From Candidatus Cloacimonadales bacterium (lineage in GTDB: Bacteria; Cloacimonadota; Cloacimonadia; Cloacimonadales; JAIOQZ01), in NCBI GenBank assembly GCA_963662655.2, contig CAXXTU010000002.1, forward strand, positions 3,456,001 to 3,520,000: a stretch of 64,000 nt of DNA, written 5' to 3'. The position numbers and the translations under genes are program-made. Below, in pieces: positions 1-64,000 of the stretch (position 1 is its first letter; every line of letters begins with the position of its first letter). Below the pieces are notes generated by a model. That model was not told the origin of the DNA and ran no database searches. It saw nothing but the letters and a program-made list of their open reading frames with translations.

Positions 1-1014
1 AAAAAAGAGGGCGCCGAGGGTCAGAAAAAGCTGAATCAGTACACGCGCTACGTAACGGTTCTCATCGCTGCGTTCAACGCGATCACGATCAGCTTCTGGC
101 TTCAGAGCATGCAGAGTTCATCCGGCGCGGCTGCAGTGGCGAATCCCGGTCCCATGTTCATCTTCACCACGGTGGTGACACTTGTAACGGGAACGATATT
201 CATCATGTGGCTGGGTGAGCAAATTACAGAGCATGGTATTGGCAACGGAATTTCACTGATCATCTTTGCAGGCATCATCGCACGTTACCCGCAGGGTTTC
301 TTGCAGATGTTCAAGCTTGTACAGGTCGGATCTCTCAGCATATTCATGGCTGTACTGAACCTGATCATCATGGTTCTGGTAACGGCATCGGTTATTCTGG
401 TAACCGAAGCTATGCGCAAGATCCCCGTGCAGTACGCAAAGCGTGTTGTCGGTAGAAAAGTATACGGCGGCTCGAGCACGCACATTCCACTTCGCGTGAA
501 CACGGCCGGCGTTATTCCGATCATTTTCGCTCAGTCGATCATTATGTTCCCGAGAACGATCGCTATGTTCTTCCGGGAAAGTGATGCGATGATGACGCTT
601 ACCCGATGGCTCTCACCGGGCGCGTTCCTTTATACTGTTCTGTACGTTTCATTGATTATTTTCTTCGCGTATTTCTATACCGCGATCGTTATGAACCCAA
701 CCGAGATGGCCGACAATATGAAGCGATACGGTGGTTTCATCCCTGGACGAAAACCAGGTAAAAAAACTGCAGAATATATCAATAGCGTACTAACCCGAAT
801 TACCCTTCCGGGCGCGATATTCTTCGCGGCCATCGCCGTGATGCCCGAGTTTATGCAGAAGTTCACCAAGCTTCCGTTCTACTTTGGCGGCACGGGACTC
901 ATCATCATCGTGGGTGTTGCGCTGGATACGCTCCAGCAGATTGAATCCCACCTCGTGATGCGTCACTACGAAGGCTTCATGAAGAAGGGTAAATTACGGG
1001 GTCGCAGAGGATAA
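1..1014 (+). CDS. secY: Preprotein translocase subunit SecY (5' partial)
   Basis: Frame is open from base 1 (KKEGAEGQKKLNQYTRY...). SecY motifs WLGEQITEHGIGNGISLIIF, IPVQYAKR, AGVIPIIFA, GGFIPGRKPG and FYFGGTGLIIIVGV are present. Confidence 0.98.
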   Translation, partial: KKEGAEGQKKLNQYTRYVTVLIAAFNAITISFWLQSMQSSSGAAAVANPGPMFIFTTVVTLVTGTIFIMWLGEQITEHGIGNGISLIIFAGIIARYPQGFLQMFKLVQVGSLSIFMAVLNLIIMVLVTASVILVTEAMRKIPVQYAKRVVGRKVYGGSSTHIPLRVNTAGVIPIIFAQSIIMFPRTIAMFFRESDAMMTLTRWLSPGAFLYTVLYVSLIIFFAYFYTAIVMNPTEMADNMKRYGGFIPGRKPGKKTAEYINSVLTRITLPGAIFFAAIAVMPEFMQKFTKLPFYFGGTGLIIIVGVALDTLQQIESHLVMRHYEGFMKKGKLRGRRG

Positions 1015-1076
1015 TTGCTTTGCGATCTGAATTTCAAACTGATCTTTAATGTTTGAACGTAGTGAAAGGTAAGCCA

Positions 1077-1859
1077 ATGATCCATATCAAGGACGACAAA
1101 GCAATCGAGAAGATGAAGGCGAGCAACCACATCATCTCGCTGGTACTCGCGGAGATGAACAACCACGTTCGTCCGGGCGTGAGTACGCTTGAACTGGATC
1201 GTATCGCGGAGGAAATCATCCGCGACCATGGCGCGAAGCCGGCTTTCAAAGGTTACAGCGTCCCCGGCCTGCCACCGTTTCCGGGATCGATCTGCGCTTC
1301 GGTAAACGAAGCGATCGTCCACGGAATACCATCCTCGAAGATTGTCCTCAAAGAAGGTGACATCATCGGTGTGGATGTTGGTACCTTCAAGGATGGGTAT
1401 TTCGGAGATGGAGCAATGACCTACCCGGTCGGAGAGATATCGGACGCGGCAAAGCGTCTGATGCGGGTCACCAGAGAGTGCCTCTACCTGGGCATCGCCC
1501 AGGCACGCCCCGGGAACCGCATTGGCGATATTTCTCATGCGATTGGCAGCCATATTAAGGCAAACGGATATTACGCTGCTGAAAAACTCACGGGACATGG
1601 GATCGGCAAAGCTTTACACGAAGAACCCACCATCATGAATGTGGGTAGAAAGGGGTTCGGCACACGGATTCAGAAGGGAATGATCTTCGCGATCGAGCCG
1701 ATGGTCAACATCGGAACCTACCGCGTGCTGGATGATGGCTGGAACGTCTATGTGGCTGATAGAAGCTTATCGGCTCACTATGAACATACGATATTGGTGA
1801 CAGATAACGAACCGGAAATATTAACATTGCCGGATATGATACAAAAACAGGAAATTTGA
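1077..1859 (+). CDS. map: Type I methionine aminopeptidase
   Basis: Motifs [17 protein letters not shown]...DGYFGD, GHGIG, AIEPMV and SAHYEHT; follows secY. ATG 1077 is preceded by AAAGGT. Confidence 0.97.
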
Positions 1860-1861
1860 GT

Positions 1862-2080
1862 ATGGCAAAAGCGGGTGTTATCGAGGTCGAAGGCGTTGTC
1901 AAGGAAGCGCTACCCAATACAACGTTTCGCGTTGAATTGGAAAACGGACATGAAATCCTGGCACACACTTCGGGTAAGATGAGAATGAACTATATCCGAA
2001 TCTTGCCGGGAGACAAGGTGAAGCTGGAACTGTCACCATACGACCTAACCCGGGGTCGGATCATCTACCGCTATAAATAG
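1862..2080 (+). CDS. infA: Translation initiation factor IF-1
   Basis: [23 protein letters not shown]...[17 protein letters not shown]...[10 protein letters not shown]. Confidence 0.98.
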
Positions 2081-2100
2081 CTAAGTAAGAGGTTTATATC

Positions 2101-2217
2101 ATGAAGGTACGAGCATCCGTAAAGACGATCTGCAGAGACTGCAGGATCATCAAGCGCAGAGGCGTAATTAGAGTAATCTGCCCAAGTAATCCTAGGCATA
2201 AACAGAGACAAGGCTAA
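2101..2217 (+). CDS. rpmJ: 50S ribosomal protein L36 (zinc-binding type); below the ORF track cutoff
   Basis: Manual translation [38 protein letters not shown], with SD AGAGG upstream. Confidence 0.98.
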
Positions 2218-2232
2218 ACAAGGAGGAATCGG

Positions 2233-2604
2233 TTGGCACATATCGCTGGTGTTGAACTACCGAAAGACAAGCGGATCGTTATAGGGTTGACCTATATCTT
2301 TGGGATCGGCAGAACATCCGCTGAAAAGATCCTTGAAAGAGCGAACATTGACGAAAGTACACGCGTAAAGGATCTTTCTGCTGAAGAAGAAAAAATAATC
2401 AGGGACATCGTTACCAACGACTACGTAGTCGAAGGTGCACTTCGTACGCGAACAACGATGGATATCAAACGTTTAATGGAAATCGGTTCCTACCGCGGAC
2501 TTCGCCACAAAAGAGGCTTGCCCGTGCGCGGACAGCGTACATCTACCAATGCACGCACCCGCAAAGGCCCTAAGCCTGGCGGCATTAGCAGAAGGAAGAA
2601 ATAA
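2233..2604 (+). CDS. rpsM: 30S ribosomal protein S13
   Basis: [16 protein letters not shown] and [20 protein letters not shown] start after AGGAGG. Confidence 0.98.
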
Positions 2605-2615
2605 GGGGAACGGAT

Positions 2616-3011
2616 ATGGCAAAGAAAGCTGTTAAACGAGTTAAAAAGAAAAAAACACGTGTGGCGTACGACGAAGCTGTAGCACATATTCATTCCAGCT
2701 TCAATAACACGATCGTAACCATCGCTGACCGTGGTGGAAACGTCCTTGCATGGTCAAGCGGCGGAAAGATTGGTAATAAAGGCTCACGTAAGAGCACCCC
2801 GTATGCGGCACAGGTCGCGGCTGGCGAAGTCGCAAAGACCGTTGTCGATATGGGTATCTCGAAGGTGTCTGTAATTGTGAAAGGCCCCGGTGGCGGACGC
2901 GAATCCGCTATCCGTGCACTGAATGCTGCAGGGCTCTATGTGACGATGATCCGCGACGCGACTCCGATTCCGCACAACGGATGCAGACCACCCAAGCAGA
3001 GAAGAATTTAA
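2616..3011 (+). CDS. rpsK: 30S ribosomal protein S11
   Basis: [32 protein letters not shown]. Confidence 0.98.
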
Positions 3012-3024
3012 CGGAGGCGAATGA

Positions 3025-3636
3025 ATGGCAAGATATACCGGACCGAAGGCGAAAATCTGCAGGAAATTCGGTGAGAATATATTCGAAAGCCCGAAATACG
3101 ACAAGATTCTTGAACGTCGTAAATACCCACCCGGACAACACGGACAGGGCTTCCGACGCAAAATGAGCGACTACGGGATTCATCTGAAAGAAAAACAGAA
3201 ACTCCGCTACATGTACGGCGTTCTGGAAAAACAGTTCCGTCGTTACTTCAAGAAAGCGGACCAGATGAAAGGCATCACTGGTGAAAACCTGCTTCAACTC
3301 CTGGAACGTCGGCTGGACAACACCCTCTTCAGAATGGGATTCGCAGTGACACGCCCCCAGGCGCGTCAGTTCGTGAACCACGGACACGTTATGGTGAACA
3401 ACCGTCGCGTGAACATCCCATCCTATCTTCTGAAGCCAGGCGATGTTGTTGAAATCCGCGATAAAAGCAAGAAAGTCGCTCCGATTCTCGAAGCTGTCGA
3501 GATCACATCAACCGCCTTCGAGTGGCTTGAAGTGGATAAAGAGCACCTTCGTGGCGAATTCAAAGCAATCCCATCCCGCGAACTGATTCCGGTGAATGTG
3601 GACGAACGTTTGATTGTGGAATTCTATTCCAAGTAA
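3025..3636 (+). CDS. rpsD: 30S ribosomal protein S4
   Basis: MARYTGP, PPGQHG, LERRLDN, ARQFVNHGH, IVEFYSK. Confidence 0.98.
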   Translation: MARYTGPKAKICRKFGENIFESPKYDKILERRKYPPGQHGQGFRRKMSDYGIHLKEKQKLRYMYGVLEKQFRRYFKKADQMKGITGENLLQLLERRLDNTLFRMGFAVTRPQARQFVNHGHVMVNNRRVNIPSYLLKPGDVVEIRDKSKKVAPILEAVEITSTAFEWLEVDKEHLRGEFKAIPSRELIPVNVDERLIVEFYSK

Positions 3637-3651
3637 ACCAGGAGAGTTTTT

Positions 3652-4674
3652 ATGATGCTTCTCGAACCCATACAAATGCCTGAGAAGGTAACTGTCGATG
3701 AAACGACGTATACGAATACTTATGGGAAATTCGAAATTGGACCGATGGAACCTGGTTTCGCGACTACGATCGGTAACACACTGCGTCGCGTTTTGCTCTC
3801 TTCGATTCAGGGAGCGGCGGTTCGCTATGTGAAGATCGAAGGACTTCATCACGAATTCGTTCCGATCCCCGGTACCAAGACTGATTACATCGACCTGATC
3901 CTTCGTCTCAAGAAACTGATCATCAGTACCGACACCGTTGGTGAAGAACGGATGGTACTCGATCACAAGGGAAAAGGTATCATTACCGCTGGCGAATTCA
4001 AGGCCGATAACCCGGACGTGAAAATCGTTAACGAAGACCTCGAACTTCTGGAAATGACCGAAGACGGTGAGTTCCACATGGAAGTCTGGGTCGGGACGGG
4101 TCGCGGCTATGTTCCGGCAGACGAGCACGATATGGATGATCGCCCGGTTGGCGTGATTCCGATTGACTCGATCTATTCACCGGTTCTCAAGGTGAATTAT
4201 CAGGCGGGTCATCAGCGGGTTGGTGAGAAGATCGATTATGATAAACTTACCATCGAAGTAACCACCGATGGCAGCATATCCCCCAAGGATGCGCTGTATC
4301 TCGCTGCGAAGATTCTCAAGGACTTCTACGACAAGATCGTCCTCTTCGAAGAAGAGCCCGAATACATCGAAGAAGTGGAAATGCCAGAGGAACTCGACCG
4401 CCTGGACAAGCTCCTGAACATGAGCGTCAAAGAGCTTGAACTCACCGTTCGTTCCAGCAATTGTCTGGCAGCAGCGAAGATCGAAACCATCGGAGAGCTT
4501 GTAGCAAAGAGCGAGAATGAGATGCTCAAGTATCGCAATTTCGGTAAGAAGTCTCTGGATGAAATTACCGCCTTGCTCATTAAATACGAGCTTTCGCTGG
4601 GTATGGATACCGATAAGATTTTGAACGAAATCGACGGTTGGAAGAAGAGAGTAACGAAAAGAAGGAAGGTTTAA
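3652..4674 (+). CDS. rpoA: RNA polymerase subunit alpha
   Basis: GFATTIGNTLRRVLLSSI, IDSIYSPV, ELELTVRSSNCL, NFGKKSLDEI. Confidence 0.98.
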   Translation: MMLLEPIQMPEKVTVDETTYTNTYGKFEIGPMEPGFATTIGNTLRRVLLSSIQGAAVRYVKIEGLHHEFVPIPGTKTDYIDLILRLKKLIISTDTVGEERMVLDHKGKGIITAGEFKADNPDVKIVNEDLELLEMTEDGEFHMEVWVGTGRGYVPADEHDMDDRPVGVIPIDSIYSPVLKVNYQAGHQRVGEKIDYDKLTIEVTTDGSISPKDALYLAAKILKDFYDKIVLFEEEPEYIEEVEMPEELDRLDKLLNMSVKELELTVRSSNCLAAAKIETIGELVAKSENEMLKYRNFGKKSLDEITALLIKYELSLGMDTDKILNEIDGWKKRVTKRRKV

Positions 4675-4675
4675 C

Positions 4676-5059
4676 ATGCGACATCGCGTAGAAGGCAGGA
4701 AATTCGGACGAGAGGCTGACCACAGGAAGGCCCTCTTGAACAACCTCGTTAAGGACCTTGTCCGTCACGAACGAATCGTGACCACGCATGCAAAAGCCAA
4801 AGAAGCACGCCGTCTGTTCGAACGGGTTGTAACCTATGGAAAGCGTGGTGAAGTACATCACCGCAGGCTTGCATTCAAGATTTTGGCAGATCGTTCACTC
4901 GTGAAAAAAGTATTTGACGAGCTGGCGCCGCGTTATGAGAATCGCAATGGCGGCTATACGAGAATCATGCAATGTGGAAGGCGCAGAGGCGACTGTGCTC
5001 CGATGGCGATCATCGAAGCGGTAGATCGCGTCGAGCTGGAAACCGAAGACAAGAAATAA
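4676..5059 (+). CDS. rplQ: 50S ribosomal protein L17
   Basis: MRHR, ITTHAKAKE-like segment, RNGGYTRI, RRGDCAPMA. Confidence 0.97.
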   Translation: MRHRVEGRKFGREADHRKALLNNLVKDLVRHERIVTTHAKAKEARRLFERVVTYGKRGEVHHRRLAFKILADRSLVKKVFDELAPRYENRNGGYTRIMQCGRRRGDCAPMAIIEAVDRVELETEDKK

Positions 5060-5073
5060 ATGAGTAATACATG

Positions 5074-5101
5074 AAGGCTGCTTCGCGCAGCCTTTTTTTT
5101 T
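5074..5101 (+). terminator. Rho-independent terminator of the alpha operon
   Basis: AAGGCTGC-TTCGC-GCAGCCTT hairpin followed by a T-run, 14 nt after the rplQ stop. Confidence 0.9.
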
Positions 5102-5217
5102 GCCCTGATCTCTGTGGTAGCAATTGCTAAATGTATCATGGTGATAGAATAAAAGACTCACTTTCAAACTGAGTGTGTAAGCATCCACCGAAAGGTTTTA
5201 CCTGAGTTTCCTTTCTA

Positions 5218-5244
5218 TGTCATCCTGAGCGGAGTCGAAGGATG
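5218..5244. repeat. REP-like short palindrome TGTCATCCTGAGCGGAGTCGAAGGATG (single copy here)
   Basis: CATCCT...AGGATG stem. It resembles the widespread intergenic repeat whose reverse strand translates as FDSAQDD (recognised from memory, not searched). Confidence 0.55.
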
Positions 5245-5372
5245 GATTCATCATTGAATGCCCTCGACTTTTTAAGGAATCCGTGTATTGATTAGCAAAA
5301 CACACAGCATCAGGGTGACAGGAAGGACAGAGGATACATTCACCCACCCAGTTTGAATGAGAGCCGAAATGA

Positions 5373-6722
5373 ATGGAGCAGCGAATGGAATTGAATCTCA
5401 CATACGACATTGTTAGTGAACTGATCGAGAATAAGGACATCGCTGCTTTACGTCAACTCTTAGACGATAGCCACCCTGCTGACATCGCTATTATCGTGAA
5501 CGACCTCCCGGAAGAGTTCCAGATATTCGCGTTCACGGCGATGAACGATGAGACCGCATCGGAGGTTCTAGCGGAAATGCACGAAGAGGTACGAGAGAAC
5601 ATCCTCGAGCATTTCAACCAGGAGCGGCTGGTTCGCATCATCGACGGAATGGATACCGACGAGGCGGCGGACATCATCTCCGACCTCGACGACGACGTCT
5701 CCAGGCACATCCTCGAACACATCGATCAGGAAGATTCCGAGAACCTCAAGCGGTTGCTCACGTATGAAGAGGATACGGCCGGCGGATTGATGCAGACCGA
5801 GATCATCGCCGTGCAAGGCGATATGCATCGTGACGAGTTGATCGAGATGATCCGCGCGAATGTGGAGGAGGTTGAGAACATTCACTACGTGTTCGTCGTG
5901 GATTCCGACAACCGTTTGATTGGCGGCCTGGACCTCGTGCAGCTTCTTCTTTGCCCACCGAACCGACAGGCGAAGGACCTCATGGCAGACGACGTTATCA
6001 GTACGCACGTGGACACGGATCAGGAAGAGGTGGCGAGCCTTTTCAGGAAGTACGATATCTACGCACTGCCTGTTATCGATGACGACGGACACCTGTTGGG
6101 GCGCATTACGGTTGACGACATCATCGATGTTATCGACGAAGAGGCCTCTGAAGACGCCTACAGGATGGTGGGTTTGGAAAGCGAGGACAAGGTGTTCACC
6201 GCGCCGTTGAATTCCGTCATCAAGCGTTTGCCCTGGCTGGTTCTGAATCTTTTCACCGCGCTGCTTGTGTCGAGCGTTGTCGGTATCTTTGAGAAAACCA
6301 TCTCCCAGCTCTCGGTGCTTGCCGTGCTGATGCCAATTGTGGCGGGATTGGGCGGTAACTCCGGTACGCAAACGCTGACCGTTATCACGCGTGGTATCGC
6401 GCTGGGTGAACTCACCATTCATAACACATGGAAGGCGCTTTTCAAGGAGATTTCCGTGGGAACAATCAACGGATTCATCATCGGGGCCTTTGCCATGGGC
6501 ATAGCCACGGTTCTGAAAGGCAACTACATGCTCGGCGCGGTTCTGGGGATTTCCATGGTGTGCAACATGTTCATCGCGGCCCTGTGTGGATCTCTGGTTC
6601 CGATCGTGATGAAGATGCTGAAAATCGATCCTGCGCTGGCATCGAGCGTCATAATCACCATGCTGACCGACATCGGCGGATTCGCCTCGTTCCTTGGGCT
6701 CGCATCCATTTTTCTCGTGTAA
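5373..6722 (+). CDS. mgtE: Magnesium transporter MgtE
   Basis: N-domain HPADIA, CBS pair (TAGGLM; LPVIDDDGHLLGRITVDD), and TM region RLPWL, MPIVAGLGGNSGTQT, DPALAS. Confidence 0.96.
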   Translation: MEQRMELNLTYDIVSELIENKDIAALRQLLDDSHPADIAIIVNDLPEEFQIFAFTAMNDETASEVLAEMHEEVRENILEHFNQERLVRIIDGMDTDEAADIISDLDDDVSRHILEHIDQEDSENLKRLLTYEEDTAGGLMQTEIIAVQGDMHRDELIEMIRANVEEVENIHYVFVVDSDNRLIGGLDLVQLLLCPPNRQAKDLMADDVISTHVDTDQEEVASLFRKYDIYALPVIDDDGHLLGRITVDDIIDVIDEEASEDAYRMVGLESEDKVFTAPLNSVIKRLPWLVLNLFTALLVSSVVGIFEKTISQLSVLAVLMPIVAGLGGNSGTQTLTVITRGIALGELTIHNTWKALFKEISVGTINGFIIGAFAMGIATVLKGNYMLGAVLGISMVCNMFIAALCGSLVPIVMKMLKIDPALASSVIITMLTDIGGFASFLGLASIFLV

Positions 6723-6808
6723 GCGCTCGAAGAAAAAAAGAATTTATCGTAACCTCAATAGATTGATCGAAATACGTAAACAGGCGATTCCCTGTAAAAC
6801 AAAAATGA

Positions 6809-6836
6809 TTGACATCCAGTAAAATGTTTCTATGAT
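6809..6836 (+). promoter_or_regulatory. Sigma70-type promoter TTGACA-N16-TATGAT
   Basis: Perfect -35 box and 5/6 -10 box, 7 nt upstream of ATG 6844. Confidence 0.6.
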
Positions 6837-6843
6837 TAATAGC

Positions 6844-7230
6844 ATGAAAGACTTCAGAAAAATACTCATTGTCGATGATGAAGAGCTGATGCGCATGATG
6901 CTTGAAAACTTCTTCAAGAATCACGGATTCTCCGTATACACGACATCAGGCTCCGATGGTGTGCTCGATTTGATCGAATCCGAGTCCATCCGCATCATCA
7001 TTGTCGATCTGAAGCTTCTGCGGGAGAGCGGCCTGGATTTGGGCACGAAGATCATGAAGAAATTTCCCTCGACGGTGAGGATTGCGATGACGGGCTATCC
7101 GTCGGCGTATGAACTGAGGGAATCCCGCGAGTCCGGTTTTGACGACTATTTCCGCAAGCCTCTCAATCTCGAATTACTTCTCCAGAAAATCGAAAGCGCC
7201 GTTGTCCAGTTGCACCGCTGGAACTCGTAG
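6844..7230 (+). CDS. Single-domain response regulator (receiver)
   Basis: ILIVDDEE, phospho-acceptor in IIVDLKL, MTGY, FRKP. Start is 6844 or 6832. Confidence 0.9.
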   Translation: MKDFRKILIVDDEELMRMMLENFFKNHGFSVYTTSGSDGVLDLIESESIRIIIVDLKLLRESGLDLGTKIMKKFPSTVRIAMTGYPSAYELRESRESGFDDYFRKPLNLELLLQKIESAVVQLHRWNS

Positions 7231-7232
7231 CA

Positions 7233-7481
7233 TCAATTCCTTTCCAGATAATCCTCAATTTCTGAAAGCGCATGCTCCATCTCGGTAATGTAATCCGGGG
7301 GAATATCGAGCTGCAAGAACTGCTTTTTGCCTTCGAAAACGGTTGTATAAATGCAGTAGCCTTCCATGGATTCGAGGATGAATCCCACCGTTGCGAACCA
7401 GTGCGGTTCGATGTCGAGGACCCAGCGCTGGGATCCATCCTCCAGGGTAGTCTTATCGATAATGGGAAATTTGAGAATCAT
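7233..7481 (-). CDS. Small protein, DUF4911-like
   Basis: FILESMEGYCIYTT resembles the DUF4911 signature; ATGA-coupled to the lon stop. Confidence 0.65.
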   Translation of the reverse strand: MILKFPIIDKTTLEDGSQRWVLDIEPHWFATVGFILESMEGYCIYTTVFEGKKQFLQLDIPPDYITEMEHALSEIEDYLERN

Positions 7482-9826
7482 TTCTTGATCAGTGCAAGAT
7501 CGAGCACTTCTTTGAGGCTGTCCACGAAGTGAATCTTCATCCCCTCGAGCACTTCCGGCTTGATTTCGCTAACGTGCGGTTCGTTCTTCCGGGGGACAAT
7601 CACCCGGTTGATACCGGCCTGGCGCGCGGCAATCAGCTTCTCCTCGAGTCCTCCAATGGGGAGAACCTTGCCCGAGAGGGTAATCTCGCCGGTCATCGCA
7701 AGGTTGCAGTCGACCTCGATACCCGAGAGAGCGGATACGATCGCCGTGGTCATCGTGATTCCCGCAGAGGGGCCATCCTTTGGAATTGCGCCCTCGGGGA
7801 TGTGAAGATGAAGATCGCACTTTTTATGACATTCCGGATCGATTCCATATTCATCGGAGTGCAGTCTTGCATAGCTCAGCGCTGCCTGCGCGGATTCCTT
7901 CATCACATCGCCCAGTTTACCAGTCAGGATCACTTTACCTTCGCCGGGCATCTTGATGACTTCGATCTGGAGGATTTCTCCTCCGGCGGCCGTCCAGGCG
8001 AGTCCCGTCACGATTCCGACTTGGGGTTTCTTGTCGATCTCGGGATAGAGGTACTTGGGGACGCCCAGCCAGTTCGTCAGGCTTCCGGGCTTGATGATGT
8101 ATTTACTTTTCTTGCGAGTTTCCAGGTAGCTGCGCACGACCTTCCGTATGACGGTTGCAATCTTCCTCTCGAGGCTTCTGACGCCTGCCTCGCGCGTGTA
8201 ATTCTCGATGATGCCCGTCAGCGTCTTCCTCTCGAAGCGGATGTCAAAGTGATTCTCCAGGTTGTGTTCTGCAATCTGCTTGGGTACCAGATGCTTTTCC
8301 GCGATATTGTACTTTTCGATCGACGTGTAGCCGGGAAGATGAATAATCTCCATACGATCCATCAGCGGTTTCGGGATCGGGCCCAACTGATTCGCCGTAG
8401 TGATGAAAAGCACCTTCGAGAGGTCGTAGCCGAAATCGAGATAGTGGTCACGGAACTCGTGGTTCTGCTCGGCGTCGAGGACCTCCAGTAGAGCGGCGGA
8501 GGGGTCTCCACGGAAATCCACGCTCATCTTGTCCACCTCGTCCATCATGATGAGTGGATTCATGGTGCCGGCCTTCTTCATGCTCTGGATGATAACGCCG
8601 GGAAGCGCTCCGATGTAGGTTCTGCGGTGGCCGCGGATCTCGGCTTCGTCTCTTACGCCGCCCAGTGACAGGCGGACGAACTTGCGATCCAGCGCGCGCG
8701 CGATGGATTTACCCAGCGATGTCTTGCCGACTCCCGGAGGGCCGACGAAGCACAGGATTTGTCCCTTGGAGGCCCCCGCGAGCTTGATAACCGCGAGATA
8801 CTCCAGGATACGTTCCTTGATTTTATCCAGGCCGTAGTGGTCCTCGTCGAGGATTCTACGCGCATTGGCGAGATCGATCTTCGCTTGCTCCGGCTTCTTC
8901 CACGGGAGGTCGAAAATCCAGGAGAGATAGTGGTAAACCACCGAGTATTCCTGCGCGTGGTGGGTGAGACGCGAGAGTCGCTTGATCTCTTCCTGCGCAC
9001 GTTTCCCGGCTTCTTCGTTGAGGGGTGTTTCCTCGAGAAGCTGGCGGAAGCGGATCAGGTCTTCCTGTTCCTCTTCGGATATTCCGAGTTCCTTGTGGAT
9101 GATCTTGAGTTGCTCGTGCAGGTAGTACTCGCGCTGGAGTTTGCCCAGCTTGCCCTTGACTTTGATATCAATGTTCTTCTCGAGCTTGAGAATCTCGATT
9201 TCGTTAACCAATAGCTCGTGGAGCTCGGATACCGCCTGATGAAAATCATCCAGCTCGAATAGCCGCTGTTTGGACTTCAGATCCTTGTCCAGATTGGTGA
9301 GCACAAAGTAGAAGAACTCCTCCGGCTTGTCGATCTCGTTGAGCGGGATCAGCGATTCCTCGGGAATGGTCCTCGAAAGATGTACGTACTCCTCGAAGGA
9401 TTTCTTCAACGAGCGGATCAGCGCTTCCATCTCGTGATCGATTCCGCTCAGGAAGAATCCTGCCGGTAGCACCTGAGCTTTCAGCATCTTCTTCGTGCGC
9501 TTGAATCGCTCAACCTGAATGCGTTCCTTACCTTCGATCAACGCCCTCACATTGCCGTCGGGCATGCGGAAAATCTGCAACACGTTGCAAATGGTTCCAT
9601 AGCGGTTCAGATCCTTGGCGGACGGATCGTCCTCATTCTGCAGGTTCGCTTTCTGCGTAACGCATACAACGGTTTTATCTCCGAGATACGCTGTCTCTAG
9701 AGCGTCCAGGGAAGCTGCCCTTCCCACCAGAATGGGCGATATGACATAGGGAACCATCAGCGCGTTGCGCAGTGGTATTACGGGGTATTCGATCGATGTA
9801 TCCTTGCCGCTTATGATTCTCGGCAT
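7478..9826 (-). CDS. lon: ATP-dependent protease La (Lon)
   Basis: LON N-domain, Walker A GPPGVGKTS, RGHRRTYIGALPG, catalytic PKDGPSAG. Confidence 0.98.
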   Translation of the reverse strand: MPRIISGKDTSIEYPVIPLRNALMVPYVISPILVGRAASLDALETAYLGDKTVVCVTQKANLQNEDDPSAKDLNRYGTICNVLQIFRMPDGNVRALIEGKERIQVERFKRTKKMLKAQVLPAGFFLSGIDHEMEALIRSLKKSFEEYVHLSRTIPEESLIPLNEIDKPEEFFYFVLTNLDKDLKSKQRLFELDDFHQAVSELHELLVNEIEILKLEKNIDIKVKGKLGKLQREYYLHEQLKIIHKELGISEEEQEDLIRFRQLLEETPLNEEAGKRAQEEIKRLSRLTHHAQEYSVVYHYLSWIFDLPWKKPEQAKIDLANARRILDEDHYGLDKIKERILEYLAVIKLAGASKGQILCFVGPPGVGKTSLGKSIARALDRKFVRLSLGGVRDEAEIRGHRRTYIGALPGVIIQSMKKAGTMNPLIMMDEVDKMSVDFRGDPSAALLEVLDAEQNHEFRDHYLDFGYDLSKVLFITTANQLGPIPKPLMDRMEIIHLPGYTSIEKYNIAEKHLVPKQIAEHNLENHFDIRFERKTLTGIIENYTREAGVRSLERKIATVIRKVVRSYLETRKKSKYIIKPGSLTNWLGVPKYLYPEIDKKPQVGIVTGLAWTAAGGEILQIEVIKMPGEGKVILTGKLGDVMKESAQAALSYARLHSDEYGIDPECHKKCDLHLHIPEGAIPKDGPSAGITMTTAIVSALSGIEVDCNLAMTGEITLSGKVLPIGGLEEKLIAARQAGINRVIVPRKNEPHVSEIKPEVLEGMKIHFVDSLKEVLDLALIKK

Positions 9827-9850
9827 GTATCCTCCATAAAATAATGATCT

Positions 9851-10207
9851 CTATTCCAACGTCTCCAGAATCTTTTCGGCGTTGTTATCGAGTCCGGAAA
9901 TCTTCTTCTTTCTCATATCCACTTGGAATGTGAGTTCGCTTTGCTCGATCTCTTCGACAACGATTTTCACCGTTACCTTGAAGACATCCTTACCCTTGTG
10001 CTCCACGACCCACTCGAGGTCGGAGTCTTCGCCCATAGGGGTCATCATTTCCAGCTCTTTGTTCAGCGCTTTTCCCAAAGTGCGATAACCTTCGGAGTAT
10101 GATTCCGCGTACTCGATGACCTCGGTGTAGTTATACTTGGACAGTTCGCATGCTGCTATGAACATCATGATGATTGCAGTAAGTAAGATAAACGAAAATT
10201 GTTTCAT
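9851..10207 (-). CDS. Hypothetical lipoprotein
   Basis: Signal peptide with lipobox IAAC; SD GGGAGG upstream. Confidence 0.75.
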   Translation of the reverse strand: MKQFSFILLTAIIMMFIAACELSKYNYTEVIEYAESYSEGYRTLGKALNKELEMMTPMGEDSDLEWVVEHKGKDVFKVTVKIVVEEIEQSELTFQVDMRKKKISGLDNNAEKILETLE

Positions 10208-10262
10208 TCTGATCCTCCCTGAAAGATTCTTTAACTCATTTGAGTCCGAATAGAAGATGGCG

Positions 10263-11303
10263 TCAAGATTTATCGGAATGAATGTTCTTTTGGCTTATTT
10301 TCAGCTTGATTCCTTCACCGCAGTTCAGACACATGGGGATGGCCTTGCGGTTCTTCAGGATGATCTGCCTCATCCTGTTGAAACGCTGTCCGCGCCATAT
10401 CTCTTCGATGCTCTGATCCTTCACGTTTCCTACCGGATGATCGACATCTTTGTCGAAGCAGCAAACCGCCATCTCACCGTCCCAGTTGATCACGGGATTG
10501 GTCCAGATACGATAGCACCGGTTCTTCACTTCGTGCTTGAGCTCGAAGTGCTCGCCGTCGATTTTGTAGCGTCTGTACCGGGGATTGGAGGGCATGAAAT
10601 TCAGCATGTCCTCTTTTGTGTAAAGTTGCACGGTCTTCAGGACCATCTGATCCACGCCGAGCCGCTTGGAGAGATTCTTGATCTGCTCGATCTCGTTCTC
10701 GTTGTGTTTCATGACGATGAATTGCCAGATGATCGACGGGGTTCTCGATTTCAAACGCTTCTTCGCCTCGATGATCTTGCGCGCGTTCTCGATTACCTTC
10801 TCGAAGTCGCCGTTGACGCGGTAGCGATTGTAGGTGTCCTGACTCGCGCCGTCCAGGGATACGATCATGGAATCGAGGCCGGAGCGCACGATGTCTTCAG
10901 CGTCGGGCATGATATTGGCGTTCGTGGATGTCATGGAGTAAATCTTGCGCTCCGAGCAATACCTGAACATATCCAGGATGCGCGGATGAAGGAACGGTTC
11001 CCCCTGATTCCAGAAACAGATCATGCTTGTCTTCTGCGCAGATTCATCGACGATCTTTTTGTAGAGATCGAAATCCATGTATCCCTTGGGCCGCTTGAGC
11101 GTTCCGTTACCGGATGGGCACATCGGGCATTTGAGGTTGCAGATATTGGTGGGCTCCAGCATCAGAATGGGCGGGTATTTCCCCACGACCGGTCTCTTGG
11201 TCATGAGTGAAATGCCGTAAGCCGCGTAGGCTTCCGTAAAGTGATACAGGTGCCCGGGCGTATAGGCTTTATGTATGGCGTTAAGGTATTCTTTCAGTAT
11301 CAT
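10263..11303 (-). CDS. Radical SAM protein with SPASM/twitch domain
   Basis: CNLKCPMC, GEPFLH, and C-terminal C...CCFD...CLNC. Start ATG 11303 overlaps the upstream stop. Confidence 0.92.
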   Translation of the reverse strand: MILKEYLNAIHKAYTPGHLYHFTEAYAAYGISLMTKRPVVGKYPPILMLEPTNICNLKCPMCPSGNGTLKRPKGYMDFDLYKKIVDESAQKTSMICFWNQGEPFLHPRILDMFRYCSERKIYSMTSTNANIMPDAEDIVRSGLDSMIVSLDGASQDTYNRYRVNGDFEKVIENARKIIEAKKRLKSRTPSIIWQFIVMKHNENEIEQIKNLSKRLGVDQMVLKTVQLYTKEDMLNFMPSNPRYRRYKIDGEHFELKHEVKNRCYRIWTNPVINWDGEMAVCCFDKDVDHPVGNVKDQSIEEIWRGQRFNRMRQIILKNRKAIPMCLNCGEGIKLKISQKNIHSDKS

Positions 11304-13228
11304 TTCTGTGTTTCTCCCATGCGTTCCATATGGCGGACGAGCAGCATCTCCAGAAAAAACAGCGCTAGCGCCGCGATCAAGAGATATTTCCAAAGCTCGA
11401 ATCCGTACCGCGATGCAAGGATTTCCTGCTGCCAATCTTCGTCCAGCCAAAAGATATTTTCCCCCTCCTCCGAAGCAGGCTGGAAACGGCTTTCGTCGTA
11501 GCGAAGATTGACCGCGAACCTTGTGTCGTTTTCGAGATTACTGTAGATTCCGGGCTGCGTGAGGATCGCATCGCTTCCGGACAACCGGATTTCCGATCCT
11601 TCCGGCAGCTTCACTGCGCGACTTCCGCGAGGGTACAAATCTCCAACCTGAAGATCCTGCGTCAGCAGTCCGCTGGTGGATTGATATTGCAAGCACCGAT
11701 AGGCCAGAACCGGGAAGGCGGAATCGAGCAGGAAGGGGTCGTCCAGGTCGGCGGGATCGAACGTCCAGAATAGACCTTTGACCGTGGCAAGTACAAGCGG
11801 AGCGTTGCCTGCCTGAAGAAGGACATCCCCCAGGATATTCTCCGACTTCGATTCCCAGAATCCGTTGATGCGCGTTTTCTTCAGCTGGGTCTGGTCGAAC
11901 ACCGCGGTGATCGGATGCCAGGCGCTGATCTGGTCGATGGTGCGCGGCGATTTATCGTGAAAGTCTGTTAGATTGATTCCCGTAACTTCCAGAAGATGAT
12001 TTCTCCAGTCATCCGAGAGCAGGGAATCGGCGACGAACAATGTTTTATTCGCAGTGTTCTGCAGCAGGAAATCCAGACGGTGGGAATAGGCCTTGCGGTA
12101 AATCATGATAACCTGATACGGAACGATGTCTTCGTTGCTGAGGTTGTCTTCCAGGAAGTCGATCGTCCCACCCTGCCCGGCGAAGACATCCATGATGGTC
12201 TCGAGTGCGAGGGGCAGTTGAGGCAAATCCGTGATGATTCCAATCTTTGGGCTTGGTTCGTAATAGAAGGTGAACCAGTTGCGATTGTCGTACAGGAGAC
12301 GCTCGTTCTTCACGGATACATAACCGCTGTGCCATCCCGGGCGTTCGAGGTTGATCCGGAAGGTGGACGACTTCGTCTGCTCCGGTTCGATGTCGATAGC
12401 CTGCTCGGCGATCGTCCGGCCGTCGAGGATCAACTGGCAGATGATCCCGTGCTGTGCTTCCGGGGAATGGTTCACCGCTTCGAATTGCAGGTTGTGGCTC
12501 AGGGTCCGGTCAACCAGCGCGATGTCGAGTCTCGCATTCTGGCAGCTAATGTTGTTCTGGGTCTCGTAGCCCCCTGAGCGGATCACATACAGCGGAGTAT
12601 CGGTCGCTTTGGGGTAATCCTGAGCCTGGCGATCCGTGAAGAGCCATATTTCGCGATTGGGAAGCTGGGATTCCTTCAGGAACTCCTCCGCCTTCGCCAC
12701 GGCCTCTTCGGGCGAGATCGTAAGCGGGGATATCTCGATGTTTTGAATCGTCTTTTCGTCTGGTTTTCCGCCTTTGAGATAGCTGTACAGGCTGTTCCAC
12801 TGGTTGTCGAGCGTCATCAGGACGGAGAAATCGCTTTCGTTGAGGAGATCGCCGGCGGCCTTCGCGTTTTTCCTTGCGATATCCAGCGCCGTGCTCGTAT
12901 CGACAAGGTACTCCATGGAGTAGGAGTTATCGATAATGATCGCGACAGCTGTTCGCGGGTGACGTGCGCTGCTCTTGAGGAAGCTGAGTTTAACGGTTGG
13001 ACGGGCCAGTGCCAGAACCGTGAAGAGGATGATCAGCGTGCGGATCAGAAGCAGGAGAAAATTCTTCAGATTGATGCGACGGTTCTGCTTCTGAACGCTG
13101 TTCTGAATGTATCGGATGGTGCTGAAGACGATCACCTGCGGCTTGCGCTTGGCAAACAGGTGTATCAGGAGTGGGATCGCAGCGGCCGCCACGAGAAAGA
13201 GGATTCCGGAATTCAGGAAATGGAGCAT
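11300..13228 (-). CDS. BatA N-terminal double-TM / vWA-domain membrane protein
   Basis: IPLLIHL...LLLLIRTL...LALARP BatA motif, MIDAS DNSYSM, and a C-terminal TM helix (ELWKYLL). Confidence 0.88.
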   Translation of the reverse strand: MLHFLNSGILFLVAAAAIPLLIHLFAKRKPQVIVFSTIRYIQNSVQKQNRRINLKNFLLLLIRTLIILFTVLALARPTVKLSFLKSSARHPRTAVAIIIDNSYSMEYLVDTSTALDIARKNAKAAGDLLNESDFSVLMTLDNQWNSLYSYLKGGKPDEKTIQNIEISPLTISPEEAVAKAEEFLKESQLPNREIWLFTDRQAQDYPKATDTPLYVIRSGGYETQNNISCQNARLDIALVDRTLSHNLQFEAVNHSPEAQHGIICQLILDGRTIAEQAIDIEPEQTKSSTFRINLERPGWHSGYVSVKNERLLYDNRNWFTFYYEPSPKIGIITDLPQLPLALETIMDVFAGQGGTIDFLEDNLSNEDIVPYQVIMIYRKAYSHRLDFLLQNTANKTLFVADSLLSDDWRNHLLEVTGINLTDFHDKSPRTIDQISAWHPITAVFDQTQLKKTRINGFWESKSENILGDVLLQAGNAPLVLATVKGLFWTFDPADLDDPFLLDSAFPVLAYRCLQYQSTSGLLTQDLQVGDLYPRGSRAVKLPEGSEIRLSGSDAILTQPGIYSNLENDTRFAVNLRYDESRFQPASEEGENIFWLDEDWQQEILASRYGFELWKYLLIAALALFFLEMLLVRHMERMGETQK

Positions 13229-14248
13229 CTATATACCCATGGTGATGCTGAGCTGGTACCTGCTGGTATTGCCCTTGAATCCTCGCGACAACATGGAAAA
13301 ATCGAGCCGCGCCATCGAATAGTAATATCCGAATCCCCAACTCTGAAAGACGTTGTCCTCGTTGTCGTATTCCTCGCTGAAAAGACCGAATCGCAAGAAG
13401 AGCGAACTCGGCACGTTTTCGTTCTCACTAAAGGAGAAACCGCGTTCAAGGCCGATATGATAGGTCGGCTCGGGCCTTTTATCGAGCTTCATCTGGGTGG
13501 TGATCAGCAGCTTGTAGGCGTCGTTGCCGAGTTGCATACCCAGGGCGGCTCTCTGCTGCAAAATCTTGTTTTCGTGCTTTCGCCAGTACAGGTGGGAAAG
13601 AAAATCGTAAAAGGTGAGACCGACACGGAGGTATTCGTAGTTGTAGAGCATACCGAAATCGAGGGAGTAGCCGTTCACTTCGTCGTCCGTGAAGTCGTTA
13701 CGCACCCAAAGCGTATCATGTAACGTCTCCGTGAGGTACGTCATGCTACCGACGTGGTATTTGAAGCCGAGTCCCCAGGCGATTTTATCCTCGATATCGC
13801 CCACGCCCATGTGAAAGGTGTCCAGCTCGTATTCGCGGAAAATCCGGTGCTCGGTGTCGTTGTCGTCCGTCCAGTTGTAGTTGTCGTAGGCTCGGTAGAG
13901 CGGATAATAGGCGAATCCCGCTTTCTCGCCGTAGATGGTGAGGTAGTCGAAGCGAGCGGCCTTGAACATGCTGTTGAGCTTGATCATTTCCGAGAAGGAT
14001 TTGTCTTCGTCGGAATCGACCTTCAGCACAGTGCCGATCACGCCGGCTTTTGCGTAGGCCAGCAGGGCGGGGTTGTTGTAAACAATCGCCGGCTCGTTCT
14101 GATAGGTAACGCTCATCGCGCCAAACGAGGACACGATCCCTGAGCGCTGGCGTTCCGGAATGTGGTAATCATAGGTTTCGATCGGCAGTTCAACGCCGAA
14201 GGCGCCAACCGCGATGGTCAGAAGCAGCATCAATAGTGTGTTTTTCAT
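13229..14248 (-). CDS. Putative outer-membrane beta-barrel (FadL/PorV-like)
   Basis: Signal peptide, YNNPALL motif, aromatic amphipathic strands. Confidence 0.6.
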   Translation of the reverse strand: MKNTLLMLLLTIAVGAFGVELPIETYDYHIPERQRSGIVSSFGAMSVTYQNEPAIVYNNPALLAYAKAGVIGTVLKVDSDEDKSFSEMIKLNSMFKAARFDYLTIYGEKAGFAYYPLYRAYDNYNWTDDNDTEHRIFREYELDTFHMGVGDIEDKIAWGLGFKYHVGSMTYLTETLHDTLWVRNDFTDDEVNGYSLDFGMLYNYEYLRVGLTFYDFLSHLYWRKHENKILQQRAALGMQLGNDAYKLLITTQMKLDKRPEPTYHIGLERGFSFSENENVPSSLFLRFGLFSEEYDNEDNVFQSWGFGYYYSMARLDFSMLSRGFKGNTSRYQLSITMGI

Positions 14249-15357
14249 AGGCGTTTGTCGAAAATCCTGTAGGTTTTATGGATGGTTGCGCCAAGCTTGG
14301 CAGCTGCCTGGTTCATCACGGTGTTGGTCTCGAGAATCCACGATAGCTCACCATCGTGAAATCCCTTCGTCAATCCGTTCTTGTATGTTAGGTAGTGGAA
14401 TACTGCATCGATTCCACGCTTCTGATAGTCTTTGAGAATGCCGAGGGTCAGAATCCTTGCCCGGCGGATTTTGTTCTTGTAGTAGAGCGCTTTGATGAAT
14501 CCGAACGGCAGAATACGCCCGTTGAGCTTGCTCAGAACCATGTTATAATCGGGAAGCGCGACCGAGAATCCGACCGGGGTTCCATCAACTTCCGCGATGT
14601 ATACGAAATCGGGATCCACCACGGGAAGAAGCGCTTTGACCGTGTGGTCGAATTCGGCGCGTGTCATGGGAACGAATCCCCAGTTGTATTCCCACGCCTT
14701 GGTGTAGAGCGTGAAGACAATCTCGATCTCGCTTTTCAGCTTCTTCTTGTCGATTTTGCGTACGGTGAATCCACCACGCTGTTTCGCCCTTTCCGCAAAC
14801 TTCTCCAGACGCTGGTTCATCGCTTCGTCGTGCAGAAGCCAGGCGTAGAGGTCCATCGCTTTTTCGTAACCACAGCCGGAAATCAAGTCCTGATACCAGG
14901 GCGAATTGTGGGGCATCATCACGAAAGGCGGTGTGTCAAATCCCTCGACGAGCAATCCGCATTCGTCGTTCACGGAGAAGTTCAATGGACCGCGAGCCGT
15001 GTCGCAGCCCCGGGCTCGAAGCCATCTTTCGACCTCGTCGAGCAAGGCTCTCGCGATTTCCGTGTTGTGCTCGGACTCGAAGAAACCGAAGAAGCCGATT
15101 TTGTCCTTGTGGAAGTTGTTGTGCTGCGTGTTGGTGTGCGCGCTGATGCGCCCGACGGGTTTTCCGTCGCTCAATGCCAGGAATAGCTGGACCTCCGAGT
15201 GCTCGTAGTAGGGATTCTTCTTTGGATTGAAGAACGCCTTCTGCTCCATGATGAGAGGCGGAACCCAGTTCGGGTCATCGCGGTACAGACGAAAGGGCAG
15301 TTTGATAAACTGCATCAGTTGTTTCTTCGTAGTTACCGGAATGACCTGCACCGGCAT
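14245..15357 (-). CDS. GNAT-fold acyltransferase (YghO / bacterial ceramide synthase-like family)
   Basis: FIKLP..LY.DDPNWVPPL, GRISA, GFFGFFE, RGP, GLLVEGFD.PP..MMP, ELSWILETN. Confidence 0.8.
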   Translation of the reverse strand: MPVQVIPVTTKKQLMQFIKLPFRLYRDDPNWVPPLIMEQKAFFNPKKNPYYEHSEVQLFLALSDGKPVGRISAHTNTQHNNFHKDKIGFFGFFESEHNTEIARALLDEVERWLRARGCDTARGPLNFSVNDECGLLVEGFDTPPFVMMPHNSPWYQDLISGCGYEKAMDLYAWLLHDEAMNQRLEKFAERAKQRGGFTVRKIDKKKLKSEIEIVFTLYTKAWEYNWGFVPMTRAEFDHTVKALLPVVDPDFVYIAEVDGTPVGFSVALPDYNMVLSKLNGRILPFGFIKALYYKNKIRRARILTLGILKDYQKRGIDAVFHYLTYKNGLTKGFHDGELSWILETNTVMNQAAAKLGATIHKTYRIFDKRL

Positions 15358-15962
15358 CAGAATTCTCCCAGTCTCTTGGATACGATGAAGTTCAAGACGC
15401 CCATCAGTACGGCGCTAACGCCGAAATACGCGAAGTTCACGTAGTCCAGTCCGATGAACATGTTGGAGATGTAAACGAACAGAACCGGCAATAAGACGAT
15501 CATGTACTGGGCGAAGCGCACCTGCTTGAATTTTCCTACGATGATCAAAGCGAGCAGGGAGGAGGCGATCATCGGCCAGAACGCAAAGAAAGCGATGAAG
15601 CCGTGGAAGCTGAATATCCCGCGACCACCCTTGAAGTTGCGAGTCACCGGCAGGCAGTGCCCGATGATGGACATAAAACCGAAAAGCATCAGCCAACGGT
15701 GATCTGCATAAGTGGAATCGCAGTAGAGCAGGACTTTCTGCAGCAGGAAGAGGTAGGCGTACATCTTGGTGAAATCCACGAGGCCCACCAGAATCCCGAG
15801 CGTCTTGCTCACGTTGCAATAGATATTGGCCGTGTCGGGGTGCCCGGTGCCGACCTTGGTGATTTTCAAGTTTTTAAACGTCTTGGCTACGATCCTCGCT
15901 GTGGAAAAACATCCGATCAGATAGGATAAAAGGGACAATAGTATTGGTAAAATCGCGTGCAT
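15357..15962 (-). CDS. plsY: Glycerol-3-phosphate acyltransferase PlsY-like
   Basis: SYLIG, GTGHPDTANI (variant of GSGNxGxTN), D..K, IIGHCLP, FKGGRG; multiple TM helices. Confidence 0.8.
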   Translation of the reverse strand: MHAILPILLSLLSYLIGCFSTARIVAKTFKNLKITKVGTGHPDTANIYCNVSKTLGILVGLVDFTKMYAYLFLLQKVLLYCDSTYADHRWLMLFGFMSIIGHCLPVTRNFKGGRGIFSFHGFIAFFAFWPMIASSLLALIIVGKFKQVRFAQYMIVLLPVLFVYISNMFIGLDYVNFAYFGVSAVLMGVLNFIVSKRLGEF

Positions 15963-15976
15963 CTATTTTTCTCCAA

Positions 15977-16654
15977 TCAATAACGGGAGCCGAAAATCGC
16001 CGTTCCGATGCGAACGATGTTCGCGCCTTCTTCGATGGCGATTTCAAAATCGTGTGACATCCCCATGGAAAGGTATTTCATTTCAATGTTTTCGATCGAT
16101 TCCCCGGCCACTTGATCGTAGAGCCCACGGAGCAAGCGGAAGCTCTTTCTGATTTCCTGCTCGTCGCCGGTGAAGGGGGCAATGGTCATCAAACCCTTCA
16201 CGTGGAGGTGAGTGAGAGGCGACAGCTCCTTCAGCATGGGAAGAAGCTCTTCGGGTTGAATACCTTCCTTGGAATCTTCCCCGGAAGTGTTTACCTCGAT
16301 GAGAACATCCTGGTGCCGGTCCACTTCTTGCAGGATGGCGTTCAGCTTCACCGCCGTGGTTATCTTATCGAGCGAATGAATCAGCGTGGGATTTAGCGGC
16401 AGAAGCTTTCGTATCTTGTTGGTTTGCAAATGCCCGATAAAATGGAATTCGGTGAACTGGCCTTCCAGCCTCGGAAGCTTCTCTTCCGCTTCCTGAACCC
16501 GGTTCTCGCCGATGATATCGATCCCTTCCGACAAAGCTTCCTGTATGTAATGGGCACTGTGATTCTTCGTGACCGCGATCATTTTCACGTCTTTGCCGTT
16601 CGCGGCTTTCGCGATACGTGCCCTGATTTTTTCGATCCGTTCTTTCAAGCTCAT
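15977..16654 (-). CDS. yggS: PLP homeostasis protein YggS/PROSC
   Basis: IAVTK, GENRVQE, HFIGHLQTNK, GLMTI, LSMGMSHDF, VRIGTAIFG. Confidence 0.96.
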   Translation of the reverse strand: MSLKERIEKIRARIAKAANGKDVKMIAVTKNHSAHYIQEALSEGIDIIGENRVQEAEEKLPRLEGQFTEFHFIGHLQTNKIRKLLPLNPTLIHSLDKITTAVKLNAILQEVDRHQDVLIEVNTSGEDSKEGIQPEELLPMLKELSPLTHLHVKGLMTIAPFTGDEQEIRKSFRLLRGLYDQVAGESIENIEMKYLSMGMSHDFEIAIEEGANIVRIGTAIFGSRY

Positions 16655-17280
16655 GTTTTCTCCCTGAAAATACGATGTAAAAACCTCCCGTCACAACGAG
16701 ATGTCAAGGTTTAATGTAATTTCGCGCGATCCTGCACGATAACTTCAGAATTTTCCTCGATTTATAGAAAATATCGTCGGTTATACGCTGTGGAAAACAT
16801 TTTCACGTTTCGGGGATGCACATAAAAATTTTAGTGGATTGCCTTTGTTAAAAAAGTCGCCGTCAATATGTGCGATAAACAAATTTTACCATAAAAGAAA
16901 AATCCTGTAATGAATCAACTTGACAGCTTTGCATTTTCAGCTAACATATTATTCGTGACAGAGTAATCTCAAAGCGTAAGACCCATGGGGTTAATGAATA
17001 TTAATTCATGAACGTATTGCTATGTTAAATGGTGGATTAGAAAATCTGTTGTTTGGGCCTCTTAACGTCACAATACTTACGGGCTGGACAAATCGGCCTG
17101 TCATGGCAATACAGGTTCGTAAATTGCTGAAATTTCTCATGCGGTTTCGGATGCGTATCGTGCGCATGGCAACTGCGTCAATATCGTAATTGGAAAGAGA
17201 AACAAAATGGTTGGAGAATGTCAGATCGAAACAAACGTTATGGTAAGGACTGCTGCATTTTTTCCCTCTCGGAGTGATTC

Positions 17281-18132
17281 ATGACATCGTCAAAAATCTT
17301 TTTCGAACCTGGCGATTTCATTCTTCTTCGAGAATACATCCTGAAAGAATTCGGTATCCGGATCGGTGACGAGAAGGCTACTTTCATCGAGGGATACCTG
17401 GCAGAACTTGTCGTCGAGAATGGCTGCAGTAGCTTCAAGGAATTCTATCATAAAGCAAAAACGGACATTACCGGTAACATTCGAAACAAGATTATCGACG
17501 CGATAACGATCCATGAGACTTCCTGGTTTCGCGACAACAAGCCCTGGGGGATTGTCGATGAACTGATCATTCCAAGATTCATATCCGATATCCGCTCAGG
17601 AAGAAAGGCACAAATCCAGGTTTGGTCGGCAGGCGTTTCCACGGGCGAAGAGATTTATTCCTTTGCGATGATCTTGGCGGAAGCCCTTCTGCGCTATCCT
17701 ATGATCAAACCGAATACGTTCAGCATCCTCGCGACGGACATCTCTCCCAGCGCTCTCTATCTGGCCATTTCGGGGAGGTACAGTCCCAAGGCCATGAAAC
17801 AGGGGATGATCCCTCATTTCAGGGAGAGATATTTCGCAGACGACAACGGAATCAGCGAGATCGCCGAGAAAATCCGGGAAATGGTAACGTTCAGCCCGTT
17901 TAATCTGTTGCATGATTTCGTGAATATACCGTCTTGCGATTTGATATTCTGTCGCAACGTATCGGTGTATTTCCCTGAAGAGGCCAAGAAGAAGCTGTTC
18001 GATAAATTCTATCACACCATGAATGACGACGGGTACTTATTGATCGGTGAATCGGAAACGCTGGACGGGATATCAAAGAAATTCCGCAAGCACGAATATA
18101 AAAAGAGTAATTACTATGTCGCCAAGAGGTAA
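17281..18132 (+). CDS. cheR: Protein-glutamate O-methyltransferase CheR
   Basis: ITIHETSWFRD, WSAGVSTGEEIYS, ATDIS, DLIFCRNV, GYLLIGESE. Confidence 0.92.
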   Translation: MTSSKIFFEPGDFILLREYILKEFGIRIGDEKATFIEGYLAELVVENGCSSFKEFYHKAKTDITGNIRNKIIDAITIHETSWFRDNKPWGIVDELIIPRFISDIRSGRKAQIQVWSAGVSTGEEIYSFAMILAEALLRYPMIKPNTFSILATDISPSALYLAISGRYSPKAMKQGMIPHFRERYFADDNGISEIAEKIREMVTFSPFNLLHDFVNIPSCDLIFCRNVSVYFPEEAKKKLFDKFYHTMNDDGYLLIGESETLDGISKKFRKHEYKKSNYYVAKR

Positions 18133-18141
18133 CTTAGCGCT

Positions 18142-18549
18142 ATGAAGATTTTGACTGTTGACGACTCGCGTCTTATGCGGGCAATCATTCGATGCACCGT
18201 TGAATCGCTGGGCTTCGAAGCGCTCGAAGCTTCCAACGGATTTCAGGCTCTGAAGGCTATGAAGAATCATTCCGATGAGATTTGTCTGATTCTTCTGGAC
18301 TGGAATATGCCCGGCATGAGCGGATTTGATTTACTTTTAAAGCTCAAGGCTCACAAGGATTACAGCTCGATACCGATCATGATGGTAACCACCGAGAGCG
18401 AGAGCGAGCATGTCATCGACGCCATTAAAAATGGGGCGACAAACTATCTGAAAAAACCCTTTACACCCGAGACGCTGGTGAATAAAATAACCGAAGTACT
18501 TGGCGAACTGCCTGTTGAATTCAGGGATTCGGAAGAAACGAAAATATAG
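18142..18549 (+). CDS. cheY: CheY-like response regulator
   Basis: ILTVDDS, LLDWNMPGMSG, MMVTT, YLKKPF. Confidence 0.88.
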   Translation: MKILTVDDSRLMRAIIRCTVESLGFEALEASNGFQALKAMKNHSDEICLILLDWNMPGMSGFDLLLKLKAHKDYSSIPIMMVTTESESEHVIDAIKNGATNYLKKPFTPETLVNKITEVLGELPVEFRDSEETKI

Positions 18550-18557
18550 AGGTATAG

Positions 18558-19409
18558 ATGTATCGAAATACGATTTTGGAGCGCCTCTCTCGCATTGAAG
18601 AAGCTCCAACCATGTTGACCATTGCTTTGGAAATTGACCGGTTATCGAGAAACCCGGATACATCTGCAAACCAAGTCAGCAGCATCATCAGGCTGGACCC
18701 CGCTCTCACGGGTAAGGTTCTGAAGATAGCGAATTCGGCTGTATACGCCTCGCGGCAGCGGATCGTCAGCTTGCAGCAAGCGATCGCCAGGCTCGGATTC
18801 TCGGAGATCCGCCGGATCACGATATCCATCGCCGTTATCAACAGCTTCAAGAATTTTTTCGTCGATTACGAGAAGTTCTGGATCCATTCGATTTCGACGG
18901 CTTATCTTGGCGTTGCTCTGCACAAGAAAGCCGTTCAGCAAACGGAAGAAGACGAAGTATACATCTGTGGAATATTGCATGACATCGGTGTTCTGATTAT
19001 GGATCAGTATTTCACGACAATCTACAAAAAGGTGTTCGAGATTGCGGAGCGTCGTCGTTTCGACCTTCCGGTCGTCGAAGAGAAATTGCTGGGAATATCC
19101 CACGCCGAAGTTGGAGCATTTTTGCTACGGAAATGGAAACTGCCGGACACAATTACAGATGCTGTTCTGAATCATCATACTCCACAACGGGCTAAATCGA
19201 ATCCTGTCGCCACAAGATTGGTTTACCTCTCCAATTTCATCTGCAACAATCGCGGAATCGATAACGGTTGCGGATTCTTTCCGGAGGGATTTTATGATGA
19301 TATTTGGGACGAGCTTGGCTTGAGAGTGGACGAGATACCGTCCATAATCGAATCGGTTATGAAAGAAACTGTGAAGGCCAAGGAGATATTGCGTCTGGGC
19401 GGTCGTTGA
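18558..19409 (+). CDS. HDOD domain protein
   Basis: DPALTGKVLKIANS, AIARLG, FWIHS, GILHDIG, SHAEVGAFLLRKWKLP, HH. Confidence 0.93.
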   Translation: MYRNTILERLSRIEEAPTMLTIALEIDRLSRNPDTSANQVSSIIRLDPALTGKVLKIANSAVYASRQRIVSLQQAIARLGFSEIRRITISIAVINSFKNFFVDYEKFWIHSISTAYLGVALHKKAVQQTEEDEVYICGILHDIGVLIMDQYFTTIYKKVFEIAERRRFDLPVVEEKLLGISHAEVGAFLLRKWKLPDTITDAVLNHHTPQRAKSNPVATRLVYLSNFICNNRGIDNGCGFFPEGFYDDIWDELGLRVDEIPSIIESVMKETVKAKEILRLGGR

Positions 19410-20227
19410 TGGACAAAGCGGTGTTCCTCGAGTTGGGCCACAGAAAGGGTTGGAGTGATTTGTTTCATCCGGACGGCCTCTCCGTAGCGTACCGTACGTG
19501 GGAAGAAATGACGGATGAAGATATCGTCGATTACAATATTGTCGCGATCTACCTTGAACACTCCCAGGTAGATCTGATCTATTTCCTTCGCGAAAAGCTT
19601 TCCTACAGACCGGTGGTTATCATTGTTTTCCTGCCGGACGAGGACGCGGATTCGTTTTCGGATTATCTGGCCGCCGGGGCGGATATTGTTCGGGCGCTGC
19701 CGGATGAGGACGAGGACGTTCGGCCTGTCATCAACGAGGCGCGCAAGCATCTCGAGGTGGGGGATCTCCGGCTTGATTCCGTTGCGAACGCTCTGAAGGA
19801 TGCGGTTGACGAAGTCTTCACAACACTGGTTCAGATGCCGGTTACCCTGACGGATTTGCAAAGAACCGAGCTCCATATCAATGGAGACGACCACGCGGCG
19901 GTGATGAATGTTAAGGGCGAGCTAAACGGATTTATCCTGATGGAGCTTCCGTCGGCGTTCGGCGCAACATTGATTTCCAGAATTCTGCCCGTCGATATCA
20001 ACGATTTGGATCGGAACGATGTGACCGAAGCCTTATTCGAGTTTGTAAACATGATCGCCGGAAACACGAAATCACGTCTTAACACGTTTTGCCATGCCTA
20101 CACACTAACGCAGCCCAAGGAACTCGACGAGAAGAACAAACATGAATACATCGGAAAGAAATGCACGGCGCTCCATTTTGAAAACGACCAGAAAAGCAGG
20201 TTCACGATATTCTACCATTTCGCATGA
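19409..20227 (+). CDS. CheX-like phosphatase with N-terminal degenerate receiver-like domain
   Basis: C-terminal EALFEFVNMIAG matches the CheC/CheX ExxN motif; start overlaps the HDOD stop. Confidence 0.75.
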   Translation: MDKAVFLELGHRKGWSDLFHPDGLSVAYRTWEEMTDEDIVDYNIVAIYLEHSQVDLIYFLREKLSYRPVVIIVFLPDEDADSFSDYLAAGADIVRALPDEDEDVRPVINEARKHLEVGDLRLDSVANALKDAVDEVFTTLVQMPVTLTDLQRTELHINGDDHAAVMNVKGELNGFILMELPSAFGATLISRILPVDINDLDRNDVTEALFEFVNMIAGNTKSRLNTFCHAYTLTQPKELDEKNKHEYIGKKCTALHFENDQKSRFTIFYHFA

Positions 20228-21062
20228 TCGATACAGAATCTGTGCGATTTTTCTGTTGATTTATCTGTATGGCAACACTCTTTTATCCAGCGAGGAATCA
20301 ATCCCTGATTACCGGAGCACGATCGATTCATTGCGTACGGTTCTGATCGAAAAAGATATCCCACCGCAGTGGTTCGACGATCTCGTTGCCCATGAGAATT
20401 TCAAGGTATACCCATCGATGAACGAGTATTTCGAGCGTATGGCCGAGCACCGTGTCGATCACAAACAGGAGAAGACTTTCGACTGGTATCTGGAGTTTTT
20501 CGGAGTTCCTCGGAAGCTGGAGAAGGCCAGGAAGTTCATCGAGGAAAACCGGGATGTTCTCGAGCGCGCCGAGAAGCGGAACGGCGTTCACTACGAACTG
20601 GTCGTGGCGATCCTCGGCATGGAGACGAACTTCGCTCAGAATCGCCATCGGGGGAACTTCCATACGTTCAATACACTCGTCTCGCAATACGTGCTGATGC
20701 CCCGGAGGCGAAATTTCGCCGTGCGTGAGATCGTCTCGCTCTATCAGTTCTCGCAACGTACGGAGCGCGATATCTGGGAATTCATTGGATCGTTCGCCGG
20801 CGCGGCGGGGTGGGGGCAATTCATCCCGTCCTCGATGCAAAGCTTCTTCATCGATTCGAACGGAGACGAGAAGGATGTCGACATTTTCTCGCTGGACGAC
20901 AACATCTTCAGCATCGAGAACTACCTCAACAAGCATGGCTTGAACCGCAAGACGATCGATAAACGCCAGGCCAGGTACGATGCGGTGTATGCCTACAATC
21001 ACAGCGATGCATACGTACGGGCCGTGCTCTACATGTACGAGCACATGAAGAAAACGCCGTAG
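20142..21062 (+). CDS. Lytic murein transglycosylase, MltB/SLT_2 family (start uncertain)
   Basis: AILGMETNF, GSFAGAAGWGQFIPSS, D.NGD..D calcium loop, YNHS..Y. Confidence 0.88.
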   Translation: MNTSERNARRSILKTTRKAGSRYSTISHDRYRICAIFLLIYLYGNTLLSSEESIPDYRSTIDSLRTVLIEKDIPPQWFDDLVAHENFKVYPSMNEYFERMAEHRVDHKQEKTFDWYLEFFGVPRKLEKARKFIEENRDVLERAEKRNGVHYELVVAILGMETNFAQNRHRGNFHTFNTLVSQYVLMPRRRNFAVREIVSLYQFSQRTERDIWEFIGSFAGAAGWGQFIPSSMQSFFIDSNGDEKDVDIFSLDDNIFSIENYLNKHGLNRKTIDKRQARYDAVYAYNHSDAYVRAVLYMYEHMKKTP

Positions 21063-21161
21063 AGATTATCGCAAAATAACTCGCCAAATTCCCCAAAAGC
21101 CTTACTATATACAGTTAAACGAAAAACGTGCAGAAATAAATTGACAGGATAGCGCTGAGAC

Positions 21162-21176
21162 TGAGACTGAATATCA
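21162..21176. promoter_or_regulatory. Candidate Fur box downstream of a TTGACA -35 (21141-21146)
   Basis: TGAGACT-G-AATATCA matches 11/14 positions of TGATAAT-N-ATTATCA and lies just upstream of fur. Confidence 0.5.
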
Positions 21177-21195
21177 ATTGCAAAGTGAGGTGCTC

Positions 21196-21633
21196 ATGCA
21201 GAAACAATACGAAATCTTTGAGAAGTTCCTCGACCGGAAGGGGCTGAAGATGACGCGTTCGCGCAAGACGATTCTCGACGCGGTTTTCGAGACGCATGAT
21301 CATTTCAATGCGGATCAGCTTTACGAGCAGATACGCCTTCAGGATCAGACGGTATCGCGCGCAACGGTTTACCGCACCATACCTCTTCTGGTGGAGACGG
21401 GGCTGGTAAAGCAATCGATGCGGCGGAACTCGAAGAATTACTACGAGCATATCTACGGACATCCGAGCCACCTGCATCTGATATGCACTCGTTGCGGCGG
21501 GATATTCGAGGTGAAGTCCGGCAGCCTGGAGAAAGAGCTGAGGGCGCTATGTCGGAAGCGGGATTTCCGGATCGGTGAGTTCAGTATATCCGTGAAGGGA
21601 TATTGCCGTAAGTGCACGGAAAGGAAAGAGTAA
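21196..21633 (+). CDS. fur: Fur family transcriptional regulator
   Basis: TRSR..IL, H.NA, VSRATVYRT, HLHLICTRCG, CRKC. Confidence 0.92.
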   Translation: MQKQYEIFEKFLDRKGLKMTRSRKTILDAVFETHDHFNADQLYEQIRLQDQTVSRATVYRTIPLLVETGLVKQSMRRNSKNYYEHIYGHPSHLHLICTRCGGIFEVKSGSLEKELRALCRKRDFRIGEFSISVKGYCRKCTERKE

Positions 21634-21634
21634 G

Positions 21635-21955
21635 ATGATAAAGGGAATGGCAAACAGACTTCGTCGCATGGGACGGGCGATGGGCAACAGGCACCACAAG
21701 CACGGCTGCTGTGGCGGTAGACATGGTCGCTGCATGGGTGGTCTTGACCACAAGCCGTTGGACGAATGCTCCGAAAACGAACGTGTATGCATCCATCGCA
21801 ATCCTGACAGGCAAACGATGGAGATGGGGCTTCACAACGGAGGGCTCGTTATCATGCTGAAAAACGACCCCTCGGACAACAATATCGTCGTGGGAATCGG
21901 GAATTCTCGCTTTATTCTTTCCCGCAGGATCGCTCGATTGATCGAAGTGGGGTAG
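21635..21955 (+). CDS. feoA: FeoA family protein with His/Cys-rich N-terminal extension
   Basis: MEMGL..G..V...N...VGIGNSRFILSR.IA..I.V FeoA pattern. Confidence 0.8.
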   Translation: MIKGMANRLRRMGRAMGNRHHKHGCCGGRHGRCMGGLDHKPLDECSENERVCIHRNPDRQTMEMGLHNGGLVIMLKNDPSDNNIVVGIGNSRFILSRRIARLIEVG

Positions 21956-21958
21956 AAG

Positions 21959-22195
21959 ATGCTTCGCGAACTGCGCGACTACATTCGGCAGCATGGACAG
22001 GCAGATATGTGGACATTGAAGAATCGGTTCGATGTCCCGCCGGAAGCGCTCCGGCCCATGCTGGAGATGTTGATACGCAAAGGGGACGTTACCCGTTCGG
22101 ACTTCCGATGCGACTCGTGCTCGAGCGGGAGCTGCGCCGGTTGCGGCACTCAACTGCTCTCCGAGATTTACATGGCAACAAAGCAAGCTGTTTAG
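21959..22195 (+). CDS. FeoC-like winged-helix Fe-S protein
   Basis: LRELRDYI...G...L...F......L..ML..L.RKG followed by CDSCSSGSCAGC. Confidence 0.8.
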   Translation: MLRELRDYIRQHGQADMWTLKNRFDVPPEALRPMLEMLIRKGDVTRSDFRCDSCSSGSCAGCGTQLLSEIYMATKQAV

Positions 22196-22275
22196 AAATT
22201 ACCTTTCTGGTTTCTCTCATTTTCATTGACAAACTCAAATAACTCATGTCCCATGCATTATGGAGGAAAACAGAA

Positions 22276-23379
22276 ATGACGATGGTGAATATTCTTCGTA
22301 ATGTTCCTTTTTTTAGTTCCCTGAGCGATGAAGACTTGCGGCAGATTGCCGAATATTTCAGAGAGCTGACTTTCAACGCCGGTGACGTCGTGTTCACGGA
22401 AGGCGAGAAAGGCGACAGCTTCTATATATTGAAAGAAGGTGCCCTGGAGATTACCAAACGGATTCGCGACGATCTCGAGACGGAAGCCGAACTCAGCACG
22501 ATGGAACCGTACGAGTTCTTCGGTGAAATGTCTCTGCTGGACGAGAGCCCGAGGTCGGCCACCGCGAAGGCGATAACCGATGTGATCGTGCTTCGGATGG
22601 ACAAAAACGATTTCCTCGATGTCTGCATTCAGCATCCACAGGTAATCTTCCATCTCACCAAGACGATGTCGAAGCATCTGAGAAACACCAACAACCAGTT
22701 TGCCAGCGTTCTCGACAACCTGATCAAGCGCAACAAACTCGCTGCGATCGGATCGGCAGCAAGCAAAATCGTTCACGATATCAAGACGCCGATCACCGTT
22801 ATCGTTCTCACTGCGCAGCTTATCGAGAACCTCTATCCGGACACGTCGAAGTATATCCAGCGAATCGTTCGTCAGACAGGCGTGCTTGACGACATGGTCC
22901 GCGAGATCCTCGATTTTGCCCGGGGCGAGCGCATCAATCTGGATATCAAGCCGGTGGATATGGATACGTTTTGCAGCAATGTGATGGAAGACATGTATCC
23001 GATCGCGAAGGATCGCGGTATCGAACTCCGGGTGATCAACAACGTGAACAAGCCGGTGGGATTCGACCAGAAGCGGATCAAGCGCACAGTGGTGAATATT
23101 ATCAAGAACTCGATGGAAGCGCTGGGAACATCCGGCGATATCAATGTGGAGACCAGGGAATGCGAGGAGCGGCTGCATATCGCGATTTGGGATAACGGTC
23201 CCGGGATTCCCGAAGATATCCTGCCGACGATTTTCGAGGCCTTCGTGACCAAGGGAAAGAAGGACGGAACGGGTCTCGGGTTGGCCATAAGCAAGAAAGT
23301 GGTTTCGGATCATCGTGGCGAGATAACCGCATCGAACTACGACGGGGGAGCTCGCTTCGATATCTATCTGCCGATGTAA
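22276..23379 (+). CDS. Cyclic-nucleotide-binding-domain histidine kinase (soluble)
   Basis: cNMP domain (FFGEMSLL..PRSATA), H-box VHDIKTP, N-box NIIKNS, DNGPGIP, GTGLGL. Confidence 0.92.
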   Translation: MTMVNILRNVPFFSSLSDEDLRQIAEYFRELTFNAGDVVFTEGEKGDSFYILKEGALEITKRIRDDLETEAELSTMEPYEFFGEMSLLDESPRSATAKAITDVIVLRMDKNDFLDVCIQHPQVIFHLTKTMSKHLRNTNNQFASVLDNLIKRNKLAAIGSAASKIVHDIKTPITVIVLTAQLIENLYPDTSKYIQRIVRQTGVLDDMVREILDFARGERINLDIKPVDMDTFCSNVMEDMYPIAKDRGIELRVINNVNKPVGFDQKRIKRTVVNIIKNSMEALGTSGDINVETRECEERLHIAIWDNGPGIPEDILPTIFEAFVTKGKKDGTGLGLAISKKVVSDHRGEITASNYDGGARFDIYLPM

Positions 23380-23522
23380 TTCCAGGGATTGCCGGATCGT
23401 CAGCGCTGTTTGAAATCGAACGAATGAAGTAGATTGAAAATATCAAGATCGATAAATTCCTTGCCATAATTTTACCGATCTTTTTTTGTGACACGAGATA
23501 AGAATTAAAACAGGTGGTTATC

Positions 23523-23714
23523 ATGTCTAGAATATGTGATGTATGCGGAAAGCAAGCGCAGGTTGGAAACAACCGCAGCCACGCTTTAAATGCAACCAAA
23601 CGCCGCTTTCAACCGAATCTTTCCAAGATTCGCGCTGAAATTGATGGCGAAGTCAAGAATATCCGTATTTGCGCGTCCTGCCTGAAGGCAAACAAGGTTC
23701 GCAAAGTCGTATAA
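23523..23714 (+). CDS. rpmB: 50S ribosomal protein L28
   Basis: [10 protein letters not shown]...GNNRSHA...RRFQPNL...ICASCLK. Confidence 0.97.
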
Positions 23715-23735
23715 GAAAAGATTTGACTGAAAAGT

Positions 23736-23765
23736 AAGCCCCTTCCATTTTGAAGGGGCTTTTTT
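23736..23765 (+). terminator. Rho-independent terminator after rpmB
   Basis: AAGCCCCTTC-CATTTT-GAAGGGGCTT followed by a T-run. Confidence 0.9.
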
Positions 23766-23804
23766 AATGGAATTTGCATCGAAGATAATCATCAGGAGGT
23801 TAGA

Positions 23805-24287
23805 ATGCAGATCATTACGGAAAAAATCAATCTGCCGGAAGAGCTGAATATCATATATGGAATGTCCCATTTCATCAAGACGGTCGAGGATCTGTATGAA
23901 GCGCTGGTGAACAGCGTTCCCGGAATCAAGTTCGGGCTGGCGTTCAACGAAGCGTCGGGCCCTTGCCTGGTGCGATTCGACGGAACGGATCAGGAATTGA
24001 TCGATGTGGCGGTTGAAAATCAGAAACGCATCGGAGCAGGTCATACCTTCTTGATCGTCATGAGAGACGCGTTCCCAATCAACGTTCTGCCGGCTGTGAA
24101 ATCGTGCCGCGAGGTGGTGAGTGTTTTCTGCGCGACCGCGAATCCCGTGGAAGTTATTCTGGCCGAGAGAGAGCAGGGGCGTGGAGTCCTTGGCGTGATC
24201 GACGGTTTTTCCCCGAAGGGAATCGAGCAGGATGAGGATATCGAGAAGCGTAAATCGTTCTTGCAGATGATCGGATACAAGCGATAG
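23805..24287 (+). CDS. Adenosine-specific kinase family (DUF355)
   Basis: SHFIKTVEDLYEAL, FGLAFNEASG, GAGH, FPINVL, ATANP, GRGVLGVIDG. Confidence 0.88.
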   Translation: MQIITEKINLPEELNIIYGMSHFIKTVEDLYEALVNSVPGIKFGLAFNEASGPCLVRFDGTDQELIDVAVENQKRIGAGHTFLIVMRDAFPINVLPAVKSCREVVSVFCATANPVEVILAEREQGRGVLGVIDGFSPKGIEQDEDIEKRKSFLQMIGYKR

Positions 24288-24294
24288 GAGTATC

Positions 24295-24861
24295 ATGCGA
24301 CTTTTTCTGGCTTTTGAACTGCCTGAAGAGGTAAAGGATGAGTTGGCCCGGATATCCGAGGAACTCATGAATATCATTCCGCGCGGGATCAAGTGGGTCG
24401 AGCCGGAGAATATGCATATTACGCTGCAATTCCTCGGAGATGTTTCCAGCGCCGATGTGAAAATTCTGGACGAGTATTTCAGCTCGCTGCTGGATACCGT
24501 AACGGAGTTCGATATCGAGAATCCGGTGATTGAGGCGGTTCCGGCCAAGAATCCGCGTGTGATCTGGGTTCATTACGAATCGAACAACAAGAGGATATTC
24601 TCTCTGCCCGGAAAAATCCGCAGCATGGCGGATGATTTGGGATATTCGCTGGATAAAAAACCCTTGAAGCTTCATGCGACGTTGGGACGGGTCAAGTCTC
24701 CCGTCGAATTGAGCCAGATTGCCGAAATGCTTAGCTTCAAGCCGGCAATCAATGAAATGACGATAAATCGAGTAACATTATACAAAAGCGTGCTGCAACC
24801 TGAGGGCCCCGTCTATACCGCGCTCGGCAGCTACGATCTACAAAGGAGGAATAATGGCTGA
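24295..24861 (+). CDS. thpR: RNA 2',3'-cyclic phosphodiesterase (2H family)
   Basis: MRLFLA, two HxT motifs ([14 protein letters not shown]), SVL...GPVY; lies upstream of recA. Confidence 0.92.
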
Positions 24862-25894
24862 CAAAGGCAAAGCAGATGCTTTGAAGACCGCGATGAATCA
24901 ACTTGAGAAGAAGTACGGGATCGGAACCATCATGCGGATGGGCGATCGTCCCAAGCTGGATGTGGATGTGATCCCCACGGGTGCGATCAACCTGGACGCA
25001 GCGCTGGGAATCGGTGGCGTTCCCAAGGGGAGAATCACCGAAGTCTATGGCGCTGAGGCTTCCGGTAAAACAACACTGACCCTGCACATCGCAGCGGAAG
25101 CGCAGAAGTTGGGCGGCACCATTGCATTCATCGACGCGGAGCACGCTCTGGATCCTTTCTATGCTCGCAGGCTGGGTGTCGATACCGACAGCATGCTGAT
25201 CTCGCAGCCGGACGGCGGCGAGCAAGCGCTGGAGATCGTAGAAACGCTGGTGCGAAGCAACGCGATCGATCTCATCATCGTTGACTCCGTGGCGGCCCTG
25301 GTTCCCCGCGCCGAGATCGAAGGCGAGATGGGCGACAGTCATGTCGGGCTTCAGGCCAGGCTCATGTCGCAAGCGCTTCGCAAGCTTACCAGCATCGTGA
25401 GTAAATCCAACACGGCGGTGATCTTCATCAATCAGACCCGCATGAAGATCGGCGTTCCGGCATACGTGAATCCGGAAACCACGACCGGCGGTGTCGCGCT
25501 GAAATTCTATTCGTCGCTGCGCATGGAAGTCCGTAACGGCGGTTCGATCAAGGATACGAGCGGTGGCGCGATAAATATCATTGGGCAGAAAACGCGTGTG
25601 AAAGTGGTGAAGAACAAGTTTGCACCACCTTTCAAGACGGTCGAGTTCCCCATCGTGTACGGTCTGGGTATCTCGCATCTGGACATTGTGCTCAACATCG
25701 CTGCGGACACGGACGTGATCAAGAAGAGCGGTGCGTGGTTCTCGTACGGTGAAACCCGTCTTGGCCAGGGTGCCGAGAAGGCGAAGGATTTCCTGCGGGA
25801 CAACCCCGAGATCCTTCAGGAAGTCGAGGCGAAGGTGAAGGAATCGTTGAATCTCGTGATTATGGATGATGATGAAGGTAGCGCTGACGAATAA
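24854..25894 (+). CDS. recA: Recombinase RecA
   Basis: [46 protein letters not shown]. Confidence 0.99.
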
Positions 25895-26501
25895 AAGTAA
25901 AACGCAGGTTATCATCAGCGTGGACAATATTGAATGGGGGGTGCTGCCGCTGGCAAATCTCCCCTTTTTCATCGATACAAGCGTGGATGAGCAATCTGTG
26001 AACGATGCCGATTGGGGCTTGCTTCGGGATGAAATCCGCAAGTATGCCTGGAACCGACTGCTCGGGTATCTGGCTCGAAGGGAGCGCAGCATGCGGGAGA
26101 GCAGCGAATTCCTGGATAAGCTTCCGGCGCACTTCACCATTCGCAACGACCTTCTGGAGCGTGCCGTCGAGCGGAAGTTCATCAGCGATAGCCGGTTTGC
26201 GGAGCTATACACGTTAAGTTTGATGCGCAAGCAGAAGAGCAGGGAGGAAGCCCACTACAAGCTACGCGAGAAGGGCATCGATGAGATGCTTATCGAAAAG
26301 ACGCTCGCCGAGCGCTATACGGGCGAGGCCGAAACGGAGATGATCGAGCGCGCGGTGGAGAAGGCTCTCTTCCGGTTCCGTGATTTCCCACCCCGCAAGC
26401 GCTACGAGAAGGCACTTACATCGCTATGCCGGAGTGGATTCAGCTATGAGGATGTGAAAGACATGGTGAGAGACGCGGTGTATGGGGGAGACGGGGAGTG
26501 A
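25866..26501 (+). CDS. recX: Regulatory protein RecX
   Basis: [27 protein letters not shown]; overlaps the recA end. Confidence 0.85.
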
Positions 26502-26513
26502 GGTTGGTCGACC

Positions 26514-26641
26514 GGCGGGGCATCTTCGCCCGATTCCGCTTTACCCCGGGGATATACCACATCCTTGGAATAATTGAAGTCTGGAATCAAGGATGTGAAA
26601 CACCCCGCGGCAAAGCGGAATCGAACCAATCTGCTCCCGCC
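26514..26641. repeat. Dispersed long-hairpin element, copy 1
   Basis: GGCATCTTCGCCCGA ... TCGAACCAATCTGC bracket nested inverted repeats CGATTCCGCTTT/AAAGCGGAATCG and CACATCCTTG/CAAGGATGTG. Confidence 0.92.
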
Positions 26642-26764
26642 TCTGCGAAAATGAATCGCCGTTTTCCGATGGTTATGGAAGCAATAAAGAGTAAAAAACT
26701 GTGTGGAATACGTTTTTCTTGACACGAGCTTGTGGTAAATGCGTTTGGATAAACAGGTGAAACT

Positions 26765-27601
26765 ATGAAAAAGAAGAAAATCCAGCGTAGGAAAAATATT
26801 GTACAGGACTACGTAGAGGCGTTGCTGTTCGCGTTTGTGGTGGCGATGATCATACGTAACTACACGTTCCAGAACTTCATGATCCCGTCATCGTCCATGG
26901 AATCGACCATGCTGATCGGCGATTACCTGGTGGCGGACAAGATCAGCTTCCTCGTTGAGGATCCCGAGCGGGAAAACATCGTAACCTTCCGTTATCCGGC
27001 CGATCCCGTGACGCCGCAACCATCGGAGAACTACACGCGTCTGCTTGGACCGATCTACTGGAATCACGACAGCATGTTTTTCGCGTACCATGCTCCGAAG
27101 AACGTGGTGAAACGGGTGATCGGCATGCCGGGCGACTCGGTTCGCATCGTGAATCAACGAGTGTACGTCAACGGTGAGCCCATGATCCGAGATTACGAGC
27201 AGCATGTCGATCCGCAGAACTGGATGGGCCGCAACGCGCAGGGCGATCTGGTTGAGAGCCCCATCGTGTGGAGCCGCGGCAACTTCCCGGGCGCGGATGT
27301 CAGCTTTGGGCAATACGAGGGCAAGGAGATGGGTACGCGTGACGACTTCGGGCCGATTATCGTCCCCGAGGGCAGTTACTTCGTACTGGGCGACAATCGC
27401 GACCGCAGTCTCGACAGTCGTTACTGGGGATTTCTCGATCGCAAGTGCATCACCGGTACGCCGCTTCTGATTTTTTTCTCCGTTGGTGAAGAGCCTATCA
27501 AGAACATGCGCGAATACGCTTATTATATGAATCTGATGCGGCAAGGTAAGAAACCGCCTTCACGAATACGCTGGGAGCGTTTCTTCAATCTGATCAAATG
27601 A
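26765..27601 (+). CDS. lepB: Signal peptidase I
   Basis: IPSSSMEST, VKRVIGMPGD, LGDNRDRSLDSRYWG. Confidence 0.96.
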   Translation: MKKKKIQRRKNIVQDYVEALLFAFVVAMIIRNYTFQNFMIPSSSMESTMLIGDYLVADKISFLVEDPERENIVTFRYPADPVTPQPSENYTRLLGPIYWNHDSMFFAYHAPKNVVKRVIGMPGDSVRIVNQRVYVNGEPMIRDYEQHVDPQNWMGRNAQGDLVESPIVWSRGNFPGADVSFGQYEGKEMGTRDDFGPIIVPEGSYFVLGDNRDRSLDSRYWGFLDRKCITGTPLLIFFSVGEEPIKNMREYAYYMNLMRQGKKPPSRIRWERFFNLIK

Positions 27602-28701
27602 TGGCCGTTCGGCATGTCTATGTCCACATTCCCTTCTGCGTGAGAAAGTGTGGATACTGCTCGTTCTTCTCCATTCCTTCCGACAGCGTTACCGATTTCA
27701 CCCGTTTCAAAGCTCGCTACATTCGTTCTCTCCGAAATGAGATCGAGCTATTTTCAGAATACAATCAAATCATACCTGAAACCATATATTTTGGCGGGGG
27801 AACGCCCTCGCTGCTCACCGCAAGCGAGATCGACTCGATCGTAAGCGCGCTTGATCCCTCAGATGGTTGCGAGATAACTCTGGAGATGAACCCGGCCGTG
27901 ATCGCATCACCATTGGGCGATTATCGCAAGGTCGTTAACCGTGTGAGTTTGGGCGTGCAGTCGTTCATCGATAGCGAATTGAAGCTTCTGGGGCGCTTGC
28001 ATGACTCGGCGAAGGCGACCGATATCATCGGGAGAATTCGCGAGGCGGGATTCGGCAATCTGTCCATCGATCAGATGTACGGATTGCCCGGGCAGGGGAT
28101 CGAAGAGATTCGCTTCAACCTTGCGAGGATCAACGAGATCAAGCCGGAGCACGTGTCCATCTACTGCCTGAGTCTGGAGCCGGACGCTCCCATGTATGGA
28201 GCGTTGCTGCCGGAAGATGAAACGGTGGCTGATTTTTACGAAGCTTTACGCAAGGGTCTCTTGGGATATGAGCAGTACGAGATATCCAATTTTGCCTTGC
28301 ACGGATGCCAGAGTCGGCACAACAGCGCATACTGGGATGGGGTGGATTACATCGGACTTGGCGCGGGTGCTTCCGGCTATGTGGATGGTCAGCGATACAC
28401 CAATTGTGAGAGCGTTCAAGGTTATATGGAGAATATTGAACGCGGTATCATCCTGCCGGATGCGGAAATGCTCGACCGTGAAGAACGTCGGAAGGAGATG
28501 GTCATGCTATCCCTGAGAAAGATGAAGGGTCTCGATCTGGCCGGATATAAAGAGAGTTTCGGAAGCGATCTGGTGCAGGAAAAGGTGCAGGTAGTCTCCA
28601 GATTGGAGCAGGATGGCTATGTCATCGTAGAGGACGGTTTTTTACGGCTGCTTCCCAAAGGATTCTTCGTGTCGAACGAGATTATCGGTCAGATTCTTTA
28701 G
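27598..28701 (+). CDS. hemW: Radical SAM heme chaperone HemW (HemN-like)
   Basis: YVHIPFCVRKCGYC, YFGGGTPS, RVSLGVQS, YEISNF, HNSAYW. Confidence 0.92.
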   Translation: MMAVRHVYVHIPFCVRKCGYCSFFSIPSDSVTDFTRFKARYIRSLRNEIELFSEYNQIIPETIYFGGGTPSLLTASEIDSIVSALDPSDGCEITLEMNPAVIASPLGDYRKVVNRVSLGVQSFIDSELKLLGRLHDSAKATDIIGRIREAGFGNLSIDQMYGLPGQGIEEIRFNLARINEIKPEHVSIYCLSLEPDAPMYGALLPEDETVADFYEALRKGLLGYEQYEISNFALHGCQSRHNSAYWDGVDYIGLGAGASGYVDGQRYTNCESVQGYMENIERGIILPDAEMLDREERRKEMVMLSLRKMKGLDLAGYKESFGSDLVQEKVQVVSRLEQDGYVIVEDGFLRLLPKGFFVSNEIIGQIL

Positions 28702-28716
28702 ACTCTTGCTCGTCAA

Positions 28717-28849
28717 ACGGGGGGCATCTTCGCCCGATTCCGTTTTACCCCGGGAATATATCACATCCTTGGAATTATTGAAGGCTGGAATCAAGGATGT
28801 GAAACACCCCGCGGCAAAACGGAATCGAACCAATCTGCTCCCGCCTCGT
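28717..28849. repeat. Dispersed long-hairpin element, copy 2
   Basis: Near-identical to copy 1, with the compensatory change CCGTTTT/AAAACGG versus CCGCTTT/AAAGCGG. Confidence 0.92.
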
Positions 28850-28912
28850 GCATATATTTGCAAGTTGTGACGTTGATAAACGATTGCAAGGGCGTCCTTC
28901 GGTATTAAATAA

Positions 28913-30259
28913 GGCACTGTTGCAAACTTAGTGGGTAAGTCGAAAAAAAGATTGAGAGGAATCACCCGATCTCGTACAATCTCCTAATCACCACAACAAG
29001 GAGATAGAGATGAATGATCCTCTCAGAAAACAAGTCTGTAAAACGTTGTTGGCTTTGCAAGGTTATTCTGCCGACCAGATAATCGAAGGTACGTATCAAA
29101 CTTATCCATGCATTGAAGTCCATGTTCGAAAGGAAGATGAGCCACGTTGTCCTACATGCGGTATTGTGGGAACAGTTTATGATCATCGAGTCCGCAAAAT
29201 TCTTCATGCATCCATATCCTGTCGTCCCGTAGTACTTGTGCTAACGCTTCGCCGGATCAACTGCGCTCAGTGTGGAGTGAAAACTGAACAACAGGATATT
29301 GCCGAGGGTCTCAATCGACACTCTAAAGACTTCGGCAATAAGGTTCTCCAGTTCACGCTTCGTTCAGACAATGCTTCTGTAGCACGGATATTCGGTGTGG
29401 ATCGGAGTACGATTTATCGAATCGACAAAATTGAGTTATCCAAGTTGGAAAAGGGTTATAGAGGACGAGTTCCGAATGTCGATCAGATTGCAATTGACGA
29501 GATTGGTTATAAGCGAAGGCATAAGTATGCAACGGTTATCACAAACCATGAGGACGGGCGTGTGATCGACCTGACAATGGGCAAATCGAAAGAAAGTGCG
29601 AAGGAGTTGTTTCGAAAATACGAACGACGACTCCGCTGGATTGATACCGTAACAATGGATTTCAGTGGTTCATATATCGGCGCTGTTTCCGAGTGTTGGA
29701 GTGCCGATATGATCGTATTTGATCGTTTCCATTTCAGCCGCCTGGTCAACAGGAAAGTGGAAGAAGTACGACGAGAACTTCAGAGAGATTTTGAATCTGA
29801 CAAGTTGCGTCAGAGCAAGAAACACGACCGGTGGTTGGTTTTGACCAGAAAACACAATCACAAAGAAAACCATCAAGCCCGACTCAAGAAACTGGAGACG
29901 CTAAATCATCCCCTTTACGAAGCCTATTTGCTCAAAGAAGATTTACTATCGATTTTCGAAGACGATATTACGCAAGAAGAAGCGAAGCCGATGATTGAAG
30001 AGTGGTGCAGAGTTATTCAGAAAACCGTCTTCGAGCCACTGAAGGCACTTGCAAGAACGATTATGAAGAGATTGCATATTGTGTTGAACTGGTTCAAGCA
30101 TAGAATCACGAATGCCAAGGCAGAAGCGGTTAACAACGTCATTCGAACCATTATAAAGAGAGCGTATGGATACAAGGACTTCTCATACTTCAGATTGAAG
30201 GTTCTGCAATGTTGCGGATATCTGAATACCCATTCACCCACTTAATATGCAACAGTGCC
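28913..30259 (+). mobile_element. ISL3-family insertion sequence (1347 bp), complete
   Basis: Imperfect 24-bp TIRs GGCACTGTTGCAAACTTAGTGGGT and (reverse complement) GGCACTGTTGCATATTAAGTGGGT; 8-bp direct repeat TTAAATAA at 28905-28912 and 30260-30267. Confidence 0.95.
29010..30245 (+). CDS. ISL3 family transposase
   Basis: Zinc finger CPTCG...CAQCG, IAIDE, TMDF, FDRFH, TNAKAEAVNN, AYGY. Confidence 0.95.
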   Translation: MNDPLRKQVCKTLLALQGYSADQIIEGTYQTYPCIEVHVRKEDEPRCPTCGIVGTVYDHRVRKILHASISCRPVVLVLTLRRINCAQCGVKTEQQDIAEGLNRHSKDFGNKVLQFTLRSDNASVARIFGVDRSTIYRIDKIELSKLEKGYRGRVPNVDQIAIDEIGYKRRHKYATVITNHEDGRVIDLTMGKSKESAKELFRKYERRLRWIDTVTMDFSGSYIGAVSECWSADMIVFDRFHFSRLVNRKVEEVRRELQRDFESDKLRQSKKHDRWLVLTRKHNHKENHQARLKKLETLNHPLYEAYLLKEDLLSIFEDDITQEEAKPMIEEWCRVIQKTVFEPLKALARTIMKRLHIVLNWFKHRITNAKAEAVNNVIRTIIKRAYGYKDFSYFRLKVLQCCGYLNTHSPT

Positions 30260-30322
30260 TTAAATAATTGACATTTTTATCGTATATTCCCCAACTTCTA
30301 CAGCAAAGTAGAGGAGTTTACG

Positions 30323-31420
30323 ATGAAGCGCACTATATATGGATTTTTACTCGCTTTTTTGGTTTCTTTCATACTGACATCATGTGATATACAGCTCCGG
30401 AGCGACGCCCCGTACAAGCTGATCGATCCGGACAACAGCACCATGGTGTATGGGGTGTATCCGCAGGGGGATGGAACGTACAAGATGGTTGTCCATACAA
30501 ATACCCCGACGAAGACACCAAAGTCGGAGATATGCAGCTTTGATTCCGACTGGCAGATTACGGAAAGGAAGCCATTGCCGCTTGATTCACTGGCCGTGAT
30601 CAAGAAGGTGGTTGAGGGTCCTGCGTCATACTGGATGGTCGTGCAGAATTATGTGTACGGAGAAGGTTTTTCGACATCCATCTTGCAGGTGGATCGCGAA
30701 GGCAACGAGCTCTTTCGGGAGCAGATTGCAACCTCCGCTGAAATGCTCGATCTCGACGTCTTCATGCAGGACGGCGAAGGTACGATGGTCATTTATCGGC
30801 CGGATCAAACGTTGTTCTATCGTTTCCGCGATCGCGAGATTGACCACGACTACCTTGTGGTCGGTCAGCCGATCGATCGTGTGAGCGTCCATCCGGATAA
30901 AGCCGGCGCACTGTATGCATCCGGCATGATCGATGGCGTTCTGACCATTTTCGAGTTCAACCTTGCGAATCAGGTGTTTTCTCCGATCCTCTCAACAACC
31001 GGTTTTCCCGAGGGCTTGAAAGTGCGGGATTTTGCAATAGGAGCAAAAACGCTGGTTGCATTATACCATGCGCAACTTAACGACGCACCGCCTTCCGACC
31101 AGTTGATCTATGTTGTCTCGCCGGATAATCCACCCATTCAGATTCCCTACAAAGGCTTCGTTACCGATTTTCTGGATTGGAACGGAACGCAACTGATTGC
31201 TGGGGTTGAAAAGGAAGGCGAAAAGACGCAACGAACATCCGCGGTGAAAATCCTGGAAGTTACCGACGACAACACAACGAAAGCCCTCCATCGCTACGAT
31301 CCTAAAAACCTCGTGATACCGGAAGCAATCCTGAGCGGAGACACGGTTATCCTTTATGGTCATGTCGGGCACCCGCTGCTGGGTCTGACCGGATTTGTTC
31401 AGGAAATCGCATTGAAGTAG
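30323..31420 (+). CDS. Hypothetical lipoprotein (beta-rich)
   Basis: Lipobox LTSC after a hydrophobic signal; SD GAGGAG. Confidence 0.75.
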   Translation: MKRTIYGFLLAFLVSFILTSCDIQLRSDAPYKLIDPDNSTMVYGVYPQGDGTYKMVVHTNTPTKTPKSEICSFDSDWQITERKPLPLDSLAVIKKVVEGPASYWMVVQNYVYGEGFSTSILQVDREGNELFREQIATSAEMLDLDVFMQDGEGTMVIYRPDQTLFYRFRDREIDHDYLVVGQPIDRVSVHPDKAGALYASGMIDGVLTIFEFNLANQVFSPILSTTGFPEGLKVRDFAIGAKTLVALYHAQLNDAPPSDQLIYVVSPDNPPIQIPYKGFVTDFLDWNGTQLIAGVEKEGEKTQRTSAVKILEVTDDNTTKALHRYDPKNLVIPEAILSGDTVILYGHVGHPLLGLTGFVQEIALK

Positions 31421-31580
31421 GCGGTATTCGTTCGCTTCTTGGATTTAATGGTTTGCATGAAAGAATCTGCTGCTGTCTACAGTATAGCAAAGCTGCCGGA
31501 AAATTCTTGTGGACAGAAAATCCGCTTCGGCGAAAAGATATCCTGAACAAAGACTGTTATTTGCATCAGGAGGATATAGA

Positions 31581-31838
31581 ATGGACGAAATGAGAGAGCT
31601 GAAGCAGATTATTATCGATGATCTCAAGCTGGAAGGACTCGATCCGGAAGATATTCAGGACGATCAACCGTTGTTCGGTGAAGGCCTTGGACTGGACTCC
31701 CTCGACGCAGTTGAATTGGTGGTGATTCTTCAGAAACATTACGGAATTGAACTCAAGGATATGGACAAGGCTCGCGAAGTGTTCACCAACATGAATACGC
31801 TCGCCGAATATGTAAGAGTGAATCGGAAGAAGCAATGA
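31581..31838 (+). CDS. Acyl carrier protein
   Basis: PLFGEGLGLDSLDAVEL (Ppant serine); AGGAGG before ATG 31581. Confidence 0.93.
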   Translation: MDEMRELKQIIIDDLKLEGLDPEDIQDDQPLFGEGLGLDSLDAVELVVILQKHYGIELKDMDKAREVFTNMNTLAEYVRVNRKKQ

Positions 31839-33022
31839 CATCCCTTCCCGTTTCCGTAACAGGTATGGGTTGTATCTGTGCTGCGGGTGAAAATGTAGAA
31901 GACGCTGTCCGGAAAACCTATACGGGAACCAGATTGCCCGTGCTCCCATCCAGACTTCAGGTGAATCTCGATAAAACCTATCCGGTTTTCGAGGTGGCCA
32001 GCGATCTGGACGGCATTTGCGATAATGCCAACCGCACAACTCTTTTGGCACTCGTGGCAGCGGAAGAAGCGATCAAACAAGCCGGATTGACCCACGATTT
32101 GATTCGGAGCAAGCGTATCGGCGTTTGCATGGGGACTACGGTCGGTTGCACGTTGAGCAACGAACCGTTTTATCGCGAGTTCAAAGCAGGCTCCAAGCCC
32201 GATCTGGCCCCCATCCATCGCTATCTCAGCAACAATCCCGCCGAATATATCGCCCACAAGTACGGCATGAAAGGCCCCATCGCGACCATCGCCAACGCCT
32301 GTTCTTCCGGAACGGACGCGATTGGCATGGCGAAGGGATGGATTCGGAACGGGCATTGCGATATCGCCATTGCGGGTGGAGTGGATGCGCTATCACGTAT
32401 CACATACTTGGGATTCATCTCGCTTCTGATCACCTCAACGCAGGCTTGCAGGCCGTTCGATAGGGACCGTACCGGACTCAACCTCGGAGAAGGCGCGGGA
32501 ATCGTCGTGATCGAGCATCCCGATTCGGCCCGAGAACGGGGCGCGAAGTCCTACGCCGAATGCGTCGGCTTCGGATGCAACGCGGATTCCTATCACCCCA
32601 CAGCGCCTCATCCCGAAGGCGTAGGCTTGATCAACGCCATCAACAGAGCGCTCTCCGAAGCGGGAATCGGCGCGGACAAGATCGGATTCATCAACGCGCA
32701 TGGCACTTCCACGCCGGACAACGATAAAACCGAAGGCAAGGTGATCGCGAAGATGTACAAGCCGGGAACCCCAGCCGTCTCCACGAAGGCTTACACGGGA
32801 CACACGCTGGGCGCGGCCGGCGGTATCGAGGCGATTTTCACGATCCGTTCGTTGATGGACGGTATGGTGGCCCCGACAGCCGGATTCGAAGAGGTCGATC
32901 CCGAATGCGTTATCGCTCCCACGACCTGCCTCACGCAAATCGACGCGGAGTACGCGATATCCCATTCTCTGGCTTTTGGCGGCAACAACTCGGCGCTCAT
33001 TTTCCGGAGGAGCAATTCATGA
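31835..33022 (+). CDS. Beta-ketoacyl-ACP synthase (KS, FabB/F-like)
   Basis: Catalytic triad NACSSG, NAHGTST, TGHTLGAAG; C-terminal AFGGNN. Confidence 0.95.
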   Translation: MTSLPVSVTGMGCICAAGENVEDAVRKTYTGTRLPVLPSRLQVNLDKTYPVFEVASDLDGICDNANRTTLLALVAAEEAIKQAGLTHDLIRSKRIGVCMGTTVGCTLSNEPFYREFKAGSKPDLAPIHRYLSNNPAEYIAHKYGMKGPIATIANACSSGTDAIGMAKGWIRNGHCDIAIAGGVDALSRITYLGFISLLITSTQACRPFDRDRTGLNLGEGAGIVVIEHPDSARERGAKSYAECVGFGCNADSYHPTAPHPEGVGLINAINRALSEAGIGADKIGFINAHGTSTPDNDKTEGKVIAKMYKPGTPAVSTKAYTGHTLGAAGGIEAIFTIRSLMDGMVAPTAGFEEVDPECVIAPTTCLTQIDAEYAISHSLAFGGNNSALIFRRSNS

Positions 33023-34020
33023 AATTATCCATACTTGGAATCGGCCCGGTATGCGCACTCGGCTCCGGGATGGAATCCTTCAAATCGGGCTTGCGCGGAG
33101 AGCGACAGCCGAGAATAGAATTTGAAACCGTCGAACCTGCGTCGGGAGCAAAGCAACTACCGGTTTACAAACCCATTGTGGAGCGTATGGCGGAGTTTAT
33201 ACAGCCACGGGCTCTCAGGCGTCTGGACGATTTTTCCCGCATCGCGCTTCTTTCCGCATACCTCGCGGTGGAAGACGCCGGCGTGGAATTTCCCGATTTA
33301 TCCAGAGTCGGCATTATTTTTGGATCGGGGCATGGTCCCGTCCGTACGACTTTCCGGTTTCTGGACAGCTACATCGAGGACGGCGATAAAGTGGCCTCGC
33401 CGATGCATTTCGTGAATTCGGTGCACAACGCCGTTTCCTCCCAAACCTCGATCTTCATGGGAATCAAGGGTCCCTGCCAGACGATATCCTGCTTCGGTCA
33501 TACGGCGGCCGCGGTGTTTTCCGCCGCTTCCGATTGGCTGGAAACTGGACTGGTGGACTACGTTCTTGCCGGCCTTGGCGAGGAATACTGTGATCTGATG
33601 GGTTACTCGCTTGCCTCCATGAAAGCGCATCCGGCCACGGAGATGCATCCGGAAGATTTTTCGCGATGCAGCTTTCTTCCCGGCGAAGGGCATGTGGCAT
33701 TCCTGCTCGGCAGGGAAGATGTCCCCGGGAGATGCAAGATCAACCGCGCTCAGCTTCGTTGCGCACCGGAGGACGCCATTCTCGAGGAATCGGCCGTGTT
33801 CACGGCGGATGGGAACCCCGAGAGCGGCAAGGTGTTTGCGAAGCTTGCGGGTAAGGTCAAAGACTACGATATTTTCACGCAGTACTGGGGCGGAATGCCC
33901 ACGGGAATCGGTTTCGATCTGGCAGCGGCTTCGTTGAAATGCGGTGAAGCTTCCGGCGCGATATCCTGCTGTGAGTATTGCGGTAACGGTGAGATCAATG
34001 TCTATTCGCTTACGCGCTAA
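33019..34020 (+). CDS. KS chain-length factor (non-catalytic ketosynthase homologue)
   Basis: LRRLD, SPMHFVNSVHNA; Gly at the catalytic Cys position (TISCFG versus TIANAC); ATGA-coupled to KS. Confidence 0.82.
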   Translation: MKLSILGIGPVCALGSGMESFKSGLRGERQPRIEFETVEPASGAKQLPVYKPIVERMAEFIQPRALRRLDDFSRIALLSAYLAVEDAGVEFPDLSRVGIIFGSGHGPVRTTFRFLDSYIEDGDKVASPMHFVNSVHNAVSSQTSIFMGIKGPCQTISCFGHTAAAVFSAASDWLETGLVDYVLAGLGEEYCDLMGYSLASMKAHPATEMHPEDFSRCSFLPGEGHVAFLLGREDVPGRCKINRAQLRCAPEDAILEESAVFTADGNPESGKVFAKLAGKVKDYDIFTQYWGGMPTGIGFDLAAASLKCGEASGAISCCEYCGNGEINVYSLTR

Positions 34021-34645
34021 TCTGATCGTCCTCTGCTTGATGCTGGTGGCCATTCTCGGAGGACTGGGTACCGATGAGCTTTTCCGGCAGTTCCAGGAGA
34101 ATACAGCGAATCGTACCGGTTTCACGGCGAACTTCGAACAAGTACGCCACGTTTCTCTTTTCATGGACGAGCTTCGCGCCGAGGGAAAATGTTGGTTCGA
34201 GAAGCCCGACAAACTCCGATGGGAGATTACCTCTCCGTACCAGAGCATCATGATATACAATGATGGCGAGATGGGGCGGTTCGAGCTCCGCGACGGTGAG
34301 TGGCGTGAAATGGATACGGGCGCAAAAGACATGATGGGCGCGGTTCTCGGGCAGATTTCGGCCTGGATGGAAGGGGACTTCGAGCAGGCTTCGCAGATGT
34401 ACGGGATAACCCTCCGGGAGGAAGAGAATCCCGTGGTAGTTCTGGAACCGGCGAATCAGGAACTCCGCGATTTGATCCACTCGATCGAGCTTACGATCGA
34501 TCGAAGAGTATGGGGAATAACCAGCGTCAAGATTCGAGAGAATGAAGGTGACTATGTCATGATCCAGTTCACGGGGCAAATCGATAATCCGAAGATCGAT
34601 CCCAGGATTTTCGATCCCGACCATCCCACGACTTCCCATGAATAG
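33998..34645 (+). CDS. LolA-like lipoprotein carrier
   Basis: FTANFEQ.R, G..WFEKPDKLRWE..SPY; N-terminal signal peptide. Confidence 0.85.
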   Translation: MSIRLRANLIVLCLMLVAILGGLGTDELFRQFQENTANRTGFTANFEQVRHVSLFMDELRAEGKCWFEKPDKLRWEITSPYQSIMIYNDGEMGRFELRDGEWREMDTGAKDMMGAVLGQISAWMEGDFEQASQMYGITLREEENPVVVLEPANQELRDLIHSIELTIDRRVWGITSVKIRENEGDYVMIQFTGQIDNPKIDPRIFDPDHPTTSHE

Positions 34646-35336
34646 AATTCTCACGCTCTGCTTTGTATTCCTTGCCTTGATCGCTTGCAGCAATACACGT
34701 TATTTACAACCCAATCCGTACGAAAACCCTGACCTGAAACGACGATACATCGATGTCGCCGAAAACCGGTTTCCGGCCAGCTTCACATCTCAGCAGCGAA
34801 TCGTGCTAAGCGTTGGAAGCAAGGAGTATGATTTCATCGGATTTCTGGCTGTCCGGGGCGATTCGATACGCGCTGTCGCGATGAATGAATTCGGCGGCAA
34901 GATGTTCGACCTTCTGGATAACGGTTCGACCGTTTCCCTGCTTACCAATGCACCGAAATTGCCGGAAAATCCCATCATCGAGGGTGTCGCCGGCGACCTC
35001 AGGTTATGTTTTCGTGCGCTCCCGGCAAGCAAGTACAAGCTGGGCCTGATGGGCCTTGAACCGGTGTTGACGGGCGTCGATAGCAGGGGTGCAGTCAGGC
35101 TGTTCGAGTTCTCGAATCAGGAGAAGCAGACGGTTCATTTGATCGAGGTCGTGAAAGGGGAAAAGATACGTGAGGCGAACATCCGCTTCAAACAGGATTA
35201 CCGTGAGCCGGTGCAGATCGAGGTTGTCAATCACAAGTGGCATTACAGCATGAATATACAGGTTCTTAAAATCGAAGACACATTACCGGACGAGAAGCTT
35301 TTCGAGAACACCAAGGCCAAACGGAGCGAGCGGTGA
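34638..35336 (+). CDS. Lipoprotein, DUF3261-like
   Basis: Lipobox LIAC, ..FGGKMFDL, DL.L and C-terminal N....Y...I pattern; typical neighbour of LolA and MMPL. Confidence 0.7.
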   Translation: MNRILTLCFVFLALIACSNTRYLQPNPYENPDLKRRYIDVAENRFPASFTSQQRIVLSVGSKEYDFIGFLAVRGDSIRAVAMNEFGGKMFDLLDNGSTVSLLTNAPKLPENPIIEGVAGDLRLCFRALPASKYKLGLMGLEPVLTGVDSRGAVRLFEFSNQEKQTVHLIEVVKGEKIREANIRFKQDYREPVQIEVVNHKWHYSMNIQVLKIEDTLPDEKLFENTKAKRSER

Positions 35337-37735
35337 GGAGAGCGCTTTTCTTTGCATCGATCATCGTCCTGAGCGTGTTACTGGGATACTCGGCTTCCGG
35401 TATACGTTTTGACGAAGATGTGATGAACCTCCTTCCCGACGGCGACCACGAGATTGCCCGTCTGAGGACTCTACTCAGCCAGTTCGGGTTCTCCAACCGA
35501 GCGCTGTTCCTGGTGGAGGCGACGCAGGGAGATGAACCGCCTTTCGCGATCGCCGATTCTCTGGCACGGCGATTGAAGGCGAGTACGCAGTTCACGGATG
35601 TTCAGGCCCGGTGGGACTTAAAGCAACTCCAGGATGCGCTGGACTTTCTACGGGAGCATCGCGCAGCCATTCTTGATGAAAGCGACATGGAAGAAATCCG
35701 TGAGCGTTTCGCGCGGGAATCGATCCGAACGCGTCTGGACGAGTGGAAGAAGGCGTTAACGATGTCCTTCGATCCATTTTCGGCAAAGCAAATGGCGAGG
35801 GATCCGCTCGGGCTGGACAGTCTCTTGACGGTCAAGCTTCAGATCATGCAGTCCGGCGGAATCAAGGTTATAAACGGATGGCTGATAACACCGGACAATC
35901 GGGGGATTCTGGTCACCGCTCAGCCTGTTTCCAGCGGAACGGACAATACTTCGGCCATAGAGATGGTGAAGGAGATGGATGAAGCGATTGCCCAACTAGG
36001 CTCGATAGCTCCCGATGTGCGCATAAGCTGGCTTGCAGGGCACCGTTTCACAGCCGAGAACGCAAGCCGCATCAAGCGGGACGTCTCGCTCACGGTAACC
36101 ATTTCGCTGATCATGATTATTCTTCTTTCGATTCTGGTGTATCGAAGGCTGTACTTTATCCTGCTTACGCTTGTGCCGGCGCTATTCGGCTCCCTGGCCG
36201 CGCTCGGGATCACGAGGGTTTTCATACCGCAGATTTCGGCTGTCATCGCCGGAACGGGAGCGATGCTCATCGGAATTGCGGTTGACTACGGGATTCATCT
36301 GCTCTACCACATCGATGGTTCGGAAAAGATCGAGCGTCGTGAGATTGGTGACGTTGTCCGTCATCTGCGAAAGCCGCTTTTCTTGGGAGCTGGGACAACT
36401 CTGGCAGCGTTTCTGGCGCTGCAATTCAGCATTCTTCCCGTTTACCGGCATCTGGGGATTTTTGTGGGTGTTGGAATAACAGCTTCAGCGCTTTTTACGG
36501 TGTATGTCTTGCCGGAGCTGATCAAAGGCGGAGGCGTTGCGCGCAAGCCACTGGTGGGGCTCGAATCTGCATTCACCAGTCTTTTCCGCCAAACGGACAA
36601 GCTCGGTTTGTGGCTGTGGATACCGATTGCGGCAATATCATTGTTGCTTCTTCCGGGTTTTCTTCGCGTACGATTGGAGGGGGACCTGCAATCGTTAAAC
36701 GCTACCTCGCAGAGGCTTGCGGAAGACTGGGCGATCATCCAGGACCGATTCTCTGGTGTCACGCCTTCGACGCTGATCGCAGTCAGCCGGGAGAATACGC
36801 AGGAAGCGCTGGATGAAAACCTTCAGCTGCAAGCTTTCCTCCATACATTGCAGGCAAATGGCGAGCTTCAGTCGGTTCGATCCATCGCTGCTCTAATGCC
36901 CTCACGGTCCAGACAGCAAGAAAACATTTTACGTTGGCATACGTTTTTCAGTGACCGTGAATTGATGCGTATTCGTGCGGATTTTCAGGCGATTAGCGAT
37001 GAATTGAGGATCAACGCAAAGGTGTTCGATTCCTTTTTAATAGCATTGGAGCGTTCGACGGAGAGCTTCGGATACAAGGATATCCGCTCGGGCTTGCTCA
37101 GGCAGATGATTTCGGGATATTTCATCGAGAGCGAGGCGGAGACGACGGTGATAACCGGTGTTGAAGCGCCAGGAGATGTCGAGTCGCTTTACGAGAAGGT
37201 GGAAACACGATTTAGCGATGCGGTGATTTACAATGGTCAGGCGTTTATCCAGCGCGTAACGCGAACGATTTACCACGAACTCGCGAAGATCAGTATCGCC
37301 GCGCTTGTCTGCGTCTCGCTGTTCATGCTGATTTTCGGCGGTAAGCGAGGGAGGTCGTTCCTGTTGCTTCTACCGCTTCTGGTGACACTTTACTGGACTT
37401 TTGGGATTTTAGGAACTCTGGGGATTTCCGTAAACCTGATCAACTGCATTGTCTCGATCTTCATTTTCGGACTGGTCATCGATTACTGCATTTTTCTTGC
37501 GGAATCCACGACGAACAACGAAAGCAGCCGGTATCGGGTGCGTTCGGGTGGGGCGATTCTTGTATCAGCGTTAACGACCATGTTTGCTCTGGGCTCGCTT
37601 GTGCTGGCGCATCATCCCGCGCTGCATTCGCTTGGGCTTACAGCGCTTATCGGCATATCAAGTGGGTTGATTTCCGTTTTTCTGCTCGTTCCCATCCTTT
37701 TCAGGAGCAGGGGAGAGGATTCTTCCTGCCGGTGA
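35333..37735 (+). CDS. MMPL/RND family exporter
   Basis: Two TM bundles with GIAVDYGIH and GLVIDYCIF, plus large periplasmic loops. Confidence 0.9.
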   Translation: MRRALFFASIIVLSVLLGYSASGIRFDEDVMNLLPDGDHEIARLRTLLSQFGFSNRALFLVEATQGDEPPFAIADSLARRLKASTQFTDVQARWDLKQLQDALDFLREHRAAILDESDMEEIRERFARESIRTRLDEWKKALTMSFDPFSAKQMARDPLGLDSLLTVKLQIMQSGGIKVINGWLITPDNRGILVTAQPVSSGTDNTSAIEMVKEMDEAIAQLGSIAPDVRISWLAGHRFTAENASRIKRDVSLTVTISLIMIILLSILVYRRLYFILLTLVPALFGSLAALGITRVFIPQISAVIAGTGAMLIGIAVDYGIHLLYHIDGSEKIERREIGDVVRHLRKPLFLGAGTTLAAFLALQFSILPVYRHLGIFVGVGITASALFTVYVLPELIKGGGVARKPLVGLESAFTSLFRQTDKLGLWLWIPIAAISLLLLPGFLRVRLEGDLQSLNATSQRLAEDWAIIQDRFSGVTPSTLIAVSRENTQEALDENLQLQAFLHTLQANGELQSVRSIAALMPSRSRQQENILRWHTFFSDRELMRIRADFQAISDELRINAKVFDSFLIALERSTESFGYKDIRSGLLRQMISGYFIESEAETTVITGVEAPGDVESLYEKVETRFSDAVIYNGQAFIQRVTRTIYHELAKISIAALVCVSLFMLIFGGKRGRSFLLLLPLLVTLYWTFGILGTLGISVNLINCIVSIFIFGLVIDYCIFLAESTTNNESSRYRVRSGGAILVSALTTMFALGSLVLAHHPALHSLGLTALIGISSGLISVFLLVPILFRSRGEDSSCR

Positions 37736-37923
37736 CGGACGTGGCATCTTCGCCCGATCCCCCTTTGCCGCGGGGATATACCACACCCAATTATCCACTA
37801 ACATGATTTCGAGGAATGAAATCACAGCGTTCATGATTTCGTTTAGACTACGTCAAAGCCGAAAATTGGCTGTGGAACACCCCGCGGCAAAGCGGGATCG
37901 AACCAATCTGCTCGCGTCCTCGT
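37735..37923. repeat. Dispersed long-hairpin element, copy 3 (longer apex)
   Basis: Same basal motifs. Stems CGATCCC/GGGATCG, CTTTGCCGCGGGG/CCCCGCGGCAAAG, CCACA.CCAATT/AATTGG.TGTGG; the apex sequence differs from copies 1-2. Confidence 0.9.
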
Positions 37924-37936
37924 TGAGATAACGTTT

Positions 37937-39178
37937 TTAGAATTGGGTAATAGCCCAGGGTTTCTCGGGCAGTCCGAACAACTTCTTCAGCAGCGCTTCG
38001 CTATTGGGATTTTGTTTTCCGCAAAGACCGAATGCAAGGCATTTATCGATAGAGATTGCACCAACCATGAGCGACGAGAAGTTCTGGATCGTCATTTCCA
38101 GGGTGGCATCGACTTTTCGTTCTTTGGCGATCGCCGGTTTGCCTGCTTCCCAACGGACAGCTAATCTTGTTTTCGCTCCCGGAAGAAAATCGTCCTCGAT
38201 GCGGAACCTTATGGCGCAATCGACATTCTGCCAAGGGTAATGCATGATTGCTTGTGGGACGTCCATCACCCGGTACATGAATCCCATACCTGTCTGATAG
38301 GTCTCGTGATAGACCGGCATCACGAGTTCTCGGCTCGTGTGACGCGGGTCCGCCATCAGGTGAAGCAGGCTCTCGTCGAACATGGGGAGCAGAATCTCGT
38401 TGATCTGGTCGAGTTGCGCTTGCAGGAATCCAAGGATTCCGCGCAGAGATTCCGTGTTCTCGTATACCAGCGCGTAGATTTTGATGTCGTTGGTAAGGGG
38501 ATTCTTGCCCACTTTCTCGAATCCGAAGATCGCGTATGCTGTGATCTTGCTTCCCTTGCGGTAACCGATCCAGCGAATCACGGGATTCTTCAGGTCCTTC
38601 TCGAAGTCGTACCGTTGCTGACGGATCATCCCGTGGCGCATCTTCAGCACGCGTTCGTAGCAATTTTGAACGGCTGTCAGATTGTTGATCGAGAGGAACT
38701 CGACGTTGTCGCGGAGATCGGATGCAGGAAGTTGTTCAGGCCTCAAGCGGAAGAAGTGCTGCAGGATTCCGTGACCGTAGCCCATCTTGTAATAGAAGTC
38801 GGGACGGAAGGGATAGAGGATGGAAATGGCGGTTTTCTTTCCGACACAATATTGATGATACCAGGCAAGCATGTCACGCGCGACCTTCTTCTTCTTCTGC
38901 AGAAGATCCACGGCCACCAGTCCGATACCGGTTACAGGAATGATCTTTCCGTGGAAATTCATCTCGAAATCAAAGATGCGCATTCCGCCCATCAACATGC
39001 CATCGTCGAACAGACCGTACATGCGCTTGTTCGGACATTCGTCCTGTTCCTTGATCAACATCTCACGAAATCGCTTGCGCCTGTCGGGAGCATCGATAGC
39101 CCAACCTGGATACGCGTTGCGCGTGATTCCTTCAAATTGCTCGATCTCACTTGCTTCGAGTTTGCGTACGACTCTCAT
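37937..39178 (-). CDS. Eis-family GNAT acetyltransferase with SCP2-like C-terminus
   Basis: TGIGLVAVD, SILYPF..DFYYKMGYG, FMYRVMDV, IEDDFLP; start 39178 after SD GGAAGG. Confidence 0.88.
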   Translation of the reverse strand: MRVVRKLEASEIEQFEGITRNAYPGWAIDAPDRRKRFREMLIKEQDECPNKRMYGLFDDGMLMGGMRIFDFEMNFHGKIIPVTGIGLVAVDLLQKKKKVARDMLAWYHQYCVGKKTAISILYPFRPDFYYKMGYGHGILQHFFRLRPEQLPASDLRDNVEFLSINNLTAVQNCYERVLKMRHGMIRQQRYDFEKDLKNPVIRWIGYRKGSKITAYAIFGFEKVGKNPLTNDIKIYALVYENTESLRGILGFLQAQLDQINEILLPMFDESLLHLMADPRHTSRELVMPVYHETYQTGMGFMYRVMDVPQAIMHYPWQNVDCAIRFRIEDDFLPGAKTRLAVRWEAGKPAIAKERKVDATLEMTIQNFSSLMVGAISIDKCLAFGLCGKQNPNSEALLKKLFGLPEKPWAITQF

Positions 39179-39394
39179 TTTTCCTTCCTTACTTTCTTTT
39201 CGTTGCCCTGAAACCATATGCGAAGTCTGCACGACCGGCAGATTCTTGTCAAAGAGAAACCAAATGCGCTCGCAATAAGGGTGGGTGGGAACGCTTGCGC
39301 CTTGGAAGGCAATTTGCCCTCTCTTTTCCCCAGCAAATTGCATTACAAAGCGCAAGCGGGACCTCATAAAAACGAGTGCATTTGGTTTCTCATG

Positions 39395-39424
39395 AAAAAA
39401 GCCGCCTCAGTCGAAGCGGCTTTT
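39395..39424 (-). terminator. Rho-independent terminator (possibly bidirectional)
   Basis: Minus strand GCCGCTTC-GACT-GAGGCGGC-TTTTTT, 17 nt after the stop at 39442. Confidence 0.85.
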
Positions 39425-39441
39425 ATAGATTAACCGGTTTG

Positions 39442-41577
39442 CTATTTCATCAAGACCATTTTCTGGGTCTTGGTCGTGTTGCCTGCTTCGAGTTTGTAGA
39501 AGTAAACACCACTGGAAACAGCTTTACCGCTGTTGTCTTTACCGTTCCAAACAACCGTGTTGCTCCCCTGGTCGGCCTGGCCGTTGAAGAGGGTTTTGAT
39601 CTTCTGGCCGCGGATGTTGTATACGCTCAGGTTCGCGTTCATCTTCTGAGGAAGGCTGAAGCTGATGCTTGTTTCCGGGTTGAAAGGATTCGGGAAGTTC
39701 TGGTCGAGCGTTACAACCTGGCTAGCGCTTGGAATGCTGTTGTCGTCGGCATCCAAACCGAATTCGATATCGAGCGCCATGTACGTAACGCTACCACCGT
39801 TGTTGTCGCCAATATTGTTCTGTGCATACGATCCGAAGCTGTTGTCGTTGAAGTACAGCACGTGCAGCTTGCCGTGGCCTTCGCCCAAGTCTTCGATCAC
39901 ATCGCCAACATAGAGATAGCATGGAATCTGATCGTCGAGCTGCTGAACATAGTTGCCGTCGGGATCGGTTGCGAGAGCGTTCATGATGATCGGATCGCTC
40001 CAAGTCGTACCGTGGTCACTGGAAATGGCAATCATGATTTCAGGTTTGTCGGCCCAATCGACGTAATCCTCGGCTCCATACTCGTGGTAGAGATATTCCT
40101 TGGTTCCGTCCGACCATATTGCCGCCATCCAGCCATTGTCTTCATTGTAGGCAACCTTGAAGTAATTTTCGTGGAAAGCCTGCTCCGTATCGTAATAGAA
40201 GATCGGGAAGCATCTTTCCGAGACAACGCCACCGGTATCTTCGTAAAATTCGTCCACTACACCGTCTTCATTGGCGTCCCACGGCAAGAACGGCAGGCCG
40301 TCATTCGGAGTGGCGCTTTTCGGGAAAAGGTCGTAGCTGTAGAATTCATCGGTGTTGTTATCGAATATGAAGCTGCGCATCTGATGGAAGTCGGGCCAGT
40401 ATTTCAAATCTTCGCCTACATAACCCTGTAATGCGTAAGGCGCCTGGAAGTGAAGGCGGTTCTGAGCATCCCAGATTACATCCATGTGTCCCGCAAAAGA
40501 GAAAGAGAAGAAAAGCCCGGATGCGTCAGTTGGCCAGGTCGTGCCGTCTTGGTTTTGTGGACTTTCCACATACATTTCGGAGTTGACCGCGTGGAATTCC
40601 CACTCGCCTTCGCAGAAGTTCTCGTTGATCAATACGAAGAAATCGGGATCGTCTTCCACGAAGTAATCTTCGCCACCGGCAAGGTGACCGAAGATCGCGA
40701 ATTTTCCGTCCATTGTGCAGTCAGCGGAGAAGAACGGGCGCATCCAATCCGGATCGGCATTCCATTCGTCCATTTTAGGGATGGTAATGTATTGCCAGTC
40801 AAGAGTCGGGAATGTACCGGATTCGATATCCATTGTTGAATAATCGACAAACGCGATCATCACGTTTTCGGATGGATTGTCGGCAGTTGAATGAGCCGTG
40901 TGGTTGTTGCCCAGAACATAGACACGGTGCTTCCCATCCTGATCGAAGCTCGGCGCTTTGCTGATGTACACATACGGCCAGATGAATTCGTCGTCTTCGA
41001 ATGGAGGTTCAATTGGCATTGAATCCCAGTCGCTGTTTCTGATTACGACATAAGGGCTGCTCAAGAGGCCGGGCGAGCCGAGAAGATGCCATACGTCCAT
41101 TCCGAACGCGACATCATAAAGTGTACCCACACCGGATTCCAGATGCCACGCATAGAATGGGTCCTGGGTTGCCGGGTCGAGATCGATACCGATATAGCCT
41201 TCGTACACGTCGGTTTGACCGATGTAGTTGGTCGAGTTGATGGTGCCGTCCGGTTCAATGTAGGTAATGAAGGAACGGCGCTCGGCCGCTGCGGTTTCCT
41301 GTCCGTGGAACGCGATATAGACACCGCCGTCTTCCTGAACCTGAACTGGGTTTTCATTATAGCTACCCATCATGTAATCGAAGAAAGATGTCTGAATTGC
41401 TTCCGGTTCGGTAATAAAAGACCACACAGGCACTTCACGCGTTCTTGTGTGACTTGCAGAATAAACGGTTGCTTGTTCGAATCGAGCTTCTTTTTGAGGT
41501 CCAGCCTGCATTGCGTCTGCAAAAAGCATACAACTGAAAATTATAAGAAGCATCGAAATTCCCAAAACTCGTTTCAT
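39442..41577 (-). CDS. Secreted acidic protein with T9SS type A / FlgD-Ig C-terminal sorting domain
   Basis: Signal peptide; C-terminus QNFPNPFNP...VYNIRGQKI...WNGKD..G..VSSGVYFYKL...KMVLMK. Confidence 0.88.
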   Translation of the reverse strand: MKRVLGISMLLIIFSCMLFADAMQAGPQKEARFEQATVYSASHTRTREVPVWSFITEPEAIQTSFFDYMMGSYNENPVQVQEDGGVYIAFHGQETAAAERRSFITYIEPDGTINSTNYIGQTDVYEGYIGIDLDPATQDPFYAWHLESGVGTLYDVAFGMDVWHLLGSPGLLSSPYVVIRNSDWDSMPIEPPFEDDEFIWPYVYISKAPSFDQDGKHRVYVLGNNHTAHSTADNPSENVMIAFVDYSTMDIESGTFPTLDWQYITIPKMDEWNADPDWMRPFFSADCTMDGKFAIFGHLAGGEDYFVEDDPDFFVLINENFCEGEWEFHAVNSEMYVESPQNQDGTTWPTDASGLFFSFSFAGHMDVIWDAQNRLHFQAPYALQGYVGEDLKYWPDFHQMRSFIFDNNTDEFYSYDLFPKSATPNDGLPFLPWDANEDGVVDEFYEDTGGVVSERCFPIFYYDTEQAFHENYFKVAYNEDNGWMAAIWSDGTKEYLYHEYGAEDYVDWADKPEIMIAISSDHGTTWSDPIIMNALATDPDGNYVQQLDDQIPCYLYVGDVIEDLGEGHGKLHVLYFNDNSFGSYAQNNIGDNNGGSVTYMALDIEFGLDADDNSIPSASQVVTLDQNFPNPFNPETSISFSLPQKMNANLSVYNIRGQKIKTLFNGQADQGSNTVVWNGKDNSGKAVSSGVYFYKLEAGNTTKTQKMVLMK

Positions 41578-42032
41578 AAATCCTCCTGTTCATGGAAAGT
41601 TGACATATCTGGAACCGTGAACAAGAAAATATCCAGAGCTGGTATAGATAAGAAACAAGAGAAGCGATTAAATGTCAAATGAAAAATTCAATGTAATGCC
41701 GATTTTAATTTTTCAGTTCGCATTCTTACGGAAGACTATTCGGTGTCTTCTTGAAAATTATCTCCAATCGCAAGTTCTGTAACGATAATTATGATAACAG
41801 AATAGGGTGCATGTCACGCTTGCGGGGAAGATGCTCGATCTCTGTTTTCTGAACAATGATTGCGAGCGATATTCATTTCCATGGATTCTTATCAAGGAGA
41901 TTGGGTAATCGTTTTCCTAAGGCGTTGCCGATAACCGGATCGAGAAAAGTCCGGGAAAGGATATTTGTTTCCTTGCTTGACATTAAATCTCCGGCGGCTA
42001 TGAATGGAACATCCATATAACTAGGAGTAATT

Positions 42033-43286
42033 ATGTCCGTAACAGCAGTTCTGGGATGTCTTTGGGGCGATGAAGGAAAAGCGAAGATCGTCGATGCGCT
42101 TGCAGCAGAAGCCGATGCGATTATCCGTTTTCAGGGCGGAAGCAACGCAGGCCACACGATCGTAAAGGATGGCGAAAAATATGTTTTCCATCTCGTGCCG
42201 TCCGGTTTGCTCTATCCAAGCAAACATTGCTTCCTTGGCGCTGGCACCGTAATCGATCCCGAGATGCTCATTCAAGAAATGGATGAGCTGAAAGCAAGAG
42301 GGCTTTCTTTTGAAGGCAGGTTCTTCATCGATCCGAGAGCCGCGATCGTACTTCCGTTGCATAAAGAACTCGATGGGTCCAGAGAAGACGAGGCCGGGAA
42401 TTCGAAGATCGGTACGACTCGCAGGGGTATCGGTCCTGCTTATGCGGATCGCGCTTCGAGAATAGCGCCGCAGTTGATCGACCTGATGGATACGAAGATT
42501 CTCAAGAATAGCCTCGAGCGCATTTATCGATTCCACAATCGAGACATCGACGATCTGGATCGGGTTACGGATCGCTTGTTGCGATTGGGTGAGTTGCTCA
42601 AGCCCTATTTCGCGCAAGTGCCCTACATCCTGAATCGATACTACGGAAGCGGGAAAAAGCTGTTGTTCGAAGGGGCGCAGGGAAGCCTGCTCGATATCGG
42701 TTTCGGAACATACCCGTTTGTGACCTCATCGTACACGACTGCCGGCGGTATCTCGGCGGGAAGCGGATTTCCCCCGAATCGCATCGATCGTATCATTGGC
42801 GTATACAAGGCATATACCACCCGCGTGGGTGAGGGGCCTTTCCCAACGGAGCTTCACGATGAACTCGGACAGAGGATCCGTGAGCAGGGCAACGAATATG
42901 GGGCTTCGACAGGCCGTCCACGTCGTTGCGGCTGGTTCGACGCGGTTGCGGCACGCTTCACAGCGATGATCAACGGCGTGACGGAAGGCGCATTGACCCT
43001 GGTGGATGTGCTCAGCGGCATCGATACCCTGAAAATCTGCGTTGGCTACTGCGTCAACGGAGCAAGCGTCCGTGAAATGCCGTTCAACATGCATGATCTC
43101 GAAAACGCCCAACCGATCTATGTCGAAATGAAGGGTTGGAACGAGGACATCACGGGCATTCGTAATTACGACGATCTCCCAGAGGCTACAAAGCAATACA
43201 TAAAGACACTTGAAGAGATGGTTGGTGTCCGGTATACCATCATCTCGGTCGGAGCAGACAGAAACCAAACCATTTACCGCATTTGA
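42033..43286 (+). CDS. purA: Adenylosuccinate synthetase
   Basis: WGDEGKAK, GGSNAGHT, EGAQG, TRVGEGPFPTE, TGRPRRCGW. Confidence 0.98.
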   Translation: MSVTAVLGCLWGDEGKAKIVDALAAEADAIIRFQGGSNAGHTIVKDGEKYVFHLVPSGLLYPSKHCFLGAGTVIDPEMLIQEMDELKARGLSFEGRFFIDPRAAIVLPLHKELDGSREDEAGNSKIGTTRRGIGPAYADRASRIAPQLIDLMDTKILKNSLERIYRFHNRDIDDLDRVTDRLLRLGELLKPYFAQVPYILNRYYGSGKKLLFEGAQGSLLDIGFGTYPFVTSSYTTAGGISAGSGFPPNRIDRIIGVYKAYTTRVGEGPFPTELHDELGQRIREQGNEYGASTGRPRRCGWFDAVAARFTAMINGVTEGALTLVDVLSGIDTLKICVGYCVNGASVREMPFNMHDLENAQPIYVEMKGWNEDITGIRNYDDLPEATKQYIKTLEEMVGVRYTIISVGADRNQTIYRI

Positions 43287-43296
43287 AGAGGAAGCC

Positions 43297-44508
43297 ATGA
43301 AAGGTAAGACACTGTTACTTCTTCTTGTTCTGAGCCTGGTTCTGCAAATGGTTGCCCAGGACCGCATCTCGTATGCAGCGCCTGAATTCATGCAATGCAT
43401 CTACGATCAGTATTCGAAAAACTATCTCAACATCAACGCCATGGGGCGTGGGAACACGGGAACCGCCTTTCAGGAAGGGCTGGAGAATGCCGGGGCGAAT
43501 CCGGCCGGTTTCACCGCAGAATGCACGGCGGTTCATTTCGAGTTCATCCACAAGAACAATGTCAGGGAGATGAACGAAATCGAGTTCCGCCAGAATGACG
43601 CGATTTTTACGTACGAAACCCGTAAACGGCAGACCTACCAGTCGACCAATCCCATTGCCTACGCCGGCGTTGGATTCCGCGTGGTGGACGGACTTTCCGC
43701 GGGATTCAGCTACGGGATGACGCAGTCGATCGAGTATGAGGATTTCACGCGCGAGATGAGTGACGACTCGTACTACATCCTGTCGCCGTCCTATACGGCC
43801 TCGCGGTTGTCGCTTACGACGAGCTACGCATTCAAACAGCTTCGTGCCGGGCTGAACATTCACTATTGTATCTATCAGCTCGACGATTATCGATATTACT
43901 ACCAGAACAACCGGACGGACGCGACCGAAACGCTTTTCCGTTTCCAGCCCGGTATCCAATACGATCTCAAACATTTTACGATAGGCGCTTCCTACACGCC
44001 CAAGGCGTCGCATACCTTCGATCTCGATAACGAAGAACGTTATGACGTGACGTTCCCTTCGGTACTTTCGGGCGGTGTCGTGTTCCGCATGAAGGACTTC
44101 CGTGCGTCCGGGGATGTCGAGTACGAGCGTTGCAGCGAGCAGTCGTCCGATTTCGATGACCGAATCCGGTGGAAAGCGGGAATCGAATTCGATTATCTGT
44201 ATTCGACGCTGCGCCTGGGATTTATGTATGTGCCGGGAGTATTTGCGGGAGAATATGAATATCCTGACGGTGGATACGGGGGGAATCAGAATCCTTATTA
44301 TCCGGCTGAAGGTTATGATTACGGGCGTATCGGCGACAGCGACCAGGCGTTCCTTACCGCCGGCTTCACCATGCGATCCGCGCTTGGCGATTTCTCGTTC
44401 GGTATCATGACGGATATCATCGGCGATGTCCCGGTTACGATGGGAATGATCGGTATTACGCTCGATTCGGAGAGGATGCCCACGCCGAGGAGAGGTCACA
44501 AGGAATAG
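43297..44508 (+). CDS. Putative outer-membrane beta-barrel (FadL/PorV-like)
   Basis: Signal peptide, AMGRGNTG...ANPAG motif, Tyr/Gly-rich strands. Confidence 0.65.
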   Translation: MKGKTLLLLLVLSLVLQMVAQDRISYAAPEFMQCIYDQYSKNYLNINAMGRGNTGTAFQEGLENAGANPAGFTAECTAVHFEFIHKNNVREMNEIEFRQNDAIFTYETRKRQTYQSTNPIAYAGVGFRVVDGLSAGFSYGMTQSIEYEDFTREMSDDSYYILSPSYTASRLSLTTSYAFKQLRAGLNIHYCIYQLDDYRYYYQNNRTDATETLFRFQPGIQYDLKHFTIGASYTPKASHTFDLDNEERYDVTFPSVLSGGVVFRMKDFRASGDVEYERCSEQSSDFDDRIRWKAGIEFDYLYSTLRLGFMYVPGVFAGEYEYPDGGYGGNQNPYYPAEGYDYGRIGDSDQAFLTAGFTMRSALGDFSFGIMTDIIGDVPVTMGMIGITLDSERMPTPRRGHKE

Positions 44509-44521
44509 CCCTCCTGCCGAT

Positions 44522-45421
44522 ATGCTGGAAATATTTATAAAGCTTTTGCCGGTAATCGGGACGTTCGTTCTCGGGATATTCTTGCGGAGATTGCGGGTCT
44601 TCGACGAGACGCACGCCGCGCTCTTCCTGAAGCTTGTTCTTTTTGTCGCATTACCGGCTTACGCTTTTGTATCTGTGGCGGAAATCGACCTGAAACTCAA
44701 ATACCTGTGTCTTCCGCTGGTCGCGATTGGAACCTATCTGATCATCTGGGCGGTGAGCTTTTTTATCGGGAAACGAATGGGGCTCGATCGGCGTCGGCTG
44801 GGATCGTTTGTCGTGGGATCGCTGATCGTCAACATCGCATTTGCAATTCCGTTTATTCTGTCTGTGTATGGCGAGGAAGGACTCGCGTACGCCTCATTGT
44901 ACAATTTAGGCAATGGTGTGATGACCTTTTCCTTCACATACTTTCTGGCTGTCCGGTTCGGGATGGAAGGCGACAAGAAAATACCCTGGGGCAAGATATT
45001 CGGTCTGCCGCCCGTTTGGGCGCTTTTTCTCGGTCTGTTCTGGAACGTTGCCCATGTACCGATGCCGGGAGCGCTTTCCGACTGGACGAAAATGCTGGGA
45101 ACGTTGATCACTCCCCTTGTGATGCTCTCGCTTGGTATCTACTTCAAGCCCCGCTTGCAGGCTATCCGGCACATCATTCCCGCGATGATCATACGTAGCG
45201 GGGTCGGTTTTATCATCGGTATCACGATATGCTCGATCTTCGGCTGGAGCGGGACGCTGAGCAAGATCATCGTCCTTTGTTCCGCGGCTCCGATCGGATA
45301 CAACACGCTTGTGTTCTCGGTGATGGAGAACCTGGATATGAAATACGCCGCGTCGCTTGTTTCGTTCTCGATCCTGTCCGGCATGATCTACTATCCATTG
45401 CTGATCTGGTGGCTGGGATGA
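44522..45421 (+). CDS. AEC family (auxin efflux carrier-like) transporter
   Basis: About 10 TM helices; VALPA, N..FAIP...YG, P.VMLSLG, AAP. Confidence 0.88.
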   Translation: MLEIFIKLLPVIGTFVLGIFLRRLRVFDETHAALFLKLVLFVALPAYAFVSVAEIDLKLKYLCLPLVAIGTYLIIWAVSFFIGKRMGLDRRRLGSFVVGSLIVNIAFAIPFILSVYGEEGLAYASLYNLGNGVMTFSFTYFLAVRFGMEGDKKIPWGKIFGLPPVWALFLGLFWNVAHVPMPGALSDWTKMLGTLITPLVMLSLGIYFKPRLQAIRHIIPAMIIRSGVGFIIGITICSIFGWSGTLSKIIVLCSAAPIGYNTLVFSVMENLDMKYAASLVSFSILSGMIYYPLLIWWLG

Positions 45422-45431
45422 CCTGTTTCTG

Positions 45432-45587
45432 TCCGGGGCACCTTCGCCCGAATGCGCCTCCGCCGTATAACAACACGTCTTCCGCTGTGCTATCCGGGGC
45501 GTGAGGTGAATTGCGGTTATCGAGGCGCACAGCTCCAAACGTGTATGAATACGGCTGCGGTCGAATTCGAACGAATCTGCCGCCGGA
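45432..45587. repeat. Dispersed long-hairpin element, copy 4 (divergent interior)
   Basis: GGCACCTTCGCCCGA ... TCGAACGAATCTGC; interior of unrelated sequence still forms stems GCCGTAT/ATACGGC, ACACGT/ACGTGT, GCTGTGC/GCACAGC. Confidence 0.8.
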
Positions 45588-45727
45588 GGTATTGTATTGA
45601 CGCTGGTGTGAGGTGAGAAAACCGCGGCAAATCAAGAATGATCAGAAATATCCTTTGACAATCTCAAACCACTTCACATCCTTTGTAAAATTACATACAA
45701 CAGAAAAGGAAACAACGGGAGCGAAAA

Positions 45728-46762
45728 ATGAGAATCGCGTGTATGCTGATAACATTACTGTCCATAGGACTTGTTCCGCTATTTGCGGATTTTGACGTGT
45801 CCGTTCGCTCGGACTTCGAATACTCTGACAACGTCTTCCAGCTTTCGGATTACGACAAGGATCGATTTGACGATGGCGATACAAAATTCGATTACATCGA
45901 GAGCCGTGATGACTTCATCATGCGACCGGAGTTGAATTTTGGATATAAATACGACGGCAAGGGATTCACGCTTGAGCCGTCCGTAAGCGGGACCTACAAT
46001 TATTATTATCAGAACACGGATAAATCCAACTACAGCGCTCTGGTGAAGCTTATCTCAGATATTCCGCTGACGAAGGATTTCCGTCTGACCCTTGCGGCTT
46101 ACTACGGCTACTATCCCGACAACTGGCTTCGCGACTACCTCGATGACGAGACCGACCGGTACCAGAAGTTCGAGTACGACAAGAACCTATATAAATTCGC
46201 CCCGTATCTCAAGATGTGGCGCAAGCTTTATGTGATGCCGTATTTCAAGTATGAAGAATATTTCCATAACGAGTACTTCACGGAGTACGATGGCGATGCA
46301 ACGACCATGGGACTTGGCTTCAAATACACGTTCAGCACGTTCTATTTCCAGGCGTACTATCACTTCCGCAACTACGAATGTGACGGTGACGCGGGAATCG
46401 CAGTCGATGCTGACGATGCCGGCGACGCTTCGTACGAGAGCAACATCTACTACATCGAGTTCGAGAACAAGAAGGTCGCGATCAGCCGTCACCGCTACAT
46501 CCGCCCGTTTTTCTCGCTGATGTACGAAGAGCGCTACTATCAGACGGAGAAGTACGACAAATTCCATTCGGGTAGGGAAGACGTGAAATACACGATCAAA
46601 TTCGGAAGCGATTTCTATCTCTTCGACGATGTCGAGTTCAAGCTAACCTACACCCACATATTCCGCGACGCGGAATCGGATAATTACGAAGATATCGGTA
46701 AATACAAAGAGTATCAGGAAGACCGTTTTACTCTTGGCGTACAATATAATTTCGATTTGTAA
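45728..46762 (+). CDS. Putative outer-membrane beta-barrel protein
   Basis: Signal peptide, YSDNVF, extremely Tyr/Asp-rich alternating strands, C-terminal LGVQYNF. Confidence 0.75.
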   Translation: MRIACMLITLLSIGLVPLFADFDVSVRSDFEYSDNVFQLSDYDKDRFDDGDTKFDYIESRDDFIMRPELNFGYKYDGKGFTLEPSVSGTYNYYYQNTDKSNYSALVKLISDIPLTKDFRLTLAAYYGYYPDNWLRDYLDDETDRYQKFEYDKNLYKFAPYLKMWRKLYVMPYFKYEEYFHNEYFTEYDGDATTMGLGFKYTFSTFYFQAYYHFRNYECDGDAGIAVDADDAGDASYESNIYYIEFENKKVAISRHRYIRPFFSLMYEERYYQTEKYDKFHSGREDVKYTIKFGSDFYLFDDVEFKLTYTHIFRDAESDNYEDIGKYKEYQEDRFTLGVQYNFDL

Positions 46763-46776
46763 AGGAGTGTCCGCAC

Positions 46777-47094
46777 ATGATGACTGTGCAGAAAGATCGC
46801 GACAAGATTCGCGAGTTCTTCGATTTGCTGGAAGACGAGCATTACGACCTGAGGAAATTCAGCCACCCGGTTCTGGTTTACAAGGTCGATGGGGATAAGA
46901 TTTATTATTCCCTCTGGGAGGAGTCGCTTCTGTCCCGCTTCGGGCTTGAGAATGTCGATGGCTGGGACTACTCGGAAGATGTCCTTTTCTGCCCTGATTG
47001 GGTTCAGGACGACCTGGATGAGGATGATTTCGACGATGTGGACGACGAGCCGTTGAATATCGAAGACATAAAAAAATACATCGATGAAGAGTAA
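46777..47094 (+). CDS. Small highly acidic hypothetical protein
   Basis: SD AAGGAG; 105-aa ORF with a D/E-rich C-terminus. Confidence 0.7.
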   Translation: MMTVQKDRDKIREFFDLLEDEHYDLRKFSHPVLVYKVDGDKIYYSLWEESLLSRFGLENVDGWDYSEDVLFCPDWVQDDLDEDDFDDVDDEPLNIEDIKKYIDEE

Positions 47095-47220
47095 GGGGTT
47101 GACAACAAACGATCGTTCAAATTTCCTATCTTTCTTTGTCTTGATGACATCAAACCGCCTGTAATGCACGGATTTTTCTTTCGCGAAACCGTGCGCAGGA
47201 ATCTTTAAACAGTTTATATT

Positions 47221-47486
47221 TGTGTGTGCTAAGCGGGGAGCTAGCGGTGCCCTGTACCCGCAATCCGCTACAGCGGGGCCGAATTCCCGTGTGAGAATAT
47301 CGACGGCTGCTTCGAGTGGAAGAAGTGGTGTTGAGAGCCAAGCCCGACGCAATCCAAGGCTGTGAACCATGTCAGGCCCGGAAGGGAGCAGCATTAAGCA
47401 GATTCTAGGATGTGCCGTCGGTCTACTTGACTTGAGCTAACTGATCCGATCGGAACAGAACAGATATCGATCACGGGTGCACACAC
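47221..47486 (+). ncRNA. ffs: Signal recognition particle RNA, large bacterial type with Alu domain
   Basis: 5' GTGCTAAGCGGGGAGCTAGCGGTGCCCTGTACCCGCAATCCGCT (Bacillus scRNA-like Alu domain), S-domain GTGAACCATGTCAGGCCCGGAAGGGAGCAGCAT, paired ends TGTGTGTGC/GTGCACACA, then a T-run. Confidence 0.95.
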
Positions 47487-47544
47487 TACTTTTTTATCAA
47501 AGGTTTGATGAATTACCTGAAAACGAAAGCTTGGGAGTTTTGGA

Positions 47545-48828
47545 TTGAGTCAACGCTACAACATACCGAGAGGAACTTACGACATCCTGCCGCAGGACAG
47601 TTACAAGCGGCAGTACCTGATGGATACATTTCGCAGAATATCATCTCTGTACAACTACCGTGAAATCGTTACGCCCATCTTCGAGAGCGCAGACCTCTTC
47701 GAGCGCAGTGTGGGCGATACATCCGACATCGTACAGAAAGAGATGTACGTATTTGAAGACCGCAAGCAGCGCAAGTTCGCGCTACGCCCGGAAGGAACGG
47801 CGTCCGTCGTTCGCAGCTATGTCGAGAACGGCATGCAGACGGCAGGCGGTGTTGCACGGCTGAGCTACATGGGCCCGATGTTCCGCTACGACAGGCCACA
47901 GAAGGGGCGCTATCGCCAGTTCTATCAGTACGGCCTGGAGGCGATCGGAAGCTCGCATCCATACGTCGATGCGGAAGTGATCGCGCTCGCGGTGCGCTAC
48001 CTGACGGAACTCGGCTTGAAGGATTTCCGGCTGGAAATCAACAGCGTTGGCGGACCGGCTTCCGCGGAAGCCTACAACAACGCGCTCAAGAAATACTACG
48101 CGCCACACGTCGACGACCTCTGCGGAGACTGTCGCGTGCGCCTGGAGAAGAATCCCCGCAGGCTTCTTGATTGCAAGGTCGCAAGCTGCAAGGTCTATGC
48201 GAAAGACGCGCCAATCATGCTCGATTACCTGGACGAGGAAGCGCTGAACCACTTCGAGGCCGTAAAGAAGTATCTGGACATCCTTGGCGTTGAGTACACG
48301 GTCAATCCGCGTATCGTTCGCGGCCTGGACTACTATACCGACACCGCGTTCGAGATTCTCGACGATTCGCTCGGGGCGCAGAACGCGCTTCTGGGCGGTG
48401 GTCGCTACAACGGCCTGGTTGAGCAGATCGGCGGCAAGGATTCGCCCGGCATTGGCTTCGCGGGTGGTTTCGAGCGTCTTGAACTATCGATGGAGAAGAA
48501 CGGACTTTCCTTCGGGGAAGAGCCGCATCCAGAGGTATTCCTGGTGGCCGTGGGCGAGAAGGCCGAAGACAAGGCGATATCGGTTTGCCGTCAGCTACGG
48601 GCCATGGGGTGTGTGACCGATTTCGATATCGAGAAGGGCTCGTTCAAATCGCAGATGAAAGCTGCGAACAAATCGGGCGCGAGCATCGCGATCCTGATCG
48701 GCGAGAGCGAAATGGAAAATAACACATTGACGATAAAGGATATGCGCCAGGGTACGCAGGAAACCATTTCCGCGGACACGCTCAAGTGCCTGAGATCGCA
48801 TATCGTGAATTTACGGGAGCAATCATGA
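47545..48828 (+). CDS. hisS: Histidine--tRNA ligase
   Basis: PRGTYD, LRPEGTA, FRYDRPQKGRYRQFYQ, VRGLDYY, GGGRY. Confidence 0.98.
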   Translation: MSQRYNIPRGTYDILPQDSYKRQYLMDTFRRISSLYNYREIVTPIFESADLFERSVGDTSDIVQKEMYVFEDRKQRKFALRPEGTASVVRSYVENGMQTAGGVARLSYMGPMFRYDRPQKGRYRQFYQYGLEAIGSSHPYVDAEVIALAVRYLTELGLKDFRLEINSVGGPASAEAYNNALKKYYAPHVDDLCGDCRVRLEKNPRRLLDCKVASCKVYAKDAPIMLDYLDEEALNHFEAVKKYLDILGVEYTVNPRIVRGLDYYTDTAFEILDDSLGAQNALLGGGRYNGLVEQIGGKDSPGIGFAGGFERLELSMEKNGLSFGEEPHPEVFLVAVGEKAEDKAISVCRQLRAMGCVTDFDIEKGSFKSQMKAANKSGASIAILIGESEMENNTLTIKDMRQGTQETISADTLKCLRSHIVNLREQS

Positions 48829-50348
48829 GTAAGAAGCAACGTACGGCCATTACGCCGACGCGATTGGAAGATTATCCACAGTGGTATCTGAATGTCATCA
48901 AGGCCGCCGACCTCGCCGAGAACAGCGAAGTCCGCGGATGTATGGTGATCAAGCCCTGGGGCTATGCTATATGGGAAAATATACGTGACACGCTGGATCG
49001 GATGTTCAAGGAAACCGGGCATAAGAACGCCTACTTCCCGTTGTTCATCCCGAAATCATACTTTGAGCGCGAAGCCAAGCACGTGGAAGGCTTTGCGAAG
49101 GAATGTGCGGTGGTTACGCACTCTCGCCTCGAAGACGACGGCGAAGGCGGTCTGAAGGTTGCCGGCAAGCTCACCGAAGAGCTGATCGTGCGCCCCACAA
49201 GCGAGACCATTATCGGCGCTTCTTTCTCAAAATGGGTCAAGTCCTATCGTGATCTTCCGCTTTTGATCAACCAGTGGGCCAACGTTGTTCGCTGGGAGAT
49301 GCGCACGAGATTGTTCCTCCGGACAGCCGAGTTCCTGTGGCAGGAAGGCCACACGGTTCACGCTACCCGGGAAGACGCAGTGGAAGAAACGCTGCGAATG
49401 CTCGACGTCTACACCAAGTTTACGCAGGAGTGGCTCGCGATTCCGGTTATCAAGGGCGAAAAAACCGAATCCGAGAGATTCCCGGGCGCTGAAAACACCT
49501 ATACCTTCGAAGCCATGATGCAGGATCGCAAAGCGCTTCAGGCAGGGACCTCGCATTTCCTCGGACTCAACTTCGCGAAGGTTTTCGATATCAAGTTTCA
49601 GAACAAGGAAGGCGTGGAAGAATACGCCTGGACAACCTCATGGGGCGTTACGACCCGCCTGATCGGCGCGATGATCATGACGCACAGCGACGACGACGGA
49701 TTGGTTATTCCTCCGAGAGTCGCCCCCGCCCATATCGCGATCATTCCGATCTACCGCACCGAAGAGGAAGAAAAGGCGGTGATGGAATACATCGGACAGC
49801 TTACCGAAGGCTTGAAAGAGCAGCGTTACGACGGCAACAGGATTATCGTGGAAGTTGATAACCGCGACATGACCTCCAGCGAAAAAGGCTGGTACTGGAT
49901 CAAGAAAGGTATGCCGATTCGCGTTGAGGTCGGCCCGCGAGACATCGAGAACGGTTCCGTCTTCATGGGGCGTCGCGACCTCACACCGAAGGACAAGGTT
50001 TCCATTCAGATGGAGGAATTTGTCCGGACGGCTCCCCAGATACTGGAAGATATCCAGAACGCGATCTTCAATCGTGCGCTGGAATGCCAGAAAGAAAATA
50101 CGAGAGAAATAAACGACTGGAATAAATTCACGAAATTTTTCACACCGAAAAACGCGGACAAACCCGAGATTCACGGCGGTTTTGCGTACAGCCACTGGTG
50201 CGGTAGTGCCGAGTGCGAAGCAAAGGTCAAAGATGAATTAGGTGTAACGATCCGCGTTATACCTTCAGAAGGTGAATCGGAGCAGGGACGTTGCGTAGTT
50301 TGTGGGAAGCCCAGCAATCGCAGGGTTATCTACGCGAAGAGCTATTGA
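48825..50348 (+). CDS. proS: Proline--tRNA ligase (archaeal/eukaryotic-like type)
   Basis: RPTSET, QWANVVRWE, FLWQEGH, QAGTSH, C-terminal zinc domain ending AKSY. Confidence 0.97.
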   Translation: MSKKQRTAITPTRLEDYPQWYLNVIKAADLAENSEVRGCMVIKPWGYAIWENIRDTLDRMFKETGHKNAYFPLFIPKSYFEREAKHVEGFAKECAVVTHSRLEDDGEGGLKVAGKLTEELIVRPTSETIIGASFSKWVKSYRDLPLLINQWANVVRWEMRTRLFLRTAEFLWQEGHTVHATREDAVEETLRMLDVYTKFTQEWLAIPVIKGEKTESERFPGAENTYTFEAMMQDRKALQAGTSHFLGLNFAKVFDIKFQNKEGVEEYAWTTSWGVTTRLIGAMIMTHSDDDGLVIPPRVAPAHIAIIPIYRTEEEEKAVMEYIGQLTEGLKEQRYDGNRIIVEVDNRDMTSSEKGWYWIKKGMPIRVEVGPRDIENGSVFMGRRDLTPKDKVSIQMEEFVRTAPQILEDIQNAIFNRALECQKENTREINDWNKFTKFFTPKNADKPEIHGGFAYSHWCGSAECEAKVKDELGVTIRVIPSEGESEQGRCVVCGKPSNRRVIYAKSY

Positions 50349-50369
50349 TTCCCAAAGGTATATGTATAC

Positions 50370-51593
50370 ATGAAGACAGGCTTGATTACCATCGGCAACG
50401 AGATTCTGTCCGGGAAAACGGTTAACACCAATCTCGCATGGATCGGTTCCGAACTGATGCGCATCGGTTTGCGCGTCCACCGTTCCATGACGATCATGGA
50501 CAAGCCTGAAGATATCCGCAGCGCTCTCGAAGAAATGGTGGGCGAATGCGATCTGGTGCTTACGACCGGCGGACTCGGTCCCACCAAGGACGACATAACC
50601 AAGCAGGTGATCGCCGATTTCTTCAAGAAGCCGATGACCTTTTCCGAAGAGGTGTGGCGCCAGGTCAAAGAACGCTTTGAGGCCAGGCAGATCAAAATGC
50701 CGGAGATCAACCGCAATCAGGCGGAGCTTCCGGCAGATTTCGTTGCATTGAGGAATCCCTACGGAACAGCCCCGGGTCTTTTCTACGAGGCTGACGGAAA
50801 GATGTTCGTCGCGATGCCGGGCGTTCCGCACGAGATGAAGAAGATCATGCAGGATCATGTCCTGCCGCTGCTCGCGAAACGCTTCCCGGGGGGCCAGTAT
50901 CATATCGAATCCATTCATACGTCGGGCATTGCCGAGTCGCGCATTGCGGAACTCACCGACCACCTTGTCCTGCCTGAAGAGACCGAGCTTGCCTATCTGC
51001 CTCAGATGGGGCGTGTCTCGTTGCGTGTAACGGGAAAAAACGCCGATCGCGTGGCGGAAGTCAAGGCGGAGCTGGAAGCGATTCTTCAGGAGTGGATTTG
51101 GGGCTATGGTGACGAGACACCCGCCGAGAGAGCCCACGAGTTGTTCGTGCGCCAGGGAATTCAGGTCGCGTTTGCCGAGTCCTGCACCGGTGGATTGATC
51201 CAGAAACTTTTGTCGGATTTCCCGGGATCGTCTCATTACCTTGTCGGCGGTGTCGTCGCCTACAGTAATGAGGTCAAAGAGAGCATCCTGGGCGTTTCGC
51301 ACGAGACGCTCGAGAAATACGGCGCTGTCAGTCAAGAAACGGCCATCGAGATGGTCGATGGCGCGCATCGCGTATTCGGAGTCGAGTACGCCGGAGCCGT
51401 GACGGGGATTGCCGGCCCGGATGGAGGAACGTCGGAAAAGCCGGTCGGGCTTGTTTACATTTCGGTTTATTGCAACGGAAAGGTTTACACGGACAGATTA
51501 CAATTGATCGGGCCACGCGAAGTGGTGCGGAAAATAGCGGCTGAAAAACTACTGTTATTACTCATGAAGCATATCACGATCAGAGAGGTTTAA
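50370..51593 (+). CDS. cinA: CinA (MoCF-like domain + NMN deamidase PncC)
   Basis: IGNEILSG, TGGLGPT.DD.T, PGVP.EM, AESCTGG, TGIAGPDGG. Confidence 0.95.
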   Translation: MKTGLITIGNEILSGKTVNTNLAWIGSELMRIGLRVHRSMTIMDKPEDIRSALEEMVGECDLVLTTGGLGPTKDDITKQVIADFFKKPMTFSEEVWRQVKERFEARQIKMPEINRNQAELPADFVALRNPYGTAPGLFYEADGKMFVAMPGVPHEMKKIMQDHVLPLLAKRFPGGQYHIESIHTSGIAESRIAELTDHLVLPEETELAYLPQMGRVSLRVTGKNADRVAEVKAELEAILQEWIWGYGDETPAERAHELFVRQGIQVAFAESCTGGLIQKLLSDFPGSSHYLVGGVVAYSNEVKESILGVSHETLEKYGAVSQETAIEMVDGAHRVFGVEYAGAVTGIAGPDGGTSEKPVGLVYISVYCNGKVYTDRLQLIGPREVVRKIAAEKLLLLLMKHITIREV

Positions 51594-52846
51594 TGGGCAA
51601 AGTTCTTGTTATCGGCAGCGGAGGAAGGGAGCATGCGATCGCATGCGCTTTCAAGCGCAACGGCCATAAAACATATGTTTCTCCCGGCAATTTCGGTATG
51701 GTCGAGGACGTGATCCTCGTACCCGCAATGGATTTCCCGGCTACGGTGGAATATGTGAAAGCAAACGCGATCGACCTCGTGTTTGTGGGACCGGAACAAC
51801 CGCTGTCCGAAGGAATTGCAGATTACCTTCAGGAGAATGGCATTGCCGTAATCGGACCGAGCAGGGCTGCGGCGCGCATCGAGAGCAGCAAGGCTTTCGC
51901 GAAGAATCTCATGCAGCGCTACGGTATTCCCACTGCTGCATACCGATCTTTCGACCGCCTTGAGGAAGCAGACGCGTATCTGAAGGATTCAGCCTATCCG
52001 CAGGTTATCAAGGCGGACGGACTTGCAGCGGGTAAGGGCGTGGTTATCGCGCAGGACTACAAAGAGGCGAAATCCGCGCTCGAGGCGATGATGCAGGATC
52101 AGGTGTTCGGCGAATCGGGCAGCCGCGTGGTGATCGAAGAATTCATGCGGGGTTGGGAGGCTTCGGTGTTCGCTTTCACCGACGGCGAGAATTTTGTTTC
52201 GACGATATTCTCCCAGGATCACAAGCCGCTTCTCGATGGCGACAAGGGCCCGAATACCGGCGGGATGGGTGCATACGCACCTGTGAAGTCGGCAGAGAAG
52301 TACCGCGACGAAGTGAATCGGAAGATATTCGCCCCGACCTTGAAGGCGATGCGGGAAGAGGGATGCCCCTATAAGGGCGTGCTCTATGCCGGCTTGATGA
52401 TAACCGACGAAGGCCCGAAGGTGGTCGAGTTCAACTGCCGGTTCGGCGACCCCGAGACCGAGGTTGTTTTACCGCTCCTCAAGACAGATTTATTTGCGAT
52501 TTCGAGGGCAATTCTTGACGGAAAGATTAGTAAAATAGATATTGAATGGGAACCGGCCTATGCCGTGACGGTGGTTGCCGCATCCGGCGGATATCCCGGA
52601 AAATACGAAAAGAACATTACGATCGAGTTCAACGATGGGTTGCTTCGAGGCGACCATCACAAGATATTTTTTGCCGGCGTTAAACGGCAGGGACAGGATC
52701 TTGTGACGTCGGGCGGAAGGGTGATGATGGTTACCGCGATTGCGGAATCTCTCGACCTTGCCCGGGAAATTGCGTACCGTGATATCGAGAAGGTACGGTT
52801 CGCCAATATGCAATACCGAAAGGATATTGGGAGTAAGGGATACTGA
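51593..52846 (+). CDS. purD: Phosphoribosylamine--glycine ligase
   Basis: GSGGREHA, KADGLAAGKGV, GPNTGGMG, EFNCRFGDPE. Confidence 0.98.
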   Translation: MGKVLVIGSGGREHAIACAFKRNGHKTYVSPGNFGMVEDVILVPAMDFPATVEYVKANAIDLVFVGPEQPLSEGIADYLQENGIAVIGPSRAAARIESSKAFAKNLMQRYGIPTAAYRSFDRLEEADAYLKDSAYPQVIKADGLAAGKGVVIAQDYKEAKSALEAMMQDQVFGESGSRVVIEEFMRGWEASVFAFTDGENFVSTIFSQDHKPLLDGDKGPNTGGMGAYAPVKSAEKYRDEVNRKIFAPTLKAMREEGCPYKGVLYAGLMITDEGPKVVEFNCRFGDPETEVVLPLLKTDLFAISRAILDGKISKIDIEWEPAYAVTVVAASGGYPGKYEKNITIEFNDGLLRGDHHKIFFAGVKRQGQDLVTSGGRVMMVTAIAESLDLAREIAYRDIEKVRFANMQYRKDIGSKGY

Positions 52847-52873
52847 TGTGAGTCAGTATCTGTGAGGTTATTC

Positions 52874-55800
52874 ATGAATCGATTGAATTTATTGCTCATT
52901 GCTTTGATGATGTTTGCGATCACTTGCTCGCTTGCCGCTGCTGCGTTTGAAGTGATCGATATGTCCGCGACACAAATCACGCTGAAGTTCACGCTGCCCG
53001 AGATCGAATACCGTGACGTGGTACATGAAGGCGTGACGTACCAGGACGTTCGTGTCAATGGATCGTTGCTCTATGGAGAAGAAGGCTATCCCAGGCTTCC
53101 GTATTTCGCTGAAATGATCGGGCTTCCGGTCAATGGGAGCTATTCTCTTCAGCTTGTCCGGCAGAAGACGGAAACGGTAACGGGTGTAACGCCTGTTCCT
53201 GTCGAGAAATTCATACCTGACGAGGAGAATCCGGGAACTGAGTTTTACCGAAACAATCTGGCGTATGCCAGCAAATCACCGTATCCTGCTACCATACTCG
53301 AGAAAGGCAATGAAGGCTTCATGGGCGATCACCGGTTTGCCGGAGTTATCTTCAACCCCGTGCGATACAAGGCATCGAGTAACGAACTTTATATCACGAA
53401 GGAAGCTGTCGTTCGGATCAATATTTCGGGAGATACCACTCCATCCAGGAATTGGGAGCTCTATAACAGAAATTCCAGTTCGATGGTCGACAAGCTTTTC
53501 ATCAATAATCAGTATGCCAAGAAGTGGACAAAGCAGCGCGAAAAAGCAGAGCATTACCAATCCCATCGGAGCAATGCCGTCGACGAACTGCAAATTGTCG
53601 TAGATGAAGACGGTATATACCGAATCAATTATAGCGATCTTGCGGATTCCCTTGCTTCTTACCAGGACAGCCTGGGTTTCTCGACAACATTACAATGGGA
53701 AACCCTGGATCCGAGATACTTATCCCTGTCTAACGAATATGGCCCGGTTCCAATTTACATATCCGGTGAAAACGATGGATCGTTTGATGAGGATGATTTC
53801 ATTGAATTCTATGGTGAACGTCATGCCGGAGATGAAGGCTACTTCGATGAATATACCGAAGAAAACGTTTATACATTGAAGATAGGCAGTGAACTCGGCG
53901 CGCGAATGGCTGTGGAAAATGGTGGTTTGGTTGTTTATGACGAGGACGACTATATCGTACCGCAGTCTTACGAGCAGACAGTTCATGTCGAGCAGCAGAA
54001 TGGTTTTGCGCGTCTCGGTTTTTACAACGAAGACTATCGTGAAGACATGTGGGTATGGCGATCGATATTAGCGCCCAACCTGGACATCGTTCCATTCGAA
54101 TTACAATATCCGCACATGTCAACGACAAGGGCCTTCCATGCAAGCGTAATGTTAATCGGTAACTCGCACCCAACGGACGTGAATCCCGACCATCATGCGG
54201 TTGTTCGTATCAATTCCACGATGATCGGTACAGAATGGTGGGATGGGCAGAAAGAACAGCTTTTCGAAGATGACAGGTTCCTTGCCAACAGTTTCTTGAA
54301 TCATGGAGAGAATTACCTTTACATCAGTCTCGCAGGGGACACAGGAGCAAAACAGGAACAGGTATCCCTTGACTATCTGGAATTGACATACTGGCGTCTT
54401 TATCAAACGGATGAGGATTTCATTCGTTTCACAAAGCCATCAAACAAGCCTTTTGGAACATATCAGTTTGAAATCGGCGGTTTCGCATCCGATGATATTT
54501 CGGTTTACAAGATTGGCTCGAGTTTGATGGAGAACCCATCCATCGAACCGTTTTCAGAGACGGGCGAAGCCCCATACACACTAAAATTCCAGGATGATAT
54601 CCAAGAGAATGGAATTGAATACTTTGCCGTGGCAAACAGCGAAAAGAAGAAGGCCAAATTCATCCACCCGAATATCCCATCTAACCTCAAAAGCCCGGAT
54701 CATTTTGCTAATTATGTCATTATCACGCCTTCGAAATTTGTCGAAAACGAAGGAACGCAGCTTTTGAAATCTGTTTGGGAGCAATATGGATACAGTTTGT
54801 ACAACATGCCAGTCTCGGTTGAGATCGTTGCTGTTGAAGACATCTTTGACGAATTCAACCACGGGATTCGATCGGCAGAGTCAATCAAAGACTTCCTCCG
54901 ATATGCTTATAACAACTGGAACCTCCCTGAGAATGGAGGAACGAACGGGTTGACGCATGCGTTGCTTCTTGGAGAAGGAACTTTTGATGAAAGAGATGAC
55001 TCAAGCTATCGCCACTACAATATGGTACCGGTTAAGCTCTTGTGGACTGAGCAATACGGAGCAACAGCAAGCGATAACTGGTATGGTTGTTTTATCGGAG
55101 ACGATGGTGTCCCCGAAATTCATATTGGTCGCCTCAATGTCTGGCAGCCGCAGCAGGTTATCGATGTTGCGGAAAAGACAAGAGATTATATCGAGAACCC
55201 GGACTACGACAACATGTGGCATTCCAGATTGATCTACGCGGCTGGCGGTAAAATCAAAGATTCGGATGACAGGTTCGCCACGCAAAGCGAGGGAATTATC
55301 AACACCTTTGTTCCTGAGCGCTTTGAAGCGAATCGAGTATACACGGTGACAAAGACCGTCCCACAGGAATTCTTTGGTGGTACGATCGTCTTGAAGGATT
55401 ATCTTGAGCAGGGCGCGCTTTTTCTTCAGTTTATGGGTCATGGCGGCGGACGTATTTGGGCGGACTACGATCTCCTGAATAGTTCGGATGTTGTTTCTTT
55501 GACAAATGGGAACTATCCCTTTGTCAGCAGCATGGCTTGTTATTGTTCAGCATTCGATACGGGTGGAATGGTCTCAATCTCTGAGGTGTTTACCATGACG
55601 CCAGGTAGTGGCGCAATCGGCCATGTCGGATTCTCCGGATATGGGTATTTGTCTGCCGACCTCTCTTTCAGCCAATATTTGAACGACGGTTTGTTCAATA
55701 AAGGAATCATGAATACGGGCGAGTTGATCACGTATGTGAAATCCAAAATGTGGGCGAACACTACTTACGCATCATCAACGCGCTATGCCATGACGTATGG

Positions 55801-57859
55801 CGCTGTGCTCTCGGGAGACCCGATGATCAAGCTGAACGTACCGGCCCGAGAGGTTGATGTGACGCTCGACGACTATACGCCATCGGAAGGCGACGTTATA
55901 CAGATAACGGCAAATATGGGTACGGATATTGTCGCTGCAACATTCCAGATTTTCGATGAGGAAGACGTGAGGCTCAATGTGCCATTCCCGGCAGTTGTGA
56001 ATAATGGGGTTTTTCAGGCATCGTACGCAGTTCCTCCCAATTCGAGTAATATGTATCAGCGCACGGTGAAGGTTGTCGGATACGGCGTGAACGGAGAAGC
56101 CTCCGGTGTTACGCACTTCAGTGTTGGGAAATCAGCGATAGCAAACCGCGAACTTGTTCCTGAGCTGCCAACGGAAGCCGACGATGTGGAGATTCGAGCT
56201 AATTTCTTCGATGAACAGGGGGTTGCTCAGGTTCAGTGTAATTGGTTTGGGGGGCAGCAAAGCGGTCAGGAGCAAATGACCTACTCGTCCAGTGACGCGA
56301 TCTGGAAAACGGAAAACAAGTTACCGGCAATGGCGACGAATACGACTGTTATCTATACCTTCACGATCGTAGACAGCGAAGGAGATTCACTGGTGTCCGA
56401 GCAATACAGCTACAAAGTGGCTGGCCCTGATTTGCGCCTCTTGGGAATCGAGAACGGGGAATTGAATCATGCACCTTCTTTGCAAGTTCTTATTCGTAAC
56501 AACGGGCAGATCAAGGCGCCAGAGGCATCGGTGAAATTGTATCAGGATGTTGGCGTTTCCCACCGCCTTATTTTGCTGGCGACATCGTGGAGTCCTGAGA
56601 TAGAACCGGAAGGTCAGGAATTTGTTGATCTTAAATTGCCGATGGAGTCGGGTACTTTCAAGTATGTCGTTGCGGTGAACGAGGAGAAAAGCTTCACCGA
56701 ATCTGAATATGTAGAAAACGAGTCATCGTTCTATTATACAATGAATCCTTTCATGCTTACCTTTGACAATCTAACTGCCGGAACCCTGGACGGTAACATG
56801 GAGGTTCAGATTCCGAACGGTGTTTTCCCCGATAGTACGGTTGGGTCTTTTGGAATCGTTGAAGACATCGATGTACTCAGTATGCCCGACATCGAAAATG
56901 TGACAATGCGTGACAGCCTGGCATCGAAAGCCTATAAGATATATTTGTTCAACGATGAGCTTCTTGCAGATTCAACCGGTACCCTGCCGGGTAACGCAAA
57001 AATGAAACTCTCATTCAAGTATGCCGGAGGGGATCCGGTCAATATGCAACGTGAGGGAGAAAATCGGTTCCATGTCTATCGGTGGGAAGACGATTACAAG
57101 AAGTGGGTCAATGTCGGTGGAATGACGTCTGTGACCGATAACCGGGTCATGGCGGAAGTCAATCGAATGGGGACTTACTGCCTGTTCTATAACGGCGATA
57201 CGACGATACCCCAGATTGAGGCGAATGTGGAAGACCAGGAGTTCACGCAAGGCGGATACATCTCAGGGAAAGGCGTGATCTCATTCACATGCGCGGACGC
57301 GAACGGAATCGATGTCTTCGACCATCCGATAAAATTGTATCTCGACGGGCAGCAACTTCCTGCTTCGGCATATACGCTGACCGCGGTTTCCGGGAACCTG
57401 AATTCAGTGCCGCTGAAATACCCGCTGGACCTCGAACAGGGAAGCTACACGCTTCTGATAAGTTGTAGCGACCTCAACGGTAATTACAATGAACGAACGA
57501 TTCCGTTCAAGGTGAATACGGAATTCGATGTGATCAATGTGGCGAATTACCCCAATCCGGTTATCTCGAACGCAGTCCACCGCGACAATGTAGGAAGAAC
57601 TCGTTTCACCTATGTGCTTACGGACGATGCCGACGACGTAAAGATAAAGATTTACACCGTGAGCGGTCGCTTGGTGAAAACGTTCCAAAACCTGCCAACC
57701 TCGGTTGGCTACCACGAGTATCCTCGCACGACCAAGGGTTGGGATTGTAGAGATAACGACGAAGAATACCTGGCGAACGGTGTCTATTTTTATAAATTTA
57801 TTGCCAAAAAGGGCTCGAAGAAAATCGAGAAGACCTGCAAGATGGCAATTCTAAAATAA
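52874..57859 (+). CDS. Large C25 (gingipain-family) cysteine peptidase, PorU-like, with propeptide, CARDB and C-terminal sorting domain
   Basis: Signal peptide; propeptide GYPRLP; IFDEFNHG, SDNWY, IGRL, catalytic FMGHGG and SMAC, GDP; CTD NYPNP...IYTVSGRLV...WD.RD...LANGVYFYK. Confidence 0.85.
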   Translation: MNRLNLLLIALMMFAITCSLAAAAFEVIDMSATQITLKFTLPEIEYRDVVHEGVTYQDVRVNGSLLYGEEGYPRLPYFAEMIGLPVNGSYSLQLVRQKTETVTGVTPVPVEKFIPDEENPGTEFYRNNLAYASKSPYPATILEKGNEGFMGDHRFAGVIFNPVRYKASSNELYITKEAVVRINISGDTTPSRNWELYNRNSSSMVDKLFINNQYAKKWTKQREKAEHYQSHRSNAVDELQIVVDEDGIYRINYSDLADSLASYQDSLGFSTTLQWETLDPRYLSLSNEYGPVPIYISGENDGSFDEDDFIEFYGERHAGDEGYFDEYTEENVYTLKIGSELGARMAVENGGLVVYDEDDYIVPQSYEQTVHVEQQNGFARLGFYNEDYREDMWVWRSILAPNLDIVPFELQYPHMSTTRAFHASVMLIGNSHPTDVNPDHHAVVRINSTMIGTEWWDGQKEQLFEDDRFLANSFLNHGENYLYISLAGDTGAKQEQVSLDYLELTYWRLYQTDEDFIRFTKPSNKPFGTYQFEIGGFASDDISVYKIGSSLMENPSIEPFSETGEAPYTLKFQDDIQENGIEYFAVANSEKKKAKFIHPNIPSNLKSPDHFANYVIITPSKFVENEGTQLLKSVWEQYGYSLYNMPVSVEIVAVEDIFDEFNHGIRSAESIKDFLRYAYNNWNLPENGGTNGLTHALLLGEGTFDERDDSSYRHYNMVPVKLLWTEQYGATASDNWYGCFIGDDGVPEIHIGRLNVWQPQQVIDVAEKTRDYIENPDYDNMWHSRLIYAAGGKIKDSDDRFATQSEGIINTFVPERFEANRVYTVTKTVPQEFFGGTIVLKDYLEQGALFLQFMGHGGGRIWADYDLLNSSDVVSLTNGNYPFVSSMACYCSAFDTGGMVSISEVFTMTPGSGAIGHVGFSGYGYLSADLSFSQYLNDGLFNKGIMNTGELITYVKSKMWANTTYASSTRYAMTYGAVLSGDPMIKLNVPAREVDVTLDDYTPSEGDVIQITANMGTDIVAATFQIFDEEDVRLNVPFPAVVNNGVFQASYAVPPNSSNMYQRTVKVVGYGVNGEASGVTHFSVGKSAIANRELVPELPTEADDVEIRANFFDEQGVAQVQCNWFGGQQSGQEQMTYSSSDAIWKTENKLPAMATNTTVIYTFTIVDSEGDSLVSEQYSYKVAGPDLRLLGIENGELNHAPSLQVLIRNNGQIKAPEASVKLYQDVGVSHRLILLATSWSPEIEPEGQEFVDLKLPMESGTFKYVVAVNEEKSFTESEYVENESSFYYTMNPFMLTFDNLTAGTLDGNMEVQIPNGVFPDSTVGSFGIVEDIDVLSMPDIENVTMRDSLASKAYKIYLFNDELLADSTGTLPGNAKMKLSFKYAGGDPVNMQREGENRFHVYRWEDDYKKWVNVGGMTSVTDNRVMAEVNRMGTYCLFYNGDTTIPQIEANVEDQEFTQGGYISGKGVISFTCADANGIDVFDHPIKLYLDGQQLPASAYTLTAVSGNLNSVPLKYPLDLEQGSYTLLISCSDLNGNYNERTIPFKVNTEFDVINVANYPNPVISNAVHRDNVGRTRFTYVLTDDADDVKIKIYTVSGRLVKTFQNLPTSVGYHEYPRTTKGWDCRDNDEEYLANGVYFYKFIAKKGSKKIEKTCKMAILK

Positions 57860-57873
57860 TGGAGAAAATCGAT

Positions 57874-58881
57874 ATGAAGAAGCGATTTCTGCTGCTGGTG
57901 TTTGTCATGATAGCCGGCTTCCTGTTTGCTGGTCGTTACGCGGGGGATTTCATGGCCATTGGTTCCGGCGTTCGTCCATTGGGAATGGGGGGCGCTTATT
58001 CCGCGATTGCGGACAACGGTGTGGCAATCTATTGGAATCCTGCGGGGCTGGCCCAGAGAAAGAAATCTGAGCTGAGTTTCATGCACGCCTTCTTGTACAA
58101 GGATCTGGCGACGTACGATAATCTTACGTTTGCCCAGCCTTTGCCAAGCGAGGTAACGATTGCCCTGAACTGGACGCGACTGACAATCGATGATATCCCA
58201 TACTACGACGAGAAGTATCTTCTCGGAACGACTGTCGACCAGCGCTCGTCCGACCCCGATCTTCATCTTCCGGGGCAGACAGAGGAATATTTCAAGAGCC
58301 TTGACGACATGTATCAGTTTGCTTTCTCGAAGAGCCTTCATTCCGATATCAACCTCGGCTGGCTTTTCTTTGAGCTTCCAGTTGACATCAACTTCGGGGG
58401 TAACATCAAGTATATCAAGCGGGAGTTGAGGGACGGCATGGGAAGCGGCATGGGTTTCGACGTTGCCGTAATGCTCAAGACGGACCTCGCGGTTCTTCTA
58501 GACGTTAAGGGGCTTGGTTTCTTCTCGGCAGCAGTGAATTTTAAAGATATTGGCGGAACTACGATTACCTGGGATACCGAATCGGACCACGAAGACGAGA
58601 TTATGCAATCAACCAAGACGGGTTATGCAATAACACAGCCGATTCCTCAATGGAAGTCCAAATTCATCCTTGCAATGGATGTTGACTACGAATATAAAGA
58701 TATCTATCATTATGGCGCAGAATGGGAGTACGATGAAACACTCGCGTTTCGCGCAGGATATTATGACGAGAATTTCTCCAGTGGCGTTTCGTTGATGTTC
58801 TGGAACTTTGCCCTGGACTATGCTTTTGTGACCAACGTTCTTGGCGATACGCATCGCGTTGGGATCAAATTCATCTATTAG
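57874..58881 (+). CDS. PorV/PorQ-like outer-membrane beta-barrel
   Basis: F..IG.G.R.LGMGGAY.AIAD...AIYWNPAGL, LAFRAGY, LDYAF...LG.THR; immediately follows the C25 gene. Confidence 0.8.
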   Translation: MKKRFLLLVFVMIAGFLFAGRYAGDFMAIGSGVRPLGMGGAYSAIADNGVAIYWNPAGLAQRKKSELSFMHAFLYKDLATYDNLTFAQPLPSEVTIALNWTRLTIDDIPYYDEKYLLGTTVDQRSSDPDLHLPGQTEEYFKSLDDMYQFAFSKSLHSDINLGWLFFELPVDINFGGNIKYIKRELRDGMGSGMGFDVAVMLKTDLAVLLDVKGLGFFSAAVNFKDIGGTTITWDTESDHEDEIMQSTKTGYAITQPIPQWKSKFILAMDVDYEYKDIYHYGAEWEYDETLAFRAGYYDENFSSGVSLMFWNFALDYAFVTNVLGDTHRVGIKFIY

Positions 58882-58900
58882 CGATGAAAAGGAGATGAAT

Positions 58901-59722
58901 ATGGTGCGCCTGCTTGTTCTGCTGTTTTCCATTTCAGTCATTTTTATGGGATGTACGGGGGAAGAATCAACGGAAGTCGATCGTACGCCTCCCTACAAGC
59001 CTGACTTATTGCATCATTTGGGTGATTCCGGCGATGGCGGAATCGTGTATGATATCGATTATCCAGAAGGACCGCAACAGGTTATCATCGAAGACCTGAA
59101 TGATGATAACAACGGTATCGATGCTGTTGCCGGAGGAGACTGGATTCGTCTTCAGTGGGCTCCCTTCGCGGACAGCGACGTCGACGTCGTGAAAATCTGG
59201 CGATACAGAGAAACAGCTTTTGGCATCGATGGCCTTGTAACGGTTGATACGGTCCGCGCTTCCGAGGGTGTAACCTATCTCGATACTTCGCTTGATGATC
59301 CGGAGAACACGGCAATAAACAACCAGTGGTTTTACTACTTGGACGCATATGATACATCCGGCAACCACACGATTTCCGACACAGTTAGCTATTACCTGTG
59401 CGAGAAGGCGTCGCCGATAGAACCTGCTTATTCTCAAGAGATTGCATCCAGTGATTTGTCGTTTACCTGGCGCGTTTTGAGTAGCGGTTCCGTATCAATG
59501 TATCGAGTGATGCTGTTTGATGAGAATGGTTCACTGATATGGTGGTATAACGAAAATGATACCGATCCGGAAAGTGGATCTTACTTGACTGTCAATTATA
59601 ATGGAAACATACTTTTCGACGGTACATATTGGTGGCGAGTCGATGCATTCGGAGAGTTTGATCCAAGTCAGGTGTCGGGTTCGGGATCGGAATCAAATGA
59701 GATTGAATTCTATATCCAGTGA
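58901..59722 (+). CDS. Lipoprotein with Fn3/Ig-like repeats
   Basis: Lipobox FMGC, DRTPP, AYDTSGN, YWWRVDA; SD AAGGAG. Confidence 0.75.
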   Translation: MVRLLVLLFSISVIFMGCTGEESTEVDRTPPYKPDLLHHLGDSGDGGIVYDIDYPEGPQQVIIEDLNDDNNGIDAVAGGDWIRLQWAPFADSDVDVVKIWRYRETAFGIDGLVTVDTVRASEGVTYLDTSLDDPENTAINNQWFYYLDAYDTSGNHTISDTVSYYLCEKASPIEPAYSQEIASSDLSFTWRVLSSGSVSMYRVMLFDENGSLIWWYNENDTDPESGSYLTVNYNGNILFDGTYWWRVDAFGEFDPSQVSGSGSESNEIEFYIQ

Positions 59723-59784
59723 CAAAATACTTGACGTTGGGGGTTGTTATGAACTTTTTTGATAAAATTCGGGAAGAGGTGATT

Positions 59785-60267
59785 GTGAAAAAATACGTAC
59801 TTATTGGATTTGCATTATTGATGGCATTCTGTCTCTTTGGGCAGGATCAGGTCAGTTATCAGGCAGCGAATAATTCCTCGGCTTATTTTTACTCCGGAAC
59901 CATTTCCGGTTCGGAGCAATTGAAGATATACAGCTATATCTGGGGACAAGTTCACAAGCCTGGACTTTACATAATACCAGACGACACAGACCTGTTAACG
60001 CTCCTATCTCTTGCCGGTGGACCGACAGAAGACGCGAAACTCTCTCAGATAAGGATCGTTCGCCCCTCTGCTGAAGGAGAAAAGGTGATATTTGTCGATC
60101 TCGAGCAATACATCGATACCGCCGATGAAACACTTATTCCCCTCATGAAACCCGGAGATACGGTTATCGTTTCCGGAACCCTTTACTATGCCTTCTTCCG
60201 GTTTGCGGACTTTGTCTCGAAGATTGCCATTGTCCTCAGCGTTGTGACAATGATTACGAACCTATAG
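59785..60267 (+). CDS. SLBB-domain polysaccharide export protein (short Wza-like)
   Basis: IWGQVHKPGLY, LLSLAGG, I.IVR, MKPGDTVIV, C-terminal amphipathic helix; GTG start after GAAGAGG. Confidence 0.8.
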   Translation: MKKYVLIGFALLMAFCLFGQDQVSYQAANNSSAYFYSGTISGSEQLKIYSYIWGQVHKPGLYIIPDDTDLLTLLSLAGGPTEDAKLSQIRIVRPSAEGEKVIFVDLEQYIDTADETLIPLMKPGDTVIVSGTLYYAFFRFADFVSKIAIVLSVVTMITNL

Positions 60268-60302
60268 TTGATTAGTATATTTAAGAAATAAATCGAGGAA
60301 TT

Positions 60303-62579
60303 ATGCAGGATTTTAAACCGAATCAAATCGTAGAACAAGAATTTCGCCTCTCGGATTATCTTCGAATCGTCATGCAACTCAAGTGGGTCGTTTTGCTCGT
60401 TTTCCTGGTTGTTGTAATATCGACCTTCATTTTTACAATTCGATCACAGAAGATATATCAGGCTACAAGTAGCATTTTGATCGAGTCCCAAGCTGAACAG
60501 TTGTTCATGCCAACGATGTCGGCATCCAATACTTCAATAAACAACCAGATCGAAATTCTGAAGAGCCGTCCAGTGCTTGAAGAGGCTGTCGAGATTTTAA
60601 GCACCTATCCTGAATACGAAACACTGCCGATTTATCAGTATGAAGACCAGGCTGGTGTGATTGGTCGCTTGTCATCGGTGGGCGCGAAGCGGGAAACCGA
60701 TATCCTCTCGATAAACTGTCAATCCACTAACCCTAAAGAGGCGAGCGCGGTAGCTAACGCCCTTGCGGAAGCGCTTATTCAAATCAATACCCACAGCGCT
60801 CGTGCCGAGTTGACAACAATTCGTGAATTCCTTGAGGTAACGCTGGAATCAATGGCGCGCCGCCTGCGAGAGTCAGAAGAAGAGCTTAGGCGTTTCAAGC
60901 GGGATCAGGGAATATCGATGCTCTCCGAAGAGACTACGAAGCTTATTGAACAAACATCCGATCTGGATGCTCTGTATCAGGATGCGCAGACTGATTTGCA
61001 GATAGCAAATAAACGTCTTGAGTACCTTCAGAGGGAGCTTGGCAAGCAGGATTCACTTCTCCTGAATGTCAATTCAGTTTTAACGTCGCCACTCCTGGAA
61101 CAGATACGAAAGAACGTTGTAGAAAGTCAGTCGCGTTACGCTAAGCTTTTAACAAAAAAAGAATATACGGAAAACCACCCAGAATTAATCGAACTCAATA
61201 AAGAGATCGAAAGCGCCAAGGAAAAGCTGAACAGCGAGATAGAACGAGTAGTATCCGTTCGCGCTGGCTCTTCCGATCCGCTTGTATACCGTGCCTCATT
61301 AATCGAAGATATTGCAAAGGCGCGTATAGAGCAGAATGTGGCGCATTCGAAGCTGGAAAGCCTCCAGGATGCGCTCGAATCCTATCGATTGCAAATGAGT
61401 ATATTGCCGGATACCGAGCTTCATCTTGCCCGTCTTGAACGTTCTTATCGAATGAACGAGAAGATATACTCAATGCTGGTAGAGAAACACGAGGACGCCA
61501 AGATCGCCGAACAGGCCAAGATGGGTAACATCTCAATGGTTGAACGAGCCAGAGAACCGCGTTCCCCTATCAAACCCAAGAAGTCGATGAACATGCTTGT
61601 CGGTATTCTTCTGGGGATTGGTCTTGGTATCGGTAGCACTTTCGTCATCCATTCGCTCGACACCAAGCTCCGTACGCTTGACGATATGGAGAGCTTCGTT
61701 CGCTTACCGATCATGGGAACAATTCCCTTCATCCATGTAGCGGAAAGCGATATCGAGGATTTGGAGAAAATGATTCAGAAAGCAGAGGGGGAGGAGAAAA
61801 AACAGCTCCAGATATCTCAATACAATATGATCGCGCGTTTGATTACGCACTACGCGCCGAAATCCCCGGTGGCGGAATCTTATCGTACTCTTAGAACGAA
61901 CCTGATTTCCAAGAAGACCAGTGACGAACCGCTGGTGATTCTTATCACGAGTTCCGGGCCAAAAGAAGGTAAATCGACCTCGAACGCAAACCTGGCGATC
62001 GCCATCGCGCAGATGGACGTCAAGGTTGTTCTTTGCGACCTCGACCTTAGGCGCCCCATGATCCACAACTTCTTCAACCGAAGCAAGGAACGTGGAAGCA
62101 GCGATTACCTTATCGATCACTCGCTCAAGATCGAAGACGTCGTGAAGAAAACGGAGATACCCAATCTGGATATCGTGACCAGTGGCTTCGTGCCTCCGAA
62201 TCCTTCCGAGATCATCGCATCCAAGAGAATGGACCAGATGCTCGACGAGCTCAGATCCAAATACGATTATGTATTGATCGACTCGCCTCCCATCATCGCG
62301 GTTACAGACGCGCTCATCCTCTCCAAGAAAGTGGATATGATGACCCTCGTGGTGCGTATCGGCGTAACAGATCGTCAGATCATCAAGAGAACCAAGGAAA
62401 TCCTCGGTAATGTGAACGTTCTCATCACCGGCGTGATTGTGAACGGTATCGAAGTCCAGAAGTACTATAGCGGCTACGGCTACTATTACTACTACTATTA
62501 CTACTACTATTACTACGGGGAGCAGGACCAAAATCAAAAGGGAAAGAGAATCAAGAGCAAAAATAAACAGATATCTTGA
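60303..62579 (+). CDS. wzc: Polysaccharide co-polymerase / BY-kinase Wzc
   Basis: Two TM helices flanking a coiled coil, PIKP, AESYRTLRTNL, Walker A SGPKEGKST, DLDLRRP, IDSPP, C-terminal Tyr cluster. Confidence 0.93.
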   Translation: MQDFKPNQIVEQEFRLSDYLRIVMQLKWVVLLVFLVVVISTFIFTIRSQKIYQATSSILIESQAEQLFMPTMSASNTSINNQIEILKSRPVLEEAVEILSTYPEYETLPIYQYEDQAGVIGRLSSVGAKRETDILSINCQSTNPKEASAVANALAEALIQINTHSARAELTTIREFLEVTLESMARRLRESEEELRRFKRDQGISMLSEETTKLIEQTSDLDALYQDAQTDLQIANKRLEYLQRELGKQDSLLLNVNSVLTSPLLEQIRKNVVESQSRYAKLLTKKEYTENHPELIELNKEIESAKEKLNSEIERVVSVRAGSSDPLVYRASLIEDIAKARIEQNVAHSKLESLQDALESYRLQMSILPDTELHLARLERSYRMNEKIYSMLVEKHEDAKIAEQAKMGNISMVERAREPRSPIKPKKSMNMLVGILLGIGLGIGSTFVIHSLDTKLRTLDDMESFVRLPIMGTIPFIHVAESDIEDLEKMIQKAEGEEKKQLQISQYNMIARLITHYAPKSPVAESYRTLRTNLISKKTSDEPLVILITSSGPKEGKSTSNANLAIAIAQMDVKVVLCDLDLRRPMIHNFFNRSKERGSSDYLIDHSLKIEDVVKKTEIPNLDIVTSGFVPPNPSEIIASKRMDQMLDELRSKYDYVLIDSPPIIAVTDALILSKKVDMMTLVVRIGVTDRQIIKRTKEILGNVNVLITGVIVNGIEVQKYYSGYGYYYYYYYYYYYYGEQDQNQKGKRIKSKNKQIS
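62481..62516 (+). repeat. (TACTATTACTAC)x3 tandem repeat encoding 12 consecutive tyrosines
   Basis: Read directly from the sequence. Confidence 0.9.
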
Positions 62580-63381
62580 TATCGTTGAACGCCGTCCTGA
62601 CGGCTTTCACGAAATGATAACGGTTTTCCAGGAATTGGAACTCCATGATACGCTTATTTTTACTTTGACAAAAAAACGCGATGTCGAGATTTTGACCAAC
62701 GTGAAATCTTTACAAAACCGGCAGAACCTTATCTGCCGGATTGCGTTCTTTATACAGGAAACATATAACGTCGAGTCAGGCGCAGTTGTGCAGCTCGAAA
62801 AAAGGATACCCGTAGCCGCCGGCCTCGGAGGAGGCAGCAGCAATGCGGCGGCAACGATCCTGGCTCTCTCGGAGCTGTGGTCTTTGAATCTTACACATAA
62901 GGAGATGCATGAGATTGCAGCGAAGTTCGGTAGCGATATCAACTTCTTCCTCGTAGGCGGAACGGCCTTGGGAACCGGCAGAGGTGAGGTTATCGAACCG
63001 ATGCCGGATCGGGAGGAAGAGACGATCCTCCTGGTTAATCCGAGATTCGATGTCTCCAGCGCGGAGGCGTACAAGCTCTATGCAAGGAAGGGGATCGTGA
63101 AAGACCGTTCCCTTGTGATAGCCGAGATGAAAGAGGGCCTGCGGGAGCATCGCTGCTTCAACGCCCTTGAGGCTGGAATCAGGGAAACGTATCCGGAGAT
63201 CGATTCGATCCTGAATCGGATGAACGAAGCAGGAGTCCCATCCATGCTCTCGGGCAGCGGTCCGACCTGCATTGGGTTCTGCAAATCCTCCGATAAGGCC
63301 GGATTGCTGGCGAGTTCGTTCGAGAAAGATGGATTCTGGACTTGCCTGACTAAAACAAGAAACCGAACGAAGGCGGTGTGA
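62533..63381 (+). CDS. ispE: 4-diphosphocytidyl-2-C-methyl-D-erythritol kinase (start codon uncertain, probably non-canonical)
   Basis: In-frame AKINRYLD...RRPDGFHE upstream of ATG 62614; KRIPVAAGLGGGSSNAA, GSD, MLSGSGPT. Confidence 0.92.
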   Translation: MKRERESRAKINRYLDIVERRPDGFHEMITVFQELELHDTLIFTLTKKRDVEILTNVKSLQNRQNLICRIAFFIQETYNVESGAVVQLEKRIPVAAGLGGGSSNAAATILALSELWSLNLTHKEMHEIAAKFGSDINFFLVGGTALGTGRGEVIEPMPDREEETILLVNPRFDVSSAEAYKLYARKGIVKDRSLVIAEMKEGLREHRCFNALEAGIRETYPEIDSILNRMNEAGVPSMLSGSGPTCIGFCKSSDKAGLLASSFEKDGFWTCLTKTRNRTKAV

Positions 63382-63382
63382 G

Positions 63383-64000
63383 ATGTTCTCGCGTTTACGG
63401 ATTTTTACCGGACGCGCTAATGTGGAGCTGGCAAAGGAAGTCGCAAGGCTTGCCGGTATCCCCTTGGGTGATGCGGAAGTTTTCAAGTTCTCCAACGATG
63501 ACTCGTTTGTGAAGATCAACGAAAACGTTCGCGGAGCCGACGTGTTCATTATACAGCCAACCTGTTACCCGGTTAACGATAACTTGATGGAACTGCTGAT
63601 TATGATCGACGCCCTGAAGAGAGCCTCGGCCAGCAGGATCAACTGCGTGATACCCTACTACGGATACGCGCGCTCGGACAAGAAGGATCAACCCAGGGTG
63701 CCCATCACGGCAAAACTGGTAGCCGATCTGATTGAAACCGCGGGAGCGCATCGTGTGATTACGGTCGACCTGCATGCGGATCAGATCCAGGGGTTCTTCA
63801 ATCTCCCCGTGGATCACCTGATTTCGCTGCCGATCTTCTCGAGATACTTCCGCGCGAATATCGATCTGAGCAATGCGGTCGTTGTGTCCCCCGATTCGGG
63901 CGGAGCAAACAGGGCACGCGGTTTCGCGGATCGCCTGCGTCTCGGTCTGGCGATTGGCGACAAGCGCCGCGTGGACAACAAGGACAACGCGGAAGTGCTC
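63383..64000 (+). CDS. prs: Ribose-phosphate pyrophosphokinase (3' partial)
   Basis: Manual translation MFSRLRIFTGRAN...ENVRGADVFIIQ...NDNLMELL...PYYGYARSDKK...DLHADQIQGFF...VSPDSGG. Confidence 0.97.
   Translation, partial: MFSRLRIFTGRANVELAKEVARLAGIPLGDAEVFKFSNDDSFVKINENVRGADVFIIQPTCYPVNDNLMELLIMIDALKRASASRINCVIPYYGYARSDKKDQPRVPITAKLVADLIETAGAHRVITVDLHADQIQGFFNLPVDHLISLPIFSRYFRANIDLSNAVVVSPDSGGANRARGFADRLRLGLAIGDKRRVDNKDNAEVL

Follow-up and report, generated by a model that had tools for sequence, protein, structure and literature searches.

The window, a 64,000-nucleotide stretch of a Candidatus Cloacimonadales genome, holds four copies of a hairpin family that, judged from its sequence, is a gene-less dispersed repeat of one Cloacimonadales genus, whose copies number about 147 in this genome and about 30–60 in each of three congeners. 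The repeat likely acts as folded single-stranded DNA, and two loops of the fold would be read by a putative strand-specific protein that spreads the element and exchanges its modules; we give this reading a probability of roughly 0.55. By type the family is a REPIN-like single-strand hairpin repeat with attC-like logic.

A dispersed hairpin repeat of one genus

Copy number ranges from about 32 to 147 among the genomes of the genus. The paired motifs were counted 127 times across this genome, against 0 when its sequence is reversed; two chance rows were then removed from the list. The family was absent from every other genus searched, in a phylum search that scored only 22 candidates per genome, and exact-pattern searches overlook diverged relatives. 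Viral contigs, plasmids and phages gave no match; two metagenome and one alphaproteobacterial pattern matches were set aside as chance. The earlier note had named a match to an Rfam family or to IS or MITE ends as a refutation: no Rfam family matches the element above its gathering score, and no arm matches an IS end. Acido-Lenti-1 matches from Rfam fall on a neighbouring repeat.

The copies are intergenic, 110–190 bp long, and carry internal insertions and deletions. They are solitary, stand beside housekeeping genes and are spread evenly around the chromosome, with a median distance between them well above 10 kb. Half copies also occur, as do pairs arranged back to back. The sequences of all 108 parsed copies differ, and congeners whose proteins are about 75% identical have many sites in common, so nothing points to a recent burst. 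Some syntenic sites hold a copy in certain genomes and lack it in others.

The positions and common direction (+ strand) of the four copies in the window were recovered as the earlier note had given them, and their starts lie 12, 15, 0 and 10 nt past the stops of the recX, hemW, MMPL and AEC genes, within the 0–15 nt that it reported and with fitting Pfam matches (Table 1). Each copy folds much more stably than shuffled sequence, with z scores of −6.95 and −4.24 as DNA and −8.21 and −3.11 as RNA. The repeat module inside copy 3 is found elsewhere in the genome too, both free-standing and as tandem arrays, and 25 bins that lie outside all copies are matched by long interiors.

Table 1 Hairpin copies in the window and their neighbours. 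For copies 1–4 the strand is the folding strand
Feature	Coordinates	Strand	Details
recX-like gene	25866..26501	+	Upstream of copy 1, host context; PF02631
Copy 1, class I, short terminal loop	26514..26641	-	Loop-1 arms 26520-26533, 26621-26634; loop-2 arms 26550-26560, 26595-26603; model match 129.5 bits
hemW-like radical SAM gene	27598..28701	+	Upstream of copy 2, host context; PF04055 and PF06969
Copy 2, class I, closely resembling copy 1, with compensatory changes	28717..28849	-	Loop-1 arms 28724-28737, 28825-28838; loop-2 arms 28754-28764, 28799-28807; 116.3 bits
MMPL gene	35333..37735	+	Stop codon touches copy 3, host context; Pfam match
Copy 3, class I, long	37735..37923	-	Loop-1 arms 37744-37757, 37898-37911; loop-2 arms 37774-37784, 37872-37880; 107.2 bits
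Second, independent repeat module	37790..37866	.	Within terminal loop of copy 3; edges approximate
GNAT gene	37937-39367	-	Convergent, ends on other side of copy 3
AEC-family transporter gene	44522..45421	+	Upstream of copy 4, host context; PF03547
Copy 4, class II	45432..45587	-	Loop-1 arms as class I, 45438-45451, 45567-45580; loop-2 arms in swapped order, 45465-45476, 45541-45552

Two fixed loops in a covarying stem

The fold contains two fixed loops, with loop 2 sitting 15–17 bp inside loop 1 (a spacing kept in 125 of 133 class I copies). The earlier note had recognized only two motifs common to all four copies and had described them as an invariant asymmetric base. Both statements need revision, since the second conserved internal loop is also found in all four, with its arms swapped in copy 4, and the base itself consists of two symmetric 2x2 loops, which on the minus strand read as tandem G.A and tandem T.G pairs. 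Loop 1 is symmetrised in 2 of 239 copies, whereas 17 of 108 copies have a stem 2 without mismatch. In loop 1, T-A or C-G may stand in place of the two T.G pairs, which only 0 and 2 of 74 copies leave unpaired. A sigma-70-like reading of the loops was dropped because of a spacing of about 22.

The stems covary, as had been proposed. Changes on both sides affect 29 of 48 pairs among 32 copies and 36 of 48 in a set of 74 copies drawn from four genomes, counts that are both inflated by relatedness and of which the second comes from an alignment fitted to the model; 0 of 500 shuffles reach the observed level. A possible covariation of the loop tetramer (CCGG/TCGA) holds throughout this genome (46/46) and is weak or absent in the congeners. 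Perfected stems, copied from either arm, are visible, and copying of one arm onto the other, in place of selection, may account for part of the covariation.

The folding strand

Folded as DNA, the minus strand is more stable than the plus strand in 127 of 134 copies. It is also the better folder as RNA (133 of 134), so energy alone cannot separate DNA from RNA. The mismatches of stem 2 in 108 copies, read on the minus strand, are strongly skewed: G.A 150 against C.T 7, G.T 60 against A.C 12, and G.G 32 against C.C 4. Short copies end in Y-GNA-R triloops with a free middle base in 35 of 39 cases, and CGNAG counts differ between the strands, 128 versus 29. Mini-hairpins of the GNA type are described as far more stable as DNA than as RNA (PMC13037366). 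On the folding strand the long terminal loops are rich in T; they also contain a GTAG/ATAG.

On these sequence features we favour the minus strand as the strand that folds. The first interpretation had left a choice between RNA and single-stranded DNA, and the latter is favoured, given the probable folding of the minus strand, the GNA triloop tips and an orientation set by replication even against transcription. From the proposal of a single-stranded fold with a protein-recognition motif at its base, the conserved fold and fixed recognition features stand; the single motif gives way to two loops, and a link to the + strand mRNA finds no support.

Orientation follows replication

The orientation of the copies mostly follows replication rather than the neighbouring gene. 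The folding strand mostly sits on the template of the leading strand, and 103 of 142 copies on the main contig keep it off the lagging-strand template. In convergent and divergent gaps of that contig the replication rule is followed by 54 of 71 copies, compared with only 1571 of 2790 genes. Among the congeners, whose replichores were read from the noisy GC skew of 3–20 kb loci, 83 of 91 copies comply (one of 92 was dropped from this context count), as do 20 of the 21 that are antisense to both neighbours; polarity is highest in one congener, G001, at 29/29. The rule is family-specific, since only 42 of 75 loci with generic intergenic GNA hairpins share the orientation, and the Ssn-type repeat of this genome leans the other way (26/37).

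The earlier note had the copies pointing the same way as the upstream gene, which is true in the window only. Genome-wide, tandem gaps hold 46 sense and 25 antisense copies (25/71), and 62 of 142 copies lie between convergent genes, a class that makes up 157 of the 1052 gaps of at least 130 bp. Tandem copies in the congeners number 16 sense and 21 antisense. Along lagging-oriented genes of this genome the split is 14 to 11, and transcription may add an orientation effect here.

Module exchange between copies

The swappable interior described earlier is borne out by mosaicism of the modules and by orthologous sites that keep the outer stem and replace the interior. Similarity in stem 2 and in the interior is uncorrelated between copies (rho 0.05). 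Among 38 pairs with near-identical stem 2, 23 have unrelated interiors and 3 a common outer stem. In 10 pairs of copies matched on both flanks between the congeners G002 and G003, the outer stem is 0.87–1.0 alike in all, and stem 2 only 0.47–0.73 in 5 (background 0.54). Copies are also nested with other selfish repeats and capture them.

Local hopping is not apparent, as neighbouring copies are barely closer than random pairs (p 0.04, 0.11, 0.41). The suggested comparison of empty and filled sites in relatives yielded no alignable exact empty site: the four syntenic comparisons were too diverged or filled by other repeats. Contigs of one DNA sample, probably the source, contained no excision joint that removes a whole copy, a negative that carries no weight. 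At one congener site an imperfect repeat flanks a copy. We infer mobility of the repeat; no enzyme, exact empty site or excision joint was found.

Search for a linked enzyme

The earlier note had advised looking beside the copies for HUH/RAYT, tyrosine recombinase, GIY-YIG or reverse transcriptase genes, and none of these was found linked to the hairpins. This genome, the one with the most copies, contains no Y1 transposase (HUH, RAYT), and the 13 Y1 loci of the three congeners carry other repeats (best hairpin-model score 26 bits). No DUF559 gene occurs in this genome; those of the congeners carry other repeats or none, as do congener GIY-YIG and reverse transcriptase genes. When 26 congener nucleases were searched against this genome with tblastn, the sole match was a GIY-YIG gene that is broken and stands 33 kb away from the closest copy. 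The integron integrase model TIGR02249 gave no match over cut-off in 8 genomes of the host's taxonomic family, with control genomes likewise negative, and the same holds for IS91 Y2 transposases in 4 genomes and their controls. Six tyrosine recombinase matches are XerC/XerD-like or lie in prophage-like regions. Arms were found neither beside a transposase nor around an ORF in this genome or in the unpaired congener matches fetched, and the flanking proteins read by eye were the 122 of 276 with at most 330 aa.

One copy stands behind xerD, for which chance suffices as an explanation. Mimicry of dif by a Xer-exploiting hairpin was rejected: the arms matched the putative dif candidate of this genome at best at 9–17 of 28 positions, much like two control sequences. 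Elements of ISL3 and IS3-like type are present in many copies; ISL3 targeting was discarded, since 3 of 12 copies adjoin an element, near a rough chance estimate.

Comparison with known hairpin systems

An attC site has the core pattern RYYYAAC and GTTRRRY, and such core sites were found at the ends of 0 of 239 copies. The outer-end tetramers of 147 copies, on the two strands, are GTAG in 1 and 2, GGAG in 0 and 5, and CGTC in 16 and 1, with no fixed tetramer in the flank profiles. Direct repeats between the flanks of 125 copies are no longer than in shuffled pairs. The absence of attC cores, REP tetranucleotides and target duplications noted for the four copies extends to the family.

REPIN/REP elements with their RAYT, as portrayed in the cited reports, share with this family a gene-less, lineage-specific and intergenic long hairpin of about 100–130 nt in high copy, compensatory arm changes, conserved mismatches as likely recognition features and crowding behind genes (PMC3116915, PMC8266576, PMC3733652). 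Unlike them, the family has no GTAG/CGTC tag, no inverted pair of short REP palindromes and no RAYT flanked by the hairpin; it has two non-canonical loops at a set spacing, module shuffling, an arm-swapped class and a strong replichore polarity. [quoted passage not shown] The family differs in lacking the attC cores and IntI, in having solitary copies instead of cassette arrays, and in its T-rich long terminal loops.

The NTS/SRM repeats read by Ssn GIY-YIG enzymes are likewise abundant single-stranded DNA hairpins with sequence- and structure-specific reading, and are given as 20–50 nt long (PMC11893778). Here a different repeat, which leans to the opposite replichore, flanks the GIY-YIG genes, and this genome has an Ssn-like gene with its own repeat. 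ERIC and other MITE-like elements are likewise imperfect intergenic palindromes of about 127 bp with internal insertion and deletion variants. The family has locus-variable ends in place of TA ends or a target duplication, and its orientation is set by replication. ERIC is named as a MITE (PMC3733652).

Proposed mechanism and alternatives

In our preferred reading, the strand would fold in the cell when replication or repair unwinds the DNA, the putative protein would bind both loops, and modules would be exchanged at or near them. By analogy, a folding strand on the lagging-strand template would fold more often and the copy would be lost or rewritten more often, giving the orientation rule; the same retention argument has been made for attC sites of sedentary integrons (PMC5027507, PMC5371416). 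If the folding strand is the transferred strand, its polarity is opposite to that of IS200-type insertion into lagging-strand single-stranded DNA. The match to sedentary-integron attC sites and not to IS200-type insertion points to retention, not insertion, as the filter.

For the question of how REP-like hairpins spread and persist when no enzyme is nearby, the family is an unusually clean test case: its two loops are invariant and set at a fixed spacing, its folding strand is known, its replichore rule is ignored by other hairpin repeats of the same genome, and copies show natural swaps at the same locus. A protein that reads both loops, if it exists, would be a new structure-specific single-stranded DNA enzyme or reveal a new replication signal; if none exists, repair and conversion alone can mimic RNA-like covariation to this extent, a caution for motif discovery.

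It is possible, if doubtful, that the family comprises some 150 solitary attC-like recombination sites, scattered over the chromosome without an integron, at whose two loops a putative recombinase, handling the folded strand like a duplex, exchanges or inverts segments. Hairpin tips would then have been swapped between loci, the middle stem replaced on both arms at once and loop 2 flipped (class II), and the replichore rule would keep the sites mostly silent.

[quoted passage not shown] Replichore polarity as complete as that of G001, the even chromosomal spread, sites kept across congeners, the lack of a mobilising enzyme, the presence by motif of MutS- and MutL-like genes and the stems perfected from either arm all agree with such a signal, but the family is confined to one genus with a wide range of copy number, and its copies capture and are nested with other selfish repeats and include half copies and back-to-back pairs.

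Less plausible still is transcription of the repeat from the adjacent genes, as a structured RNA family or as an element in the 3' part of mRNAs (stabiliser, processing site or antisense RNA). Crowding behind stop codons, with its excess in convergent gaps, the strong covariation and the sense majority in tandem gaps of this genome would suit it. However, the congeners have no sense majority in tandem gaps, yet their copies follow replication; the strand in most mRNAs here is the poorer folder; the tips form GNA triloops instead of tetraloops of the GNRA or cUUCGg type; and there is no U tract (7 and 0 of 125 copies), terminator (0) or Rfam match.

Compared with these, the single-stranded DNA repeat read at its two loops remains our preferred reading, and an ordinary MITE with imperfect TIRs, which a DDE transposase would move in trans in double-stranded form and whose covariation would be a by-product of arm-to-arm copying, is very improbable: the length, conserved imperfect inverted arms, internal indels, intergenic spread and many ISL3 and IS3-like elements fit it, as does the replication bias reported for ISL3 (PMC3971601), but the lack of target duplication already weakens it, none of the arms resembles the end of an IS or flanks an ORF on both sides, the outermost stem is, unlike TIRs, the variable and locus-specific part, and a double-stranded mechanism has no use for the strand-specific G.A and GNA features.

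Copy number and range

The four hairpins described in the earlier note were confirmed at its positions, and the genes preceding them match RecX, radical SAM/HemN_C, MMPL and Mem_trans (Pfam), which fits the recX, hemW, MMPL and AEC genes it had named. The copies also fold better than shuffled controls. The window contig is 3.68 Mb, in a 3.81 Mb genome (G000) of 99% completeness. The paired-motif search it had proposed gave 127 matches in G000 (2 judged chance); the reversed genome contained none. With a covariance model, 132 matches were obtained among the 150 of 1440 candidates scored, 4 being the opposite strand of a copy already counted. After merging and inclusion of half copies, the total is 147. 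Three congeners gave 32, 38 and 61 matches, about 32, 33 and 59 of them distinct by our count. There was no match in 148 other genomes of the phylum (22 candidates scored per genome), in 4 other genomes of the family or, using a broader model, in 37 other genomes of the order. The proposed Rfam comparison likewise matched the element to no family. Searches of the literature outside subscription journals listed no published description of this hairpin family and no paper on repetitive elements in Cloacimonadota. The lineage goes unmentioned in the main text of a 2026 survey of intergenic clusters.

Hairpin anatomy

From the outside in, the hairpin comprises a variable 6-bp stem (78 variants among 125 copies), a 1-base bulge, a conserved non-canonical loop (loop 1), a variable stem (stem 2), a second such loop (loop 2), another variable stem and a variable terminal loop. 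We call the strand first described, plus in the window, strand A and its complement strand B. Read on strand B, loop 1 forms an uninterrupted helix containing a tandem G.A, which is GA/GA in 145/223 copies, plus a tandem T.G, which is TT/GG in 149/223 and whose most frequent changes restore T-A. Class II copies have the loop-2 arms exchanged in order relative to the usual class I, with the strand unchanged (no inversion). The spacing between loops is 15–17 in 125/133 class I and 23/35 class II copies. Class II comprises 10 of the 119 classified copies in G000 (28 more are unclassified) and 11/29, 6/28 and 8/32 in the congeners; window copy 4 belongs to it. Long copies, such as window copy 3, contain a second repeat also found free-standing.

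The class I terminal loop carries a tetramer that is self-complementary. In G000 it is either TCGA (40) or CCGG (6) and never mixed; mixed forms occur in congeners. The tetramer could permit loop-to-loop pairing of two hairpins.

Module exchange and covariation

No two of the 108 parsed copies are identical. Pairwise similarity in the outer stem, in stem 2 and in the interior shows no correlation between these parts (rho 0.04–0.09), and the swappable interior that had been proposed is supported: among 38 pairs near-identical in stem 2, interiors are unrelated in 23. Between the congeners G002 and G003 there are 16 pairings, including one one-flank row that is probably non-orthologous; in 10 of them, covering nine distinct G003 sites, the two flanks both match. 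In these ten, the outer stem is 0.87–1.0 alike in every pair, with stem 2 at 0.94–1.0 in five and 0.47–0.73 in five. The class changes in 1/10 two-flank pairs and 5/16 overall. Loci L181 and L067 (one flank, 95%) share the same interior, yet stem 2 differs on both arms; two successive conversions, or exchange inside a folded duplex, could produce this pattern.

Perfected stems are visible in which one arm was copied onto the other, in either direction, and thus part of the covariation is mechanical. Among 239 copies, loop 1 is symmetrised in 2 and loop 2 in 0. Given the arm copying, this near-absence requires selection or protection.

Genomic sites

Based on our gene calls, convergent gaps are enriched (62/142 copies vs 157/1052 gaps) and divergent gaps avoided (9/142 vs 270/1052). 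A G000 copy lies at the orthologous gene end in 15/30 G001 rows (the third congener), 7/30 for G002 and 4/22 for G003. At some syntenic positions one congener lacks the copy, the edges of the empty site being indefinite. Neither a target duplication, which the first reading had also not seen, nor a U tract was found at copies. Genes to the left and right of congener copies usually map far apart in G000. An ISL3 element has 12 near-identical copies genome-wide, 3 adjoining a hairpin copy.

Other features in the window, in G000 (C2, main contig; C1, another contig) and in fetched loci (L)
Feature	Location	Remark
ISL3 element	window 28890-30270	transposase 29010-30245
Large bacterial SRP RNA	window 47224-47484	183.9 bits (Rfam)
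TPP riboswitch	L043:5738-5829	upstream of thi4; directly adjoins copy
Back-to-back element pairs	G000:C2 13781, 90000, 1230300, 1274100, 2254765, 2349455, 2468381, 3341169	
Short GIY-YIG gene (Ssn-like)	L008:1100-1900 (G000:C2 ~885000)	broken; bordered by own hairpin repeat
Reverse transcriptase gene	L190 (G000:C2:981000-982600)	one interrupting stop; defence-type look; no adjoining hairpin copy
Mu-like prophage	G000:C2 ~400-10000, 477000-509000, 2730000-2758000, 3290000-3322000; C1 11000-25000	several near-identical copies
Acido-Lenti-1 match (Rfam)	L186:2797-2842	50 bits
Acido-Lenti-1 match (Rfam)	L185:2660-2704	35 bits
Acido-Lenti-1 match (Rfam)	L184:2462-2504	33 bits

Folding strand and replication

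Strand B is the better folder in 127/134 copies as DNA and 133/134 as RNA. Its stem-2 mismatches in 108 copies are G.A (150), G.T (60) and G.G (32) versus C.T (7), A.C (12) and C.C (4), counts of non-independent events, many inherited via shared motifs. Y-GNA-R triloops form 35/39 short tips; on strand A these are TNC triloops, not UUCG tetraloops closed by C-G. On strand A, the long terminal loop is rich in A (653 A, 280 T). For GCGNAGC mini-hairpins, which contain a sheared G.A pair, the DNA form is described as much more stable than the RNA form (PMC13037366). We infer that strand B folds as DNA.

When dnaA and the skew minimum are taken to mark the G000 origin, the leading-strand sequence is strand A in 103/142 copies (p 8e-8), and in 95/126 once eight back-to-back pairs are removed. 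The fraction is 54/71 in convergent and divergent gaps combined (genes, 56%), and in tandem gaps 35/46 for sense and 14/25 for antisense copies. In the congeners, based on local skew, strand A leads in 83 of the 91 copies fetched and parsed from ~124; their tandem copies number 16 sense and 21 antisense, and 20 of the latter have strand A leading. One examined G001 exception has a perfectly paired loop 2. Among controls in G000, generic GNA hairpins (42/75) and the captured module (7/11) are unbiased; a GIY-YIG-associated hairpin repeat (~40 copies genome-wide) leans the opposite way, with its GNA strand on leading sequence at 26/37 loci (p 0.02). The back-to-back pairs, 7–37 bp apart, always diverge on strand A, and no tail-to-tail pairs were found in G000.

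Since strand A is mostly leading-strand sequence, strand B lies on the leading-strand template, unlike IS200 elements, which are reported to track lagging-strand ssDNA (PMC3971601). Strand B is in this respect like attC in sedentary integrons, whose recombinogenic strand is reported on the leading template in 25/30 (PMC5371416) and described as the better folder, G.T- and G-rich with a GAA tip (PMC5027507); strand B, too, is a G.T-bearing better folder. Strand B would be the active strand, selected against when exposed. Alternatively, the orientation may reflect strand A being the strand that gets inserted; we prefer an active strand B because all stabilising features sit on B.

Proposed mode of action

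We consider it somewhat better than an even bet (roughly 0.55) that the element is a repeat likely acting as folded ssDNA, with a strand-specific protein that reads the two loops, spreads the element and exchanges modules. REPINs are described as long hairpins with compensatory changes and a RAYT (PMC3116915). From these accounts, the element resembles REPINs in its working and attC in its strand logic, and belongs to neither. It is unlikely that the copies are ~150 solitary attC-like sites without an integron, at which a recombinase exchanges or inverts segments at the two loops of the folded strand. Distinctive of the element are its two-loop geometry, a family-specific replichore rule and swaps at the locus level.

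Searches for Y1/RAYT, tyrosine recombinase, IntI, GIY-YIG, reverse transcriptase and DUF559 genes found no cognate enzyme, and G000, the genome richest in copies, has 0 Y1 genes, 0 DUF559 genes and one broken GIY-YIG gene. For CGTC repeats the transposase is likewise described as not known (PMC3733652).

Adjoining repeats

An Acido-Lenti-1-like hairpin lies 3' of strand A in 25/92 congener copies vs 1/147 in G000; on the 5' side, a repeat tail of DUF559 type is present in 27/92 vs 3/147. The Rfam Acido-Lenti-1 matches are a REP-like repeat adjoining the element, not the element itself. At loci L095 and L096, Y1 transposase genes encoding 137 aa have a similar hairpin on their flanks, which suggests that what is catalogued as the Acido-Lenti-1 'RNA motif' is in fact a DNA repeat linked to a transposase. 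At both loci, from two congeners, the IS200-like Y1 gene and its repeats lie immediately after xerC and convergent to it.
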